From positions 64,888 to 126,482 of IMG/VR virus record IMGVR_UViG_3300037882_001257: 61,595 bases of DNA; one strand, 5' to 3'. Made by a program: the position numbers and the translations under genes. Each line of letters begins with the position of its first letter. Positions within the stretch are counted from its first letter, which is position 1. Below, piece after piece: positions 1 through 61,595 of this stretch. Source of the DNA: a virus. The notes below the pieces were generated by a model. That model had not been told where the DNA came from and did no database searches. It saw nothing but the letters and a program-made list of their open reading frames with translations.

Positions 1-581
1 TGGTATTTCCACTCGTTCCTCTGCTTGATTCGCTCTACTTCTTCCGCGTGGTTCTTTGTATGGTACTCAATATCGTGAATGGCATTTTTTATTTTCTCTT
101 CTTTCCATTCTTCCGGTGTGAAAGCATTGAGCCTATCAACTTCTTGGGTATAATAGTGACTATTGCAGTCCCACTCTATACTTTGAGTTAGTTGCTCAAT
201 CATAAATTCCTTAAACTGAGCATGACCTTCAGTAGGAGGCTTCCATTTATTTACTAAGTCCAGCATTGTCTCATAGGTTTCTTTCCACTGAGACTGTTCT
301 TTCAACTCCTCCCTCATGCGACAATTAGCACTATAAATATCAGCATTTAAATCTTCTTTAGATTGTTTAACTGACCAGTTTTGCGTTTCCTTAAGGGTTT
401 TCTTAGCCTCTTTTAAAGCATTAGAATGATAATCACTAGGCTTATCAAATACTAGTTCAGTAGAAAGTTCGTCGTCCCGTTGCATGATACACGCACCGAA
501 CGCCCTAGCACACAACAGAGCAAAGTCACGAAAAGACATGTCGGGCTTTTCCTGTAAAAACGCTGTATATCCTGTTGGCAT
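1..581 (-). CDS. conserved phage hypothetical protein, 3' end runs off the window
   Basis: Not in the ORF track. ATG at 579-581 reads MPTGYTAFLQEKPDMSFRDFALLCARAFGACI; GGAGG RBS upstream. Confidence 0.75.
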   Translation of the reverse strand, partial: MPTGYTAFLQEKPDMSFRDFALLCARAFGACIMQRDDELSTELVFDKPSDYHSNALKEAKKTLKETQNWSVKQSKEDLNADIYSANCRMREELKEQSQWKETYETMLDLVNKWKPPTEGHAQFKEFMIEQLTQSIEWDCNSHYYTQEVDRLNAFTPEEWKEEKIKNAIHDIEYHTKNHAEEVERIKQRNEWKY

Positions 582-598
582 TAGCTTCGCCTCCTTAG

Positions 599-1219
599 TT
601 ACCGATTATCCCCGTTCCCACCTACTACACCACGTTCCTGCCTACTCTTGAGCTTCGCTTGATTAGCTACTGCTACTTGCTCTAGGGTTCTGCCGATTTC
701 CTTAGCGCAGCGAGCAAGATAGTATAGGGTATCACCTAGCTCCAAGGTGAGGGAGTCAATAGTTGCTTGAGACAACACGGGGCGCTTGGTTACTCCAACA
801 CCCGATTTATCTGATTGGTTGTAAGCTTCTACCTCAGCCATAAATCCTTCATCGTCTCGAAGAATTTTCTTCACCTTGTCTGCAAATTCTCCGGCCTCGC
901 CGGCTAGTCCTAGAGTTGCGTACAGCAACCCAGAGAGTTCCCCTTGGCCCTTGTACTTAGCCGTTAGCTGCGTGCCACTTTGGAACTGGTTAAGAGTAAG
1001 GGAGGGCTTTGAGCTATAGACAGTTATACCGCTTATTGCCATGTCTAAGGCGTCTAGTCGGTCATAAGGAATCTGGCACGTTATAGACGGGTGTATAACC
1101 TCACTATCCGGCATTGGCTTGCTGGAACTCAGCCTGTTAAACACACTGTATTCTTCATCCGTCAAATTCCCGGTTGACCCGTCTGGAAATATCCTAACGT
1201 CATCGTTTAAACCTAACAT
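599..1219 (-). CDS. MazG-like NTP pyrophosphohydrolase
   Basis: LGLAGEAGEFADKVKK and ELGDTLYY motifs. Confidence 0.85.
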   Translation of the reverse strand: MLGLNDDVRIFPDGSTGNLTDEEYSVFNRLSSSKPMPDSEVIHPSITCQIPYDRLDALDMAISGITVYSSKPSLTLNQFQSGTQLTAKYKGQGELSGLLYATLGLAGEAGEFADKVKKILRDDEGFMAEVEAYNQSDKSGVGVTKRPVLSQATIDSLTLELGDTLYYLARCAKEIGRTLEQVAVANQAKLKSRQERGVVGGNGDNR

Positions 1220-1228
1220 ATGTCCTTC

Positions 1229-1255
1229 AAAAGAAAAAGCCCATTACTGGGCTTT
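1229..1255 (-). terminator. intrinsic terminator
   Basis: AAAGCCCA-GTAA-TGGGCTTT hairpin followed by a T-rich run on the minus strand. Confidence 0.75.
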
Positions 1256-1261
1256 GTGTAC

Positions 1262-1576
1262 TTACTCGTCGCTTTCATCACCGTAGTCTAACTTAGTTAC
1301 TCGGTGCCCCTCTATCTCTAGAATTTCGCCACTAACTCTAATAGTGATTCCATCCGTAGAGTTGGTTGGGGAGGGTGCCCTAGGAGTCAACGTCAAATCG
1401 TACCCTAGATAAGCGCACAAACCCACCACCAGCACCCAGGCCACTTTTGCCCTCTTTTGCTGCGACAATATCCACGCATAAATGCGCTTAAAAACGTCTA
1501 CATTTGTGTCTACAGTGGGGTCAAGTCCTTGGTCGCCGCCAGTGCCAGTGTCAATCTCAGGAATGTTATTTCTCAT
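1262..1576 (-). CDS. small single-TM membrane protein
   Basis: hydrophobic stretch VAWVLVVGLCAYLGY. Confidence 0.55.
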   Translation of the reverse strand: MRNNIPEIDTGTGGDQGLDPTVDTNVDVFKRIYAWILSQQKRAKVAWVLVVGLCAYLGYDLTLTPRAPSPTNSTDGITIRVSGEILEIEGHRVTKLDYGDESDE

Positions 1577-1672
1577 AGTGGCCTCGAAGTATAGAAGAAA
1601 CGCTATGGCGAGCGCCAGCGTAACGTAGGTCGAAAAAATAAGGGCGGATTCGATGTGTCGTCCTCACCACTT

Positions 1673-1700
1673 AATATACGGAGCGACGAGTCTCAGGCAA
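1673..1700 (-). promoter_or_regulatory. sigma70-like promoter
   Basis: TTGCCT-N16-TATATT. Confidence 0.45.
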
Positions 1701-1715
1701 GTGCGAAGCACTAAG

Positions 1716-1786
1716 AGAGCAGTTAGGGAATCGAACCCTATCCTTTAGTTTTGCAGACTAAATCCGCTTCCAAACGGCTACTACTC
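1716..1786 (-). tRNA. tRNA-Cys(GCA)
   Basis: cloverleaf, anticodon loop CT-GCA-AA, U73, GGTTCGATTCC T-arm. Confidence 0.9.
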
Positions 1787-2122
1787 ATGGCGGCTTGACA
1801 GCCGCTTAAATTAACGAGCTACCAACGTAGCTTCTGGAAAGAACTGGTACTTTTGAAATGTCTTTCCTTGTTCGTTCATCAAGAATATCTCAGGATTGTC
1901 TCTCTTATTAATGTCTACGACATAATCATCCTGTTCCATTCTGATTGTAATGTAATCTGGCACGTCAGCATTTCGCGGCGGGTCCAGGTCTACATACGCT
2001 TTACGACACTCGTAATAGCTGTCGATGTTGTTAATACGCAGTTTCACTATCATTCTACTTCTCCTTCTACGACCTACTACTTCTAGTAAAAGTGGCGTTA
2101 GCCACAGCCTTCTCAGGCACAG

Positions 2123-2204
2123 CGGAGGATAAACGAATCGAACGCTCAACCTTGCGGGTTGGCCGGGGGTTCAAACCCCGTTAGGCCCATGCCTGCTACC
2201 CTCC
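2123..2204 (-). tRNA. tRNA-Ser(TGA)
   Basis: loop TT-TGA-AC, long variable arm, G73. Confidence 0.88.
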
Positions 2205-2353
2205 GATAGATAACATACCAGTGATTCCGGTGTGGAGCTATTCCATAGTCCCAACTTCAACTATGGTAATCAAACCTTTTATCTAAACTCTCGCGCGATT
2301 GTTTAGGTGGGTGAGGGTTCGCTCTAGAGTAACGCCCTAGTCGTTGTTATCAG

Positions 2354-2444
2354 CGGAAGCAGTGAGCGACGACCTCACAAGCCGGTTCTAAGACCGACTG
2401 ACAGTTTAGCAAACTGTGTAGCATAGCCACTTGCAATTACTTCC
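2354..2444 (-). tRNA. tRNA-Ser(GCT), atypical T-loop
   Basis: loop TT-GCT-AA, long variable arm, G73; T-loop GTCGTCG. Confidence 0.8.
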
Positions 2445-2482
2445 GTAAATGTTGAGACTCATATGGCGCTCAACTGCCAATC

Positions 2483-2893
2483 TTAAATGTGGTGGGTAAT
2501 AGCCAACAACCCGTGATACTCACCACACACTAAATGCTTAAATTCAACCCATTCCGTTCCATGATTCACACTAATTCTTCTTGTATTTCGTTCGACAAAA
2601 TATTCACCATCAGAAGGTTTTAGTGATGGTAGGCACCTTCGTTCCTCGGCCTTTTTTTCCTTCTTTAATTTTTCTTCTGACCACTTCGACATTAGAACTA
2701 AAGTCTTAGTATTAGGACACCGACAGTAGTACATCCATTCTGGGTGGCAAGGCCACGTTCTCTTCAATAGCTCATTACACTCAACCTTTTTCCACAAGTT
2801 AAGTTCGCATGGTTCTGCTAGTGCAGGCCCAGCAATCGTTGCACCTATCGCTCCACCAGCCACCTTAAATGCGTGTCTACGAGTCATTTCCAT
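2483..2893 (-). CDS. hypothetical protein with twin-arginine-like signal peptide
   Basis: MEMTRRHAFKVAGGAIGATIAGPALA|EP. Confidence 0.6.
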   Translation of the reverse strand: MEMTRRHAFKVAGGAIGATIAGPALAEPCELNLWKKVECNELLKRTWPCHPEWMYYCRCPNTKTLVLMSKWSEEKLKKEKKAEERRCLPSLKPSDGEYFVERNTRRISVNHGTEWVEFKHLVCGEYHGLLAITHHI

Positions 2894-2933
2894 AGTTTAG
2901 TTCCTTTTTAGCGGTTGTGGCTTAAGCATATAG

Positions 2934-3005
2934 TTGGGAAATTTGGATTTGAACCAAAATAAACTCTTTCAGAGAGAGTCATGTTGCCGATTACATCATA
3001 TCCCA
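2934..3005 (-). tRNA. tRNA-Gln(CTG)
   Basis: loop CT-CTG-AA, U1-A72. Confidence 0.88.
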
Positions 3006-3011
3006 AAACAG

Positions 3012-3080
3012 AGCCTCGCAAGGGAATCGAACCCTTAAAACTTGTTTACAGGACAAGTTGCCGCACCTTGGGAACGAGGC
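3012..3080 (-). tRNA. tRNA-Thr(TGT), short D-arm, C33
   Basis: loop CC-TGT-AA; acceptor GCCTCGT/GCGAGGC; 69 nt. Confidence 0.75.
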
Positions 3081-3278
3081 AGTTACTTACTAAAATCAGG
3101 GTCAGAATATACCATCGCATCCTCTGAAACTTGACAACAACTATCAATTTGAATATTGGTATAATGAGTACCAAGTAGGCGAGTGTTTTGTCTTATCAAC
3201 CAGTCCATCGGACTTTCGCCAATAACCAAATTTTGCGTCATTGTATCCATAGCAACACAATTTCGCCACCAACGAGCC

Positions 3279-3752
3279 TTAATGAAGTATTTCATTCCAG
3301 TCTCTTTCCAGTTTAATCCTACGGTAGATTTCCCTCTGTGAAAATCCAGAGCTTCCAGGTTGCTTACGGACAACGTATCTTTGAATGATGAAAGACGCCT
3401 GTTTAACTCGTCTTTTGTTCTTCAAAAATGGCTTTATCTCTACTAGGAAATCCTTGGCTTTCTGACCTGTTAAAACCCACGCTTTCCGGTTATCAGAGCA
3501 ACCCGTTACATTGCCACCAAACGCACCTTGTAGATACTCTAAAACAGACCAAATCTTCTCTACTCCACACAATCTAACTTCTAATACTCGCCAGCCCTTA
3601 CCGAGGTAATTTTTCCGTAGAATTATACTTCCACGAACGTCAAATATGCCCGCCTCGTGTGCTTTTTGAGTATCTAGTACCATTATACACCCATTTTCCG
3701 CAGAGTCAAGCAAACAACCGAGGAATCGGACACCCCCTCGCCTGTGCCTCAT
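3279..3752 (-). CDS. LAGLIDADG-family homing endonuclease-like protein (start uncertain)
   Basis: AHEAGIFDVRGSI motif followed by FGG..W..G.KA..FL..IKPFL..K. Confidence 0.65.
   Translation of the reverse strand: MRHRRGGVRFLGCLLDSAENGCIMVLDTQKAHEAGIFDVRGSIILRKNYLGKGWRVLEVRLCGVEKIWSVLEYLQGAFGGNVTGCSDNRKAWVLTGQKAKDFLVEIKPFLKNKRRVKQASFIIQRYVVRKQPGSSGFSQREIYRRIKLERDWNEILH
3682..3709 (-). promoter_or_regulatory. sigma70-like promoter
   Basis: TTGACT-N16-TATAAT. Confidence 0.65.
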
Positions 3753-4272
3753 CCTGCAAGTGCCAATAAGCCATTTCCACCTGGGTTTTGCCCGGATGGA
3801 AAGCGCCAGTAACCACCTTCCAATATTGCCCGTCGTTTCTCAGCATTTGAGTAATGTCTTGGTCTATTACAATCGCCTCTTCTTTTGTCTGGTTTCTACC
3901 GATAGGAACATACTCTTTTTCCCTCATTAATAGAAAGTTAATGTTGTCGAAGTTATTGTATATGTCTTTAACAGCATTTATCCATGACTCAGGATAATAC
4001 TTGGCTGAATAATGAGCAGACAACAAAAGGGGAGAGTCTGATATGACGAAATCGACTTGGCCCACCAACCGCTCTATCTGCATCAGTTGCTTCCCGAAAA
4101 TATACGGTTGGCAAGCTAGAGCTTTCTTACGCTCTTCCCACGTAAAAATCTTGGCAGTCTCATGTGCAAGCTCACAAGAGATACCCTGCTGTTTCATCAA
4201 TGAGAATAGACCCGCTGCTGTCGTAGACTTACCAGCCCCAGGCCCTCCAAAGAAGTTGATTATGCTTGTCAT
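3706..4272 (-). CDS. P-loop NTPase/kinase (NadR/AAA_28-like)
   Basis: GGPGAGKST Walker A; ISDSPLLL; GRNQ. Confidence 0.75.
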   Translation of the reverse strand: MTSIINFFGGPGAGKSTTAAGLFSLMKQQGISCELAHETAKIFTWEERKKALACQPYIFGKQLMQIERLVGQVDFVISDSPLLLSAHYSAKYYPESWINAVKDIYNNFDNINFLLMREKEYVPIGRNQTKEEAIVIDQDITQMLRNDGQYWKVVTGAFHPGKTQVEMAYWHLQDEAQARGCPIPRLFA

Positions 4273-4892
4273 TTTTTCTCACCAGTCAAGGTTAGATTAA
4301 ACCCAACCACGCGACACTTGTAGTCAGTATCACCAACTTCTCTACGTTCCTCTACCACTAAGGTTCCGTATTTGGTCTTAACGTCATAAGTTTCCCCTTC
4401 GTACTGAAGTATCTTAGGTTCGTCATTAACTATTGTAATAGTGTTCCTCTTAAACCTCTTCCGAGACGCGGTACTCCTCGTCCAGTTTCTACCAAAACCC
4501 AAAGGTTTCTCCATAGTGGTTACGGAATAGTATTCGGTCTGATTAAGACAGCTTAGAATAACTGCTTCGTTGACCGCCGCTCTTTTGAGCAGTTGAGCCT
4601 GTTCTCTGTACTGATAGCATGTGTATATCAGCGTAAGAGATACTACTAAAAGCAGAATATGACTAAGGTACTTCATCAGCATCACCTAGAACAATTACTG
4701 TTAGGTCCTCTGGCAGAATATCAATTTCTGCTTCGTCTAATAGACATTCAATATGTGCCCTTGCACCAGTTTCTACTGACATATCAAAGCTAATGCTTTG
4801 AGCCTTTAGTTGTGGCATTATATCTACTCCGTTTTGGTCGAGTAGTTCGCAACACTGCCTACGACCGTTTCCACAGCTTTTAACTATAAGTT

Positions 4893-5468
4893 TCATTTAT
4901 ACGAGGTACTCTCTGAATGGTGGTCCACTTTAACGATTTCCCGCGAAGCCATCAACTCTATAATATACTCGATGGACACCGGTTTGTCAAATACGTCCAC
5001 CCCGACATCCTGACGCTTGCGCCCGCCGTGGTCGTGCGCTCCGTGAGAATGCCCATAAAGATGAATGGAACCTCTAGCGTGTTCATTCCACACATCCATA
5101 GCATAGTGAAATAGGCAGAATAACGTACCGTTATGGCGAAACTCTAGGTAGTCTTGCGCAGAAGAGAAAAGGCGGGAAAATCCCAGTTCCTTCAACTTGC
5201 CGTCGTGATTACCATAGATTAGATGCACGTTCTTACAATAGATTCTATCTCTGAACAGTGGAATATTCTTTCTATTTCCGAATGCAAAGTCTCCCAGGTG
5301 ATAGAGAGTATCATTCTCACCAACAGTGGAGTTAATAGACTCTATAAGAAACCCGTCCATTTCCTCGACAGAGGCATAATTTCTATAGCCTCTTTCCCAC
5401 GAAGAAACGAGGGGGCCGGCGATGTTCTTGTGTTGAAAGTGGGTGTCCGACCAAAAGTAGATTGACAT
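4893..5468 (-). CDS. calcineurin-like metallophosphoesterase
   Basis: SDTHF, LGD, GNHD, HY, GHSH motifs. Confidence 0.9.
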   Translation of the reverse strand: MSIYFWSDTHFQHKNIAGPLVSSWERGYRNYASVEEMDGFLIESINSTVGENDTLYHLGDFAFGNRKNIPLFRDRIYCKNVHLIYGNHDGKLKELGFSRLFSSAQDYLEFRHNGTLFCLFHYAMDVWNEHARGSIHLYGHSHGAHDHGGRKRQDVGVDVFDKPVSIEYIIELMASREIVKVDHHSESTSYK

Positions 5469-5469
5469 C

Positions 5470-5631
5470 TTAACGTCCCGTTTCTTCCATTTTGAGTGCT
5501 AACCTCATAAGGTACTTATTCTGAATTTCCGCCGCTCGCGCAGCGTTGTAGCGCGGGGCACAGCACCGCTTGAATTTCTTGGTGCTACCGCACACGCATT
5601 TGGCGTTCCGCCCTATCTTAGTCATAACCAT
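5470..5631 (-). CDS. SEC-C zinc-binding motif protein (likely start MVMTKIGRN)
   Basis: KIGRNAKCVCGSTKKFKRCC. Confidence 0.7.
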   Translation of the reverse strand: MVMTKIGRNAKCVCGSTKKFKRCCAPRYNAARAAEIQNKYLMRLALKMEETGR

Positions 5632-5638
5632 AGAATTC

Positions 5639-5965
5639 CTACTTTCTTGAAACTGCCTCGGCAGCCTCATTATATGATGAACCGACCTTAGAGTAAAGGG
5701 CTTCCGCCGAAATTGTACCCGCCTCGGCCTTTTCATGGCAGGAAGGAATACTTTGGACTTCACGGAGTTTACACAGTGAAACCCCATTTTCTACTACATA
5801 TCCACCATTGGTCATGTTATCCCTGTTTGTGATATGGTGAGCATCTAGGTAAATTTCCGCTACTTCTTTACTATACAGCTTCCCGCACAGTTGGCAACGG
5901 TATCTATCCCGCTGGAAAACATCTCTACGAAACTGCGCCCTAACTTGCTTTTTAGTTGATGGCAT
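5639..5965 (-). CDS. HNH endonuclease
   Basis: RDRYRCQLCG..AHHI..NGVSLC..CH; likely start MPSTKK. Confidence 0.8.
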   Translation of the reverse strand: MPSTKKQVRAQFRRDVFQRDRYRCQLCGKLYSKEVAEIYLDAHHITNRDNMTNGGYVVENGVSLCKLREVQSIPSCHEKAEAGTISAEALYSKVGSSYNEAAEAVSRK

Positions 5966-6260
5966 TTTCAAAATCCTTTTCTTTCCACATGTATTGATGT
6001 GTGTCAATTAGCTTCACAATATCATTCCAGAGAGCTTCACCTGCCTCAGTAGAAATCGGCATAGATTCATCACCAACTTGTATAAAATACTTTCCAGGAA
6101 CAAAGAAACTACCCGGTTCATGTTTTAGTGAGACTATATATCCATTCCTGCCTCACCATAACTTATCCCAATGCGGCTTATGGTCTGATTCTACATATTC
6201 CCATCTATATAGGTGCATCCAACTACGAATTTTACGTACTAATTCTTCTTGTGTAATCAT
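5952..6260 (-). pseudogene. paralog of 6260..6586 interrupted by an in-frame TGA at 6153-6155
   Basis: 103-codon frame MITQEELVRKIRSW..DKLW*GRNGY..ENAIN; similar to the neighbouring gene on both sides of the TGA. Confidence 0.7.
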
Positions 6261-6586
6261 TAGCCTATTGCCTTCCTAAGTTTTTCTTCTTTTTCCTGTT
6301 CTTCTCTATTGCTTATACTAATTAGTATATCATTAAACATAAGATTCATATCATCAGTAGAAGGAAGTTGATAAGAATCACCATCTACGTCTAATGTGTA
6401 GTCATAGAAACCTTCATTACTCCATAAATTAACATAGCGGTATTTTCTACTTATTTTAACTCTATGCGCGCCACTGGCTCTATTGCAACTAACAGAAGAG
6501 ATTTCACCTCTTATACTGTAATACCATGTTGCACTACGATACCACGACTTAATCTTTTCTACTAAGTCCAAGTTATTAAGTTTCAT
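6260..6586 (-). CDS. hypothetical protein
   Basis: ORF coupled to neighbouring genes. Confidence 0.7.
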   Translation of the reverse strand: MKLNNLDLVEKIKSWYRSATWYYSIRGEISSVSCNRASGAHRVKISRKYRYVNLWSNEGFYDYTLDVDGDSYQLPSTDDMNLMFNDILISISNREEQEKEEKLRKAIG

Positions 6587-7025
6587 ATCTAGATTTCATC
6601 CTGTTAATTGTTTCGTAAGGGACATTATGAGTATTGCGCCTAAAACACTCGTCTACATCCCAGGCCCACGGCGTTTCCGATTGTCTATATTCAACAGAAT
6701 ACCCGTATGTCGCAGCTAAAGAGATATAGGGAGCCATTTCCTTTAGCGCGATATTAGTATTGTCGATAATCACAAGCGAGGTTCCGTAACCTAGCCCCTC
6801 TTTCATAGACTGCTCTGCTTGAGCTTTATTCCAGGCGTGAGCCTCTCCAATCCGCTTGAGGTTAAAGTCGTAATAGCCGTCTGGTCTTACCCAGTAATTA
6901 TCCGTAGAGCAAACATAGGTAGCTGTAGTTGGACACGTAACGAGAGCCTCACGAATGAGTTCTTGAACTCTCGTGGACTTTCCACTACCGGGAAGCCCTC
7001 TCATTAATACAAGTTTTTTACTCAT
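6576..7025 (-). CDS. P-loop polynucleotide kinase-like protein (AAA_33/N4BP2-like)
   Basis: MRGLPGSGKST, IIDNTN, RNTHNVP. Confidence 0.85.
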   Translation of the reverse strand: MSKKLVLMRGLPGSGKSTRVQELIREALVTCPTTATYVCSTDNYWVRPDGYYDFNLKRIGEAHAWNKAQAEQSMKEGLGYGTSLVIIDNTNIALKEMAPYISLAATYGYSVEYRQSETPWAWDVDECFRRNTHNVPYETINRMKSRYET

Positions 7026-8145
7026 CTATTTCCTGTCCTCTAGGTTGAACCAGTCTCCAAATAGTTTCGGAGTAGTCCTTGTTATCTAACATGTTAAATA
7101 TGATGCTCTTATAGTCGTAATCAACTAAACGATTAGCTATATCTTTGCGGCTACCGCCCTTGGAAAGGACTTCATTCAGCTTTGCCTTAGCATCATCTTC
7201 GATGCTCTTATAACGAAGCTTAATCTTATCAGCTATATCTGTCACATACTGATAGAACTCGTCTGGAACCTTGTCTAACCACTGAGATAAGTCAGCATTT
7301 GCACGAAGCTGCTCCCAAACCCGTCTAGGAGTTACACCTGTCATTATCTTGTGTAATCGGCAGTATTCAGCGAACTTATATTTCATGCGGAAACCATTGT
7401 CGAACACTAGGACGTAGCCCTCTTCGTTTTCGACAGGCTCTACATATTGTAGTTGGTCTAAATACTGGACGTGGGGCAATTGCTTTCTAACGCACTCCCA
7501 ACCAAGTCTACTAACTAACCGGAAATCATCCCAGTTGTCTAGGCCGGTTTCGTTATCAATTACCGCTAACAAGGTCAACTCTTTCAGGCCCTTATAGTCA
7601 AGGACAATGCGGTTCTCTGGATAGATGATTTCCACTAAATAGGTGTGGCCTATTTTCAGGTATCTCAACATATCCGCGTACTTTGTCTGTAATAGGCGGT
7701 TACCCACTACTGCTTGGTCAGATTCAAACGAACCCCTAGAAGCAAGTTCCCACGTTTCGCTCTGAGGGTTAAAGTAGATTACGCCTAAGCTACCATCCAT
7801 TTTAGGATAGGCGGTAAAGCGCAGCCGTGGAATCTCCGTGAACTTCATACCAAACAGGTGGTGAAGATTATTACGGTAAGTACGTAGCTCATCCACGTTG
7901 AAAAACTTCGGAAACGGTCTACCCACAATGCGGTGCATGTAGTCTAAAACTAGACCGCGACACATGATGGTGGTTTTGTTCCAATAGCGTTCGATTTGAG
8001 TATTGGTTGTATAGTTGTAAATCCACAAATCGTACTTCGGGTGTTTACGCTTGGATACCCAACCGTTTTCAACGTGACCTTCGACAAGGGCATAAGCCTT
8101 GTCACTCAGTTTTGGTAGTTCCACTAACATAGCTTCGCTAACCAA
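7018..8145 (-). CDS. T4 Rnl1-family RNA ligase
   Basis: CRGLV, PFPKFFN, motif I KMDGSL, EGYV, KYK..EY. Confidence 0.9.
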   Translation of the reverse strand: MVSEAMLVELPKLSDKAYALVEGHVENGWVSKRKHPKYDLWIYNYTTNTQIERYWNKTTIMCRGLVLDYMHRIVGRPFPKFFNVDELRTYRNNLHHLFGMKFTEIPRLRFTAYPKMDGSLGVIYFNPQSETWELASRGSFESDQAVVGNRLLQTKYADMLRYLKIGHTYLVEIIYPENRIVLDYKGLKELTLLAVIDNETGLDNWDDFRLVSRLGWECVRKQLPHVQYLDQLQYVEPVENEEGYVLVFDNGFRMKYKFAEYCRLHKIMTGVTPRRVWEQLRANADLSQWLDKVPDEFYQYVTDIADKIKLRYKSIEDDAKAKLNEVLSKGGSRKDIANRLVDYDYKSIIFNMLDNKDYSETIWRLVQPRGQEIDE

Positions 8146-8651
8146 GAGTTAGCCTCTTCTTGTGTTAAGTCATTCAAATCCTTAGCGGGACCAGGGACGG
8201 AGTACGCCTCAAACCCCATTTTCTTTAGTTTAGCCCCCGCAGGGTCGTTATCTGCTATGACTATTGACCTTCTGTAACCGTTGATGGACTTAAAGTAGCC
8301 CAAGAGGGCTTTGCTGGGGGTTGCAGTCAAGGCAGCGACGGCGGAATATCCCGCGTTTACGGCCCTCACCGCGTCCCACACGCCCTCTGTTATAAAGATT
8401 ACGTCTGGTGAGTCGTAGAAGTGTTCTAAGCCCCACAACATGCAATAGGCGTCGTTCGCCTTGTTAATATACCGACCATGTTCGTCGTTGCTACGTAATT
8501 TTCCAACGGCCCAATTGTAGCGGGAATAGCCTATGAGCTTACCGTCTAAGGTCCAGAGGGGAAACCTTACGATTTCCTCCTCATAACTAACCCACGCTCT
8601 TATGCGAGGGGTCAGACCTCTCTGTAATAGGTGTTCCTGAAACTGGGTCAT
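8124..8651 (-). CDS. Toprim-domain (primase-like) protein
   Basis: ITEGVWDA, ADNDPAG, KDLND. Confidence 0.8.
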   Translation of the reverse strand: MTQFQEHLLQRGLTPRIRAWVSYEEEIVRFPLWTLDGKLIGYSRYNWAVGKLRSNDEHGRYINKANDAYCMLWGLEHFYDSPDVIFITEGVWDAVRAVNAGYSAVAALTATPSKALLGYFKSINGYRRSIVIADNDPAGAKLKKMGFEAYSVPGPAKDLNDLTQEEANSWLAKLC

Positions 8652-9500
8652 AGTTCTCTTCTTCTAACTCTCGTATCATCAGTATTAATCCAGTGCTTAG
8701 TGGTTACTAGGACACCGTGATAAATAATCAAGAAAGCGACACTTATAACAAACATTGGCACGAGATTTATAGCCGTCTTATCGAAAAACGACAGCCTATT
8801 AAAGCTCTCTTGCCTAAATTGTAACAGGTCTAACTTCATCCATAAAGCCAACATGAGTAAATTAGTGGCAAGCGGAAAGTGAAAAATCCAGGGTGCTATT
8901 CTCATGCTTACAGTCCTGCATACTCGTTTGTGTAGTCATCTAGTTGCTTACGAAGTTTAGCATTTTCTGCCTCTAGCTCAGCATAGCTCTTCCAGTTTCC
9001 CCCGGAACACCGCTTGTCTAAGTACCTAGAACAATTCTTAAGCATTTCCTCTTTATTACCAACTCTATTATCACCAAGATTACCGTCATTCAAAACCTTA
9101 TATAGTTCTTGGTCGTCAAGCCAACACCTATCGTCTGCGTGTTGGTCTCTATGAGTGCGGATTGCGGCCTCTAGTTGCGAGACACGGCAACGGTCAGTTT
9201 GACGAGCGCCAGCTTCCCCGTACTGAGACATACAGTTCCACTGAATACCGAAGTCAGCTTCGTTTAATAATTCAGCATTGCACCAAGGGCATTTATTGTC
9301 CATCTATTTGTTCCTTAGAGCTTTGCTCTTTAACTTCGTTTTTATGTTGCCGGTTTCTCTGACAATAGGGGCATGACCCGCCTGGGCGACAAGAACGGTC
9401 TACTCTACCGCTTTTATGGTAGTTTTTCCGGTGGTCTTTTCTCTTCGGATAGTTTTTGTCGAAGCTCATGGCACTCCAATAAAATCTCTTGTATACGAAG

Positions 9501-9528
9501 ATTATACCTCCGAATCGCGTAGCGTCAA
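9501..9528 (-). promoter_or_regulatory. sigma70-like promoter
   Basis: TTGACG-N16-TATAAT. Confidence 0.7.
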
Positions 9529-9542
9529 GTGGTCTACCAACG

Positions 9543-9565
9543 AAAAAAGCCCGCAATGCGGGCTT
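9543..9565 (-). terminator. intrinsic terminator ending the matrixin/cytochrome operon
   Basis: AAGCCCGCATTGCGGGCTTTTTT on the minus strand. Confidence 0.85.
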
Positions 9566-9584
9566 AAATTCTTCACAGGTGAGC

Positions 9585-9923
9585 TTATTCAGCTTCCTTG
9601 TACAACTCTTTCATCAGCGGAACACTAGAGGTCTTTGCTGCTGCTACAATAGCATTAACAAACTTATCTCCGTGCTGGCGATATTCTTTGTAGCTCATAC
9701 TTCTACGTACATGTACGCGAAGGGCAAGCTTTTGCCACATATTAAGGTTCTTAGCTGTCTTAACAGCAGCTTCCGGGGTCTTTCTGCAAGCCTGAAGCAC
9801 AGTAATAAGCTCAACAATAATAGGGGCCAGAGTGAGAATAATGGAAGGGTCAAACGCCTGACCTTCCTTAATTACACCCATCTTTTTTGCTACTTCTACA
9901 GCAGCCTTTTCTGAAGCTTTCAT
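9585..9923 (-). CDS. hypothetical protein with a hydrophobic helix
   Basis: FDPSIILTLAPIIVELITVLQAC. Confidence 0.7.
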   Translation of the reverse strand: MKASEKAAVEVAKKMGVIKEGQAFDPSIILTLAPIIVELITVLQACRKTPEAAVKTAKNLNMWQKLALRVHVRRSMSYKEYRQHGDKFVNAIVAAAKTSSVPLMKELYKEAE

Positions 9924-9934
9924 GGTTTACAACC

Positions 9935-10390
9935 TTATCTAAAGAGGCGGTCGATTAGAAGGGCACGGCCAACATTACCTTGTTGCAATTCACGAGCAAC
10001 TGCCGCTTCTAGGAAAATATCACGCGCATTGGCACCAACGCCAAGTCTAGCACGCACTAGGCGAGAACCGCGAACCTGAACAAACTGGCGAACAGCAAAG
10101 CGCTGTCTTATCGCACGACCAAACGCATCTCTAAGTGGTTGACGAGAAGCCTTTTCGCACACGCGACCGTACTGGTCAACATAAACCTCAACAACCTTCA
10201 CTCTACGAACCTTTTGGCGTTGCTTTACAACAACCTTACGAACCTCTTGCTCTAGTTGATAGTCGTCATAACGAACTTCAACACGGGCAGGGGCAGCGTA
10301 GTCCGTAGCCAACACAGGGGCGCTCATAGCAATAGCTAGGATACCCGCAACAATACCGCTCAACACTTTATTTACTCTCATTTTCATCAA
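9935..10390 (-). CDS. exported basic hypothetical protein
   Basis: signal peptide ending AMSAPVLA; Arg/Val-rich. Confidence 0.65.
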   Translation of the reverse strand: MMKMRVNKVLSGIVAGILAIAMSAPVLATDYAAPARVEVRYDDYQLEQEVRKVVVKQRQKVRRVKVVEVYVDQYGRVCEKASRQPLRDAFGRAIRQRFAVRQFVQVRGSRLVRARLGVGANARDIFLEAAVARELQQGNVGRALLIDRLFR

Positions 10391-11042
10391 CCTTTCTTAC
10401 CCAAGCTTCAATTAGCTTGGATTCTGTATCTGACATCTTTTTGTTTGACTTTGGCATCCTACCACTTTCTACTGCGTCACTGATTCTCCACCAGTCCGCT
10501 ATCGTAAATGGCTTGTCGTTTCGAGTCATTGAGGCAAAGTTCCAAAACTTTGTCTTTTTCTCGGTAGCGTCGTGACAACTTGCACAATTATATTTTTCTA
10601 ACAGGGCTGAGACATCAACAGGAACTTCAATAGAAGTAGTCTCTGGTTCCTCTGGCTCAGGTTCCGGCTCGTCATCAGGTGGAAGGGTTGTTACCGGAGC
10701 CTTGCGAAGTTCTTCTGCAATCTTACTGGCAAAATAATCCAACTTTTGACCAACCCTCTCGGCAATCTTTTCAGCTAGAGCCTCTTCGTCAATGCCTCTC
10801 TCTAGCTTGTAGTAATAATCGGCGTGGAAATCAGTAACGGGAACAGCAATAGCTTTTACAATTACTTCTTTCACTATGTTTTGATACTGGAAATCAGCTA
10901 CAACTTTTCTATTAGCGTAGATATGACTGTGCTTCTCTAGACTTCTACGCACAGCGCAGTCAGTGTTATAGTTAGTTGCCATGCCGACTGTTGAAAAACA
11001 CAGGGCGATAGCCATTGTTAAAAAGAGTGTTAGTTTGCCCAT
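10368..11042 (-). CDS. exported protein with C-terminal monoheme cytochrome c-like domain
   Basis: signal peptide, PE-rich linker, CASCH, SGRMP (candidate distal Met), IEAW. Confidence 0.75.
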   Translation of the reverse strand: MGKLTLFLTMAIALCFSTVGMATNYNTDCAVRRSLEKHSHIYANRKVVADFQYQNIVKEVIVKAIAVPVTDFHADYYYKLERGIDEEALAEKIAERVGQKLDYFASKIAEELRKAPVTTLPPDDEPEPEPEEPETTSIEVPVDVSALLEKYNCASCHDATEKKTKFWNFASMTRNDKPFTIADWWRISDAVESGRMPKSNKKMSDTESKLIEAWVRKVDENESK

Positions 11043-12745
11043 ATTGTTTCCAGGATGTGTTTTGGTACAAGAACAGCTTTTAGGTGATTTAACGAACCGT
11101 AGAATACACCGTTTTCGGTAGTTCCCTCACTATAAATATACACCGTGGAACCGCGAGGGATTACAATAGACCCCGAAACTACGTAGTCTTGCGTTGTTTT
11201 AGCCTGATATGATTGAAATTTCATTCCGTTATACCAAGTCGCAGTAAACCACACTTTTTGACGATGTTGCTGCACTTTTTCCTTAACAACAACTTCTTTA
11301 ATTTTCACCAACTTAGAACGATAGATTAGTAGCATAGATTCTACAAACACACTACTATCACCAATCTCCCAGGCGTCTCTTGGAACGGCAAAACCCCTGT
11401 GTAAACCCGTCAAAGTAGCATTAGCAGAACCTTTAGTATGATATTGATATGCATCAATAGTCACACCGGATGTTCTTGCGGCCTGCTCTAGGTCCAGCGG
11501 TGCATCGTACCAATTCAAAAACTTATGTAGGTTAGCCACTAACTCATTAGGTTCCCAGCCAGTATCGCGCTTTACTGCATCCGTATAAAGAATGCGATAG
11601 AATTCAACCTTCTTATTAAAATTACGCAGGTAGAAAGATGCGTGTCTATCCAGCTCTTTCTTGTCTTCAAAATTTAGACTTATTTTCTTGCCTAGAAGTT
11701 CTGAAAGCCTATTTGGCGCTGTGTTTAATCCGGTGGCGTGGCACGACATACAACTGACAATCATACGCACTCTAACATCGTCAGACTGACCAGAAGTATC
11801 AACAACTACTGTCGGGTCTCCGAAGTTTACAGCTTGTTCATTGGCGGCTTTACCATTGCCGAAAGCGGCCAACCAGTAGGCTTGCCACTGTACTCCATTT
11901 GAAGCTATAGCCTCAGATGCGTCTCTATCAGGGCGGGATAGTACGGGGTCTAGATTATCAATGTATCTACGAAGTCCGTTCTTATTGTCATTTGTTTCTG
12001 CGTAATATCCCAGGTCTGTGCCGGTTACGGCAATCTGTCTCTCATTGCGGGAAACCGCTGATTGGCCCCTAGGAATGATGGTTCCAATTGCCTGACCAAA
12101 AATGTTTACTCTCTTATCATTGACTCCCCATATAGCTCGGAACTCTGCTAGGGTTTTTGGAGGACCGCCCAGGTTAGAATAGAGCAAGATTGGCCCGATT
12201 GGCTCTAGGCCAACATCTTCGGGCTTCATATAGTCTAGAATGTTAGCAATAAACCAGCTTCCACTGACTATAGAATTCCCACCGATAAGACGCAGTTCAG
12301 CCGCGTCTACATTGTTAATCCAAGGCTCTCTGAAATACGGGTCTTGAAGGGCGATAATTTCCCAGGCTTCTCTGTTCCAGTTATAGTCTCTGATGTTCCC
12401 GTAGAACAATGTCTTAGACCCAGGGACTAACCGCGCTACAGCCGGTCTATTTCCAGCGCTGTGGCTTAGAATAGAAGCGGTTAAAAGCCGCTCGCCACTA
12501 TCGAGTAACTCTGGCGGAACGTCGTACAGACTCCAAAAGACAATGTCTTTTCTATCATCCTCAAACACAAAGTATTTTAGGAAATGAAGAGCATGGAAAT
12601 GTTCGGAGTTAGGCGAGACGGTTTCTCCTTCAACAGTCCTAGGAACAGGTACATGAATAACATTAGATTGATATTCTTCCCCGTCAGCCCCAGTTCCTAA
12701 GCACAGAGACATTATCATCGCTAATAATATCAACAGCTTTTTCAT
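11030..12745 (-). CDS. large exported protein with a CxxCH motif
   Basis: signal peptide MKKLLILLAM; SCMSCH. Confidence 0.7.
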   Translation of the reverse strand: MKKLLILLAMIMSLCLGTGADGEEYQSNVIHVPVPRTVEGETVSPNSEHFHALHFLKYFVFEDDRKDIVFWSLYDVPPELLDSGERLLTASILSHSAGNRPAVARLVPGSKTLFYGNIRDYNWNREAWEIIALQDPYFREPWINNVDAAELRLIGGNSIVSGSWFIANILDYMKPEDVGLEPIGPILLYSNLGGPPKTLAEFRAIWGVNDKRVNIFGQAIGTIIPRGQSAVSRNERQIAVTGTDLGYYAETNDNKNGLRRYIDNLDPVLSRPDRDASEAIASNGVQWQAYWLAAFGNGKAANEQAVNFGDPTVVVDTSGQSDDVRVRMIVSCMSCHATGLNTAPNRLSELLGKKISLNFEDKKELDRHASFYLRNFNKKVEFYRILYTDAVKRDTGWEPNELVANLHKFLNWYDAPLDLEQAARTSGVTIDAYQYHTKGSANATLTGLHRGFAVPRDAWEIGDSSVFVESMLLIYRSKLVKIKEVVVKEKVQQHRQKVWFTATWYNGMKFQSYQAKTTQDYVVSGSIVIPRGSTVYIYSEGTTENGVFYGSLNHLKAVLVPKHILETIWAN

Positions 12746-12753
12746 AGTAGGAT

Positions 12754-13920
12754 TTAACCTTCTTTCACATCAAATACCAAGTTGTCGCCGGTAACAGTGA
12801 ATGTAACTGTTTTGGTCCTCGGTTCTGGTGGAGGAGGCGGTGGTGGTTCAGAACCAATAGTAATTACAAATTCATTGGAGAATCCAGAGAAGATGTTATC
12901 TCCAAATGCTCTCACCTTATATGAGTAGGTGCCGTCAGCTACATTACTATCAGAAGCTACTTTAATCCCTCTTTTTACCTGCCCAAACTTTACTCCGTTG
13001 CGCCAAACTTCAAATCCGTTTTCTCCAGAGGAATTATCCTTCCAACGAAGTATGGCTTTTCCATCTTCGTGAGTGACTGTTAAGTTTGTAGGTGCTGTTA
13101 ACACTTTTGGGTCTCCTGGTGGTGGAGGCGGGTCAACGGGGCCGGGGCCTGTAGCATTGCCATATATTGCACGAATGCGAGTAACGTCATCGTTATTTTG
13201 AGGTTTGACAATGTTCGGGCTGTAAAAAGGGGCCATTAGGGCGCTAGACTCGTTAGAGTGTTCAAGACCCAACAAGTGGCCTATTTCGTGGCAGGCAACA
13301 TTACGTAGATAAATACCACGGTTGGCACCCACCTTAGTCCATGTTTCATCCTCATCAAATCGCATCAAGAGTTGCCCCTTGAAGTTTTGTTGGGGTGGTA
13401 GAAAGGCGTAAGCTAGAGTGTTACCAGGACCGTCAAAATCATCGCGTGCGCCTCGCCCCGTTGAAATTACGAGATTAGCCCCGGATGTACTATCTACCTT
13501 AGAAAAGCGCAAGCTGCAAATGTCTTGCCAACTGTCGAAGGCTTCTTTTATTATACTGTCCCACTCGCCCTGTGGCAAGTCAGAGTCGCGTTTTTGTATG
13601 AAGTACGTCAAATCCTTTACACCCCACGCCCTGACGCTGGCGCGAGCCTCAAGCATACCCCTGTCGGACACACCACATCGAGGCCAGCTTTTCATGGCAT
13701 TGAGAGTGTTTGGGCCAAGCTCACCGTCAACTTTTAGAGCGCCAGTAATTTTCTGGAGCTTAGTCAGAGCTTCTACCACATCTTCAACGGTGATAGTGCC
13801 TTCTTTTGTAAGGTATCCATAGTGTTTCAGCCAGTCTATAGCTTCCAACACTTGGTCTGCGGTAGTTGCCCACTGGCGAAACATTTCGACCAGTTTTAGA
13901 ATTGTCTCAATACGGCCCAT
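12754..13920 (-). CDS. matrixin (M10 metzincin) with PG-binding-like prodomain, cysteine switch and FN3 domain
   Basis: YGYL, PRCGVSD, HEIGHLLGLEH, Met-turn ALMAP, APTNL..LRWKDNS..YSYKVRA. Confidence 0.92.
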   Translation of the reverse strand: MGRIETILKLVEMFRQWATTADQVLEAIDWLKHYGYLTKEGTITVEDVVEALTKLQKITGALKVDGELGPNTLNAMKSWPRCGVSDRGMLEARASVRAWGVKDLTYFIQKRDSDLPQGEWDSIIKEAFDSWQDICSLRFSKVDSTSGANLVISTGRGARDDFDGPGNTLAYAFLPPQQNFKGQLLMRFDEDETWTKVGANRGIYLRNVACHEIGHLLGLEHSNESSALMAPFYSPNIVKPQNNDDVTRIRAIYGNATGPGPVDPPPPPGDPKVLTAPTNLTVTHEDGKAILRWKDNSSGENGFEVWRNGVKFGQVKRGIKVASDSNVADGTYSYKVRAFGDNIFSGFSNEFVITIGSEPPPPPPPEPRTKTVTFTVTGDNLVFDVKEG

Positions 13921-14102
13921 TTAATTACTCCAAGGGGTGTCACCCATATTATACACTTACGCAGCCTAAAAAGTTAGGTACTTTGGCACGTAAATCGGTT
14001 TTCCGTTACAACGGACTAGATACCAGTCAAAACCCACGGCTAACACCGGATAATCCTGCTCTAGCTTTAAAGGTCCGTAAACAAAGCCAATTCTAATCGT
14101 GT

Positions 14103-14597
14103 TCATTTTGTGTCCTTAAAACTTGGGTCAAGTAGAATATCTGTGAACTCTTTTATCTCTCTATAAACCTTGCTTTGTACCGTCATGTTAAACTTCTTAG
14201 TAGCCTTGTCTTTAGTCCAGTCTCTTAAGTTGTTACCGAACTCGCTACTACGGGCTGACCAGTCACAAACCATTTCCGCTACAAAAAGTCGCGGAACCTC
14301 ATGTATACTGCCCCAGTATTCCGGGTGGTGAGGGTTTGACAGTATATGCTGTTGAATAGCTAATTCTGTCTCTGCCTTTCTATCGCCGGTCATTAGGTCG
14401 CCATGTAAATACAACCATTCTATTCCGTGGAATTTACTATTGTCATGTATATGACCATTAGCAATTAGGTTGTGCCCAAGTTCTGCTTCTCCTTTTTCTA
14501 TTAGCCGCTCACCTAACAAGGTACAGTTCTGTCGAACGTGTTCTATGTGCCTCAATAGGGCGTCTCTGCGCTTATTCCATAAATCAGCTTCGCTCAT
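14103..14597 (-). CDS. HD-like phosphohydrolase (DUF5662-like)
   Basis: HIEHV, HDNSK, NPHHPEYW, EMVCDW. Confidence 0.7.
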   Translation of the reverse strand: MSEADLWNKRRDALLRHIEHVRQNCTLLGERLIEKGEAELGHNLIANGHIHDNSKFHGIEWLYLHGDLMTGDRKAETELAIQQHILSNPHHPEYWGSIHEVPRLFVAEMVCDWSARSSEFGNNLRDWTKDKATKKFNMTVQSKVYREIKEFTDILLDPSFKDTK

Positions 14598-14844
14598 TTG
14601 TTTTGTTTGCCATTTCTAGCAACACTTCTCCATGACAACGCAGTGGTGAACACCAGCAACCAAGCGTCTTACCTTTTAATTCGTGTAAATCATCCAGTAG
14701 GTGTTGCTGTGTCAAAATCCATTCTTTGTACTTCTGTATTACTTCGTCTCTACCCCCGTCTTTACCAATTACGAACGGGTTGCCCCACTTCGATGGTCGG
14801 CCTATATAAACGTCAAATGGTGCTTTCTTACAGTGGATGACCAT
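14584..14844 (-). CDS. DUF4326 protein (likely start MVIHCKK)
   Basis: VYIGRPSKWGNPF, LGCWCSPLRCHGEVL. Confidence 0.85.
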   Translation of the reverse strand: MVIHCKKAPFDVYIGRPSKWGNPFVIGKDGGRDEVIQKYKEWILTQQHLLDDLHELKGKTLGCWCSPLRCHGEVLLEMANKTNERS

Positions 14845-14845
14845 T

Positions 14846-15253
14846 CTATTGGTGGTCCTCGTCCTGTGGGCGGAACGGACGATTAAATTCCCGTTCCATA
14901 GGACCAAGTTCTGAGCTTCGCGTAGTCTTACTACGAAAGCTCAATAAAAATTTCGTAGCCATTCCCCATCCTTCATCCGTAGGTATGAATCGGGCTACAG
15001 GATGCTTGAATGCTTTGTCGTCTGTAAAATGAGGGTCTATTTCTTTCTGGTGCCATAAGTCTAAGATTGTAGTGTCCTGAAAGACTAGAATCTTCCGCCC
15101 CTCATAATTCTTGCACTCGTCGTATTTAAGCTGGATGGCAAGATGCCCACCATGCTCAAGATACTTCTCGACAGTGTACTTTAACCTTGAGAACGCATTG
15201 GGGTCTTTGTCCACATACACAATCTCTTTCTCGGTGGAATATCTACTGAACAT
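14846..15253 (-). CDS. conserved phage hypothetical protein
   Basis: NYEGRKILVF..IDPHF..PVARFIPT..GW. Confidence 0.7.
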   Translation of the reverse strand: MFSRYSTEKEIVYVDKDPNAFSRLKYTVEKYLEHGGHLAIQLKYDECKNYEGRKILVFQDTTILDLWHQKEIDPHFTDDKAFKHPVARFIPTDEGWGMATKFLLSFRSKTTRSSELGPMEREFNRPFRPQDEDHQ

Positions 15254-15659
15254 TTATTACCTCGTCTCCACTAACAAGATACATAGCCCTAGTCACAAAC
15301 CACGCGGGAACAGACTCCTTAAAATATCGGTTAATACTTAACTGTCTTTCTCTAGGGAATATATCCACTTCTCCGTTGCGGTATGTTACCTGGATACACT
15401 TTTCCCCAAAGCAATAGGTATCACATACATACTTTACAGTTTTTTTCATAAGTCTCACTCCTTAATCTCTGTCTTTCCTTGTCACAATATTTATTCAGAT
15501 TAGAAGCTACAAATATAGGATTGATAGACTCCCAATTCGACCCGTCAAAGGCCACTCCAATATAGGTAATTAGTCCGCTGGTTGCAGACTTATGAAGTTT
15601 AGTCACAACTCCTAGCTTTCCACGTTGACATTTAACTACACTACCCTTGGTTATTTGAC

Positions 15660-16010
15660 TCACCAAAACATCCTTACAAAAGGCGTATACTCTACGTAGT
15701 AACCCACAATCTTCAATCTATTAGCCATTGCCTCACCCGCTACATCGTTGTGAGAATGAACAACTACATATTCCACTTCTGGCTTATGAGCCTCCATCCA
15801 GCGGACGACCTCCATCCCCGTATCTTTCCGGTCGCTATCAACCCATGTTTCCCCACCGAGGTCATGGTCTAAATAAACAAAGTCCCAAGCCTGGGATTGT
15901 AGTTTGTTGATACATTCTTCCGCAGTCGAAACTATAGCGGCCCAAGGATACTCGCGCCTAAACTTAAGTTGTCTAACGGGGTCATCATCGAGAAATAAAA
16001 CCCTAGTCAT
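15660..16010 (-). CDS. cyclic-phosphate-processing receiver-like domain (cREC)
   Basis: LFLDD, LDHDLG, TGMEVVRW, VHSHN. Confidence 0.75.
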   Translation of the reverse strand: MTRVLFLDDDPVRQLKFRREYPWAAIVSTAEECINKLQSQAWDFVYLDHDLGGETWVDSDRKDTGMEVVRWMEAHKPEVEYVVVHSHNDVAGEAMANRLKIVGYYVEYTPFVRMFW

Positions 16011-16530
16011 AATAGTCTATACCCCGTTCCAAATAGTGCGTTTCAATTCTTTTGCACGTATAAAACAATGTGATAAAATTTAGTACCTTCTCTCGGTCTA
16101 AATTACCACAAGTATATATGTCAATAGAAATGAAGCGCTTAGGCTCTAAAGTGTGAATCTGAATTCCACTTTCAATGAGGGGTTGCCACGCACTGATGCC
16201 AGCTTTATCCGCGAACACTTCCACCCTGTTTCCTTCTGCGTCAAACTTTGCCGGCGCATGAATCACGTAGGGCGGGGCCATTGGCGTCATACCAAGCTCT
16301 ATTACAAGAGCCTCAAGAAAGCGATAGGCTTTCTCCATGTCGTCACACTGACCCGCTGATACTTCATACAGGTCTATCCCTAGGAAATACCCGAAGGGTT
16401 TTCGTTTAGGCTTAGTGACAGACCACTCTGGAACCTTCACACTCTTCGACCTTAGATGGAACAGATTAACAACACAATCTTTCAACCACAACAAGAATCC
16501 CATTAGGTTGTACCTTTCGCGGCAATACAT
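16003..16530 (-). CDS. S-adenosylmethionine decarboxylase-like proenzyme
   Basis: GISAWQPLIESGIQIHT..IDIYTCG. Confidence 0.7.
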   Translation of the reverse strand: MYCRERYNLMGFLLWLKDCVVNLFHLRSKSVKVPEWSVTKPKRKPFGYFLGIDLYEVSAGQCDDMEKAYRFLEALVIELGMTPMAPPYVIHAPAKFDAEGNRVEVFADKAGISAWQPLIESGIQIHTLEPKRFISIDIYTCGNLDREKVLNFITLFYTCKRIETHYLERGIDYYD

Positions 16531-16850
16531 CTTTGTAGTGGCCTCACAGATTGATAAGGGGCTTTGTCCATAACCTCAAACTCGTAAGCCTGTTCTAGAG
16601 ACATACCGTAATTAGTATAATCTTGTATGACGGGATTCTCTATGGTCTTGGGATTCACCCAATAGTCGGGGTGATACCAAGTAGACCAACCGCGCTCTTT
16701 CAGAAATTCTACTCTATCGTCCATAGGCTTCTCCCTCCACAATGATTCTAAATAATAACCAACCTGGATAAGTAACAATTACCCATAAAACATCTGCCGC
16801 TAGATTCCACGAACTATCGCATTGGATGGAACCAGACAGGGCTTCAAACA

Positions 16851-17372
16851 TTAGATTGAGACTTCATAAGATACATTCTCCAAGTCGAACAGGGTTATCC
16901 TACCTTTGTAAGTACCGACGTTCTGCTTGAGGGGGTCATTAAAAGTCATGCCATAAACCTTACGCTGTTCCTCTAATAGCTCAAGCATTCGGGTAAAGTC
17001 ATTCCGATGATTAAGCTGCTGGCACTTATACATCACGTACCCCCTCACTTCTGCGTCGTCGTCCACTATAACGCCAAGAAGCCCCGGAGTCAAGAGCGGG
17101 CCGTAGTAACCAACCCGAATAGCCTCAACAATATTGTCCTTCCACAAGAAGGTCTTATCCCACAATTTATAGATGAGGCCATCTTTCTCATACAACCTAC
17201 GTTGATAGCGGAGGTCTTTCGTTTTCCATCCGGTTCCCCACTCACCAAAGGGGATGCCTTCCAGCAGGCGTATCACGTTTTCATACTGGAAGTTGAGATA
17301 GCCATTAGCACGTAGTGCCATAACTATCGGGATGAATCTATCATCGTGTTTAGTGTTAAGAGCGAAGCGCAT
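16851..17372 (-). CDS. hypothetical protein, possible degenerate kinase fold
   Basis: DPLKQNVG..LFDLE. Confidence 0.45.
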   Translation of the reverse strand: MRFALNTKHDDRFIPIVMALRANGYLNFQYENVIRLLEGIPFGEWGTGWKTKDLRYQRRLYEKDGLIYKLWDKTFLWKDNIVEAIRVGYYGPLLTPGLLGVIVDDDAEVRGYVMYKCQQLNHRNDFTRMLELLEEQRKVYGMTFNDPLKQNVGTYKGRITLFDLENVSYEVSI

Positions 17373-18022
17373 TAGAATGCCCCCAGTAAGACACTGGCAT
17401 TGTCTAAGACAATGATACCGGCCTCTAGCGTATTCTCTTTAATATAGATGTGCCTTGATTTACTATCGTCAACGCATATACATATACGTCTTTTATTATT
17501 AGGCAGTGAGGCATCCAACTCATCTAAATAATATCTTTGCAAGTGTCTATTTAATAGGTTAAGAGATTTCAACCTGTCATCTAAGTCACAACTAATAGTG
17601 TCATCAACATATATTTGGGCTATCTTGCCTTGTGTGCTAGGTAGCTTTTTACCTTCGTACTGAGGATAGTCATCCTGAGTAGAATCCATTAGGGCTATTA
17701 AACGACTAGAAAACATATGGTCGGCTTCGCTATCGAACACAACTATGTTTCGGTCTACCGCAGCAGCCAATAGCACTTCCCAAGCAGAATTGACAATTTC
17801 TTCTTCGGATTTATACAAATTCAAAAACACCCTAATTCTATTGTTATCCGGTGAAGAGTACGAGAAAGTATAGTTTCGTTCCACAACATCTACATAAGAC
17901 GGTGTAGAGCTGGGAAGGTATGTTATTTCAAAAGGTAAACTATTGAGCATTAGCTTCCTCTCCCAAGTCCATAAAATTAAGTTTCGACTTGCTAACAGGA
18001 ATAGGTTGGTCGCTAAGAACAA
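17372..18022 (-). CDS. hypothetical protein (true start probably near 17950)
   Basis: long ORF whose stop overlaps the next start. Confidence 0.6.
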   Translation of the reverse strand: MFLATNLFLLASRNLILWTWERKLMLNSLPFEITYLPSSTPSYVDVVERNYTFSYSSPDNNRIRVFLNLYKSEEEIVNSAWEVLLAAAVDRNIVVFDSEADHMFSSRLIALMDSTQDDYPQYEGKKLPSTQGKIAQIYVDDTISCDLDDRLKSLNLLNRHLQRYYLDELDASLPNNKRRICICVDDSKSRHIYIKENTLEAGIIVLDNASVLLGAF

Positions 18023-18509
18023 CTGTCAACCCACCTACAAACATTTGGTAATACTTACCACTGGCGTCGAACCAGAATAGATACTCAGACGAGTCTCCAT
18101 ATGTACCATCATCTTGTAGCAACTCAGTGGTTACATACCACTTACCGTTCACCTTAACATAGTCGCCATTATCAGCAATACCGGGTGGATTAACAGACCA
18201 GTTTACAGATTTGGGAGTAAGTCTCTTACCGCTAGATGAGACCTTACCCTTTACTGTAGAATAAACGAGAACGTCGCCAGTAAAGGGCGAGACTACATAA
18301 AGATGCTTAATTGACCCAGGCTTGTTTTCTAGTTCAATTCGCTGCTTTATATTACGCTGTTCAGTGCTTAAACCGTCCGAACCCGTCTGGACACGGGCAG
18401 TTGCTTTAGTCACACCGGAATCAGACACCGCCTGTCTCGGTTCAGGGACACATCCAACGAACATAACACAGACCATCAAACCCGACAAAATTCCTTTAAT
18501 CATTGTCAT
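17940..18509 (-). CDS. lipoprotein
   Basis: lipobox FVGC. Confidence 0.7.
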   Translation of the reverse strand: MTMIKGILSGLMVCVMFVGCVPEPRQAVSDSGVTKATARVQTGSDGLSTEQRNIKQRIELENKPGSIKHLYVVSPFTGDVLVYSTVKGKVSSSGKRLTPKSVNWSVNPPGIADNGDYVKVNGKWYVTTELLQDDGTYGDSSEYLFWFDASGKYYQMFVGGLTVVLSDQPIPVSKSKLNFMDLGEEANAQ

Positions 18510-18515
18510 TGTTTC

Positions 18516-18947
18516 CTACTCGCTAATAAGGGTGGCAAACTTTCCTGGTAAAGCCTGTTCTGACGCAGGCACAAAATCCACGTTCGTAAATCTGTAGTTA
18601 ATTTTTTCCATGTTTGAATTGTATTCGCTCGCGAGCGAATTGTACGTCGCCTTAATACCAGCTCTTTCCCTGCGCCACTGATTTACTTGCTCTCTAATAG
18701 CAAAGCGTTCCGCACCGCCCGTAGCCGTATCTAAGTCTCGCTCGGCCTCTTTAATCTGAGCGTTGTAAATCTCTACGTCCGCTTGTAGCTTAACCAAGAC
18801 ATTCGCAGCATCCTTAAACCACTCGTATCGTTTTAGGAGTGTGCTGGCCTTGGTTTCTTGGAACGCCGTTCGCTGTGCATCATCAATATACGCGCAGCAG
18901 CCGACGACGCCAAATAATAGCGGAATCATCAGAACTAGTTTCTTCAT
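18516..18947 (-). CDS. coiled-coil lipoprotein
   Basis: lipobox VVGC; AAGGAG RBS. Confidence 0.7.
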   Translation of the reverse strand: MKKLVLMIPLLFGVVGCCAYIDDAQRTAFQETKASTLLKRYEWFKDAANVLVKLQADVEIYNAQIKEAERDLDTATGGAERFAIREQVNQWRRERAGIKATYNSLASEYNSNMEKINYRFTNVDFVPASEQALPGKFATLISE

Positions 18948-19442
18948 TGTACTCTCCTTAAAATAACGAAGCTCTAAAGTGACTAAGCGACTAACATTAA
19001 TCTGAGGCTTTCGCCTCCCCTCGCCATTACGCGAATCTGATGGTTACCCACCAGCAACGGGCGCGCCAACCCGACCTTGCTTCGCAAGCTCATCAGCTAT
19101 TACAGACAATGGACAAGGATTATCATGTAGGTAATGTGCTTGGCAATAACCGTGATGGTCATAGTTGCACTTGCCTTTATTTACCTCGTACAACTCCATA
19201 AAAGCATCAAAAAGCTTGCGGCTTACGACTTGCTCACCGTCTAGGTCTGTATGGCTTGCATCCTCCGTGGTTCGAGCGGATTCTAATTTGGATACTCTAA
19301 ATTCCAGCTTCTCAATTTTCTGTCTAGCAAAAGTATCCATTTCAAACCCTCCCACGTTGCAGCAATGATGCCCTGAACTTGTCCTCTAAGTGGCCGAGGC
19401 CACCCAGCGTTAGTCTATATAGCCAGGGTTCTGTCTTAGTCC

Positions 19443-19814
19443 TTAATCAATTAACTTACCATCACACCAAACAAAACCAACTACTCTCTCAAACGAATTA
19501 AAATCCATCAGTTTTTCGTTGGTTCCAAAAGGAATCTGCACTACTACTTCTTTATTCAATAGTTGTTCTTCTAGTGTCTTTTGTAGCTTAAGGCCAAGCT
19601 CAGTATCTAATTCTGCTTTAGAAGTATTCCCTAGTCTAATACTAAAGACTCTTCGCACTTCAACAGTAATCGTATCAGCATCATGCACATCAATACACTT
19701 TGCCTTTGTTACATACGACGGTTCTGGTGGCGTTCCTGGCGCTACTTTAACCTTGAATTTCTTTTTCGACATTCTTCGTCTTGCCAAGCTTCGTTTCTGA
19801 AAAACCACTATCAA
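19443..19814 (-). CDS. thermonuclease (SNase)-like protein, degenerate
   Basis: DVHDADTITV..IRL..SFERVVG. Confidence 0.55.
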   Translation of the reverse strand: MIVVFQKRSLARRRMSKKKFKVKVAPGTPPEPSYVTKAKCIDVHDADTITVEVRRVFSIRLGNTSKAELDTELGLKLQKTLEEQLLNKEVVVQIPFGTNEKLMDFNSFERVVGFVWCDGKLID

Positions 19815-20081
19815 AATCTACCGAGTTTTGTTTCTTCTACTACGCCCTGTATCACCGAACTCTCATGGAACTGATAGATACCGGCTTTCATATCGTCGGT
19901 GAACGCATAAAAATCTGGCGGAAGCTCATAGTTTTCTGGCGTTCCACAACACCGAAGAACCCCAACCCAGCTTCTATCGTGGCAGCAGGCCATTATGTGT
20001 ATAATGTTGTGGTTCTGATGGCACTCACAATTACAGGGGTAGTTAGGGTCTCGAAAGTGAATATAGTATTTCTTGCCTATT

Positions 20082-20519
20082 TCAGGTATCATTAGAGCTA
20101 AGCTCCTTCCGTATCTTCATTAAGATACGCCCCAGGTGGTTTTCGCCAACTCCGTTGCAAACACCCCAAAACTGGTCACCCCAAGTGTTTCCTTCTATAA
20201 GCTCAGTATCGCCGGTTGACAACAGCAAATCCCACAAAAGGCCATTCTGGAACTTAAGACGACAAACATCCTCCATTACTTTAAGCTTAACCTGTTCCCA
20301 GTCCTCACGTATCTTGACTTGCCCGCCCATCTTTTTTGCTTCGCCAGCGGTTCTAGCCCAACGGATTGCCTCGCGCAACTTCGGGTCTAAGGTTTTAGCC
20401 GCTTGATAAGCGTGTTCCGTTGAGGGGTATTCTACACCCTCGAACTCTATTACGCAGGGCCAAAAGTTGGACAAAAAGCGGTATTTACCACGAAATGAGT
20501 CAATGGGGGCGGCGCTCAT
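20082..20519 (-). CDS. NADAR (YbiA-like) protein
   Basis: FLSNF, STEHAYQAAK, EGNTWGDQFWG, GENHLGRILM. Confidence 0.92.
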   Translation of the reverse strand: MSAAPIDSFRGKYRFLSNFWPCVIEFEGVEYPSTEHAYQAAKTLDPKLREAIRWARTAGEAKKMGGQVKIREDWEQVKLKVMEDVCRLKFQNGLLWDLLLSTGDTELIEGNTWGDQFWGVCNGVGENHLGRILMKIRKELSSNDT

Positions 20520-20745
20520 AGAATTGCAAACCCTCTGACTTCATGGGATTCTACAAAGTTACTCATGCCGCTTTTCCTTCCGGTGGGGTGTCTGTGTCTA
20601 CTCGTTCTAATTGATTAGGCCAGAAATCTTCGAGGACTTCGTCCACCAAGAGATTGTAATAACCTTGAATGTTGATGGATACTAACTCTCCGACCTTCCC
20701 GACTAAATCCGGTCTTCCCGACAATATCTTATAGTGTGTACTCAC

Positions 20746-21069
20746 TTAGACTTCTTCCCAATAGGTTTCCTGCCGAGTTTTCTTAACTACTTCTACCGGG
20801 TCGAACCCGTCCATTGACCGGCCTTCGTAGGAATTATACCAACCGTTAACACGGTAAATAGTATCATCGACCTTAAAGTACCAGTAATAGTTGTCGTAAT
20901 CTCGGTCAGTGTCTAGAAACTCTAGGGTGTGACCACTGAGAGAGAAGTTACCATCTTCCAGCTTAGTAACGCCTTCCACAGCATCCACATATCCGTCGTC
21001 CTTGACGAAGTCTTCCAAAAAGTCCCGGTGGTCGTCAAAGAATTCTCTGTGTTCTGGTCTAATTGACAT
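20746..21069 (-). CDS. acidic hypothetical protein
   Basis: GWYNSYEG..PVEV. Confidence 0.65.
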   Translation of the reverse strand: MSIRPEHREFFDDHRDFLEDFVKDDGYVDAVEGVTKLEDGNFSLSGHTLEFLDTDRDYDNYYWYFKVDDTIYRVNGWYNSYEGRSMDGFDPVEVVKKTRQETYWEEV

Positions 21070-21838
21070 GTACTTTTCCTTCTGCTAAAGCCTTGTGAAA
21101 TTGTCCTACAAAATCGTGTCTATCTGGATACTTCAACTCATTCCAATTTAACACCACAAACAGGGGAAACCACCCCTTGGTCATACTGACTATCAGGGCC
21201 TTAAGGGCCCTCTTATAAGCCACCAACTTAGAACATTTGAAGTCTGACGGGATTAGCCAGCGCTCTAATGCTGTAGCGTATATCTCTTCGCGGCAAAGTC
21301 GTATTTGGTCCTCGTGACGCAGCAAAGAAAATAGGGGTTTACTGATGAATGCCTTATTTACATCTGTCTTGAGGCGCTCGTAAAGTGGTCTCTCATAGTA
21401 TGCTATGGCTAGGTGCAGGTCGTCGTGAACGTACTTACGAGTAACACCATCTTTGAAGAACTCTTCATTGTCCTTATCTAGGTATGCCTTTTTCGCCCCG
21501 TGTTCCAGTTCCCATTCTTTGTATAAGACATCATAGAGTTCTGGTAAGAACTCACAGCCTTTCTGTTGGAAAAACGCGACATCGTGGAGCGTTTTCTCCC
21601 AGTGAATATCCCAGAAAGCATGGGAAACTTTCAGCGTATATAAAGCGTCAGGGCTGACCACTCCATTTACTGAGTATTTCTCAGCTAGAAGTGCCAGCCC
21701 TTTGTTGTGGTGATAATCATGTTCTTTGCTAGAGGTCAGTTGTCCCGCCTCTGGCGTAATAATGTCGCGGTCCTTCGGCTCCCTAAAATCAGGGAACCAG
21801 TGACGTGCCGCACAGCTTCCTATTAGAACTTCGTTCAT
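21059..21838 (-). CDS. conserved phage protein with nucleotidyltransferase-like N-terminus (start MNEVLIGS)
   Basis: LIGS..PKDRD; LKVSH; HDDLH. Confidence 0.65.
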   Translation of the reverse strand: MNEVLIGSCAARHWFPDFREPKDRDIITPEAGQLTSSKEHDYHHNKGLALLAEKYSVNGVVSPDALYTLKVSHAFWDIHWEKTLHDVAFFQQKGCEFLPELYDVLYKEWELEHGAKKAYLDKDNEEFFKDGVTRKYVHDDLHLAIAYYERPLYERLKTDVNKAFISKPLFSLLRHEDQIRLCREEIYATALERWLIPSDFKCSKLVAYKRALKALIVSMTKGWFPLFVVLNWNELKYPDRHDFVGQFHKALAEGKVHVN

Positions 21839-21842
21839 AAAG

Positions 21843-21914
21843 TAGGGAATACAGGAATCGAACCCGTTTCGCAAAGGTCGAAGCTTTGCATGTTCTCCAT
21901 CACACCCATTCCCC
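21843..21914 (-). tRNA. tRNA-Arg(TCG)
   Basis: loop CT-TCG-AC. Confidence 0.85.
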
Positions 21915-22149
21915 AGTTAAATCTCTGAGTGGTTGACCTTTACTACGGTAGTAGTTGGCTTCACCATTTCTTCCTTGAAGAAAGCAATATCCTTCTTCTT
22001 AATCTTTGTTCCATTCATTACTTTAGCAAACTTCTTGACTGCGTCAATGGCATCTTCAAGAGTTCGTTCCTGAAACCGCTCGTTTCCGTCTTGAAGCTGG
22101 CATTCACACCAGTAAAAACCGCACAGTAATTTAGTTATTCTATACATAG

Positions 22150-22218
22150 TAGCCACGTTGAGAATCGAACTCAATTTTCATCCTTCGCAGGGACGAAGCC
22201 TTATCCATAGGCGCAGCT
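22150..22218 (-). tRNA. tRNA-Arg(GCG), short D-arm
   Basis: loop CT-GCG-AA; 69 nt; 7-bp anticodon stem. Confidence 0.72.
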
Positions 22219-22511
22219 AAACAAACTCTATTTCTATTCCAAGTTCCTCAGCCAACTTCTTTAGCTTATTGCGTTTCTCTTCCATTTCGCAATTAGGCTC
22301 GTTGTTCTTCTTGTCGTACTCTCTAGCTCTGTCCAACAACCGGCGAAACTCGTCAATTTCCTGCTGCGTTGGTAAAGCTGGCAATGGTACAACTGGATGA
22401 GTGACTACTGGTGTTATCTGAAATGGATAACGCTGTATCCACTCGTCATACTTATGGTCCATCACCATTGACATTACACACATAAACCATTTCCTTATTA
22501 AGCGAAGCTAG

Positions 22512-22583
22512 TGCCGAGTGCGGGAATCGAACCCGCGTAACTTGCGTATGAAACAAGGTGTAAAACCAACATTACAACTCGAC
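22512..22583 (-). tRNA. tRNA-Met or Ile2 (CAT)
   Basis: loop TT-CAT-AC. Confidence 0.85.
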
Positions 22584-22704
22584 TGGTAATTGTATCAACC
22601 CGCTATGGATTTTTCTGTGGCAATTTGCACATAAAATCACACATTTACTTATTTCCTCTACAATTCTAGCTTGACTAGCGCTACCTATCATTCGAGATTG
22701 GAAG

Positions 22705-22778
22705 TGCGTTATACGGGAGTCGAACTCGTACTAAAACATTGGAAGTGTTTTGTGCTGACCATTGAACACTAATAACGC
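22705..22778 (-). tRNA. tRNA-Gly(TCC)
   Basis: loop CT-TCC-AA; acceptor starts GCG. Confidence 0.9.
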
Positions 22779-22834
22779 ATAACCGAAACTGGCTTTTGCT
22801 TAAAGCGGGCGACCAGTAAACCGCTCATTCTAGT

Positions 22835-22862
22835 ATTATACCTCGAAATCCGCCAGGGTCAA
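22835..22862 (-). promoter_or_regulatory. sigma70-like promoter
   Basis: TTGACC-N16-TATAAT. Confidence 0.7.
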
Positions 22863-22955
22863 GCCCCCTCGTTTATTTCTCTGATTTTATCGAGAGCCTT
22901 CTTTGTCTCGTGGCTTCACAACATCTTTTGTAGCCGGATGATACTCATACATAGC

Positions 22956-23294
22956 TTATATCTCCTCTATCCTCTTTGACTTGTCATCAATTAGAAGGTC
23001 AAAATGCCCCTTCTGCTTTCCGCAAATCAACTCATCGAACCTACAGCCCCAAGACACTAACTGGTCCCAGGTGAAAGTGTAGTAGTCTTTACCGCTTACG
23101 CTGCCCCTGGCCGTCCAGTATATGATTTTCCATCCTTCGTCATAGAGCTTATTGATTTTAGCGATGTTCTCTGCGGAGGGAACAGCTAAGTCATACGCTC
23201 TACTAGCACCATAAAAACAAATGGTCTCGTCTATATCAACGAGAGCCACTTTTTGTTGCCCTTCGGGCGTTAGTTTATTGTGAACTTCGCTCAT
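22956..23294 (-). CDS. HAD-superfamily phosphatase
   Basis: VDIDETI, WTARG, IDDK. Confidence 0.85.
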   Translation of the reverse strand: MSEVHNKLTPEGQQKVALVDIDETICFYGASRAYDLAVPSAENIAKINKLYDEGWKIIYWTARGSVSGKDYYTFTWDQLVSWGCRFDELICGKQKGHFDLLIDDKSKRIEEI

Positions 23295-23728
23295 TATGTT
23301 GCAGGACTAATACCTAATTTTCTACCAGCGTGAAGTTTTCTATGACAGTTTGAGCAAAGAACCATACACTTTTCTATCTCTGCCCACAGCAATTTTCTAC
23401 TTTTAGCAGTCACCAAGTTTGCAATGTTATTTACTTTATCCTTGGTGTTTGTATGGTGAAAATCTAAACAACACGGGTCAGTTTCACCACAATATTCACA
23501 GCCTTTACTAGCCTTATAATCAGATACTTCACCCCTTAATTTCTTTACAGCAATACCAGACCTGTTCCAATATTCTCGTTTTCTTTCTCCCGTTAAAGAC
23601 CTTTGGTGTCTTTTCGCACAGGCAATGTTACATTCTTTACACTTACCCTGCGCCCCATCCGCTCGTGATGAACTCTTATGAAAATCAGATAAAGGCTTCA
23701 GAGTTTTACACGTCGAACAGCTTTTCAC
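23294..23728 (-). CDS. HNH endonuclease with N-terminal Zn ribbon
   Basis: CSTC..CKEC; CEYC..LDFHH..EIEKCMVLCSNCH. Confidence 0.85.
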   Translation of the reverse strand: MKSCSTCKTLKPLSDFHKSSSRADGAQGKCKECNIACAKRHQRSLTGERKREYWNRSGIAVKKLRGEVSDYKASKGCEYCGETDPCCLDFHHTNTKDKVNNIANLVTAKSRKLLWAEIEKCMVLCSNCHRKLHAGRKLGISPAT

Positions 23729-23732
23729 GAAG

Positions 23733-23804
23733 TGCCCCTATTTGGACTTGAACCAAAATCTGTCGCTTTAAGAGAGCGCAATGTTACATTAACACCATAG
23801 AGGC
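23733..23804 (-). tRNA. tRNA-Lys(CTT)
   Basis: loop CT-CTT-AA. Confidence 0.85.
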
Positions 23805-24049
23805 AAAGTGGCGAAGCCACTAACGAACTTTAGTGAGATACTTGTCTGAGACCCAAAATTCAGTTGGGCATCTAGTAAAACAAGCCACAGACACCAAGTA
23901 ATCACCGTCGTTAGTAGCGGACTTGTCCACTATAGTTCCGACGATAGCCTTCTTAAGGAACCCGTCTTTATAGTCTACAGAAATCCGCACTTTGTCACCG
24001 TAATATAGCATGGGCTTAGCCCTTTCTTAATAAGTACAAAACAACAAAG

Positions 24050-24121
24050 AGCCGAGTAAGGGAGTCGAACCCTTTTTCCAATCTTACCAAGATTGAGTAA
24101 TAACCGTTATACTAACAAGGC
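24050..24121 (-). tRNA. tRNA-Thr(GGT)
   Basis: loop TT-GGT-AA. Confidence 0.88.
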
Positions 24122-24296
24122 AGTCATACCCAGTAATTTAACCCATCCTCATCCTTAGCTGCAATACCAATTTTGTAATTTCTGTCGAGTGGTCTAAGTA
24201 ACCATGTCACTATTCTAGCCCACCACAGGAATCTAGTAGAGCAAACCACTTTGGCAGCACCACCTAAAGCCGGATAAATTAGGATTTCATACATAG

Positions 24297-24378
24297 CGGA
24301 GGACACGGGAATCGAACCCGCAACACCTTTCGGTGCAACTGCTTTCCAAGCAGCCTGCTTACCAGTCGCTTATCCTCC
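24297..24378 (-). tRNA. tRNA-Ser(GGA)
   Basis: loop TT-GGA-AA; variable arm; G73. Confidence 0.88.
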
Positions 24379-24678
24379 AAGACCCGCCCATTATGGCCGT
24401 CACCGACTCTCTGAATCGGGATAGGACCAGCGGGTGCTGCTTTCGCAGTCTCACAAAGTTGCTTACGCAACTGACATTTAAGGTGTTAGCCTAACCAACC
24501 GAAACCACCTGTGTCACAATACCGTTTTCGACCACTACATTGACTCTGCTGTTATGGGCGTCAGTCAAGGGTGGGGTCTTCACACCGTCTAGCTTAGCAA
24601 TACGAAGCGTAAAACCCTCTTTCTTGACGATAGCTTTTACTTCATCAAGTGTTCTACCAATTAGATGACTTCTCTTCA

Positions 24679-25161
24679 TTATTTGACAGCCTTTTTAAGA
24701 GCGGAAGGGCCTTCAACATCATCGAAAACGCGCAGCACTTCGTGGCTCACAAACTCAGGAGCAAGTGGAGCAGTCAAGTCACCAATCGAAAATTCATATG
24801 GGGCTGGCAGGCTATCATACTTGCCATCGTTTGCCACTAAAACCGCATGGACGTGACCACCTTCAGGAACCTTAAAGGTTACTTCCGATACAGTTGCGGG
24901 AAAATCATAGACTTTCTCAACGCCTTCTGTTTCATCGCCCTTGTAGGTGAGAACAGTCAACTTTTGAGTCTTAACGTCTGGAGAGACGGAAGGAACCCAA
25001 AACAAACGTACTTCTGCTACTTTCATAAAAACTCCCTTTATTTGGTATGATAAATTTGTTGGTGGTTCGGGCGGGGTAAAATCGTAAAAATATAACAAGG
25101 TCCATAACACTGCTATAATAAGAGCAGTAATTCCAAACATGAATAACATTTCCACAAGCAT
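24679..25161 (-). CDS. membrane-anchored Ig/FN3-like protein
   Basis: N-terminal TM segment, PPTNL, beta-rich. Confidence 0.5.
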   Translation of the reverse strand: MLVEMLFMFGITALIIAVLWTLLYFYDFTPPEPPTNLSYQIKGVFMKVAEVRLFWVPSVSPDVKTQKLTVLTYKGDETEGVEKVYDFPATVSEVTFKVPEGGHVHAVLVANDGKYDSLPAPYEFSIGDLTAPLAPEFVSHEVLRVFDDVEGPSALKKAVK

Positions 25162-25175
25162 GTTTTATTCCTTAG

Positions 25176-25243
25176 TGGACCGTATCGGTATCGCGCCGAT
25201 TTTTCGACTTTGCAGGAGTCAAAATTAGACTTCTAAACAGCCC
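25176..25243 (-). tRNA. tRNA-Ala(TGC), miniaturised
   Basis: G3-U70, A73, loop CC-TGC-AA, T-loop CGCGATA; 68 nt. Confidence 0.72.
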
Positions 25244-25547
25244 GTCTCAAAACACGGGTCAGTCTCACAATCTCTTTCAAGCGACTAAATAACAGGTAAT
25301 ACTAAACCAGCCCGCTCTTTCTTCATATTGTTTAGTCTACAGCTTAACTCGTCAACAACCATTTTCTTAGCTGCGTCAAAGTCTTTTCCGTAGACAAACA
25401 CGGTAATAGCGCCTGGGTCTAGTACCACTTTCACATACTCAGTACCATTGGTAGATTCTAAAGCTTCTTCGGCGTATTTTATACGCTTATCTAAGTCTTT
25501 GGCCTTATCTAAAACCGCCTGAGCTTCGTCTAAAATGTTTTTCATAG

Positions 25548-25620
25548 TGGGCAACCTGGGAGTCGAACCCAGCACAAGAAACTTATCAGGTTCCTCCGAA
25601 CAACCAGTTCTGCGATGCCC
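25548..25620 (-). tRNA. tRNA-Ile(GAT)
   Basis: loop CT-GAT-AA. Confidence 0.88.
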
Positions 25621-25983
25621 TCTAAAACCCGTAATATGCCTTCTCAGCCTCAGACCAGTAGACTTCGTCTTTGCCGTCTGGTCCACCGTCGTCTTGCCAC
25701 TTGTAGTAAGCTACTTTAGCTACCTCATGGTCTCGATTAACTAACTCAAACATTACCGTATTAAATAATACACCCGGAGCCTCTGCAAGCTCGACTTCTG
25801 AGTGCCACCCAAAAGTTTGACTACCAGAGACAGTGTATGACTTACCTACCTCAAGATACTTGTCCGCAAGCTCTCTATGATAGTCAAGTCCATTCTCACC
25901 AAGATAGACTACTTTGCTCCCCTTGGGGAACCACTCACCAAATTCCATGAGACTGCGTCCTCCTAAAGTTATGAAATAACAAG

Positions 25984-26054
25984 TGGTCCTCATGGGAGTC
26001 GAACCCACAATGCAGGCTTGTCGTGCCTGAATGATACCATTTCAATAGAGGACA
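25984..26054 (-). tRNA. tRNA-Val(GAC), C33
   Basis: loop AC-GAC-AA. Confidence 0.75.
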
Positions 26055-26056
26055 GG

Positions 26057-26130
26057 GGTGAATAGCCAGGGTCGAACTGGCACTTTCTGGTTCACAGCCA
26101 AACGTGCAGAGCCGCTACACTATACTCACC
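26057..26130 (-). tRNA. tRNA-His(GTG)
   Basis: loop CT-GTG-AA; G-1/C73. Confidence 0.9.
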
Positions 26131-26197
26131 ATAAATGCAACTACGGATGGTCCACTCCCGCACTTATCTGTCCCTTGACAGCTTCGTTAGTTGCAAG

Positions 26198-26268
26198 CAT
26201 ACAGTAGAGGATTTGAACCCCTTTGCGTCTGTGTTGGAGACAGACCGCACTCCCAGGTGCAACTGTAT
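26198..26268 (-). tRNA. tRNA-Trp(CCA)
   Basis: loop CT-CCA-AC; G73; 6-bp anticodon stem possible. Confidence 0.85.
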
Positions 26269-26488
26269 ATAGTGGTCAGCTTGCTGACCTAATCAACTCA
26301 AATCTCTTCGTAAATGGAGCATATAGCTCAAAAACCGCTATACTTTCCACTTCTTTCCAGCTCTCAAAATATCCCTTAGCCCCACTAATAGCCCGCTCAA
26401 AAGCCTCATCACCCTTACCCTTGTAGTAACCGTGGTGGTGAGGCACACCGTTGATAACCGACACTAAGATGAAATTTTCCATTTCCGA

Positions 26489-26516
26489 ATTATATACCCG
26501 TTTTCGCCAGTGTCAA
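26489..26516 (-). promoter_or_regulatory. sigma70 consensus promoter
   Basis: TTGACA-N16-TATAAT. Confidence 0.8.
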
Positions 26517-27415
26517 GAGGCCGCAGACAGCCTCACTTAAAATCTTTTGAGTCCACCAGCCCACATAACGCAGCAACAAAAATAGCCCCGGCGACCCCCA
26601 AACAAATCAGGAGAATCACCAAAATTATTGCCAGCGGAACCAAAGGCGCAAAAACCAACCACAGCGGGATGGCGGGCAAAACCCCACCAAACTTAAGGGT
26701 TGCTAGTACCACAAACATAATCAGCAGCCAGGGCGCTGTACATGCCACAACCGTAGTATTCTTAGACTTGCTCATAGGTGTTTAGTGTTTACGTAATCAG
26801 TTTCTTTGAAGGGGGAGTTATAATGCCAGCCGCCTGAGCATGGTAGCTTTCAACTATTGCGACCAACTCTGGACTAGCCTCGCACGCCACTAAAATGTCA
26901 CCAGCCAAATTAACTTCCTGGTCTACGTCTTTAGCGAATTCGATAAAAGGTCGAAAAGCTATCTGTTCTCCATGAACATACAGAAAAAGTAGGTGACTAT
27001 ATACTTCGTCTTTAACATGAACACCAATTACGTCTCGTGGGTGTCCATCACGCAACTTCAAGTAGTGGATTTTCATCAGCTTCGCCTTCCTGTGTGTTAA
27101 GTCCTGTTAGTCCAGCGAGTTCCCGAAGGGTACTCTCAAATCGTGGACCTTCTGGATGGTCCGTTTCCATCGTCAACAAATTTTTGTAGGAGTCGTATCC
27201 CTCGTACCACTGGTCCATTCGGAATTCAGAGGCGACAGGGGCCTTCTTAGGATGTAGTCTCCAGGCGGAAATCAAACCCTGTGTAAAGTATGCGGGTTCA
27301 TAGCCCTCTGGTAGAGCAGGCTTCGTAAAGAGTGGTAATTCACCCTCTGCTTGCGGCTGTTCTACGACTTCATCCTCAAAAATAGTAGTTATCACGCTGC
27401 GCGTTCCTTAATTGA

Positions 27416-27492
27416 GTGGCCTTTCGGAGAATCGAACTCAACGACTTTCAGTTTCAAAGACTGACGTGCAAAACCATTACACTAAAAGGCTA
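27416..27492 (-). tRNA. tRNA-Gln(TTG), bulged T-stem
   Basis: loop CT-TTG-AA. Confidence 0.8.
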
Positions 27493-27495
27493 TAT

Positions 27496-27903
27496 TTACT
27501 TACGCTTCTTCAGCGCTTCTAGCACCTGTCTCGCATGTTCCAAATTGCCATAAGCGGAGTCTTTAACAGACTCACTATCTTTCAGGTCGTGCGAGGCTTG
27601 CTTTACCAAACTCTCTGCTACCGCGTAGGCTGATAGACTATCTTGATAGCCATTCTTTGCCTGTTCAAACTCTTCCTGAGCCGCCCGCACATCTGCTTGA
27701 GCCTTGAGCAATTCTATCTCAATGCCCAACTTTTCCGCTTCGTGTCTCTTAGTGTGTGCTTCCGATAGTGAAGCGGACGCATTTCTTAGTGCATGAACCG
27801 CGTTATTACGGGCATCAGTTGCCTGTTTCTTAACGTGGCAAACGCTTGGTTTCCATGAAAACATTGCTAAAACCCTTTTAATGAAATCTTCGATTGTTGT
27901 CAT
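27496..27903 (-). CDS. coiled-coil hypothetical protein
   Basis: Ala/Glu/Lys-rich helical composition. Confidence 0.65.
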   Translation of the reverse strand: MTTIEDFIKRVLAMFSWKPSVCHVKKQATDARNNAVHALRNASASLSEAHTKRHEAEKLGIEIELLKAQADVRAAQEEFEQAKNGYQDSLSAYAVAESLVKQASHDLKDSESVKDSAYGNLEHARQVLEALKKRK

Positions 27904-27936
27904 AAACTGCCCCTACGGTAAAAATAACTTGTTTAG

Positions 27937-28007
27937 TGGGCCATAAAAGAATCGAACTTTTTTCTTCTCGGTGTAAACGAGGGATTCTACCAGTGAACTA
28001 ATGGCCC
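27937..28007 (-). tRNA. tRNA-Val(TAC)
   Basis: loop TT-TAC-AC. Confidence 0.88.
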
Positions 28008-28008
28008 G

Positions 28009-28081
28009 TATCGGCAACAGGAGTCGAACCTGCATGAGTCTTATCTTGAGTAAGACATGTCTCCATTTGCATCATGCCGAC
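28009..28081 (-). tRNA. tRNA-Leu(CAA), short variable loop
   Basis: loop CT-CAA-GA. Confidence 0.82.
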
Positions 28082-28168
28082 ATAAAGTATCAACCTGAGT
28101 TAGTTGCCATCGAGCGCCCAAGTGTGGATGGCCCACAGTGGACTACAGGAACCCTGATGTTGATACAG

Positions 28169-28242
28169 TAGCAGATAAGAGAGTCGAACTCTTAACCACA
28201 ATGTTTTAAGCATTGCCGCACTGCCAATTAGCGTAATCTGCC
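28169..28242 (-). tRNA. tRNA-Leu(TAA), short variable loop
   Basis: loop CT-TAA-AA. Confidence 0.85.
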
Positions 28243-28246
28243 AGAG

Positions 28247-28320
28247 TAACAGGTGAGGGAGTCGAACCCACAACCACGACGTTCTAAGCGTCGTTGCACT
28301 GCCAATTAGCATAACCTGTC
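28247..28320 (-). tRNA. tRNA-Leu(TAG), short variable loop
   Basis: loop CT-TAG-AA. Confidence 0.85.
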
Positions 28321-28331
28321 ATTAATACTAG

Positions 28332-28405
28332 TACCACGTTGGCGATTCGGACGCCAATTCACCATTTTTTGAAAATGGCTGCATTACCAATTAGCATAAC
28401 GTGGC
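28332..28405 (-). tRNA. tRNA-Leu(CAA) second copy, short variable loop
   Basis: loop TT-CAA-AA; T-loop TCCGAAT. Confidence 0.8.
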
Positions 28406-28420
28406 ATTACTTCACTTAAT

Positions 28421-28448
28421 ATTATACCCCGAAACCCGTCAGAGTCAA
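28421..28448 (-). promoter_or_regulatory. sigma70-like promoter directly upstream of the tRNA-Leu cluster
   Basis: TTGACT-N16-TATAAT. Confidence 0.75.
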
Positions 28449-28862
28449 GTCGATTTCATTAGCCCAGGGAATTAAAAGTGGTTCTTCCCTATGTCCACAA
28501 GCTATACACCCTACCGAAGCAATTCCAATACACAAACATAGACTATCCGTGTTAATAGCACCACAGTTAAGACATGCGGACGATGTGATGCATCCTCCCC
28601 ATTCCATTCTACACTTAGTATTAGCCAAGTTGTACTCTTGGGGGTTGTCAGTATAGCCAGTTATGGTAATCAAAAATCCTCCAAATACCACTGTCCTTCG
28701 TAGGTCTTTATATATGTCTTAGCACAATAATCACATTTAAATTGTACGTCTGTTTCCCAGTACCACCCATGCCAACAGTGGTGTTCGGGTTCCAGGCAGC
28801 GTACAACATGCCACTGATGAACATGAAAGCCGCTAGCACTAAGGATAAAGTTCCATATTTCT

Positions 28863-29459
28863 CTAATCAATGTAGAACGGCCCACTCAATGTTGCTGTCT
28901 TAGCTGCGTCAAGTATCGTTAGTAAAGTTCCGTCACAAGCGTAAAAACCCTGCTTCGTGTATTTTATAAGCCTACGAAGCGAAGCCTGAACATTGCCTAT
29001 TTTATGGACTCTTAATCGTTTACGCCCAAGGTCATACAGTGTCCAAGGACCAACCCATATGTCCTTACCGTCTGTTATGAGTTGACAGTTAGTATAGTCA
29101 AAGTCATCAATCACCTTTTCAGGTGACTCCCAGACTTTGTGGATTAACTGTACCTTAAGCCCATTAGTAACAAACGTGGTGTTGTGTGGCCTGACATCCC
29201 GACTATCGCCATGTGATTCAATCAGGTTCGCGGCTATATCTAGATAGCCCTGCCCCTTAAAGAATATGTCAAAGTCACTATCTAAAGGTTGACCAAGAAC
29301 AGTCCTTCGCAATGCCCCGCCGCCTAGCCAAGTTCCCTCGTTCAGAAGGACTCGACCGAACAGCTTACCATGCAGTATTTCATACAACGGAGTCTGAATA
29401 TACGGCTTACCAGTAGTCTGCCAAACAAAATCTTCAAGGTCATACTTAAACATTAGCAT
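28863..29459 (-). CDS. class II (CCA-adding/poly(A) polymerase-like) nucleotidyltransferase, head domain only
   Basis: GGGALR..G..DSDFDIFF; FDYTNCQ (resembles DFTIN). Confidence 0.7.
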   Translation of the reverse strand: MLMFKYDLEDFVWQTTGKPYIQTPLYEILHGKLFGRVLLNEGTWLGGGALRRTVLGQPLDSDFDIFFKGQGYLDIAANLIESHGDSRDVRPHNTTFVTNGLKVQLIHKVWESPEKVIDDFDYTNCQLITDGKDIWVGPWTLYDLGRKRLRVHKIGNVQASLRRLIKYTKQGFYACDGTLLTILDAAKTATLSGPFYID

Positions 29460-30675
29460 TCGTCCTCAGACACCAAGCGAAAATTGTTCGTATGTCTCAT
29501 TGTTTCAATATGCTGGTCTTCCATTGACACTAACATACAATGGCCCGCCTGTGGATAGTGTTCGGTAATAAAGGTGAACAGAGTCCACGCTCCACTACCA
29601 TATCCCAACGACCCATAAAATTTAAGCTTATGTTGCTCTGGAAGATTTTCCCAAAATTCTTTATTTAGAGTATCAGGGTCAAATACTACAGTATCACCTA
29701 GCCTAAACATCAGAAATAGTCCTTTTCCGGCTTGATTCCTAGTGCGTCCCGCACCTGTTTCTTGGCGCGAGCCTCCCCTATATGAACCATCATCAACAAT
29801 TGGTCGATGTGTTTCTCAGTTGGAGCCTCTCCAAAGAAAATTGGCAACCCATAGCCATTCACCTGAATTGACTTCTCAAACAGGTAGAAAATCAGCCCGT
29901 CCTTCTCAATGCGTTTTGCACTCATTTTATCCTACTACGCTAAAGAACCATAACGAGAATTTGTCATCCGATTGAAGCTTTTGAAGCTTTTGAGCTAATT
30001 GCTTATGCAAATCCATTAGAGATTCTATATCAATGGAACCTTCTAATAATGTAACACGACCACCATCCTCTTTGTCAGCTACATTATAGCCCACATAAAT
30101 AATATCCTCATCGTAAGAATAGGTTATTTGTAGGTCTGGAAAAGCAGCTTGCAACCCGTCTGATAGTTCATAGAATGATTCTGCTGCTACTCCTAAGACG
30201 GAATATTTTTCTTCTGATTCCTTAACTAGGGTTTTCTCTGTGTGAGAAACCTGTCCAGTCTTAGGGTTATACCTATTCTGTTGCTCATACACAGCAGGGC
30301 TTACAACGGCCTCAACTTCATCCTTGTGGATAGCTAAGCCATAAACACAATGTTGTGTATAGTCAATACCCATTGGCTTTCCTTAAGTCGAAGACTCTCC
30401 AAAATCCTTAGCGGTCCACCCGTTATCAATTTCCCACATTTCAAAGTAATAGGACATTACACACCTGTCTGCATTATCCCACTTTCGATACGACACCATC
30501 GGATTCAGACTGCTTATCTCAGATATATCTAACTCAAATCCAGTCAGGTCGAAGCGGTTTTTAACGTGATTCGTAGCCTTTTTAAGGGTAGAGAAAACCC
30601 CGATACTGTCATCTTGGTCCTCGTGTCTACCAGTACGAGAGACATGCCAAATAAATTTTAAGTTCTTACTCATAG

Positions 30676-30746
30676 TGGGAATGGAGAGAGTCGAACTCTC
30701 GTGTCTCTGTTTTACAGACAGTACCCGCCAACCGTGCGTCACTCCC
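30676..30746 (-). tRNA. tRNA-Tyr(GTA), short variable loop
   Basis: loop CT-GTA-AA; 71 nt. Confidence 0.8.
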
Positions 30747-31036
30747 AAGTGTGGCATTAACCACTAATTTCCATCGTGAGCAATATCAAGTTCAGCTTGA
30801 AAAGCTTCTTCTTTTCTCTCTTGCTCTGCTCTTTGCAAGTAGTTAGTTTCGTCTCTACCACGCGGAGCTATCAGCGCCTCATCAACTTCTGCAATACAGA
30901 AATCAATGAACTTTCTTATCTCTCTTTCGCACTGACCACCAGGAGCATTACCTGCTAGTACATAACACCCATATAAATAAGTGATGTGTTCTTTGAAGAA
31001 ATCATGCTGATTCACAATGTCTTGATATTTCATAAG

Positions 31037-31104
31037 CCCTCTGTACCGGAGTCGAGCCGGCTCACCGTGGTTGACAGCCACAGGTCTGTACCCACAGACA
31101 GAGG
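31037..31104 (-). tRNA. tRNA-Asp(GTC), miniaturised
   Basis: loop CT-GTC-AA; G73; 68 nt. Confidence 0.75.
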
Positions 31105-31252
31105 AAAGTGTTGAGTCTCACTACTAGCCGTGTTAAAAGGAGGTCTAAGTGTCCGTCCCGCACACGAGACTAGCGGGGTCTGACCGCCAGAACTCAACTA
31201 ACCTGGGAATGGCTATCACCATTCCCTTTATAGGCTCCGATAGCAGCCTTAG

Positions 31253-31325
31253 CATCGCGGCGGGGAATCGAACCCCGATAAGCTAGTTTGAAGGACTAGC
31301 TGCCAGACCAATATAGCACCGCGAC
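31253..31325 (-). tRNA. tRNA-Glu(TTC), C33
   Basis: loop CC-TTC-AA. Confidence 0.82.
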
Positions 31326-31894
31326 ATTTATTTCTTCTTATACACTTCAACATGAGACCATTTCTCAACATGTTGTAACAACTTCATCGCCGCTCTTAAT
31401 GAATCTGCAAACTCGTTAGCCTCTTTTTCACTAGGAAAAGCCTCCCAGCGCGGTTCTTCATTCATTGTGTAGTAACCAGTTACATGTTTCCACTTGACAT
31501 AAGTTAATTCAACTGCTTCTATTTGCTTAGTTTCATCTGAAACCGGCACCTCAACTGTTTTCTTCGTCCAGAATGCCATTAGGCTACGCCCTCCACAGCT
31601 TCAAACAAAACAGTATTCCACCGACCAGTTTCCTCAAATCCCGCCAAAGTCACATCAGAGGTTGAATCATAAGTCCGACTAGCAACCACCGTATAGAGTT
31701 CGCCTAGTGTAAAAGTCAACAGGGCTTGTTCTCGCTCGTGTCGATGCCCACCTTTTCCAGTAAACTCTACCCTGGAACCAATCGGAAACCAAGGTCCATA
31801 GTTCCCATCAACCTCGCGTACATTAGGGTCAAAACCGTGAAACATCGTTTAGTCCTTTCTATTTCCTTAGAGCCAGCGGCTCACAACTTTCCCA

Positions 31895-31922
31895 AGTATA
31901 GCCTCGATTTTTCCAGTGTCAA
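31895..31922 (-). promoter_or_regulatory. sigma70-like promoter
   Basis: TTGACA-N16-TATACT. Confidence 0.7.
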
Positions 31923-32184
31923 GCCTGCGGCGCTAAGAAATTTTCCTCGTTCGTGTGCTTCGCCTTATTGACGCTCCCGGCCCCATTTCACTTCTGCGTC
32001 AGTAGCATATCTTTGAAATTGATAGCGACCCTTACACCTTAAATTCTGATTTGTACACGGCGAATTCTCCCATTGTCCAGGTATTCCCGTAGGCGCAAGA
32101 ATTCTATGTCTGCAAGTGTCACAATCCATTACGCGATATTGACAACCACTTAGTGCTAGTAATACTAGCAGCACAATCGGTATT

Positions 32185-33123
32185 CTACTCCAAGTCAATC
32201 GAATCCTCGTTTCTGGCTTTAAAGTATTGAAGTATCTCCAATTCCATAAGGGGTTTATTGCCTTCAAACTGCAACATTCCATTGGAATCATTCTTCAAAT
32301 CAAACTCAGGGTCAAAGTGGTGTCTAGTAAGAATCTGCCATCTGTCAGCGTATTTCCTATCAACCTTCTTACCGTGCCAGTAATGGATAATCGTGCCATT
32401 CAAATAGCCGGTTCTTCCTAGTAGATACTTGTAAGCTCTATCTTGCCACTGTATAACCTGCTCTTTATATCCAGGTGAGATATTCCCAGGTAGGCTTTCA
32501 TGCACGCGATTAAAGCAAGCTAGAGCCATCTGTCTATCGGCAGCACCTAGGATACTAATATCCAGTAGTCTACCTATCTCATTAATCCCCTGTCGTGTCG
32601 CAGCCCAACAGAAGCCAGGGTGGAAAGTGTCGTACTTTTTGCTGTCTCCGTTAAGACCATTCAAAAATGCGTATACGGTCCCGGTGTGTTTCTTAAGCAA
32701 CTCTTCATTTGGGCCAAGGTCCGCACAATGAGTGAACATCTGCAAGAACTTGAAGTATTGTAGGTTGTGTATTGTCTCTTGTGCCCAGTTCTTGTTGATG
32801 AACTCTATATCACCATCAATCCAGGCTACATATTTCCAATCACTTGGTAATTGAGCCATTGCCAAGTTAATCATGCGCTCTTTATGCCAGAGCATTGCGT
32901 CCGTTCGGACTTGAAGGTGAAACGGGTTAGTGGGGTCAGTTACCTCAAATTCATGGTCACGAAAGGCACACTCTACAGTGAACAGCTTCACATTTGGAAA
33001 CTGTGCCATGTAGTCTCTAAACCGCTTGTATAAGCGATAGCGAGATTTGAATTTACAGGGGTTAAAGTAAGGTGTAATTACGTACAGGGTTGGATTATCC
33101 CTGAAAAAATTCTGATGCATCAT
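32185..33123 (-). CDS. GT-A fold glycosyltransferase-like protein
   Basis: ITPYFNP, WHKERMIN, YVAWIDGD (DxD), HYWHG. Confidence 0.7.
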   Translation of the reverse strand: MMHQNFFRDNPTLYVITPYFNPCKFKSRYRLYKRFRDYMAQFPNVKLFTVECAFRDHEFEVTDPTNPFHLQVRTDAMLWHKERMINLAMAQLPSDWKYVAWIDGDIEFINKNWAQETIHNLQYFKFLQMFTHCADLGPNEELLKKHTGTVYAFLNGLNGDSKKYDTFHPGFCWAATRQGINEIGRLLDISILGAADRQMALACFNRVHESLPGNISPGYKEQVIQWQDRAYKYLLGRTGYLNGTIIHYWHGKKVDRKYADRWQILTRHHFDPEFDLKNDSNGMLQFEGNKPLMELEILQYFKARNEDSIDLE

Positions 33124-33368
33124 AAGAAGGATTTACTCTTTGTAAGTGTGGTTGTGTTATGTCCTTCCATATAATGCTCCTACGCCTGGGTCACTGTCTC
33201 TGTTAGGGTTTACCATTACGACGGGTTTTGGCGGGTTGCACACTTCTGAACAAAAGTGTAAGGTCTTTCGGTCACTCCATCCATAAGACCAGCCTTCTGG
33301 CATTTGGAGTTGTTTACTCTCGCATTGCTTTCCGCATTTATCACAATAGTAAATGAATAGTATCATAG

Positions 33369-33441
33369 AGGGCTGCGTGGGAATCGAACCCCACCACCTA
33401 GACATTAACAGTGTCGTGCTTCACCAGACAGCTACCAGCCC
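33369..33441 (-). tRNA. tRNA-Asn(GTT), atypical acceptor with U73
   Basis: loop CT-GTT-AA. Confidence 0.75.
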
Positions 33442-33446
33442 ATGAG

Positions 33447-33517
33447 TGCGTCTATGGGTACTCGAAACCCAACCGAGAACTTGGCAAGTTCCCATGCAAC
33501 CCTAACACCTTAGACGC
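33447..33517 (-). tRNA. tRNA-Gly(GCC)
   Basis: loop TT-GCC-AA. Confidence 0.85.
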
Positions 33518-33518
33518 T

Positions 33519-33594
33519 TGGTGGATGGTGGGGGAGTTGAACACCCCTTTTCTGCCGGTTCATTGGCAGCGTTCTAGCGTTAAACTAACCAACC
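33519..33594 (-). ncRNA. tRNA-like RNA with 8-nt anticodon loop and encoded CCA
   Basis: CTGCC-AATGAACC-GGCAG; ends CCATCC-A-CCA. Confidence 0.7.
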
Positions 33595-33596
33595 AG

Positions 33597-33691
33597 TCTA
33601 CGTGACAAGAATCGAACTTGCGACCCATGCTCTCTTTGCACAGGCTCCTGCTTCCAAGGCAGGTGGATTACCAGACTATCCCAACACGTAG
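33597..33691 (-). tRNA. tRNA-Pro(TGG) with long variable arm
   Basis: C1-G72, A73, loop CT-TGG-AA; 25-nt variable region. Confidence 0.8.
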
Positions 33692-33716
33692 AAAATAAAG
33701 ATGCGTTAGCATCCAG

Positions 33717-33788
33717 AGGCTCTTTTGGAACTCGAATCCAAACTACTTCTTTACGAGAGAAGTGTGCTACCAATAACACTTAAAAGCC
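33717..33788 (-). tRNA. tRNA-Thr(CGT)
   Basis: loop CT-CGT-AA. Confidence 0.82.
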
Positions 33789-34449
33789 GTTACATACATC
33801 TTCAACAAAAATATCTATGAGAAGCTGTTTCAGTGCTTCTACTTTTTCTTTTGACACACCTACAGGCCGCTCGCATCCACTGGGCAATGTGACATATAAT
33901 GTACGCAAGTTATAAGGGCGACCCCTTAATATGTCCCAAACCTTATCATTAGCTTCTAAGGCTTGCGTTTCAGCCCAATTACAATCTGGTCCCATACACG
34001 GCATATAGTCCTCAGCAAGAACAGTAGTTTCTACCTATATCATTCCACGATGAAGGGCTACCAGTCTTATTAACTTCTGCCTTCATCCAAACCTCGTTCT
34101 TAATGACTGTCGTAACGTGCCCACACCCAGGACATTGCCACGTATGAACCCCAGGTCTTAATACTATCATATTAGGCGGTTCATGCGACGGATGACGACA
34201 GCGTTGCACTTGTGGTAGCGGTTCGTAGTTAATAAAGCCCATTTTATTCCTTTTTTTCCAGCCCCATATTTGACTCATTCCAGATAAACAAAACGCCCCT
34301 ATCGTCCTCAACTACATAGCGGACTTCGCCGCTCAGCTTGTTGAACTTGGCAACTATTGTTCCTACGAACGTGTAGTCACTATTAACTCGCTTTACTTTG
34401 TCATCTACGTTGAAGCTCATAAAATTTCCTTAAGTTACGAAGTAACCAG

Positions 34450-34524
34450 TGGGAGCAACAGGAATCGAACCTGCACTACGCTGCTTCTCGAACAGCGGCC
34501 TCTACCTAGTTGGGCTATACTCCC
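34450..34524 (-). tRNA. tRNA-Leu(GAG), short variable loop, C33
   Basis: loop TC-GAG-AA. Confidence 0.78.
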
Positions 34525-34526
34525 GG

Positions 34527-34597
34527 TTTGCTATACAGGGCTTGCACCTGTTCCTATCTGCTACACGCAGATTATGCTACTATTACACCAATAGCTC
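34527..34597 (-). ncRNA. degenerate tRNA-like RNA
   Basis: D- and T-arms present; frayed acceptor; anticodon arm ATCTGC-GTGTA-GCAGAT. Confidence 0.6.
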
Positions 34598-35169
34598 CGT
34601 TGTCCGACGTTTATCGTAGTCGGACTGACCACGGCAACCGCTGCTCTTTATTTTTACATCAGGTGCTAGGTTGGCTAAGGGCCGAACTGATGAGTGTTCC
34701 ACACCCTCATGGGTCGTCTACACCAAACCGTATAGCTCAATCACTCAAAATGGCAGAACCATTTCATTTCTATTGATAGTTTGTATCCCGTATAATACTT
34801 ACACAGTAATCACAACATCTTGAGTTTTCGTTACTGTCGTAGGTCTCTTAATCTCTCTTGACCAATAGTTCACGCCCCATACTCCATTGCTACGAGGATG
34901 GATGCTGCAATCTGCACCAAAATGAGCATCCTTATCAGTCACTACCATATAATGTACGTCTCTAGCGGTGACATAGATGCGAATATCTTCAAAAGTTTCT
35001 TCGCTCTTTATACCGGCCCGCCCATAAACGTAAGTGATTTTATCACCCCTTTTGATAGTTCCATCCACAAAGTCGCTCAGGTGGAGCTGCTTTCTATAAT
35101 TAACGGGGACCGCCTTACAACCCTCAACGTCCTGACGAAACATATAAATTCCTTATGTTAGCATTCTAG

Positions 35170-35239
35170 GATTCACTAGAGGACTCGAACCTCCGCTTTC
35201 GGCGTTCTGGCCGACGTTCTACCTTTAAACTAAGCAAAC
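35170..35239 (-). ncRNA. tRNA-like RNA with 6-nt anticodon loop
   Basis: canonical D- and T-arms; TCGGC-CAGAAC-GCCGA. Confidence 0.7.
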
Positions 35240-35310
35240 TCCGATGGTTATTGAATGATGCATCATCCAACACGCACCTTTCGACTGCGTGACTAGTATA
35301 AGCAGTCTAG

Positions 35311-35384
35311 CTCCAAAGGCACGAATCGAACGTGCGGCCAAATAGTTAACAGCTATTCGATGCCACCAACGGCAACCCCTTGGA
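35311..35384 (-). tRNA. tRNA-Asn(GTT)
   Basis: loop CT-GTT-AA; U1-A72; G73. Confidence 0.88.
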
Positions 35385-35558
35385 ATAATTCTGTTTGCTT
35401 TCGCCGGTTCACAGGGTTTCTTACAACCCTCCGCGACTATGGCTATCGGTCACAGACAACCGGAACTTCGTTCAGACCTTTGTTCTCAAGAGTAACCAAG
35501 AGACTTCAACGGGATTGGTCCCGCGTTAGACAGTTACTAGCTGTCGTGTCTTAAACAG

Positions 35559-35629
35559 TCGGGAATGTGGGAATCGAACCCCTCTCCATCGCCCCAAACG
35601 ACGTGTGCGCCCACTACACTTCATTCCCG
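35559..35629 (-). tRNA. tRNA-Pro(TGG)
   Basis: loop TT-TGG-GG; C1-G72. Confidence 0.82.
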
Positions 35630-35648
35630 TTAAGTGGCAAAGCCACAG

Positions 35649-35721
35649 CCCCGTTTGTCGGAGTCGAACCGACCTAAGTAGATTTTCAGTCTACCATCCT
35701 CACCACGATGATTAAAACGGG
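35649..35721 (-). tRNA. tRNA-Phe(GAA) with atypical C1-G72 and G73
   Basis: loop CT-GAA-AA. Confidence 0.78.
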
Positions 35722-35727
35722 TTGAGC

Positions 35728-36123
35728 TTACGCTCTCAAAAGAGCTTTAGCTCTTTCTACAAATTCTTTCGTTTCTTCTGCGTGCCAGGAATATTGTACT
35801 TCCCAATCACGCCCTTCAAAAAATCTCAACGCTTCTTCTCTTGAATCAAACCATTGAATGTCTCTGTTTAAGCCGTTTCTTAGTTCATCAATCTGCTCAA
35901 GGCTTTGACACGATTGCAAAGCGTCACACCCGCTACAAGAACCCCAACCGAAGTTGAGATAGCCATATCGTTCACCATCTTGATATAGAACGCGACTGTC
36001 CCCTTGATAATCTGCATCATCTACCTGAAGTAGAATGTTGCCAAAGTCCTCAAGTATCGGTTGGTAACTTGACTCACAAAAGTAGCCACCGTCCTGTGGG
36101 TACAGCTCTTTAATGTCCTTCAT
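35728..36123 (-). CDS. conserved phage hypothetical protein
   Basis: DYQGD..FGWGSCSGCD. Confidence 0.7.
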   Translation of the reverse strand: MKDIKELYPQDGGYFCESSYQPILEDFGNILLQVDDADYQGDSRVLYQDGERYGYLNFGWGSCSGCDALQSCQSLEQIDELRNGLNRDIQWFDSREEALRFFEGRDWEVQYSWHAEETKEFVERAKALLRA

Positions 36124-36434
36124 TATTCTATCTTTACTAAGTGTTCAGGTTCCACCACAATGTGGGTATGGCCCGATGTTTTGAGAGTACCTAAATAAAC
36201 TTTAAGTGTGACGCACAACTTTTTGTTAAAGTTTTCGTAACCAATGACAGTCCCAGTTGTCCCACAATACTCGCCATAAGTGATGCGAACATAGTCACCG
36301 TGTTCAAACTTATTCGCATTAGTATAATGCGTGGGATTTTCAGTATAGTGGTTATTAAACCGAGTTGTCTTATCCCAGCGGTCGCACCCCACCGACACTA
36401 AACTCAGTCCAATTATAAGCGCCAGCTTTTTCAC
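36123..36434 (-). CDS. lipoprotein with KOW-like motif
   Basis: LVSVGC; GDYVRITYGEYCGTTGTV. Confidence 0.6.
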   Translation of the reverse strand: MKKLALIIGLSLVSVGCDRWDKTTRFNNHYTENPTHYTNANKFEHGDYVRITYGEYCGTTGTVIGYENFNKKLCVTLKVYLGTLKTSGHTHIVVEPEHLVKIE

Positions 36435-36748
36435 TCTAAGTTTCCTCTTTTAGTAGTGGGCTTACCCTTATCGTGTATCGTGCTGCCCAGTAATACTCCA
36501 CTCAAAGCTATCAATATACTCACTAAGTGAGTCAATATTAACACGCACGTAGCCGCTACAGTGAATCCAATGCCCTTTGTTTCGGGAAAGAAGCCAGCTA
36601 AGACCTCTAAGCCAATACCAACTGCTATTCCAAGTAGTATTCCAATGGCTATTACAATTTGGCCCACACAACGAACTGCGGAAGGCTCAGCCTCTAAGTT
36701 GAAATACTTGTTTTCCCATAGCTTTGTCAATGCTACGCATCCTTTATA

Positions 36749-36816
36749 TGGTGGAGTGGGGAGAAATTGTGGCTCCCGTCCTTCGCTAAGCGACGCTCTA
36801 ACCTGAGCTACACCCC
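36749..36816 (-). ncRNA. anticodon-less tRNA-Ala-like RNA with encoded CCA
   Basis: GGGGTG/CACTCC with G3-U70, ACCA end; anticodon arm TCGC-TTA-GCGA. Confidence 0.7.
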
Positions 36817-37282
36817 ATTATTTCCCGATTGAGTCTTGTACTTCTTTCAGTTTTGCTCTAACGCCGTCCGAAATAGCCTGTTTGACACCTGCCTGAAAAG
36901 CTGCTGCAATCCGCGCTTCCAAGTTCAATGTTTTCACATACTCATTAACATGGCTTTGAATTTGACCATGAACAGTCTCTTCTATAGCAGCTTTAATGTC
37001 GGGGTGTAAGTTAAAGACTTGGCCCTTACTTAGTGTGCCGTAGCAGTTTCTAACCATTCCGGCTTTATACTCGCCTAGCTGCTCTTGAAGCTGTTCAGTA
37101 AAACCCTCTCTTAATCGCTTACTAATCTCTTGAGTGGCTTGCAACCGAAGTGCAGGCTGAATATGATTCTCTAAGAGTTCCTTAGCAACCGCATGTTTCA
37201 ACTCTACCTCAAGTTCCGAGTCACCACCAATAAGGCGGTCGAGGGCGGGTTTTGTCAGTACGAGTTTTACTTTGTCGGACAT

Positions 37283-37705
37283 CTAGCTATTCCTTAGTTT
37301 TCCTGCATGAATCTTAAAGTGACAGTTCGCACACACTAATTCGCACTTGTCTATTTCTGTCCACACTTTAGGGCTTTTAGCATTTGCTAAATGAGCCACA
37401 TTACCTTCTTTATTATCTCTAGTATGATGGAACTGCAAGCAACACGGGTCTTTCTCAGAACAATACAAACAGCCCTTTTCAGCCTTTAAAGCATTAATTT
37501 GTGCTTGCAACAGTTTTCGTTTTGCTTTAGAGTGTTCAGCCATCGCTAACTTTTCAGTCAACGACTTCTTTTTATATCTACCCTTATTTAGGGCAATCAT
37601 GCACTCTTTACATCGTACTTGAAAACCATCAGGCGAACGAGCGTTTTTATGAAACCCCTGTTCGAGTTCTTTTTTCTTTCCGCAATTATTACATTTTTTC
37701 TTCAT
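37283..37705 (-). CDS. HNH endonuclease, paralog of 23294..23728
   Basis: CNNC..CKEC; CLYC..LQFHH..EIDKCELVCANCH. Confidence 0.85.
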   Translation of the reverse strand: MKKKCNNCGKKKELEQGFHKNARSPDGFQVRCKECMIALNKGRYKKKSLTEKLAMAEHSKAKRKLLQAQINALKAEKGCLYCSEKDPCCLQFHHTRDNKEGNVAHLANAKSPKVWTEIDKCELVCANCHFKIHAGKLRNS

Positions 37706-37756
37706 ACAAGTATTATGTCCTAATATTTAAAATTAGGATAAATACTTTTAACTAAG

Positions 37757-37829
37757 TACCCCGCCGAGGAGTTGAACCCCGACCGACCTCCTTAAAAGGG
37801 AGACATGCAAACCATAACACCTGCGAGGC
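37757..37829 (-). tRNA. tRNA-Lys(TTT)
   Basis: loop CT-TTT-AA. Confidence 0.85.
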
Positions 37830-37996
37830 AAACTAACTAATCTTCTCTGCGAACCCATTCGATATAAAACTGAATCTCATACGCTTCGTCTAAAGTCAAA
37901 CCGCTTAAATCACCTTTAGACCAAGTTTCCTTTTCATCTGGATAATACCGCTGCCAACCATTTGCGATTAGCACAGCTTCCTTTTCGTTTTTGTCC

Positions 37997-38024
37997 ATTA
38001 TACAGCCGATTTTCCTAGAGTCAA
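37997..38024 (-). promoter_or_regulatory. sigma70-like promoter
   Basis: TTGACT-N16-TATAAT. Confidence 0.65.
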
Positions 38025-38453
38025 GCGCTCTTGCGCTTTTTGCAATGCTTGCAGCACCTATCCCGAAGCATCGCTACCAACGAAATAATCACCGCCCCCA
38101 CCACCAGTAGGACTTCGCCTACACCACCACAAATACAGCCTAACGGCATTTTAAGTTCCTTGCGTCTAGAATCGACTTTACCCTATTGACCATATTGAGA
38201 TGGGTCTCTTCTCCAAATATTTGGTCTAAATCCAATTCCCTAATAATCTCCCACGCTAAGCTATAAGTGTCTACCGTATCATCAGACTCAAAACTAAAGA
38301 AATCAGACATATGTTCCTTCTAATCCCGGTGGGTAGAACCCTTAAAAATAGAGAAAGCTGCGCTCTAGCAGATAAATGCAACTACTTTATAATTGGGTTC
38401 ATGTTTATTCAACTTATTGAGCATGGGTTTTATACTTTTCTTTCTTGGTTTAG

Positions 38454-38526
38454 TGTCCCGTCAGGGAGTCGAACCCTGGTTTCCGGCTTGAGGGGCCAGC
38501 GTACTAGGCCACTATACGAAAGGGAC
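38454..38526 (-). tRNA. tRNA-Glu(CTC), C33
   Basis: loop CC-CTC-AA; acceptor starts GTCCC. Confidence 0.85.
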
Positions 38527-38545
38527 AAATTTAACATTCTTATGT

Positions 38546-38573
38546 ATTATACCCCAAAAGCCGCCAAAGGCAA
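38546..38573 (-). promoter_or_regulatory. sigma70-like promoter upstream of tRNA-Glu
   Basis: TTGCCT-N16-TATAAT. Confidence 0.65.
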
Positions 38574-39077
38574 CTGGGATTTTAGCAAGCGAATGGCCTG
38601 CTCTGCGTTACTGTCGGTGATGCCCGTCGAGAGCTTAGTCAATACTAAGTGAGTTTCTTCATTGAACGAATCTAAAGTCGTGAAATCGTCATCAATGACT
38701 ATATAACCACTTTCTTTAATTTCTGGATGCAATATTAAGTAGGTTTCAATTTCCCTACCTCTGTGCCACCCATCAAAAGGGCCAGTGTGCCCACAAATAG
38801 TACCTTCAACACCCCGACCGCGCAACATTGTTGTGAATTCCTCAAGAGTCATACGACCGCTAATAATGTGGTATCTCCATGTGGAAGAAATGACAATATG
38901 AGCGTTTGTTGCCTGTATAATCTTATTGAAGATTCTTACGCACTTATCATCCAGTAAAGAACCGTAGAAATCGTCTCTTACTTCAGATTTCGGATTACTT
39001 AGCTCCTCATCCCATTCCTCAAATGTTTTATAACCATTGAGAACGCCGTCAATATCTAAGAATACAGTTTGTGCCAT
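38547..39077 (-). CDS. HAD phosphatase, 'Swiss Army Knife' RNA-repair type (HAD_SAK_2-like)
   Basis: FLDIDGVLN, IVISSTWR, RGREI, VIDDD. Confidence 0.8.
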   Translation of the reverse strand: MAQTVFLDIDGVLNGYKTFEEWDEELSNPKSEVRDDFYGSLLDDKCVRIFNKIIQATNAHIVISSTWRYHIISGRMTLEEFTTMLRGRGVEGTICGHTGPFDGWHRGREIETYLILHPEIKESGYIVIDDDFTTLDSFNEETHLVLTKLSTGITDSNAEQAIRLLKSQLPLAAFGV

Positions 39078-39228
39078 ATCAGCTTCCCTTGTTTATCACA
39101 GACAAGCTCTTGAGTTTCCCGACAGTGTTCGCAGCGACGAAAAGGCCGCTTAAAATAGCCGGTCATCAGGCTTAGAAACAGAGATTCTGCCTCCCAAGTG
39201 TGAAACCCTAGCGAACACAGTAGTTTTC

Positions 39229-39861
39229 TTAACATGGTGTTATTATACTCTCAGCCTCGGCACGGTCAAGAGGCAAAAAAAAGATTTTTCCGTCGTTCCT
39301 CAGCTTATGAATCCAGTTCCTCTCCTTTTTCCAATTGTGGTATCTATCGCCAGAAGGAACCCGTGGGAAATAATGGGCTGCTTTCTGCTCTAACTTGACA
39401 CCTTCCGCATAATCAAACCCTGTCAAATATATCTGATATTTAGGGCAGCATTTCAAAAAATACCCAATGGCTAAAACCCCCACAGAAGCCCACTCTTTGT
39501 TGGGTTGGTCAAGCCCTATATCTTCTCCTATTTGCTGGCATATATCCACACCAACTTCTTGGTACATATTCTTGTAGAAATCACTAACCTTAATTGCCTC
39601 TCTTTTCATTAAGTGCCGAGAAGGACAATAAGTAATGAAATTAAAGACCTGCTTAAGTTCCTTACGGGGAAACATCGGCATGTTGTTTATAGAGCGACGG
39701 CAAAGGAAGTCCGTGCGAGTACCAACAAAATCTTCGTAACCAGCAATCACATAGCTATTAAAGCGTGCCACCACATCAAAGCGGTCTATAATACTCCCTC
39801 TTTTACTATTTAAGACAGTCTTACCATTACCTACGAGAATTATCTTCTGTAAATCGGTCAT
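39229..39861 (-). CDS. GT29 (sialyltransferase-like) glycosyltransferase
   Basis: L-motif-like VGNG..IDRFDVVARFN..VGTRTD; GFD; HNW..E. Confidence 0.75.
   Translation of the reverse strand: MTDLQKIILVGNGKTVLNSKRGSIIDRFDVVARFNSYVIAGYEDFVGTRTDFLCRRSINNMPMFPRKELKQVFNFITYCPSRHLMKREAIKVSDFYKNMYQEVGVDICQQIGEDIGLDQPNKEWASVGVLAIGYFLKCCPKYQIYLTGFDYAEGVKLEQKAAHYFPRVPSGDRYHNWKKERNWIHKLRNDGKIFFLPLDRAEAESIITPC
39242..39269 (-). promoter_or_regulatory. sigma70-like promoter
   Basis: TTGACC-N16-TATAAT. Confidence 0.7.
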
Positions 39862-40522
39862 AATCTGCCTTTGTATCTATGGAATAAAACTCTGGGCCAT
39901 GTTGACACTTGATACCATACTGTAACCACGATAGTTGTTCTAGCCCTTCAACTTGACTTAAGGAACTACTAGGTGGCAAACGCTTTAACGCTCCCCATGT
40001 GAACAGATAGATACCACTGTGTATATTGTACATCGGACTGCCATGAGGAATGTCGCAGCGAGAAAAATAGCGGGCGATTTCATTCTCATCCATAGCTACC
40101 TTTACCTTGTTCTTGTCGCCTGGGTCTGAGCTTCGATAGTACAGGGTAGTAATAGGGCGGGTTCCGCCTAAAGCCCCCTGCACTGCTTTTCGAGCTGCGT
40201 CAAACTGATTAGGTAATAACAGGTGGTCTGCTTGCCAGTTAAGAACCATGTCTGTGTCGGCAAGTTTAAGCCTCTTAGCGGCCTCCGTAACACACTGAGT
40301 GCCGTTTTCGCACTCCTTCGTGCTAATAAACGATACTCCATTATTAACACACAACTGCTTAATTTCTTCATCTGCTGTGGCGACAAATACATAGTGTGAA
40401 TTGGTTACTTCTGACGCTATGTGATATGCACACTCTAGAACGGTAGTGTCCTTGACGGGAAGCATTAATTTACGAGGTAGCCTCTGACTATTTATCCTCG
40501 CGGGGATTATGGTTATTAACAC
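39827..40522 (-). CDS. kdsB: CMP-Kdo synthetase (Kdo cytidylyltransferase)-like protein
   Basis: IIPARINSQRLPRK, VATAD, YFSR, EGLEQL, SIDT. Confidence 0.8.
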   Translation of the reverse strand: MLITIIPARINSQRLPRKLMLPVKDTTVLECAYHIASEVTNSHYVFVATADEEIKQLCVNNGVSFISTKECENGTQCVTEAAKRLKLADTDMVLNWQADHLLLPNQFDAARKAVQGALGGTRPITTLYYRSSDPGDKNKVKVAMDENEIARYFSRCDIPHGSPMYNIHSGIYLFTWGALKRLPPSSSLSQVEGLEQLSWLQYGIKCQHGPEFYSIDTKADYDRFTEDNSRR

Positions 40523-40886
40523 TCACTCCTCCAATAGTTAATCGTTCAATATCGTGAATATCTATATTTTCCACCCAGTATATCTCAAGGCACACACAAT
40601 CTTCTAATGCTTCAAACTTGTGATAAGAGCCGGGTGGGACATCCGTAAAGTGCCCAGCTTCTAAAATTGTGCAATCTTCTTTATCGTCTTTGCGATAAAT
40701 TATGACTTTTAATTTACCACTAATCAGGAAGAAACGATTCCACTTGTAAACATGTTCATGCTTGGAACAGTAGCCGCCTTTGTTAATAACAAGATAGTGG
40801 GCCTCGGCATACGGGCCAGCGTATACACACTGGGTTGTACCCCAAAACTTTGACTGAATAGCGCCACATAGGGTTTTATGACTCAT
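40488..40886 (-). CDS. cupin protein (sugar isomerase-like)
   Basis: CSKHEH..F.LISG..VPPGSYH. Confidence 0.75.
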   Translation of the reverse strand: MSHKTLCGAIQSKFWGTTQCVYAGPYAEAHYLVINKGGYCSKHEHVYKWNRFFLISGKLKVIIYRKDDKEDCTILEAGHFTDVPPGSYHKFEALEDCVCLEIYWVENIDIHDIERLTIGGVSVNNHNPREDK

Positions 40887-41464
40887 CGCAACGATACCTT
40901 TGCAAACTGAATATACAGGTCCTTTTTATAGTCTATTGGTCCTAGTAATTCTACGTTATAATCTGAGTCTAACATGATTTGATGGATAGTTTCAAAGCAC
41001 CCATGTGCCCGATTATTTGTGTAGTAGTCGTCAAACAATACAATTGTGCCTCTATGCATAAGCCTCTTGATATTGTTCCAATCGGAACGAACAGTTTCTA
41101 AAGAGTGTCCTCCGTCTATAAAGACAAAGTCAATTGGTAACTTAGGCTCAAACACAGATAGGGTCTGTCGCGTATTTCCTTGAATTAAATAGAACTCGGT
41201 GCCTGTCTCGCTTAGTATATCAATAGCTGTTTGCATAGAGGCTGTTTTCTTACCACTGGTCTCGGACGACTCGTGCCGTTTTTGTTCCGGCTGTATCTGT
41301 TCCCACAAATCAAAACCGTAGTATATCACTGCCGGTTGAAATTTTGCAGCGGCCTGTATCATGTGCTTAGCGTGCTTGCCGTCATGTGTGCCTATGTCAA
41401 GTATAGTTATTGGCTTGCACTTATTAATTTCTAAGACTAAATTCTTATATCTATTTTTTTCCAT
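40883..41464 (-). CDS. class I SAM methyltransferase (Methyltransf_24-like)
   Basis: DIGTHDG, FIDGGHS, FDDY. Confidence 0.85.
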   Translation of the reverse strand: MEKNRYKNLVLEINKCKPITILDIGTHDGKHAKHMIQAAAKFQPAVIYYGFDLWEQIQPEQKRHESSETSGKKTASMQTAIDILSETGTEFYLIQGNTRQTLSVFEPKLPIDFVFIDGGHSLETVRSDWNNIKRLMHRGTIVLFDDYYTNNRAHGCFETIHQIMLDSDYNVELLGPIDYKKDLYIQFAKVSLR

Positions 41465-42077
41465 ATGTGTAATCGGCTACAGTTTGACAAAGTTGTTTAT
41501 ATCCCCACTTTTTCAGCAGGTCTAGGGCAGCATACTGCTCAATGCCGTAACGAATCGCGTGCTTCTTTTGTTCCAGGTGGATAATAGGTGAATACATAGA
41601 GATAAGCTCTTGTGCCCCCTTAAGCACGAAATACTCATACCCCTCAACATCTAGCTTAATATAGTCTACGTCTTGAAGGCCATAAGGCTCTATTAAAGAA
41701 TCAAGGGTTACTGTAGCACACTGAATGCCGGTCTCGCCTATGTGTGTAGCGCCACTATTGTTCTCTTCCACGTCGAGATACAAAGTGCCCTGCTTGTCCG
41801 ACAGGGCAAACGCCGAACTATAAAAGTTGTAAGCGGTCACGTTCTTGACTAAGCACTCCATGTGTGTTGGAGCTGGTTCAAAACCCCATACTGAATCAAA
41901 GCGCTTGCATAAAAACTTAGACCATGTTCCAACGTGTGCCCCAATATCAATTGCAGTACGAAAATTTTTCACGTACTTTAAGCTATTTTCACGATGCTTT
42001 TCTTGATAGTGATTTAGGTCTTGTTCAGCAAAATGAACTTCATTATCAGGAAGCCACCACCCATTAACTAATTTCAT
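41451..42077 (-). CDS. FkbM-family methyltransferase
   Basis: DIGAHVG, FEP, KLDVEGYE. Confidence 0.9.
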   Translation of the reverse strand: MKLVNGWWLPDNEVHFAEQDLNHYQEKHRENSLKYVKNFRTAIDIGAHVGTWSKFLCKRFDSVWGFEPAPTHMECLVKNVTAYNFYSSAFALSDKQGTLYLDVEENNSGATHIGETGIQCATVTLDSLIEPYGLQDVDYIKLDVEGYEYFVLKGAQELISMYSPIIHLEQKKHAIRYGIEQYAALDLLKKWGYKQLCQTVADYTYGKK

Positions 42078-43059
42078 CTAACCACCTCTGATTTTCTAAT
42101 GTCCACTTGATAGTCTTTTCTAGAGACTCCTCGAACGGAACTGGATATTTAAAACCTAACGTACATAGTTTTGTGTCCTTCAGCGCATATCTAAGGTCGT
42201 GCCCAGGTCTATTTGAGTGAAAGTCAACGAGTTCGTATTCGAGTGGTTTACCTATAACATCGGCCACGAACTGAGCTAACTCTAGATTAGAAACCTCTTT
42301 CTGACCCAGGAGATTATACCTCTCGCCAGCAGTTGAATGACTAACCAGGAATAGGCACGCTGCCGCTACGTTTCGCGCATGAACATAAAAGCGTGTCCCA
42401 GCCCTCTTATTGCCGGGATACGAGTGTATGAATATCTTTTCACCCTTGAGTACCTTATTAATACACATTGGCAGGAACTTCTCAGGGTGTTGACGTTCCC
42501 CAATAACATTCATGCAGTTAGACACTACTATAGGCAACCGGTATGTAACATGATAGGCATAGCAAAGCTGGTCGGCTGCGCTCTTTGTTGCTGCGTAAGG
42601 ATTTCTTGGCTTGTGGCGGTCCCACTCGGCATATTCCACACCTTCGTCTGCACACCCATATACTTCGTCAGTCGAAAAATTCTGGAAGTAGTCTAGACAG
42701 TCAACGCTCCTAGCGTAGTTTAGTAGATTAGCAGTTCCCACTACATTGTCTTGAATATAGCCCAAAGGGTCTTGTATCGAGCGGTCCACATGAGACGACG
42801 CCGCTAGATGAAACACATAGTTGGGGCGGTTTAGGGCGGCGGCCACCTGGGAATTTATCTCGGCCTTTAGGTCGTGCCATACAAAGTTGAAGCGCTTCTT
42901 ATAGGATGGGCTTATATCTAGGATTTCCGACAGGCGATTTAGATTGCCAGAAGTATCCAGACGGTCTAAACAAACGATATTCCAATCGGTATTCTTTAGG
43001 ACATGTTCTATAAGGTGACTACCTATGAATCCTGCCCCTCCTGTTATTAACACTCTCAT
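42064..43059 (-). CDS. rmlB: dTDP-glucose 4,6-dehydratase
   Basis: GGAGFIG, HVDRS, STDEVYG, YAATK, RPGHDLRY. Confidence 0.88.
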   Translation of the reverse strand: MRVLITGGAGFIGSHLIEHVLKNTDWNIVCLDRLDTSGNLNRLSEILDISPSYKKRFNFVWHDLKAEINSQVAAALNRPNYVFHLAASSHVDRSIQDPLGYIQDNVVGTANLLNYARSVDCLDYFQNFSTDEVYGCADEGVEYAEWDRHKPRNPYAATKSAADQLCYAYHVTYRLPIVVSNCMNVIGERQHPEKFLPMCINKVLKGEKIFIHSYPGNKRAGTRFYVHARNVAAACLFLVSHSTAGERYNLLGQKEVSNLELAQFVADVIGKPLEYELVDFHSNRPGHDLRYALKDTKLCTLGFKYPVPFEESLEKTIKWTLENQRWLDEIS

Positions 43060-43764
43060 TTATAGCGCTCCGTACTTAGTCACAATGCCTTTATGCCTAT
43101 CGAACATTCTCTCTCTAGCCTGTTCATTTTTTAAATGAAGCTTAGCCCTACAGTGGATAGCAGATATGTGCCCTCCCCAGCGATAAAACTCACAACATTC
43201 AGGTTTACTTTTTGGTTCGCCAATATCAAAAATCTCATATTTAGCTATCGGCCTATATTTTTCATATATGTTGCACCCTGTATCATGCCACAAGTTACTA
43301 TTGTCAATCTTAGGAGGGATAAAATCAAACGACTTAATATCGACCTTGTTAGTATTAACCATCATACAAAAAACAACTGGAAAATCCATTATGGGCTTTA
43401 TGTTCTTACCAGGAAAGTACGAAGCGCCAAAAAAATCTAATTGCTTATCTTTCATATGGTGAAGAATGCCGTCTACATTAGCCAGTATAAAAAAATCAGG
43501 GTCTAAAAATAATACGTACTCAGTATCAATGTATGGCAAGGTTTGATTCATACCTATTGCATGATGGTGGCTATGCTTGTTGACTTTATTGCCGGTTTCT
43601 GGCGGCATTTTCACCCCAGGCAGCTTGACAAACCTATCATCTTTCAGCGTATCGCTATTATCAACCACCAACCATTTAAAGTTGGAGCATCTTTTGCTCA
43701 TTATATTATAGTTTAAATGAAGATATGCTTCACTGTGATAAGAAACAGTTGCTATAGTCAACAT
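43060..43764 (-). CDS. GT-A (GT2-like) glycosyltransferase
   Basis: VVDNS, LFLDPD. Confidence 0.7.
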   Translation of the reverse strand: MLTIATVSYHSEAYLHLNYNIMSKRCSNFKWLVVDNSDTLKDDRFVKLPGVKMPPETGNKVNKHSHHHAIGMNQTLPYIDTEYVLFLDPDFFILANVDGILHHMKDKQLDFFGASYFPGKNIKPIMDFPVVFCMMVNTNKVDIKSFDFIPPKIDNSNLWHDTGCNIYEKYRPIAKYEIFDIGEPKSKPECCEFYRWGGHISAIHCRAKLHLKNEQARERMFDRHKGIVTKYGAL

Positions 43765-44608
43765 CTTCTATCTTTCTTATGTGTGGTTTTAGATGGTTCC
43801 ACGGCAGCCCATCTGCCATCTCTTGCACAGACCACTGAGTATATGCTAAATCATTAAAAAGAGGTGTGCGGTCAAAGTAGTTAAACCCTTCACCTAGGCT
43901 GGATATGTCGTGTGGGCAAAGCTCGAAGGCCATGCCGCCAGGGGAAAATACAGCGGTGGGTATTCCATGTCTAATAAACTCTATCAGGGCATTTGAATTC
44001 CACGCTATACAAGAAGTGCTATTTTTAAGAGCATCTTCTATTTTGGTATTTTTCACTTGCCGACCGAGATTAGTGTTTGGGTGGTTCAAATACACGTACC
44101 CCTGAGTTAATCTCGGAATTATATCAGTGTGGAACCACTGCTCTATGTTAAAATTCTGAGAAGTCACACCATTAGGGTTTTGGCCTATTAGCACCACATT
44201 TTTAATTGACGCTTCTCTCCACGGATGTATAGGTAAAGACAGTTTCAAAAATCTATCACTGGGCATACCACTATTGTAATACTTGCCGTAATTTTTGATA
44301 CAGTCAAAACCAATCTGATAGTAATTCTTCTCTAGCTCAAATTTATCAAAGCGCATACATCCAGCATCAATATAGATAATGCGTTTTTTAGCCCTGCGAG
44401 CCTCGTGGTGGATAGCCAAACGAAATGCAGCAGTTGGAGACGGATAGCATATGCAAATCAGAACATCTTGCTCTTGGATATATGTAATATCTTGAGCGCT
44501 TATTAAATGCCGTACTTCATCCCCTTGTGCTATTACCCCGTGGCTAAATGCCTCTATGATACGTTGAGAGTCTGCGCCCCCCTTAGTATGACAGATACCA
44601 ACTTTCAT
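43730..44608 (-). CDS. capsule-biosynthesis-type (KpsS/KpsC-like) glycosyltransferase
   Basis: HP..NSNALIE..GIP; LAYTQW..EM..G. Confidence 0.6.
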   Translation of the reverse strand: MKVGICHTKGGADSQRIIEAFSHGVIAQGDEVRHLISAQDITYIQEQDVLICICYPSPTAAFRLAIHHEARRAKKRIIYIDAGCMRFDKFELEKNYYQIGFDCIKNYGKYYNSGMPSDRFLKLSLPIHPWREASIKNVVLIGQNPNGVTSQNFNIEQWFHTDIIPRLTQGYVYLNHPNTNLGRQVKNTKIEDALKNSTSCIAWNSNALIEFIRHGIPTAVFSPGGMAFELCPHDISSLGEGFNYFDRTPLFNDLAYTQWSVQEMADGLPWNHLKPHIRKIEDVDYSNCFLSQ

Positions 44609-46341
44609 TTTTGGAAAATCTTCCTGTAGTATTCTACAGTTTTTTGTAAATCTTGCTCAAAAGACGACGAGTATTGAAATCCCATAGCTGATAATTTTGT
44701 GTCTACCATGCTATATCTTAGGTCGTGCCCCGGTCGGCTACTATGAAAATCGACCATCTTACATTTAAATGGTAAGTCTAAACACGCTGCGATTAGATTT
44801 ACCAATTCAAGATTGGTGATTTCTCTTTCCTCTAGAACATTGTACTTTTCATGCTTAACACCGTTGCTCATTAAGAAGGTTAAAGCCTCAGCGAGCCTGC
44901 CAGCATAGGTATAGTGACGAGAACCAGAAACAGTTTTTGTCTTATCAGAATGAACTAAGACTGGTTCCCCTAGGAGAATTTTTTTAACTGTATCAGGAAC
45001 AAATTTTTCAATCCTTTGTCTTTCTCCAAAAATGTTCATAGTATGAACTATAGAAATATTCATATTGTATGTAGTTGAATATGCTAAACAAATTTCTTCG
45101 GCGGCGGCTTTTGAAGCGGCATATGGATTAGGAGAGTTGTAGCGGTCCCACTCCTTGTAATCGTAACCATCGTAAGCAGGGCCAAATACCTCAGCGGTTG
45201 ACACATGAATCAACTTTGCCTGTTCTTGGTTTCTGCGACAATATTCAAGAAGATGGGTTATTCCTAAAACATTACTACGTATAGCATCTAACGGGCGTCG
45301 TATAGATTCGTTAACATTGGTAAATGCAGCTAAATTAATAACACAATCTATCTTACCAATACTAACTCTCTCTGCACTAGTAAACTTGTGGCTTAAATCC
45401 TTAACTAGTATCTTTACTCTAGAATTATTAATCGCGCCTATTTCATTAAGGTTAGACGTATTTTCTTTGACTATCAAACAAAGATTGTGAGATGTGTTTT
45501 TCAATAAATATTCAACTAAATGAGTACCAACAAGGCCGTTAGCCCCAGTGATTAAAATAGATTTCGGATGATGTGGGACGACATTGTACTTAACAATGTG
45601 AGAGCCTTTTTCGTGTTCTATAAACTTACCGAATGGGCCATCGCAAATCACATGCCCACCACTCCTTACAATATGTCTCTTTGACACTAAATCAATGTCA
45701 TTATATCTATTTTTTTGCAAAAAGTGTGAAAAAATGAAACTATCATCCCACCTATCATAGTTACGAAAAGCACCAGATTCAAAACACTCAAAAACATCCT
45801 GTAAGAATCTATTAGCCGATGGCTTGCTCATATCAAAACACACGACGCCGGCCTCGACGCCCATTCCGTTGTTACGGCGATACGTCCCTGTATGATGAGC
45901 AATAGACTTGCCTTTCATAATGAGTTTGACTTGGGTGGTGGTCAACCTCTTAGTGAAATAACAATCGCAATCTAGTAGAATTACATAACCCTTGGGGTTT
46001 ACCGATGTTATACACTGTTGAAGAGTGGCTACCTTACGAAACCAGCGCGCGGCCTGCCTTCTGTATTTATCAAATTTATTACCATTAGTATATGAATATA
46101 CAGCCGTACCACCGTATTCCACAGGAATAATATCTGCGTTATTCTTGCACCAGTCTTGAAACCACTTGTATGACAATATATCTGAGACCGCTGCAAAATC
46201 ATATGTTTCTTCTATTGGAGAGGTGAGATTCTCTCCCCCTATGAAAATTTCACCGTCTACATTAAACTCACCAAAAGAGTCTAGCAGTCTTTTACCGGTT
46301 GCTTCATACAGCTTTTGGTTGAAAGTGGTAACAAACAACAT
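44605..46341 (-). CDS. fusion of a GT-A glycosyltransferase and an NDP-sugar dehydratase
   Basis: N-terminal LLDCD..EAG..WDDS..HEKG; C-terminal GANGLVG, STAEVFG, YAASK, RPGHDLRY. Confidence 0.8.
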   Translation of the reverse strand: MLFVTTFNQKLYEATGKRLLDSFGEFNVDGEIFIGGENLTSPIEETYDFAAVSDILSYKWFQDWCKNNADIIPVEYGGTAVYSYTNGNKFDKYRRQAARWFRKVATLQQCITSVNPKGYVILLDCDCYFTKRLTTTQVKLIMKGKSIAHHTGTYRRNNGMGVEAGVVCFDMSKPSANRFLQDVFECFESGAFRNYDRWDDSFIFSHFLQKNRYNDIDLVSKRHIVRSGGHVICDGPFGKFIEHEKGSHIVKYNVVPHHPKSILITGANGLVGTHLVEYLLKNTSHNLCLIVKENTSNLNEIGAINNSRVKILVKDLSHKFTSAERVSIGKIDCVINLAAFTNVNESIRRPLDAIRSNVLGITHLLEYCRRNQEQAKLIHVSTAEVFGPAYDGYDYKEWDRYNSPNPYAASKAAAEEICLAYSTTYNMNISIVHTMNIFGERQRIEKFVPDTVKKILLGEPVLVHSDKTKTVSGSRHYTYAGRLAEALTFLMSNGVKHEKYNVLEEREITNLELVNLIAACLDLPFKCKMVDFHSSRPGHDLRYSMVDTKLSAMGFQYSSSFEQDLQKTVEYYRKIFQK

Positions 46342-47024
46342 TAGTAATCAAGGCCCATTTCTTTTGCTGTATCAACCCATTCTTTAGCGTAATCACAATT
46401 TTGGTGATTTTTAAACCAAGCTCCACCATTAGTATAGTGAATTACATTTGGTAGTTGAGTGGGCTTCTCATACTCACCCTCAAGCCAATTCCACGTTATC
46501 GGCAGCCACCCAATCTCTTCGTCTCGAAGCCACTGAAACTGATGTAGCTCAGCCCCAGACGCTTCGTTACAATGATTCAACGTCAACTGAGCATTAGATG
46601 GATGACCACAATTCCACAGAATAAAACTCGACCAGTTTTTACGTGGGAACGCTTGCTGCACCTGCCCGTCCATCTTTATAGTATGTCTAGGAACGTAGTC
46701 GTGCTGTACTACGTGGATGGCTTTATCTGGTTGAGCATAAGCATAAGACAGTAACTCTTCAACATCTGTATTAAACAGCATGTCGCAGTCACAAAATAGG
46801 GCTATACCCTGGTATTTCATCATCCAGGGCACCATAAATCTCGTAAACGCAAACTCTGTAGCAACCTGTTCATCCGTTGGCCGAGTGTACAGATTCAGCT
46901 TTCTAAGAAACTGCTGTTTTAGAGGTCTTATGCGCACCTTAGAATTGTATTTACGAATAGAATATTCACATACTTTATACGCATCTTGTTCACGAGAATC
47001 CCAACCAATGAATACGTCTAGCAT
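46341..47024 (-). CDS. GT8-like glycosyltransferase
   Basis: FIGWDSRE, TEFAFTRF, FCDCD, PRKNWSS, HYTNGG. Confidence 0.8.
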   Translation of the reverse strand: MLDVFIGWDSREQDAYKVCEYSIRKYNSKVRIRPLKQQFLRKLNLYTRPTDEQVATEFAFTRFMVPWMMKYQGIALFCDCDMLFNTDVEELLSYAYAQPDKAIHVVQHDYVPRHTIKMDGQVQQAFPRKNWSSFILWNCGHPSNAQLTLNHCNEASGAELHQFQWLRDEEIGWLPITWNWLEGEYEKPTQLPNVIHYTNGGAWFKNHQNCDYAKEWVDTAKEMGLDY

Positions 47025-47071
47025 AGTATAATCTCCGAGGGGTTTTACGGAGTATTATACACTGGACCAAC

Positions 47072-47097
47072 AAAAAAACCTGCCAAAAGGCAGGTTT
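47072..47097 (-). terminator. intrinsic terminator after the tmRNA
   Basis: AAACCTGCC-TTTT-GGCAGGTTTTTTT. Confidence 0.85.
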
Positions 47098-47099
47098 AG

Positions 47100-47446
47100 T
47101 GGAGATGGGCATATTGAAATGCCGTCCTAATTGTTATCCGCGACAGCTTCTACATACTTAGGTCGCTTATTTTAAGCGGGCGACCTCGCTGATATGTCTC
47201 TCCATAAGTCTCCCGCACTTAATTTAGGCAACAAGTGCAGCTTCGATTGCGTTCTCGGTTACTGCGTAGGTGTAACCAACCTTGTCGGCATTGAAAGCCC
47301 CGACATAGCTTTGCGCCAAGGCGCGGGTGCGGCTTAGTAGACCGCTTACTTCGTTCTCATTTGCATTTGAACTGTTTTGGCTTTTACGTGGCTCCGCACG
47401 GTATGCGACTATTGTTTCAAATAATCAGTCGAAACCTGTCACCCCC
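47100..47446 (-). ncRNA. ssrA: tmRNA
   Basis: 5' GGGGGTGACAGGTTTCGAC; 3' GGCATTTCAATATGCCCATCTCCA with G3-U70; PK1-like element; tag frame ANENEV..AALVA*. Confidence 0.92.
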
Positions 47447-47650
47447 ATATTCTAATATACACCGCTTTCTGCCAATTCCTCTAGTGAGACATATTCAGGG
47501 TCGGCCGGATACATTTCGCCATACATAGTAACAGCCAATTCAGCGAATGTAGCCAAAGCGAGAACACCAGATTCTAGCCCTATTTCGTTCTCCGTAAAGA
47601 ACTTGGCAATCATATCGAACAATTCCTGCTGCTGTTCTTCAGTTAGATTC

Positions 47651-48220
47651 TTACTCATTCCAAAATACCTTTCTAAAGTCGATAAACCTCCAACGCTCTG
47701 AACCAGGAAACGCCTCATCGTAACAAACTTTGAGGATATAAGAATGTACGGACTCCCAATCCGAAAACATCATTTCGTCTGAAATTCCCATGCCAAAAAT
47801 AAAATTTGGAATAGCGGCCTTACCCTGTTTGCAACATATAATGAGTGGTTTATGCTCTAGGCAGGCATAAGTCTGCTCGGCATAAGACCCGCACATATGA
47901 ACGTCTTTATCTATGAACAGGATTACCGCACTACACAGGTCAATAAGATGGAGGTCTTGTCCAACTATTCTCTTAGCTAACTTCTTTACTGCGTCAAAGT
48001 CCCCTAGTTGCTTTAACCTGCTGATTTCCTCGTAGTATTTATCGTTTTCATTTAGTGCATTTATCACTGGATTGTCACAGGGGTTTAAGACACCTATGCC
48101 AAGCCTCTTCAAAAACTTAGATGTATCTCCACGCCAGCCCTGACCCCTATCAGGGGAGTCATCCATTGGTCCCGCAAGATAAATTAGATGGCCGCTAAGC
48201 CTATGTATTCCACTCATCAT
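47651..48220 (-). CDS. nucleoside 2-deoxyribosyltransferase-like protein
   Basis: IYLAGPM..WR; DL..ID; GSYAE. Confidence 0.75.
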   Translation of the reverse strand: MMSGIHRLSGHLIYLAGPMDDSPDRGQGWRGDTSKFLKRLGIGVLNPCDNPVINALNENDKYYEEISRLKQLGDFDAVKKLAKRIVGQDLHLIDLCSAVILFIDKDVHMCGSYAEQTYACLEHKPLIICCKQGKAAIPNFIFGMGISDEMMFSDWESVHSYILKVCYDEAFPGSERWRFIDFRKVFWNE

Positions 48221-48969
48221 CCCAGAAAATACTCCATTAGTGACTTAGCTGGCTTAATAGTTCCCTTTTGGTAGAGTCCAATTAAGCAACCTAAGATGAA
48301 ACACACTGTTAGGACTACTGACATTTTTGCAGTTCCGATTCTTTGTAAGGAAGAGTGGTTTCAAACCGACAATGAGCCGTGACCGGAAAACGAACCCACC
48401 AGTCATAACTAGAGCTTTCAAAAGGCTTCTCAATAATACCTACAAAAACCCCCTGAGTATCTGGTTTGACCACCTTAACAATGTCACCCTTATTCATCTG
48501 CTGCCCTTCCAATCAATCTAATCTTATGAGGTCGTCTGATAATGCCGGTCTTAGGAGAAAGCCCCGGCTTACCCATGTATATAAATGATAAGCCAGCGTC
48601 TACCTTTTCACCCTTTAATTTGTATCCATAGGCATAGAACCCGTCCGCAAGCACGGAAGAAACCATGAAAAATCCCGAATACCCCATTGGAATCTTGAAG
48701 CCCTTCGGCTTGAAGCTAGTATCGCCCTCTGCACCGTGGTCCTGCTCACACTCCCAATGAGGACCACCGACTTGTAGCACCTTCACCCTGTCTCCGCGCC
48801 GCAGGCTTTTCCAGTCTACTTGCTGGCCCTTTTCCTTCTTAAATATCTTGTGCTTAAACTCGAACTCATGTTTGCATTTTGCATTTGGGCAGAGTTTAGC
48901 CCTTGGCCCAGTCACCCTGTGGCACTTAGGACACTCTTTCTGGCCTCGTTTGAGCTTTTTCATTAGGTT

Positions 48970-49452
48970 TTAGGTCGCCTTTAATGTGCCAACTAGATTA
49001 AACTTACAACTTTCCAAGCCTGTGCCCCAAAGTTGATGAGTGACTAACGACACTAGACGATTTCGGCACTCCCCAACCTCTTTCACGACTAATAGCGGCT
49101 TGTTGGTCCATTCCACAAACGGAGCATGAGAGCATACAACCACATCCCCAGGATTACAGTTTGCAATCAGCACGTCAATCGGATTTCCGATTATTTCAAA
49201 TTTAGTAACCACTTTCTTCTCCATGTTATGTATCTTATCGTGACATGTTCTACACACTAAATCACACTTAGCAATCTCAGCCTTGAGTTGTTTGACTGTC
49301 TTATTACCACCATTCTGACCAATAGTAAACTTCTTTTGAGTGGGGTCTCGATGGTGAAAAGTTAGATTGTCAAAAGTACCACAGTGCAAACAAGATACAC
49401 CTGATTTGTAACTATGGATAATAGCGTGATTGCGAACACTTCTTTTCGTCAT
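48970..49452 (-). CDS. HNH endonuclease-like protein
   Basis: CLHC..FHHRDP..EIAKCDLVCRTCH. Confidence 0.75.
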   Translation of the reverse strand: MTKRSVRNHAIIHSYKSGVSCLHCGTFDNLTFHHRDPTQKKFTIGQNGGNKTVKQLKAEIAKCDLVCRTCHDKIHNMEKKVVTKFEIIGNPIDVLIANCNPGDVVVCSHAPFVEWTNKPLLVVKEVGECRNRLVSLVTHQLWGTGLESCKFNLVGTLKAT

Positions 49453-50330
49453 GCGAGTATGCGTCCATTACCAGTCTTTAGTATCATCTTTTTACGCAAC
49501 AGAAAAGGCTCAATTTGTTCCTCGATAGTCTCCTCGCTAATGTTGATAGTTCTGGATATGGTCTTAATCCCGACCGGCTGACGCTTGTACTGCTTAAGCA
49601 CATCCATATACATCTTGTCTTGCTTAGTTAAGCCGTCAGGCTCGACACCCGACATTTTCATCGCCTCGCACACAATAGCATCAGTAATGGTCTTTTGACC
49701 GGCAAAATCCCGCACCCATTGCAGGTATGCGTTCGCCACTCTAGGAGTTCCCCTACTCGCTTGTGCCAGTCTTACGAAAGCATTAGGGTCATACTTTAGA
49801 CCAAGACTAATAGCAGACTTCTTCAAGATTAAGAACAGGTCTAAGTCACTATACAGTTCCAGGTTGTACTTCAATACGAATCGGTCTCTGAAAGGGGCAC
49901 TTAATGCACCAGTGTTAGTCGTCGCTCCAATCAATGTGAACGGAGATAGCTCAAAGGACATATCTTCGTCCTGGTCCATGCAAACGGTGAAGTCCTCCAT
50001 AACTGGATACAGGAACTCTTCGACTATTTTGGTGCATCGGTGGATTTCGTCTATGAATAGTATACTCTTGTGAGTAGTCCGCATCAAGTACGGCAGCAAT
50101 TTTTTCAAGGACCGAACATTCGCCCCGTTCGCCACTTGAATTGGAACCTCAAGCTCGTTAGCCATTGCCAGAGCGATTGAAGTCTTACCAATCCCAGGAG
50201 GGCCGCCAAGAATGGCGTGAGGGAGCGCCTCACCCCTCTCTTTGGCTGCGTCAATAGAAATTTTCAGTCGATGAATAACTTCCGTTTGCCCAATAAGGTC
50301 ACACAGTTTCGTTGGTCGTAGGACGTTCAT
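49449..50330 (-). CDS. ruvB: Holliday junction branch-migration helicase RuvB
   Basis: LRP, GPPGIGKT, FIDEIHR, FTLIGATT, SRGTPR, EPFL. Confidence 0.93.
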   Translation of the reverse strand: MNVLRPTKLCDLIGQTEVIHRLKISIDAAKERGEALPHAILGGPPGIGKTSIALAMANELEVPIQVANGANVRSLKKLLPYLMRTTHKSILFIDEIHRCTKIVEEFLYPVMEDFTVCMDQDEDMSFELSPFTLIGATTNTGALSAPFRDRFVLKYNLELYSDLDLFLILKKSAISLGLKYDPNAFVRLAQASRGTPRVANAYLQWVRDFAGQKTITDAIVCEAMKMSGVEPDGLTKQDKMYMDVLKQYKRQPVGIKTISRTINISEETIEEQIEPFLLRKKMILKTGNGRILA

Positions 50331-51219
50331 CTTGTGATTCCCTTAGTGAGTTCTGGAAGAACTCTTTGGTAAGTTTAGCCGTTTGTCGGCCAATAGCCTT
50401 TTCCACTTCATAAGAAGTGACTATTTCGCCAATAGCTTCCTTGTGAACATCATCAATCATGGCTCTGATGATATTCGGCATGTCAGACATAGATGGGTCA
50501 GTCATCTTACTAAGGATATGGTCTAAGCGTTGCTTAGTAACCCATTCCAAAGCAATAGACTCTGCATCCGTCAAGACTTGCTGCTGCTCTAACGAGACAA
50601 CTTTTCTAGCAGTATTGGTCTCTTGGAATTCCACACCTTTATGCTTGCAGATTACTCTGCTGCCATTGCTGGTGATAAACTCCATAACTGGACGAAGAAC
50701 GACACCTTCTCGTTTGTGTCCCTCGCCCATGCCGTTGCGTATAGCCTGAACAGAATCTCGGTCTCGCTCGGCGTCGAGAGCATCTAAGTCCGTTGGAACC
50801 AGCTTATAGTCTACAAACTCAAGACTACACTGTTCGACAAACTTAGCAGCGTCAGGCACTCTCAACCACACATCACCTATCTTAACATCGAACGCCACGA
50901 AGCGCAAGTCCGGGCCGTAGGCTTTTCCCATTTTGAGAATCTTGCCGCCGTAGGCTTCGCCATAGATAGTAACATCGCCTACGTCTTTGAGCTTGGCGAT
51001 TAGTTGCTCGTTGTCCTCAAACAGCTTCACAAACTGTTCGTGCTTGCACCCACCCGCAAAAAAAGTTATTCGGTCAATATCGCAAGAAATATGAGCAGAA
51101 GTCCCATGCACCTTCTCAAGTGCATAACACTCTTTGAATGCTAGAATAGTTTGGTCTTTGTATAGATTTGGAATACTTAGATAACCCACTTTATTTCTCC
51201 TTTGTCCAAGCCCAATCAT
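50299..51219 (-). CDS. Rnl2-family RNA ligase
   Basis: EKVHGTS, YGE, FDV, REGVVLRP, KHK..F.E. Confidence 0.85.
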   Translation of the reverse strand: MIGLGQRRNKVGYLSIPNLYKDQTILAFKECYALEKVHGTSAHISCDIDRITFFAGGCKHEQFVKLFEDNEQLIAKLKDVGDVTIYGEAYGGKILKMGKAYGPDLRFVAFDVKIGDVWLRVPDAAKFVEQCSLEFVDYKLVPTDLDALDAERDRDSVQAIRNGMGEGHKREGVVLRPVMEFITSNGSRVICKHKGVEFQETNTARKVVSLEQQQVLTDAESIALEWVTKQRLDHILSKMTDPSMSDMPNIIRAMIDDVHKEAIGEIVTSYEVEKAIGRQTAKLTKEFFQNSLRESQDERPTTNETV

Positions 51220-51826
51220 TAGACTGGACGCTTTCTTTAATTTTCGTTCCTACTTCTAGTGCAGGAACCCGTTTTAATAGGTTCCGCGTTTTCTCATATG
51301 ACAGAGCATAAAACAGACCAACAGCTTGCTCACCAATACGAGGCTCCATAGACAAAAACATATCTTTCTCTCTCGGAGAGACATAGACTTCTGATGCCTT
51401 TCCTAAGTAGTACGATTTTGCTCGGTCTGTTTCCTCAGTCATAGCAATGCCTTCCAATAGCCATAGAGGTATCTCATTTATTCCCACTTCCTCAGAAAAC
51501 ACCGCATGATTCAATTCGTGAGGTAGAATGTCCATATATATGTTGTCATATGGACTCTCTGGCCCTTTCTTCAACACGATGGCAAACGGAGCTGGTTGAA
51601 AATGACTATATCCAAAACTGGTCTGGTCATAGATAAAAATCTTACACTTTCTTTTCCATTGGACGTGTTCCTTCCCGAACCATTTACGATAAGTCTGTGC
51701 TTTATAAGCCTCGGCTATGTGAGCAACATACTTAGATTCTGATTCAGTTCTACCCTTAACTATAAAGTTGTCGGTAGTATAGATTTGTCCACTCGCCATA
51801 AGTATGATTCCTAGAATCGTAGACAT
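51191..51826 (-). CDS. peptidase MA-like (HExxH) protein
   Basis: LPHELNH, PLWLLEGIA; N-terminal YTTDNFIV. Confidence 0.7.
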   Translation of the reverse strand: MSTILGIILMASGQIYTTDNFIVKGRTESESKYVAHIAEAYKAQTYRKWFGKEHVQWKRKCKIFIYDQTSFGYSHFQPAPFAIVLKKGPESPYDNIYMDILPHELNHAVFSEEVGINEIPLWLLEGIAMTEETDRAKSYYLGKASEVYVSPREKDMFLSMEPRIGEQAVGLFYALSYEKTRNLLKRVPALEVGTKIKESVQSNDWAWTKEK

Positions 51827-52188
51827 TAAATCCTCGCTATCGCCATCCGTAGTAAGTCCTTTCGAGATACTGTATCGGCAGAAGAAGCTATGGCTTCCAT
51901 TATGGCTTGCTCAGCTTCGTCCTCATCATAACCCAATTTCTTCATGTGTCTAGTAAGCTCAAGTGCTACACTCTCGGCGGGCTTACTGGCCTTTATTAGA
52001 TTGAACACGGGCGTTACCTTGATGTCTACTACGTGTTCTATAGTATGGGGCTTATCACAGCAGAAGAACTTGTAGCCCTCTACCTGAGCTTCCTTGCGTT
52101 CCATCCAGTAGAGTTGCCCGCACTCAGGGCATGGGTAAGCTAGTTGAACTTCCGCTCTGAGCGGTTTGACTAATGGTAGACTTCCCAT
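51826..52188 (-). CDS. Zn ribbon plus RuvA C-terminal-like domain
   Basis: CPEC; LGYDEDEAEQAI..LLRMAI. Confidence 0.5.
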   Translation of the reverse strand: MGSLPLVKPLRAEVQLAYPCPECGQLYWMERKEAQVEGYKFFCCDKPHTIEHVVDIKVTPVFNLIKASKPAESVALELTRHMKKLGYDEDEAEQAIMEAIASSADTVSRKDLLRMAIARI

Positions 52189-52436
52189 TCAATTTCTGCT
52201 TCCTCTATCCAAATAGTACGATTGAAGCCTATTCTACAAATAGGTACTTTAGCCTTATGGGTCACATTACCGTCTGTATCTCTACGATGAATCATCACAT
52301 AAAGATTTTCGTCGGGGTCGCCAAGAGCTTGAATCAACCCACTTAGCAACTCTCTCATCGTCATGGACACTCCTCTAACTCAGACAGTGGAATATTATGA
52401 ATAAAGACAGTGCCGGTGGGTGTACTTGCCCTCCCT

Positions 52437-53438
52437 TTAATAGACTGGGTAACTGTCGGCACTATCACTCAACTGCCAACCAAACCAACCAGTACGCTTC
52501 GGAGCTTCGGTTGGCTCGTCCTCAACGACATCTTCATCTGAGGTACATTCTTCGCAGCTACAATCTTCGTACTCGTCCTCATCGAAGTATTCATCGAGGT
52601 ATCCTTCATCCTCGTAATCGTCCTCGTAATCGTCATCCTCGTACTCATCAAATCCATTCATGTTCTCATCAACCAGTTCGTGTTCAATCACGTTCTGATT
52701 ATGGTAGTCAGACAAGGACTCAAGCCACACGCAGCGAATCTTCTGAGCTTGTCCTTCTGACGGGACACTCACCACATCTTCCGGTGCAACCTTCACCAGA
52801 ATCAGTTGGCCGCGACCACTACCGTAGCTCTGTGCGTAGCTCAGAGTTCCCACATGGTATCCGAAAGAACATTCCTTTTGACGGTTATCATCAACCTGAT
52901 TACGGTTCTTCCGCTCAAGCACTTCCTTCGACTTGCCAGGAGTAAAGTCGCAAGTACCTTCCCACAAGTCCCTGTAGTCAGTCTTTCTCACAGCCTTGTA
53001 GCCAATGAAGCACCCGTCCTCAGTGATGGGGAAACCCTTGGTTTCAAGGAATGGGAAGAGTGACTCCACAGCCCACGCACTCGGATTGGAATACAAGCGT
53101 TCCATAAACCGCAGCAAGTGTTCAAATGGCAGCTTCTTTTGCATGAAGCTGATGATGCGGTTAGCCAGCACACTATGCACCGGCTTGCCGTTATAGCAAA
53201 CCTGACCGTTATCCACAGTACACTTGCCAGAAGTGTAGGTCTCAACCTTGGTGGCGACCGCCGCTTCGGGATTCTGCAAAGCGACCGCCTCATCATAGGT
53301 CAGAGTCCCGGCCTTCAACTTCGAGGCGACAACCTCAAAAGATGGATGATTAAGCTCAAAGGCCACACTCTTGCCCCCCTCTTTCAAGAAAGTCAAGCTC
53401 ACTGACGAACCGGCGTTAATAACAGCGACATTACTCAT
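52437..53438 (-). CDS. rIIB: rIIB-like protein with acidic tail
   Basis: NPS..LFPFL..ITEDG..YKAV; CSFGYHVG; follows rIIA. Confidence 0.85.
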   Translation of the reverse strand: MSNVAVINAGSSVSLTFLKEGGKSVAFELNHPSFEVVASKLKAGTLTYDEAVALQNPEAAVATKVETYTSGKCTVDNGQVCYNGKPVHSVLANRIISFMQKKLPFEHLLRFMERLYSNPSAWAVESLFPFLETKGFPITEDGCFIGYKAVRKTDYRDLWEGTCDFTPGKSKEVLERKNRNQVDDNRQKECSFGYHVGTLSYAQSYGSGRGQLILVKVAPEDVVSVPSEGQAQKIRCVWLESLSDYHNQNVIEHELVDENMNGFDEYEDDDYEDDYEDEGYLDEYFDEDEYEDCSCEECTSDEDVVEDEPTEAPKRTGWFGWQLSDSADSYPVY

Positions 53439-55521
53439 TGCTCATTCCTTTAATATAGTTGATAACTTCAGGGACAGAATCGGCATCGTTCAGACGGACA
53501 AACTTCAACATTGGGAACCGTGCTAGAAACTTAGTTTCTTTGTCTCTAATCTCACCCACAATCTGCTTGTTGGTTTCAATTAAACCAAGGGAACGAGCAG
53601 TATGGATAATATTAGAAACCTCGGTCGATACGCTTGCTTTCTTTTTAACCTCTTTAATAGTGTTGAGAAAATCGTAGGCAACAACCGACTTCGTAGACTG
53701 AAACTTGTTGGACAAGTGATGATAGTGACTAAACTTGTCATTTAGTTCACTCACTGCCAGCAGCGAATCTACCGCTTTCTGAATGTTGTGCTTCTTAATG
53801 TATGATTCGACTTGTTCTTTGAACCACTCATTAAAGAGCTGCCATTTAGGATGTTTGTGGAACTTCTCAAACTTGACACTCTTGATGCCATAAACTTTAG
53901 GAATAGGCAATCCAAGTGCTTCAAGTTTAGCAAGCTCGCTGTTGATATAAGCAGGGTTAGAGTTGCCCATTTTTCCCCGGCTAACTGACCAGTTGCTAAT
54001 TTCAACAAAGACCCCACCATCATCCATACTAATATCTTCCTTGTTCCAGTAACCTCTCCAATTCCGTTGATAGCCCTTGGACTGAAGGTTCAAAGAATAA
54101 ACCGCATCACGGTTAGCTTTACGAGCCTGCTTCGGAGGTTTCGGCACACTACTTGCCAACACAAAGTCATTAGGACTGATGCCGACTACATCACAGAACG
54201 CTTGCTTAGTAGCATCATCAGGAAAGTTTAGTAGGTAAATCCCATTGTATCCGTCCTGTTCAATAAGCCGCTCGGAAGCAATAAACCCGCCAACGGTTAG
54301 GTCGTTAATAACAAAACCGATTTTGTGGTGAGTGACACTTACACAAGTACGAACATAACGCTTTGGATGGACACGATAGCCTTCCTTGGTGAAGAACTGA
54401 CAGTTCATTCCTTTAGGCAGGTCAACGGCATCGCCGCGAATGTCAATCCCGTTCCATTGAACAGGAATGTCAGCGAGAATGTCATTAAAGACTCGCAAGT
54501 TACCCTGACGCAGCGAACGATACACAACGCGGGCTTCCCACAGGGTTTTCGCACCAGTGAACAAGCTCTGCACATAGTCAGTCAACTCTTGGAAAATCTC
54601 ATCGAGACGGTCCTTAACTTGACGCACAGTATAGTCGGTATACTGAAGTTCCTCGCGTCCAATGTTAAACTGGATGCTACCATTAGGAAACTCAATTACC
54701 ACACCAGCGTCAAGCAATCGCTGATACTTGGTCGATTCATTGCGTTCATACTGAACCAGTTCCTCGACCTTCTTCTTACCAAAGAACTTCGAGTCAATCG
54801 GATATTCCACATTGGACATAACCGCTAGGCTTTCCCCACCAGTTAACATCCATTTGACTTTACCTTTACCTTGGTATCTCACCTGATAAGACTCAGGCTT
54901 GAACCCCTCATGGGAAGTTACCTTCGGCTTGTTGACGAACGGACGATACACCTCTTTAGCTGCTTCAACAAACACAGGACAGTCTTGTGCCTTGACATTG
55001 AAGCTGACTTCCAAGCCATTCGGTTCTTCCGTAGGAAAGTCACCTACAGGAATCAGGACCGGACTACCCTTGTCGTCCTTCGCGTTCTGATAGACATGTT
55101 TAACTCCGTTAAAATACGAAGTAGCAGTCCAGATGTTAGCGTAGGAGAAAGGGGCCTTTGACCCAATACCCATGCACCCATTAAAGGCGTCGTCTTTGTT
55201 CTTGTTAGAATTCCCGTATTGACGATACATCGTCTCCATTTGAGACTTCGCCAAGCCCGTCCCGTAATCACGGATTTTAAAAACCGGATTCTTGTAGGTC
55301 GGAAGCTGGACTTCAATAGGAGTGTCCAGGTTCTTAGCCGAGATATGAGCGTCCAACGCATTGGTGGAAAGCTCACGGATAATAGCACGCGGCTTATCCT
55401 TGTAAACACCACCGCTGAGAAGGAGCTTGAGTTCAGGGGAATCAACGATTTGGTAATCGAGCTTTTCCGCCTCAACACCCTTCATACGGAATTGAGCAAT
55501 GTCATCTTGAATCAGTTTCAT
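53431..55521 (-). CDS. rIIA: rIIA-like protein with GHKL ATPase N-terminus
   Basis: RELSTNALDAH, IRDYGTG, GIGSKAPFSY, REEL.Y. Confidence 0.88.
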   Translation of the reverse strand: MKLIQDDIAQFRMKGVEAEKLDYQIVDSPELKLLLSGGVYKDKPRAIIRELSTNALDAHISAKNLDTPIEVQLPTYKNPVFKIRDYGTGLAKSQMETMYRQYGNSNKNKDDAFNGCMGIGSKAPFSYANIWTATSYFNGVKHVYQNAKDDKGSPVLIPVGDFPTEEPNGLEVSFNVKAQDCPVFVEAAKEVYRPFVNKPKVTSHEGFKPESYQVRYQGKGKVKWMLTGGESLAVMSNVEYPIDSKFFGKKKVEELVQYERNESTKYQRLLDAGVVIEFPNGSIQFNIGREELQYTDYTVRQVKDRLDEIFQELTDYVQSLFTGAKTLWEARVVYRSLRQGNLRVFNDILADIPVQWNGIDIRGDAVDLPKGMNCQFFTKEGYRVHPKRYVRTCVSVTHHKIGFVINDLTVGGFIASERLIEQDGYNGIYLLNFPDDATKQAFCDVVGISPNDFVLASSVPKPPKQARKANRDAVYSLNLQSKGYQRNWRGYWNKEDISMDDGGVFVEISNWSVSRGKMGNSNPAYINSELAKLEALGLPIPKVYGIKSVKFEKFHKHPKWQLFNEWFKEQVESYIKKHNIQKAVDSLLAVSELNDKFSHYHHLSNKFQSTKSVVAYDFLNTIKEVKKKASVSTEVSNIIHTARSLGLIETNKQIVGEIRDKETKFLARFPMLKFVRLNDADSVPEVINYIKGMSNE

Positions 55522-56182
55522 TACAGTGAAAATCTCTTAGGGTTTGCGAATTGCCAAGCGTTACAATCGTTCCAGCCTTGATGCCAGTCAGTATACTCCA
55601 TAGTATCCCGACTAAACGGACATTCAGTATAACTTTTCCCCTCCCGGTTAGCTGCGAAGCCAACCTTGTAAGCCTCAGTTACGTACCGTGCCACGCACCA
55701 GTCTCCCATGCAAGGCCGCAAGCTCATCGGCATACTCTGCCATTTCGGGATACCCAGGCATCCCCTTTTCCACTCTGCGGCACTCATCTTCTCTCATCCT
55801 CACAAGAAGCATTATACCCCGGAGGTCGTTAGAGTCAAGGGCCACATGAAGATTTTCACCGCGAGTACGGAGAGCTTGTCCCTTAGTAATCAGTTTAGTA
55901 ATCACTTTTCAAGTCCTTATGTGAGGAATTTTCGTAAGCCAATTCGTCCAGTCTACGACGGAGAAAACCAGGAGCGTAGATGTCTCTACCGTCAATGGTA
56001 AATTTAGTCCACTCGGTACACCAGCCCTCGGACTTATCACCCACTAAACTCAGAGTCCCATACTCATAAACAGTCCACCCTTTAGAGAGGGCTTCGATAA
56101 CGTCGTGTTTTGTAGGTTTCACTCTTTGAGTTCCTTAACATGTCGCTCCGCGTTTCAGATATACCCCGATTCAACGAAGTTG

Positions 56183-56210
56183 ATTATAGCACCAAATCCT
56201 GCTCTGTCAA
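56183..56210 (-). promoter_or_regulatory. sigma70 consensus promoter
   Basis: TTGACA-N16-TATAAT. Confidence 0.75.
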
Positions 56211-57355
56211 GCCCTTCTCGATTTTTTTCAGGCGGCGAAGCTCAACTTCCTCAACTACAGCCTGAGCTTCTACTTGAATAATGATATACCATCCGGTTAC
56301 GCACCCGCCCCAAAATGCCCGCGCCAAAAACCCGCCGACAAACCCCGTAGCAAAGAAGGGGAATGCCACTATCGCACTAAAGATTCTCATGTTTCGCCCT
56401 ATTACATCTGGAAAGGTAAGACAACTCTAAGCTCTCCGGGTCTAACCCAGGTCGAGCGACAATTCTTTCGCCATTATAATCAAACCAGACATTTCTATCT
56501 AGTTGTTCAGCCATAGCACAAGCATGGCGGCAGGCTATAGACAGCGGTGTACCATTAGGCACAATTAGTTCTTCTTCACAAGAGCTTCGCTCCATTTATT
56601 GCTCCTTCGCCCATTCTTTAAATGCTTCTAAAACCTCAATTAACCTATCAACTCCGATAGACCCAAACACTTCATGTACTACTAAATGACTGTTATAATT
56701 GAACCCAAGGTCTGCTATGTGGACATGAACTGTCTCATCAAGCTTATCCGGGTCTATACCAGTGTAAGCTATGAAAGCAAATATCTTAGTTGGATTCTTT
56801 TCAGAGCGGTCAAATTCATATTTAACGTCCATTGGTATTCTCATCCTCATCTTTTTGTGGACGACCCCCTCTAAGGTCGCGTAGCGACTTCTTCTGCTTA
56901 CGCTCTTGGAGCTTCACCTTCTTAGGGAACTTCTCAATGTTTTTGTCCAAACGCTTCGGCTTGAACTCGTAGTTACTCATTGCTTCTCAACCTCTTGGAG
57001 TCAGCAAGCTGACTCACGATTCTTTGAACCACAGCAGCGGTTCTTTCCGTGGCTATATTCACCTGTTTGTTAAAATCTTCTTCCTCTTCGCCTATTCTCA
57101 GAAATTCCTCATCCCATCTTTTCTTAACTTCTTCGTATAACATATTATGTCCCACATTCGTCGTTTAGTAGCTGTTCTTTACTCATCTTGTTGACAGGTT
57201 CGCCATAAATATTACTAATTACACATACAGGACAATGTATGTACACCTTTCCGTTCTTTCTACTAGATTCATCTAGGCTAAATTCCACCAATGAGTCGCA
57301 GCCCTTACATCGACCACGGAATTTAATATCCTGTGGTCGTCCTCGTTCAATCACC

Positions 57356-57832
57356 TTAACCACATCCCCCTCCCCATCCACAATCGCCAAAGTCAATCCG
57401 AACTAAAACCCCATCCTTACGTAGACCAAGATTTGCCTTGTGAAAATCATCCCAAGGGAATTTGTGACTCTCCATCTTACGGACAAGTTGTTCCACTTCT
57501 GGTATCTTGTAATAACAAGGTACGTTCCGATATACTTCCGTTCCAACCTTAACGTGTTCAATAAAAAACCCGTATCTCTTGGCCCTTAAAACATTAATCG
57601 CCCGCTTCGGTCCCACCTTCGGCCCAATATCCAGCCGCTCGGCCTGCTGGTGTTTCCGGTATAAATAGTTCCTGCGACCTTCATGGTCAAAAAACTTAAA
57701 GCCCCAATCGTCATCAATCTTAATATAGTACGCTTCACATCCACAACTATACTGATTCATCCGGTATTTTCTATCTACTAGATGAATCAGCTCTTTCCTT
57801 GTTAATGGAGCGTTAATAGTCATCAAAGTCAA
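57356..57832 (-). CDS. minimal protein-kinase-like protein
   Basis: WGFK, DFHKANLG, IDFG. Confidence 0.65.
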   Translation of the reverse strand: MTLMTINAPLTRKELIHLVDRKYRMNQYSCGCEAYYIKIDDDWGFKFFDHEGRRNYLYRKHQQAERLDIGPKVGPKRAINVLRAKRYGFFIEHVKVGTEVYRNVPCYYKIPEVEQLVRKMESHKFPWDDFHKANLGLRKDGVLVRIDFGDCGWGGGCG

Positions 57833-58313
57833 TCCTTAGAACTGTTCCATCTTGACGATACCCAAAATTCCCGCTATGAAGGTCGGGCCACAGCATCTTG
57901 TGGCTGCGACACTTATTAGCTAACTGTTGTACTTCTCGCCGGTCACACAGTAGCTCTAAGTGTTCATCAATATTCCGAAGCTCTTTGGCAGGAATAGTGC
58001 GATAAGACTTATACCCTAGTGATTTTATCACATGGTTTTCAGCTAGTTCAACTGTCTCAATAAAGAACCCGAAGATTTCCGTACCGTCTTTGAGTACCAA
58101 GTCTCTACGGGGACCGATTTCCGGTCCCACTCCAAGTTTAGCTGCTTTCTTATGACGACGGAACAGCTTGTTCCCTTCGTAGGTACTATGATACCACTTG
58201 AAGCCCCAGTATTCATCAACTTGGATATACGTAGCGACACAACCCTCGTCATAGTCGCCAGAATCGAGCTTTCGCTCAATTAGAGTCGCTAATTGGCCGT
58301 TTCGCATGAACAT
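57813..58313 (-). CDS. minimal protein-kinase-like protein, tandem paralog
   Basis: WGFK, DLHSGNFG, IDFD. Confidence 0.65.
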   Translation of the reverse strand: MFMRNGQLATLIERKLDSGDYDEGCVATYIQVDEYWGFKWYHSTYEGNKLFRRHKKAAKLGVGPEIGPRRDLVLKDGTEIFGFFIETVELAENHVIKSLGYKSYRTIPAKELRNIDEHLELLCDRREVQQLANKCRSHKMLWPDLHSGNFGYRQDGTVLRIDFDDY

Positions 58314-58319
58314 AATGGT

Positions 58320-58348
58320 ATTCTAACGCCGAAGGCGTTCAGAGTCAA
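58320..58348 (-). promoter_or_regulatory. sigma70-like promoter
   Basis: TTGACT-N17-TAGAAT. Confidence 0.55.
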
Positions 58349-58401
58349 GAGAGCTAGATGAAAAATTCACCACCACTTCTTATCCTGAAGATAGAGCTTC
58401 G

Positions 58402-59085
58402 TCAATAAGCATAGCTTTCTCCTGCGACATGAATGGCTTCGCAGTCCAAGTCTGCATACTGATACTCGTCCAAACAAATGAACCGAGTTCCACCAATAAC
58501 TTGATTGAAGTAACAATGGAAGTGGCCGAACACCCACAGTTTGGGCTTGTGAGACCCCCACATATTTTCCAAGGCTGCCTCTGTCCTGGTGACATTACAG
58601 TTGTTATCATCACCATATTTGTACTTCAACACTATGTTCTTAAGAAACTGGGGGCAAGTATGAGTAAGAACAATAGATGGCTTTACATCCTTATAATGTT
58701 CGATAGCCGCTCCTAGTTGTCTCATACTCATCTGCTCTTCTTCCCACCAGAGCTTGCGCCCTCCCCACTTACCCATAGCCATATCTGCTTTACGCCAGTC
58801 TTGGTCTATACTTTCAGCACCACGAACGAAGAAGAATGCTATACTATTGAGTATAGTAAAGCCATAGTTACCTAGAGAATGAGGAAGGCTATAATAGTAG
58901 TCCATATCCTCATGGTTTCCGCCGAAGAACTGGTGATTACTGTCGTCAATATTAGACGAAGCAACAGCTTTGTACATTTCATTGAAGCCGAAGTCTCCCA
59001 ACTGAATGGAATACTCGGAATCCTCAACGATATGAGAGTATGTTTGAAAATCACCGTGGCAGTCGCCAATAAGACGCAAGCTCAT
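58402..59085 (-). CDS. calcineurin-like metallophosphoesterase
   Basis: GDCHG, LGDFG, GNHE, THTCP, GHFH. Confidence 0.9.
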   Translation of the reverse strand: MSLRLIGDCHGDFQTYSHIVEDSEYSIQLGDFGFNEMYKAVASSNIDDSNHQFFGGNHEDMDYYYSLPHSLGNYGFTILNSIAFFFVRGAESIDQDWRKADMAMGKWGGRKLWWEEEQMSMRQLGAAIEHYKDVKPSIVLTHTCPQFLKNIVLKYKYGDDNNCNVTRTEAALENMWGSHKPKLWVFGHFHCYFNQVIGGTRFICLDEYQYADLDCEAIHVAGESYAY

Positions 59086-59505
59086 CGAATCTCCATATAT
59101 AAGCTATGAGGTCCGCTCACAACTTGGTTATCGCTGTATACCTCAAGTATACCTCTATTAAAGTCTACCGCAATAGCATCCACAAGGTCTCCCCTGGAAA
59201 GCAAACCAATAGGCACTTTCAGTGTGCAGTTGTAGTATTGATTGAATCCGTACTCAACCTCATCCCAGGTCTCCCAATCAAACAGTTGACGTTCCATTAG
59301 TCTTGCCTTTCTAAGTGCGAAGGTGGAATAAATGCGCCACCACCCCAATCGAAATCTACCCAATAACAGCCTACACCCCTTCCTTCAACCTGACCCTTTT
59401 GCCCCTTATAGAAACCATCTGTAACAACAACATTCTCGCGGTATACAAAGGTGTGTTTACCGCTACAACCAGCCAACAGTAACAAAACCAATAGAACAAA
59501 GTTTT

Positions 59506-60663
59506 TCATTCGTAGTTCCTTACGCTTACCCCCACTGGAAATCTTGGAACAGGATTCTCCGAAGTAGTCCAAGAGAAGAAGCGAACAGTTAGGAATTTAC
59601 CTACTAACTTGCCAGCTTTAAAATCCCGCCAATACTGTTCGCGTACTGCGTCATCACCCTCTGGTTTAACTCCAAAGACCGTGCCGGCCTTAGTCTTACA
59701 CAGGACTGTGCATTGGGCTTCCTGACGCCCCACGTTCTGCTCAGCCCCTACAATCTCAAACTCTTCGTCAATGAATAGCTTGAGCTTTTGTAGGTCGGCA
59801 GAACGACCACCAACCTTATAAGAACCTTTTAGGTTTCTCAACATAGCTCCTTCATAACCACTATTAATGTAACGATGTAGACCGTAAGTAATACCGTCTT
59901 TGTCTATCAGCAAGCCGGTCTCTACAACCTTGATACAATCTTTCGCAAAAGGCTTGATAAACTCATAGATGAATTTATTACGCTGTTCAAAATGGAGTCC
60001 TGGCATAGCCAAATTCACCACATCATAGATATGATATTGAACTTTCACACTCTCTTCGTCCGCGACATCCCTCTTAATAGACCCCACAAGGTCTTGGAAC
60101 TCGTCACCATGAACGTATAGTTCACCATCCAGATAAATTTCAGCGGTAAAGTTCTTGATGGTAGCTAATGCAGTCTCTATATGCCCCATCGACGTAAACC
60201 GCTTACCCTGCCGACTCCACAGACTTACACTCCCGTCAGATTCCCGCTTGGCAATGCAGCGAATCCCGTCTAGTTTAGGCTGGATATAGCACGGAAATTT
60301 GATGTGTTTACCATCCTTGAGTTTAGTCAAGTCATTACCGGCCTCAGCATAGGACTTAGCCAGCATCGGAGAAAAGGGCTTAGCTTCGCTCGCGTCGAGC
60401 GAGTAGCCTTTACGCTCCTGCTGCTTAGTCCATAGGGCTTTCGCCTCTAGCTGACATTGCTCCCACGCAGTAGTAGCGTTCGCCTTACCTATATTTTTAC
60501 CTGCGGCAACCTTGGTTGTAGTAGAGACTTGCGCCCCACCTACTTCGCCGTAAGTAACAGTGTAGAATGGAGGACTACCATCGTGAGCATTAATAACCCA
60601 CTGGCGGGTTTTGGCCTTAGTGTCTTGCTTGTAAAGAGTGTCGAATAGAATACCTTGGCTCAT
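59506..60663 (-). CDS. ATP-dependent DNA ligase
   Basis: QPKLDGIRC, LDGELY, YD, EGAMLR, KLK, PRFP. Confidence 0.92.
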   Translation of the reverse strand: MSQGILFDTLYKQDTKAKTRQWVINAHDGSPPFYTVTYGEVGGAQVSTTTKVAAGKNIGKANATTAWEQCQLEAKALWTKQQERKGYSLDASEAKPFSPMLAKSYAEAGNDLTKLKDGKHIKFPCYIQPKLDGIRCIAKRESDGSVSLWSRQGKRFTSMGHIETALATIKNFTAEIYLDGELYVHGDEFQDLVGSIKRDVADEESVKVQYHIYDVVNLAMPGLHFEQRNKFIYEFIKPFAKDCIKVVETGLLIDKDGITYGLHRYINSGYEGAMLRNLKGSYKVGGRSADLQKLKLFIDEEFEIVGAEQNVGRQEAQCTVLCKTKAGTVFGVKPEGDDAVREQYWRDFKAGKLVGKFLTVRFFSWTTSENPVPRFPVGVSVRNYE

Positions 60664-60994
60664 GCTTTTCTCCGTTGCAGATTAAACATTAGTTGTTCTT
60701 CAAGGGTTAACTTACTCAGAGCCTTATTCCAAATTTCAACTTCCTCCGTAGGAGTAAGCCCGATAACAATTGGTGTAGGTTCCGCACTACCTTCGTGCTG
60801 TAAAAGATATGTTTCATTATCTAGTTCAATGGTAATAGCCCATCCCTCTCCAATAGGAGCATCACCACCATACCAACCTCTTCCTTTAGCAACCTCCTGA
60901 GCCTGGGCATAAGTAGGGAAATACCACTTAGGGTAGCCACAGTGTCGGTCGTCATCCCCTTGATTAACAGTCCACACTTTGAATGGTTTATGCA

Positions 60995-61363
60995 TCACTT
61001 CTTGTTTCCTACTGTAATGTGGTATGCGGTAAAATCGCCTCGATAAATTGGTAGACCCAACTTCATTCTAATATCAGCGATTTCGTCGCTGTAGGCATCA
61101 ATCCAGAAATAAACAGGACCATACTGGATAACCCCGTCATACTGAATATCAATCAAGTCCCCGTCTCTATAGCCCCAATAGGTCCGGTCTGTTACTATAT
61201 CCGTGGCTTTGTTTCGCACAATCGTAACGTGTGCTGGATACTTTTGGGGTGAAGCACACTTATACTTCGGGATTAGGCTGTAGTAATAGTCTCCAAAAGA
61301 CCTGTCAAGCCACGCCTTACAGGTGTCACGGTAATACTGGACTTTAGCTTTAACCTGGAACAT
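60995..61363 (-). CDS. 2H phosphoesterase
   Basis: two HxT motifs, PAHVTIV and YHITVG. Confidence 0.75.
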   Translation of the reverse strand: MFQVKAKVQYYRDTCKAWLDRSFGDYYYSLIPKYKCASPQKYPAHVTIVRNKATDIVTDRTYWGYRDGDLIDIQYDGVIQYGPVYFWIDAYSDEIADIRMKLGLPIYRGDFTAYHITVGNKK

Positions 61364-61595
61364 TTCACTTTACTCAACGCTGACTGTTCTCTTAACTTGT
61401 AGTGGAGTACACTTAACAATTTGATATTTCGACCTAGTGTAGACAGAAGCCTCTTGTCTCTCAACCCACCTCTTCATTTCCTCTTCATCCTTAAATTTTT
61501 CGACACGAACATAATCAACAGAATGTGCCGGATACCCATGCCCAGGATTTGTACGAGAACGCTCGTCACCTTCAACATGGTAACTATCCTGAATA

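What the first reader, a model, noticed from the sequence alone, without database searches (positions are those of the whole stretch)
3012..31104. Family of miniaturised 68-69 nt tRNAs with shrunken D-arms and extended anticodon stems
Seen in Thr(TGT) 3012, Arg(GCG) 22150, Ala(TGC) 25176 and Asp(GTC) 31037. The D region is reduced to a mini-hairpin next to the acceptor stem (e.g. TTAGA-AG-TCTAA, CTGT-GGGT-ACAG), the anticodon stem can extend to 7-8 bp, and identity elements are kept (Ala G3-U70, Asp G73). Trp at 26198 is a milder version (1-nt linker, 6-bp stem). Known: similar trade-offs occur in tRNA-Pyl and mitochondrial tRNA-Ser(UCN). Inference: a selected alternative tRNA architecture. 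These are the only full tRNA-Ala and tRNA-Asp in the window, which argues against simple decay.
Basis: partly seen in the sequence, partly recalled or inferred. Interest (0 to 1): 0.7.

Follow-up and report, generated by a model that had tools for sequence, protein, structure and literature searches.

The report
Compact-core tRNA genes in a phage
Four gaps in this uncultured phage's 38-gene tRNA cluster hold real but shrunken tRNA genes, including its only alanine and aspartate tRNAs; they follow a compact design, like pyrrolysine tRNA, that recurs in many phages and mobile tRNA arrays and that standard tRNA models miss.

Summary
On the minus strand lie 68-69-nt tRNA-shaped genes for Ala-UGC (25176-25243), Asp-GUC (31037-31104), Arg-GCG (22150-22218) and Thr-UGU (3012-3080).

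In Ala, Asp and Arg a 3-5-bp D hairpin follows the acceptor stem with no linker. The anticodon stem has 6-8 bp and the variable region 1-3 nt. Thr keeps a 2-nt linker and only a 2-bp D stem, so it is a looser case. Trp (26198-26268) is intermediate.

The Rfam tRNA model misses all of them. Standard ARAGORN finds only Thr.

They are not chance or decay:
- All four share the C-T trailer found after 36 of the window's 38 tRNAs.
- All are intergenic.
- All carry the expected identity elements.
- They supply the only Ala and Asp tRNAs of the 126-kb record.

The design is widespread. A spacing-only pattern retrieved dozens of compact tRNA-Ala genes from phage contigs and from genomic tRNA arrays. 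Every one had G3:U70, which the pattern did not specify. The zero-linker D hairpin covaries in 22 compact Ala and in 11 compact Arg sequences.

No close orthologues of this phage's own copies were found, so Asp rests on anatomy alone.

This scan has already noted the same class on other DNA. I found no published description. Charging and decoding remain untested.

The parts
25176..25243 (-). Compact tRNA-Ala(UGC), 68 nt; the only Ala tRNA of the record. It has G3:U70 and A73, a zero-linker D hairpin TTAG-AAGT-CTAA and an 8-bp anticodon stem. Atypical features: C33, T-loop CGCGAUA, and no GG in the D loop.
   Evidence: minimum-energy fold = compact cloverleaf; training sequence of model R1; strict scanner hit; CT trailer.
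31037..31104 (-). Compact tRNA-Asp(GUC), 68 nt; the only Asp tRNA of the record. It has G73, loop CUGUCAA, a zero-linker D hairpin CTGT-GGGT-ACAG, a 6-bp anticodon stem, a 3-nt variable region and T-loop CUCGACU.
   Evidence: The cloverleaf is at -26.1 against a minimum of -29.0 kcal/mol.
22150..22218 (-). Compact tRNA-Arg(GCG), 69 nt. It has A73 and a D hairpin CCT(A)-UGGAU-(A)AGG with no linker and an A after GG (A20-like). The anticodon stem is 7 bp and the T-loop UUCGAUU is canonical.
   Evidence: Rfam 25.8 bits; R1 29.7 bits; member of a covarying compact Arg set.
3012..3080 (-). Short tRNA-Thr(UGU), 69 nt. It has G1-C72 and C2-G71, keeps a UC linker, and has a 2-bp D stem with a 7-nt loop containing GG. 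The anticodon stem is 7 bp and position 33 is C. It is a looser relative of the compact Thr-UGU genes of related phages.
   Evidence: (R1 41 bits). Compact Thr-UGU in G001 and G018.
26198..26268 (-). tRNA-Trp(CCA), 71 nt, an intermediate form. It has a 0-1-nt linker, a 4-5-bp D stem with a 6-nt loop, a 6-bp anticodon stem and a 4-nt variable region.
   Evidence: It does not appear in the Rfam lists.
1715..38526 (-). The phage's tRNA and small-ORF array that holds the compact genes: 34 ARAGORN tRNAs plus the three that only mitochondrial mode finds, all on one strand.

Best explanation
These are genuine phage tRNA genes of a compact-core design.

What changes. The usual two-base linker (positions 8-9) is absorbed into a short D hairpin that stacks directly on the acceptor stem. 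Positions 26 and 44, and sometimes their neighbours, form Watson-Crick pairs, so the anticodon helix has 6-8 bp and the variable region 1-3 nt. The 12-bp acceptor/T minihelix and the 7-nt anticodon loop stay unchanged.

Proposed life cycle (inferred):
- They are transcribed with the rest of the array.
- They are cut at the 5' end by RNase P, and at the 3' end at the shared discriminator-C-U site.
- CCA is then added.
- Host AlaRS, AspRS, ArgRS and ThrRS charge them. Their identity elements lie in the acceptor stem, discriminator and anticodon, or for Arg in a retained A after the D-loop GG.
- They decode GCN, GAY, CGY and ACN codons for the phage, probably as a private tRNA supply when host tRNAs are scarce or are destroyed by host defences.

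Shown: the anatomy, class-level covariation, the shared trailer and the identity elements. Inferred: processing, charging, decoding and the benefit to the phage.
For: - Anatomy and unaided folding.
- All four lie between ORFs on the array strand.
- Together with the canonical genes they complete all 20 amino acids. No other Ala or Asp tRNA is in the record.
- C-T follows the discriminator in all four and in 36 of 38 tRNAs. Only 3 of 20 spurious mitochondrial-mode hits have it, and the CT background is 5.8%.
- The structural scanner gives 49 hits against 1 in shuffled DNA.
- The same design occurs in phages related by DnaE: G001 has Thr-UGU, Ala-UGC, Ala-CGC and Arg-ACG; G018 has Thr-UGU, Arg-UCU, Arg-ACG and CAU.
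- A spacing-only Ala pattern gave 94 viral and 100 genomic hits. Of the unique matches, 43 of the first 71 and 61 of the further 116 have good acceptor and T stems. All 104 of those have G3:U70 and A73, and many encode CCA.
- Covariation: 22 compact Ala sequences are 93.8% paired against 66% in shuffles and 40-52% in slid controls, and all 4 D-hairpin pairs show double changes. Eleven compact Arg sequences are 95.5% paired, with 20 of 22 pairs showing double changes.
- Every compact Arg keeps GGA in the D loop. This matches the A20 determinant of bacterial ArgRS (PMC9976931).
- The phage also encodes an Rnl1-type RNA ligase and an RNA-repair HAD domain. This fits a conflict over tRNAs (PMC10264068, PMC11555353).
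Against: - No expression, charging or decoding data exist.
- No close orthologues of the four window genes were found, so none has gene-specific covariation. No second compact Asp turned up in my sample, which was collected mainly through Ala patterns.
- Ala and Thr have C33 instead of the near-universal U33.
- Ala also lacks the T54-psi55 consensus and the D-loop GG.
- The Asp cloverleaf is 2.9 kcal/mol less stable than a competing fold, and Asp has A38 rather than the C38 determinant.
- Thr lacks a convincing D stem.
- The record is estimated 84% complete, so canonical Ala or Asp genes could lie in the missing part.
Confidence: 0.72

Rival explanations
1. They are decaying relics: former tRNA genes that lost part of the D arm and are no longer used. 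The phage relies on host tRNA-Ala and tRNA-Asp.
For: - C33 in Ala and Thr.
- The non-consensus T-loop and GG-less D loop of Ala.
- The weak D stem of Thr.
- The competing fold of Asp.
- No orthologues to show conservation.
Against: - Every stem of Ala, Asp and Arg is fully paired: acceptor 7/7 and T stem 5/5, with an anticodon helix of 6-8 bp. Decay should hit stems as well as loops.
- Lengths and segment sizes match a fixed plan that covaries in many unrelated phages.
- Identity elements and the CT trailer are intact.
- C33 also occurs in two otherwise ordinary Glu tRNAs of this phage, and in a compact Thr-UGU from another array.
Confidence: 0.13
2. They are tRNA-shaped RNAs that do not decode. 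One option is processing signals that let RNase P and RNase Z cut the polycistronic transcript next to small ORFs. Another is decoys for host tRNA-cutting defence nucleases.
For: - Arg, Asp and Ala sit directly in front of ORF start codons (ctATG, cttATG, and an AAGGA site followed by ATG).
- Phage tRNAs are known to counter tRNA-targeting defences (PMC10264068, PMC11555353).
- The phage carries RNA-repair genes.
Against: - Canonical tRNAs of the array have the same tight tRNA-ORF junctions, so punctuation does not need a special design.
- The anticodons are exactly those missing from the set (Ala, Asp) or complementary to it (Arg-GCG beside Arg-UCG; Thr-UGU beside GGU and CGU).
- Amino-acid identity elements are kept across the whole class: G3:U70 in 104 of 104 Ala, and GGA in all Arg. 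That is unnecessary for a mere cutting signal.
Confidence: 0.12
3. They are chance cloverleaf look-alikes in intergenic DNA.
For: ARAGORN's mitochondrial mode gives about 20 other hits in the window that are not standard ARAGORN tRNA calls, most of them likely spurious and the one examined lying inside an ORF.
Against: - The strict scanner finds 1 hit in 1.92 Mb of shuffled DNA (both strands), or about 0.03 expected per window, against 2 observed.
- The CT trailer in 4 of 4 has a chance of about 1e-5.
- The candidates have the right strand, an intergenic position, the matching identity elements and the missing anticodons.
Confidence: 0.01

Closest known systems
tRNA-Pyl, especially the Methanomethylophilus alvus type (review PMC7609411)
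   Same: No nucleotide between the acceptor and D stems, a 4-nt D loop, an anticodon stem longer than 5 bp and a 3-nt variable region. The compact core still gives an L shape.
   Different: The window's genes have sense anticodons (UGC, GUC, GCG, UGU) and the identity elements of Ala, Asp, Arg and Thr. Most class members keep GG in the D loop and a UUCGA T-loop. No PylRS is involved. The anticodon stem is not broken by a bulge.
Mammalian mitochondrial tRNA-Ser(UCN), a 'type I' mt-tRNA (PMC7609411)
   Same: A small D loop, a 6-bp anticodon stem and a 3-nt variable region. G18 G19 and the T-psi-C motif are retained, so the D/T elbow contact is kept.
   Different: The mitochondrial tRNA keeps one linker nucleotide and is a single organellar isoacceptor. 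Here the linker is zero and the design spans several amino acids in phage and mobile arrays.
Canonical class I bacterial and phage tRNA (Rfam RF00005)
   Same: A 7-bp acceptor stem, a 5-bp T stem with a 7-nt loop, a 7-nt anticodon loop, a discriminator base and the standard identity elements.
   Different: There is no U8/N9 linker (except in Thr). The D arm is 11-14 nt instead of 15-19. Positions 26:44 form a Watson-Crick pair. The scores fall below the Rfam cut-off.
Compact-core phage tRNAs noted earlier in this scan on other DNA (phiCbK-like Caulobacter phage Thr/His/Ala; compact Arg including Myxococcus phage Mx1; actinophage Thr; soil-phage Gln). These are AI notes, not publications.
   Same: The same plan: a miniature D arm set against the acceptor stem, a 6-bp or longer anticodon stem and a short variable region. 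The same tools miss them.
   Different: This is a different phage lineage (split DnaE, rIIA, 44% GC). Here the design also covers Asp-GUC and Arg-GCG, and it supplies the phage's sole Ala and Asp tRNAs. The Ala copy has unusually divergent loops.

Membership tests
Canonical tRNA (Rfam RF00005) | Score at or above the family's gathering cut-off (29 bits) | tested here: not met
   Arg scores 25.8 bits. Ala, Asp, Thr and Trp are not reported even at E<10.
Canonical tRNA (Rfam RF00005) | 7-bp acceptor stem, 5-bp T stem with a 7-nt loop, and a 7-nt anticodon loop | tested here: met
   Acceptor 7/7 and T stem 5/5 in all four, each with a 7-nt loop closed by a pair.
Canonical tRNA (Rfam RF00005) | Two-nucleotide linker (U8, N9) and a D arm with a 3-4-bp stem and a 7-11-nt loop | tested here: not met
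   Ala, Asp and Arg have a zero-nucleotide linker and a 12-13-nt D arm. Thr has the linker but only a 2-bp stem.
Canonical tRNA (Rfam RF00005) | U33 before the anticodon | tested here: inconclusive
   U33 is present in Asp and Arg. Ala and Thr have C33, and so do two ordinary Glu tRNAs of the same phage.
Compact-core phage/array tRNA (plan 7 | 4-(3-5)-4 | 2 | 6-7-6 | 3 | 5-7-5 | 7 | 1) | D hairpin starts immediately after acceptor position 7 | tested here: met
   Met for Ala, Asp and Arg; not met for Thr.
Compact-core phage/array tRNA (plan 7 | 4-(3-5)-4 | 2 | 6-7-6 | 3 | 5-7-5 | 7 | 1) | A sixth anticodon-stem pair (26:44), with 3 or fewer unpaired variable nucleotides | tested here: met
   Anticodon stems are 8, 6, 7 and 7 bp, with 1, 3, 2 and 2 variable nucleotides. 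The sixth pair covaries in the Ala and Arg sets.
Compact-core phage/array tRNA (plan 7 | 4-(3-5)-4 | 2 | 6-7-6 | 3 | 5-7-5 | 7 | 1) | The structure is kept through compensatory changes in other members of the same specificity | tested here: met
   Met for the Ala set (22 sequences) and the Arg set (11 sequences), each including the window's copy. For Asp it was not testable, because no second compact Asp was found.
Compact-core phage/array tRNA (plan 7 | 4-(3-5)-4 | 2 | 6-7-6 | 3 | 5-7-5 | 7 | 1) | Amino-acid identity elements match the anticodon | tested here: met
   Ala: G3:U70, G2-C71, A73. Asp: G73 and GUC. Arg: A73, C35, G36 and GGA in the D loop. Thr: G1-C72, C2-G71, G35, U36. The reference sets are in PMC9976931.
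Compact-core phage/array tRNA (plan 7 | 4-(3-5)-4 | 2 | 6-7-6 | 3 | 5-7-5 | 7 | 1) | Aminoacylation and ribosomal decoding | not testable with these tools
   This needs biochemistry.
tRNA-Pyl | CUA anticodon and a cognate PylRS | tested here: not met
   The anticodons are UGC, GUC, GCG and UGU. The resemblance is architectural only.

The most novel reading that the evidence does not exclude
Compact-core tRNAs form a distinct, phage- and mobile-array-borne lineage of working elongator tRNAs covering many amino acids. Their shrunken core is itself the adaptation. It would keep them usable by host synthetases, EF-Tu and ribosomes, while making them poor substrates for host tRNA-targeting defence nucleases or modification enzymes that read the D-arm/core shape. 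In this phage the design would have fully replaced the standard one for Ala and Asp.
Probability: 0.25. Interest if true: 0.85.

Novelty: new variant of a known kind. Interest (0 to 1): 0.62.

Why it matters

If these genes work, bacterial translation systems routinely accept sense-codon tRNAs with a pyrrolysine-like compact core. Three consequences follow:
- Phage tRNA repertoires are under-counted by Rfam-type tRNA models (tRNAscan-SE itself was not run on these genes). Here a '20-amino-acid' set looked as if it lacked Ala and Asp.
- There would be a natural test bed for which synthetases tolerate core shrinkage. So far these are Ala, Thr, Arg, Asp and CAU tRNAs.
- There would be a possible new route by which phages escape tRNA-directed immunity.

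Such tRNAs would also be natural scaffolds for orthogonal tRNA engineering.

Tried and rejected
- Close relatives through neighbouring proteins. The search for related loci with three array ORFs found nothing. The one homologue found by the search for homologous proteins had no contig on record.
- blastn of Ala, Asp and a G001 Ala against cultured phages gave only weak partial hits. The YB07 tRNA-Ala hit is a canonical 74-nt gene.
- Loop-fixed, stem-free patterns to catch orthologues. Asp gave nothing in metagenomes. Ala gave nothing in viral contigs. Ala in metagenomes gave three hits that do not fold as tRNAs and are chance matches.
- A fixed-spacing Thr-UGU pattern returned only 4 sites. 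Apart from G001's own copy these were one sequence found three times; all are compact. That is too few for a covariation count.
- I considered whether these belong to the 'permuted D-arm' 77-79-nt phage tRNAs noted earlier in the scan. I rejected this, because nothing D-loop-like follows the anticodon arm here.
- The genome search with model R1 lost known members at its first filter, for example the G018 Thr, so I did not use it for counts.
- The MAFFT alignment of all seven first examples misplaced Arg, so model R1 was built from five.
- The mitochondrial-mode hit at 19574-19649 has a CT trailer but lies inside a long ORF and folds poorly. I treat it as a false positive.

Full report
**Setting**

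The window is bases 64888-126482 of a 126,482-bp uncultured-virus record, estimated 84% complete. The phage has 44% GC. It encodes rIIA, a T4-type RNA ligase 1 and a DNA ligase. A long ORF of 2,726 aa that an earlier scan note calls the tape-measure protein, and the split DnaE from the same notes, lie upstream of the window.

ARAGORN finds 34 tRNAs and one tmRNA, all on the minus strand of the window and none elsewhere in the record. Among these standard calls there is no tRNA-Ala and no tRNA-Asp.

**The observation**

The sequences at the four stated places read as follows, from 5' end to discriminator.

| Gene | Coordinates | Acceptor 5' | D region | Spacer | Anticodon arm | Variable | T arm | Acceptor 3' + discriminator |
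|---|---|---|---|---|---|---|---|---|
| Ala | 25176-25243 | GGGCUGU | UUAG-AAGU-CUAA | none | UUUUGACU-CCUGCAA-AGUCGAAA | A | AUCGG-CGCGAUA-CCGAU | ACGGUCC + A |
| Asp | 31037-31104 | CCUCUGU | CUGU-GGGU-ACAG | AC | CUGUGG-CUGUCAA-CCACGG | UGA | GCCGG-CUCGACU-CCGGU | ACAGAGG + G |
| Arg | 22150-22218 | AGCUGCG | CCU(A)-UGGAU-(A)AGG | C | UUCGUCC-CUGCGAA-GGAUGAA | AA | UUGAG-UUCGAUU-CUCAA | CGUGGCU + A |
| Thr | 3012-3080 | GCCUCGU | UC linker, CC-AAGGUGC-GG | C | AACUUGU-CCUGUAA-ACAAGUU | UU | AAGGG-UUCGAUU-CCCUU | GCGAGGC + U |

So three of the four have a D hairpin that begins right after acceptor position 7. Thr keeps a normal linker and has almost no D stem.

- Unconstrained folding returns exactly these cloverleaves for Ala, Arg, Thr and Trp.
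- For Asp a competing fold is 2.9 kcal/mol better.
- Only Thr is found by standard ARAGORN. All four are found in its mitochondrial mode.
- The Rfam tRNA model gives 25.8 bits to Arg, below its 29-bit cut-off, and nothing to the others.

Simple pair-extension gives 6-7-bp 'anticodon stems' for many ordinary tRNAs of this window too. The diagnostic feature is therefore the short 5' core: 15-16 nt between the acceptor strand and position 27, against 17 or more in the canonical tRNAs here.

**Are they more than chance?**

- All four lie between ORFs on the array strand.
- In 36 of the 38 tRNAs of the window the discriminator is followed by C-T, and all four candidates share this.
- Only 3 of the 20 other mitochondrial-mode hits do, and CT makes up 5.8% of dinucleotides on this strand.
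- I wrote a strict scanner for the plan: 7-bp acceptor with at most one mismatch, zero-linker 4-bp hairpin with a 3-5-nt loop, six anticodon-stem pairs, and a 5-bp T stem at fixed spacing. It hits Ala and Asp in the window. It finds 49 sites in 1.92 Mb of collected DNA (both strands scanned) against 1 in block-shuffled DNA.

**Relatives**

The array ORFs have no close relatives in the collections. The DnaE N-half has about 80 relatives at 50% identity or less.

- One relative, G001 (172.9 kb, complete), has a large tRNA array. It holds compact Thr-UGU (UAGA-UGGG-UCUA), Ala-UGC (CUAG-AGGG-CUAG), Ala-CGC and Arg-ACG.
- Another, G018, holds compact Thr-UGU, Arg-UCU, Arg-ACG and a CAU tRNA.
- A covariance model built from five of these scores the window's Thr at 41 bits and its Arg at 29.7 bits.

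**Is the design general?**

I searched for GGGG, then 24-25 N, UUGCA, 13-14 N, GGUUCGANUCC. This is an Ala-UGC tRNA whose anticodon lies 4-5 nt too close to the 5' end. The pattern says nothing about stems.

- It gave 94 sites in viral contigs and 100 in the bacterial and archaeal genome collection.
- Of the first 71 unique viral matches, 43 have a good acceptor and T stem.
- Of a further 116 unique matches (14 viral loci and 100 genomic loci), 61 do.
- All 104 of these have U70 opposite G3 and A73, and many encode CCA. None of this was specified.
- Most of the genomic tRNA-like hits sit in dense arrays of 12-32 tRNAs within at most 8 kb. These are mobile tRNA arrays or phage-derived DNA.

On 22 compact Ala sequences from different contigs, including the window's:
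- 93.8% of cells pair, against 66% after shuffling and 40-52% with slid partners.
- All four pairs of the zero-linker D hairpin, and all six anticodon-stem pairs, show changes on both sides.

For Arg, a loop-anchored pattern plus earlier hits gave 11 compact sequences with anticodons GCG, ACG and UCU:
- 95.5% of cells pair, and 20 of 22 pairs show double changes.
- The first D pair C:G is invariant and the D loop reads N-G-G-A-N.
- The A after GG corresponds to A20, the main determinant for bacterial ArgRS (PMC9976931).
- The window's Arg fits this set, sharing the A-A last 'pair' with L298.

The scanner also found compact Thr (UGU, CGU, GGU), CAU and other Arg genes in unrelated contigs. It found no second compact Asp. 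My sample was collected mainly through Ala patterns, so it is biased.

**What they most likely are**

The parts that RNase P, the CCA-adding enzyme, EF-Tu and AlaRS read are intact. These are the 12-bp acceptor/T minihelix and the 3' end.

The 5' side between the acceptor and the anticodon loop is fixed at 20-21 nt, and the 3' side between the loop and the T stem at 9-10 nt. In Ala and Asp, D stem plus spacer plus anticodon stem therefore add up to 12 stacked layers. That is about the length of the canonical anticodon/D stack with its tertiary layers (my inference).

Compact cores of this kind are known to give a working L shape. tRNA-Pyl is the main example, and the M. alvus type has no linker and a 4-nt D loop. 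Mitochondrial tRNA-Ser(UCN) has a 6-bp anticodon stem, a 3-nt variable region and retained G18 G19 (PMC7609411).

I therefore read the four genes as working tRNAs charged by host synthetases. Their anticodons complement the rest of the set. Ala and Asp are otherwise absent; Arg-GCG sits beside UCG; Thr-UGU sits beside GGU and CGU. The matching codons are common in the phage: Ala 7.4% of codons, Asp 6.0%, and CGY 35% of Arg codons.

Why the core is compact is open. The phage's RNA ligase 1 and an RNA-repair HAD domain fit a conflict over tRNAs, as do published cases of phage tRNAs escaping tRNA-cutting defences (PMC10264068, PMC11555353). Nothing here shows that compaction itself gives escape.

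**Weak points**

- Ala is the most deviant member. It has C33, T-loop CGCGAUA and D loop AAGU, and no orthologue with these loops exists in the collections.
- Thr also has C33. However, so do two ordinary Glu tRNAs of this phage and a compact Thr-UGU from an actinobacterial array with the same CCUGUAA loop.
- Asp stands alone and has a competing fold.
- The record is incomplete.
- No experiment bears on charging or decoding.

**Novelty**

Eight full-text searches and five papers read turned up no description of such tRNAs in phages. I cannot exclude one in journals outside the library.

This scan has already recorded the same class on other DNA: compact Thr/His/Ala in a phiCbK-like phage; compact Arg including phage Mx1; compact Thr in actinophages; compact Gln in soil phages. 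This window therefore adds members and two specificities (Asp-GUC and Arg-GCG) rather than a first sighting.

I tested the class claim independently here on other sequences. It held.

Noticed in passing
window 1715-38526, minus strand (all tRNA 3' ends): In 36 of 38 tRNAs the discriminator is followed by C-T, and no CCA is encoded. The exceptions are His (cc) and one Leu-CAA (cg). This looks like a shared 3'-processing signal of this phage.
   Followed up: partly
window 3012-3080, 25176-25243, 31252-31325, 38453-38526 (minus strand): Four tRNAs (Thr-UGU, Ala-UGC, Glu-UUC, Glu-CUC) have C at position 33 instead of the near-universal U. A compact Thr-UGU in locus L236 has the same CCUGUAA loop.
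   Followed up: partly
window, e.g. 22145-22149, 24291-24295, 25542-25546, 30670-30674, 31030-31036, 33363-33367 (minus strand): Nine of 38 tRNAs are followed within 2-4 nt by an ATG that opens a small ORF (ctATG). Any ribosome-binding site would lie inside the tRNA. This suggests tRNA-punctuated processing that releases near-leaderless mRNAs.
   Followed up: no
window 33522-33594 (minus strand): A tRNA-like gene scores 34.9 bits with Rfam but is not called by ARAGORN. It has loop AAUGAAC (A33), a U-U mismatch in the acceptor stem and an encoded CCA, unlike its neighbours.
   Followed up: no
window 34525-34597 and 35169-35239 (minus strand): Two further odd tRNA-like elements. One has a 6-bp anticodon stem and a 5-nt loop. 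The other ARAGORN reports as 'tRNA-???' with a two-base anticodon; Rfam gives it 48.3 bits.
   Followed up: no
window 7018-8145 and 38547-39077 (minus strand): There is an Rnl1-type RNA ligase (PF09511, phrog_562) and a protein with the HAD domain of 'Swiss Army Knife' RNA-repair proteins (PF18143). This is a likely tRNA-repair kit flanking the tRNA array.
   Followed up: partly
L299:1470-1540 (Pseudomonas phage phiK7A1, MT740307.1 27337-27407): An unannotated 71-nt tRNA-Ala(UGC) with a GG-less D arm has the same acceptor strands as the window's Ala (GGGCUGU/ACGGUCC) and an encoded CCA. In the 3-kb stretch examined, the record's tRNAscan-SE-based annotation lacks six tRNAs that ARAGORN finds.
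   Followed up: partly
L087:18189-18261 and 18461-18533 (G001, minus strand): Arg-UCG and Arg-UCU candidates in the related phage G001 are found only by ARAGORN's mitochondrial mode. They may belong to the 'permuted D-arm' class noted earlier in this scan.
   Followed up: no
L192, L223, L226, L280 (genome-contig hits): These loci have GGGG...UCCA ends with G3:U70 and often CCA, but no anticodon stem and no neighbouring tRNAs. They are probably tmRNA-type or other alanine-acceptor mimics rather than tRNAs.
   Followed up: no

Follow-up and report, generated by a model that had tools for sequence, protein, structure and literature searches.

A phage tmRNA with a predicted 46-codon tag frame that runs through conserved RNA hairpins

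We analysed a 61,595-nt stretch of phage DNA (hereafter, the window), which is part of a 126-kb IMG/VR virus record estimated to be 84% complete, and find it likely that it encodes a working, one-piece tmRNA that depends on host factors and carries a 46-residue tag inherited in a small clade. As judged by sequence comparison, the long tag frame is an inherited, selected feature of this phage clade, with 43-46 codons in five syntenic lineages.

The tmRNA gene and its tag frame

The first-pass annotation had proposed a phage tmRNA at 47100-47446 and suggested ARAGORN and an RF00023 search as a check. Both find the gene, ARAGORN with a different tag. Besides 34 tRNA genes, ARAGORN calls one tmRNA in the window, at 47099-47446 (minus strand), and RF00023 matches end to end at 47097-47446 (minus strand; model positions 1-374) with 89.4 bits and E = 2e-33, the gathering score being 47. 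The main features, from 5' to 3', are as follows.

47454..47463, minus strand: extended -10-like element (GGTGTATATT box), located 8-17 nt before the start of the tmRNA (like boxes in relatives)
47097..47446, minus strand: tmRNA (ssrA), one-piece form, 350 nt by the Rfam match (ARAGORN; Rfam RF00023)
47440..47446, minus strand: acceptor stem 5' strand GGGGGUG, with G3 of the G3-U70 alanine identity pair (sequence, pair list)
47403..47428, minus strand: helix 2, 5' strand, limits approximate (Rfam alignment)
47387..47400, minus strand: pseudoknot 1 (PK1) remnant, a 4-bp hairpin CGUG/CACG (alignments with relatives)
47365..47386, minus strand: A-rich linker, presumably unpaired, with the frame-setting context UUCAAAU at its end (equivalent context in relatives)
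47362..47364, minus strand: resume codon GCA (Rfam alignment; aligned with the resume codon of relatives with unambiguous tags)
47227..47364, minus strand: tag reading frame, 46 sense codons, ANEN... to ...AALVA (translation; homologous open frames in five other lineages)
47126..47161, minus strand: helix 2, 3' strand, holding the conserved CUAAGUAUGUAGA box (Rfam alignment; alignments with relatives)
47108..47123, minus strand: T-arm with a 5-bp stem GGCAU/AUGCC and an unusual 6-nt loop UUCAAU (sequence)
47101..47107, minus strand: acceptor stem 3' strand CAUCUCC, followed by discriminator A and then CUA instead of CCA (sequence)
47076..47097, minus strand: intrinsic terminator, immediately 3' of the tmRNA (terminator prediction)

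The tRNA-like domain of the window gene has a 7-bp acceptor stem with G3-U70, a T-arm and a discriminator A, the latter at 47100 being probably the mature 3' end; no CCA is encoded, and CUA stands in its place. Since a compact nucleotidyltransferase-like ORF at 28866-29459 has no Pfam match, we make no claim of phage-encoded CCA addition. No SmpB gene was found in the 126-kb record at its estimated 84% completeness. The T-loop is atypical, with 6 nt versus the usual 7. The same UUCAAU loop was found in 100 metagenome stretches (L131-L210 are metagenome contigs), and the stretches that were checked include tmRNAs scored by Rfam at 87-174 bits. Because full-size tmRNAs of 151-174 bits carry it, this 6-nt loop is a recurrent natural variant.

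In the window, PK1 has lost its second stem, as it has in the closest relative, L235, and only the 4-bp hairpin is left, whereas a full PK1 is retained in the relatives L238, L261 and L236, and the second stem is also found in relatives with 9-residue tags. The gene is collinear and does not show the order of a two-piece (permuted) tmRNA (RF04321, RF01849), in which the acceptor piece lies upstream of the coding piece; permuted forms are present only in other phage contigs. Terminators equivalent to that of the window stand 3' of the tmRNA in L235, L236, L238 and L261, and GGTGTATAAT-like boxes occupy the matching upstream position in the same four. The GGTGTATATT box may thus act as a promoter element, and a consensus scan upstream of the window tmRNA returned no full -35/-10 promoter. 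Elsewhere in the window, a tRNA that ARAGORN leaves untyped, with an 'anticodon' of two bases (ga), lies at 35169-35239 (minus strand; Rfam tRNA score 48.3 bits), and an over-long 96-nt tRNA-Pro(UGG) lies at 33596-33691.

The Rfam alignment sets the resume codon of the model at GCA (47364-47362), as had been proposed, 14 nt downstream of the GCC that follows the PK1-like hairpin. From there the frame runs to the stop TAA at 47226-47224, and translating 47224-47364 (minus strand) reproduces the residues and the stop of the first-pass annotation exactly. The other two frames of the coding stretch contain 3 and 1 stops. Between the stop and the 3' strand of helix 2 lie ~62 nt, or ~100 nt if helix 2 is counted up to the T-arm, so that the ~95 nt previously said to remain for PK2-PK4 were a fair estimate.

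How far the frame itself speaks for a tag was assessed by shuffling the sequence that separates the resume codon from helix 2, with dinucleotides preserved, 20,000 times. In 6% of shuffles a frame stayed open for at least 46 codons, and a tag whose last five residues are all A, V, L or I arose in 0.09%. In a control with phage relatives that have 9-residue tags, ignoring the stop let the frame run for 15-46 codons in total (median 28). Hence, with openness over 46 codons arising in 6% of shuffles, the open frame by itself is weak evidence, and the degron-like end is the non-random part.

For the window, ARAGORN itself reports another tag, of 14 residues, encoded at gene positions 231-275 (window 47172-47216) and thus downstream of the TAA. 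That this frame is the real tag is highly improbable: its source is the ARAGORN output, yet it starts ~150 nt past PK1, has no resume context, ends in SPA and overlaps a post-stop hairpin that is conserved at the nucleotide level. Furthermore, in L235 ARAGORN takes the frame and the stop of the long tag, calling only its last 22 residues, and the comparative data contradict the 14-residue frame. Because ARAGORN mis-called or missed the tag in every member of the long-tag family, automated tmRNA annotation under-reports such forms.

Conservation of the long tag in related phages

Next to the window tmRNA lies a GT8-like gene (46341-47024, 227 residues), with which a search of a large protein collection returned three closer proteins of 64%, 61% and 59% identity. 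Their contigs share the gene order of the window, namely RuvB-like, nucleoside-deoxyribosyltransferase-like, a gap, GT8-like and a glycosylation cluster, and the gap between the deoxyribosyltransferase-like and GT8-like genes holds a tmRNA in L235, in L236/L237 and in L238/L239/L240. A fifth lineage, L261, was reached via the deoxyribosyltransferase-like gene. The RF00023 scores are 108.7 bits for L235, 52.7 for L236 and L237, 119.2 for L238, L239 and L240, and 70.7 for L261. The tags were read from the conserved resume context.

L235:9645-9782: tag of 46 codons
L236:9696-9824: tag of 43 codons
L238:9685-9816: tag of 44 codons
L261:1904-2032: tag of 43 codons, resume codon GUA

The GUA resume codon is also used by some relatives with 9-residue tags. 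A further long tag, of 39 codons, is found in L158, an unlinked phage-like contig with a tRNA array (tmRNA of 87.4 bits). In many closer homologues of the flanking genes there is no tmRNA between the deoxyribosyltransferase-like and GT genes, which there abut each other. On a 1,902-nt Logan contig (SRR31655999), a 51%-identical deoxyribosyltransferase-like gene is followed by a 450-nt gap containing a 42-residue ORF; this gap may hold another long-tag tmRNA, as a sixth syntenic candidate.

Stops or frameshifts in homologues, which the first-pass annotation had named as counter-evidence, are absent from every homologue found: the frames of 46, 43, 44, 43 and 39 codons are all open. Frame 0 is free of stops in 6/6 lineages, compared with 1-5 stops in each of the other frames. 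The five syntenic tags end in A-L-[AV]-[AV] and that of L158 in FAAA. All relatives, whether their tags are long or of 9 residues, have UUAAAU, UUAACU or AUAACU in front of G[CU]N. The tags of the window and L235 agree at 27 of 45 aligned residues and show 11 synonymous codon differences; nucleotide differences number 11, 12 and 22 at codon positions 1, 2 and 3, and both indels are exactly 3 nt long. The dN/dS is ~0.33 for window/L235 and 0.68 for L236/L238, figures that, like those on covariation below, rest on pairs or triples from five or six lineages and are mutually confounded. For the tags of the window and L158, a local peptide alignment scores 41, where shuffles average 22 (p = 0.003); shifted frames and nucleotide comparison stay at background, and BLASTP finds no similarity between the two tags. 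In the middle of the tag, identity between the two subgroups is only 20-31%; by inspection, this part is acidic in the window and L235, and rich in Ser and Lys in L236, L238 and L261. As to its tRNAs, L158 has an 85-nt tRNA-Pro(UGG) with a long variable arm (L158:3392-3476) in the array after the long-tag tmRNA; it and the window thus both carry an over-length tRNA-Pro(UGG), with no detectable genes in common.

G3-U70 is kept in all five syntenic lineages, with acceptor positions 4-7 covarying, and the T-arms are canonical in L235, L238 and L261. In L236 (L236:9605-9960) the T-loop lacks UUC (AGCAUAG) and the D-loop region lacks GG; its acceptor stem is heavily covaried (GGGCCAA/UUGGUCC), with G3-U70 and the 43-codon tag retained.

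These features bear on the reading that the RNA is decaying or does not tag, for example serving as a decoy that soaks up host SmpB or AlaRS, the long frame being an untranslated by-product. Such a role has been proposed for the TLD-only RNA of mycobacteriophage DS6A, so that a phage RNA consisting of the TLD alone is known (PMC4131195, PMC11915505), and the non-canonical T-loop and reduced PK1 of the window would suit it, as would the T-loop of L236 without UUC and the low Rfam score of this lineage (only 52.7 bits). However, an open frame, a degron-like end and a helix-5 loop that contains the stop would be superfluous in a decoy, yet the syntenic lineages retain all three. The conserved resume context, the covariation of the acceptor stem around a retained G3-U70, the canonical T-arms in three lineages and the recurrence of the 6-nt UUCAAU loop among high-scoring bacterial tmRNAs likewise argue against it. 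We therefore judge this reading quite unlikely and retain that of a working tmRNA.

More distant relatives were reached by several routes. In IMG/VR, relatives of the GT8-like gene have 50-56% identity, and no tmRNA lies within 4 kb of it in these relatives. Among ten whole records of such relatives, three carry a tmRNA elsewhere, beside tRNA-Arg, with a 9-residue tag AE..FA[IL]AA, and a pattern scan returned ~50 phage tmRNAs of this 9-residue type, many of them circularly permuted. In helix 2, PK1 and resume context they are recognisable homologues of the window tmRNA. The permuted (two-piece) tmRNAs include L082:9743-10055 (minus strand), L231:300-597 (minus strand) and ~20 more of L079-L127; the acceptor piece comes first, followed by the GGGG 5' end within ~12-20 nt, and Rfam tmRNA_permuted scores are 91.7 and 101.8 bits. 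At L210:1461-1492 and L093:2001-2038 (both minus strand), a helix-2 3' strand, T-arm, acceptor 3' strand and T-run occur with no GGGG 5' piece within 60 nt, and Rfam finds no tmRNA at either locus; the L210 T-arm is identical to the odd T-arm of the window. Each may be a TLD fragment or belong to a two-piece form whose coding piece lies far away. Beside the L210 piece lies a tRNA with anticodon CUA (L210:1737-1813, minus strand; ARAGORN label Pyl), which may be a phage-carried amber suppressor. In their flanking regions, L158, L210 and L093 have no genes in common with this phage. L147:91-483 (minus strand) is a full-size tmRNA with all pseudoknots (Rfam 174 bits) and 38 codons from the canonical resume codon, of which ARAGORN calls only the last 16; its tag may be another one above the published limit of 35 residues.

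Exact and degenerate DNA patterns from the window tag and T-arm returned no close relative in viral contigs, and peptide-based scans of viral and metagenome contigs returned none. Three genome-contig matches to a tag-core pattern had no tmRNA and were discarded as chance, and the 88-residue upstream gene has no useful homologues.

RNA structure within the frame and origin of the tag

The structured elements inside and after the frame were read from the sequence and from comparison with relatives.

47313..47324, minus strand: in-frame hairpin GCGC-CUUG-GCGC, kept in L235 via a compensatory C-G to A-U change (comparison with L235)
47283..47305, minus strand: in-frame hairpin UGUCGG...CCGACA, identical in L235 (comparison with L235)
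47256..47278, minus strand: in-frame hairpin UGGUUAC...GUAACCG (comparison with L235)
47215..47238, minus strand: helix-5-like hairpin GCACUU/AAGUGC, whose loop holds the stop UAA at 47224-47226 (sequence)
47193-47206, minus strand: conserved small hairpin UAUG-GAGAGA-CAUA (U-A to C-G compensatory change in L238)
47161..47216, minus strand: sole structured module past the stop, a candidate H-type pseudoknot GCGGG/CCCGC plus GGUCG/CGACC (inferred, read from the sequence)

In L235, 7 pairs of the stem at 47256-47278 are kept, two of them through double (compensatory) changes despite changed residues. A short stretch upstream may pair with the loop of the 47283-47305 hairpin to form a pseudoknot, and in each lineage a stretch upstream of the central hairpin could pair with its loop in this way. 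In L236, L238 and L261 the central hairpin is built from three unrelated stem sequences. RNAalifold predicts hairpins at matching places, with compensatory changes, for window/L235 and for L236/L238. Compared with column shuffles, the consensus folding reaches z scores of -5.7 and -4.5 for the two pairs; with codon-based alignments these are -4.4 and -3.0, and versus shuffles of whole codon columns -2.6 and -2.1. Folded alone, the coding stretch of the window is no better than its shuffles (z = -0.12). The hairpin with the stop in its loop is also predicted in L236/L238 and was read by eye in L235 and L261.

The first-pass annotation had the tag displace most of the pseudoknot ring. What stands of this is that the part after the stop has shrunk: with nested-structure tools applied to the five lineages, only one small module, a hairpin or pseudoknot, is seen where the PK2-PK4 ring would follow the tag, and conserved hairpins, which may form pseudoknots, are found in the frame instead. 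Because these hairpins of the coding stretch are conserved by compensatory changes, the comparison indicates that the ring is not simply displaced and that the tag frame passes through folded RNA.

The start and end of each long tag repeat one motif. In L238 this is a 20-nt repeat with 18/20 bases matching, in L235 the same four residues occur twice with synonymous differences, and L261 has F[DE]AAL twice; the C-terminal motif of the window matches the N-terminal motif of L235. The simplest and most likely reading of these repeats is that the tag segment and its hairpin were duplicated long ago, the first copy then losing its stop. The ancestral tag would have had 11-12 residues, close to the tags of the 9-residue relatives. 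After the duplication, two constraints would have acted on the stretch, which had to keep its RNA helices and also to keep the frame open. From a four-sequence alignment, the in-frame UUG at codon 16 had been considered a mutated UAG stop; this was not confirmed with more sequences, and the duplication model is preferred.

A functional tmRNA could also resume later, either at the internal GCC (giving a 21-residue tag) or at a GCA 13 codons before the stop, which would make the length of the tag ordinary and the upstream copy a relic that is open by chance. In favour of this, each lineage has a GCN codon in frame 10-13 codons ahead of the stop, and the distal motif copy looks like a short tag that is complete in itself; ARAGORN chooses the internal GCC in L235, and the nucleotides flanking this GCC are unusually conserved between the window and L235. 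However, the internal GCC is part of a hairpin stem, and L236, L238 and L261 lack a counterpart of it. The distal candidates have no common upstream context, whereas the proximal site is preceded by a context of the UUAAAU type and matches, in alignments, the true resume codon of the 9-residue-tag relatives. Moreover, the first 25-33 codons, if untranslated, would have no reason to stay open in six diverged lineages, and later resumption leaves both the multiple-of-3 indels and the synonymous differences between proximal and distal motifs without reason. Altogether, we consider later resumption improbable and prefer resumption at the proximal GCA.

Proposed function and comparison with known systems

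We thus propose the following mechanism for a working tmRNA that resumes at the proximal GCA. Host AlaRS would charge the RNA, and host SmpB and EF-Tu would bring it to stalled ribosomes. Translation would resume at GCA 47364-47362 and read 46 codons, since no stop occurs before 47226-47224, and in doing so would melt several conserved hairpins, until termination at the UAA in the loop of the helix-5-like hairpin. The rescued protein would gain Ala and a 46-residue stretch whose last residues, AALVA, form a degron of the ClpXP type, and would presumably be degraded via its C-terminal ALVA or ALAA end. In studied tmRNAs the frame is set by the five nucleotides upstream of the resume codon (PMC3968760). 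In E. coli a hairpin can substitute for PK1, and PK2-4 are dispensable for tagging (PMC3968760), which makes the reduced PK1 and ring of the window gene plausible.

We lean slightly towards the view that the extra ~35 residues are tolerated as a spacer separating tag ends of the ordinary kind; to a peptide function in their own right we give clearly less weight. One single conserved peptide function appears unlikely, because the middle of the tag differs strongly between the subgroups. The conserved property is rather the length of the tag, which may follow from the RNA structure. Only tentatively do we suggest that the long tag is a selected module of this marine-type phage clade, in which one RNA stretch would serve both as structural ring and as template for a ~35-residue insert between two motif copies. 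If so, proteins from stalled ribosomes in infected cells would meet a fate different from that of host-tagged ones; they might reach another protease or adaptor, or the two motif copies might engage a dimeric adaptor. The long Mycoplasma tag reportedly directs proteins to the protease Lon.

Compared with E. coli-type SsrA (RF00023), the window tmRNA shares the tRNA-like domain with G3-U70, helix 2, the A-rich linker with its frame-setting context and the resume codon GCA; its tag likewise begins with AN.. and has a hydrophobic, Ala-rich degron end, and its stop likewise lies in the helix 5 loop. Unlike in standard SsrA, the tag has 46 residues instead of the usual 10, PK1 is a hairpin, the frame crosses helices in place of PK2-PK3 and only ~62 nt separate the stop from helix 2. 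The 6-nt T-loop, the missing CCA and a phage without an SmpB gene are further differences.

The phage tmRNAs of L075-L128 (IMG/VR; 9-residue tags, standard and permuted) are homologous to the window family in their 5' part, especially in PK1 between L238 and L075, and these phages share the GT8-like gene at 50-56% identity. Unlike the window family, they have short tags and a full PK2-PK4, lie elsewhere beside tRNA-Arg and are in many cases permuted. Among published phage tmRNAs, the tag of the Bxz1 type has ~25 residues. A tmRNA gene on a large phage with many tRNAs is a trait shared with mycobacteriophages Bxz1, Cali and Catera, Bacillus phage G and DS6A (TLD-only) (PMC4131195). Published phage tmRNAs show no sequence relationship to the window gene: 50,697 GenBank phage records gave no match either to the tmRNA (distant mode) or to the 15 kb around it (near mode), and the L238 tmRNA matched in GenBank phages only the tRNA-like end of Enterococcus phage tmRNAs.

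Natural tmRNA tags have 8-35 residues (PMC8012679, PMC3968760), and in a 2025 database paper the commonest length is 10 and the minimum 2 (PMC11915505). The first-pass annotation was thus right to place the 46-residue tag beyond the typical length. The conserved tags of 43-46 residues extend the published range and make this family the longest conserved tag that we found on record, with the frame and conserved helices overlapping. A tag frame through conserved helices is a layout that the tmRNA reviews consulted do not describe, and it places the same nucleotides under a structural and a reading-frame constraint. It thereby offers a natural test of the distance that a ribosome can translate into the ring of a tmRNA, and of whether tagging requires PK2-PK3 to remain folded. 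The phage gene also provides a compact system for asking why large phages carry a ribosome-rescue RNA, be it for extra rescue capacity or for an altered fate of the tagged proteins.
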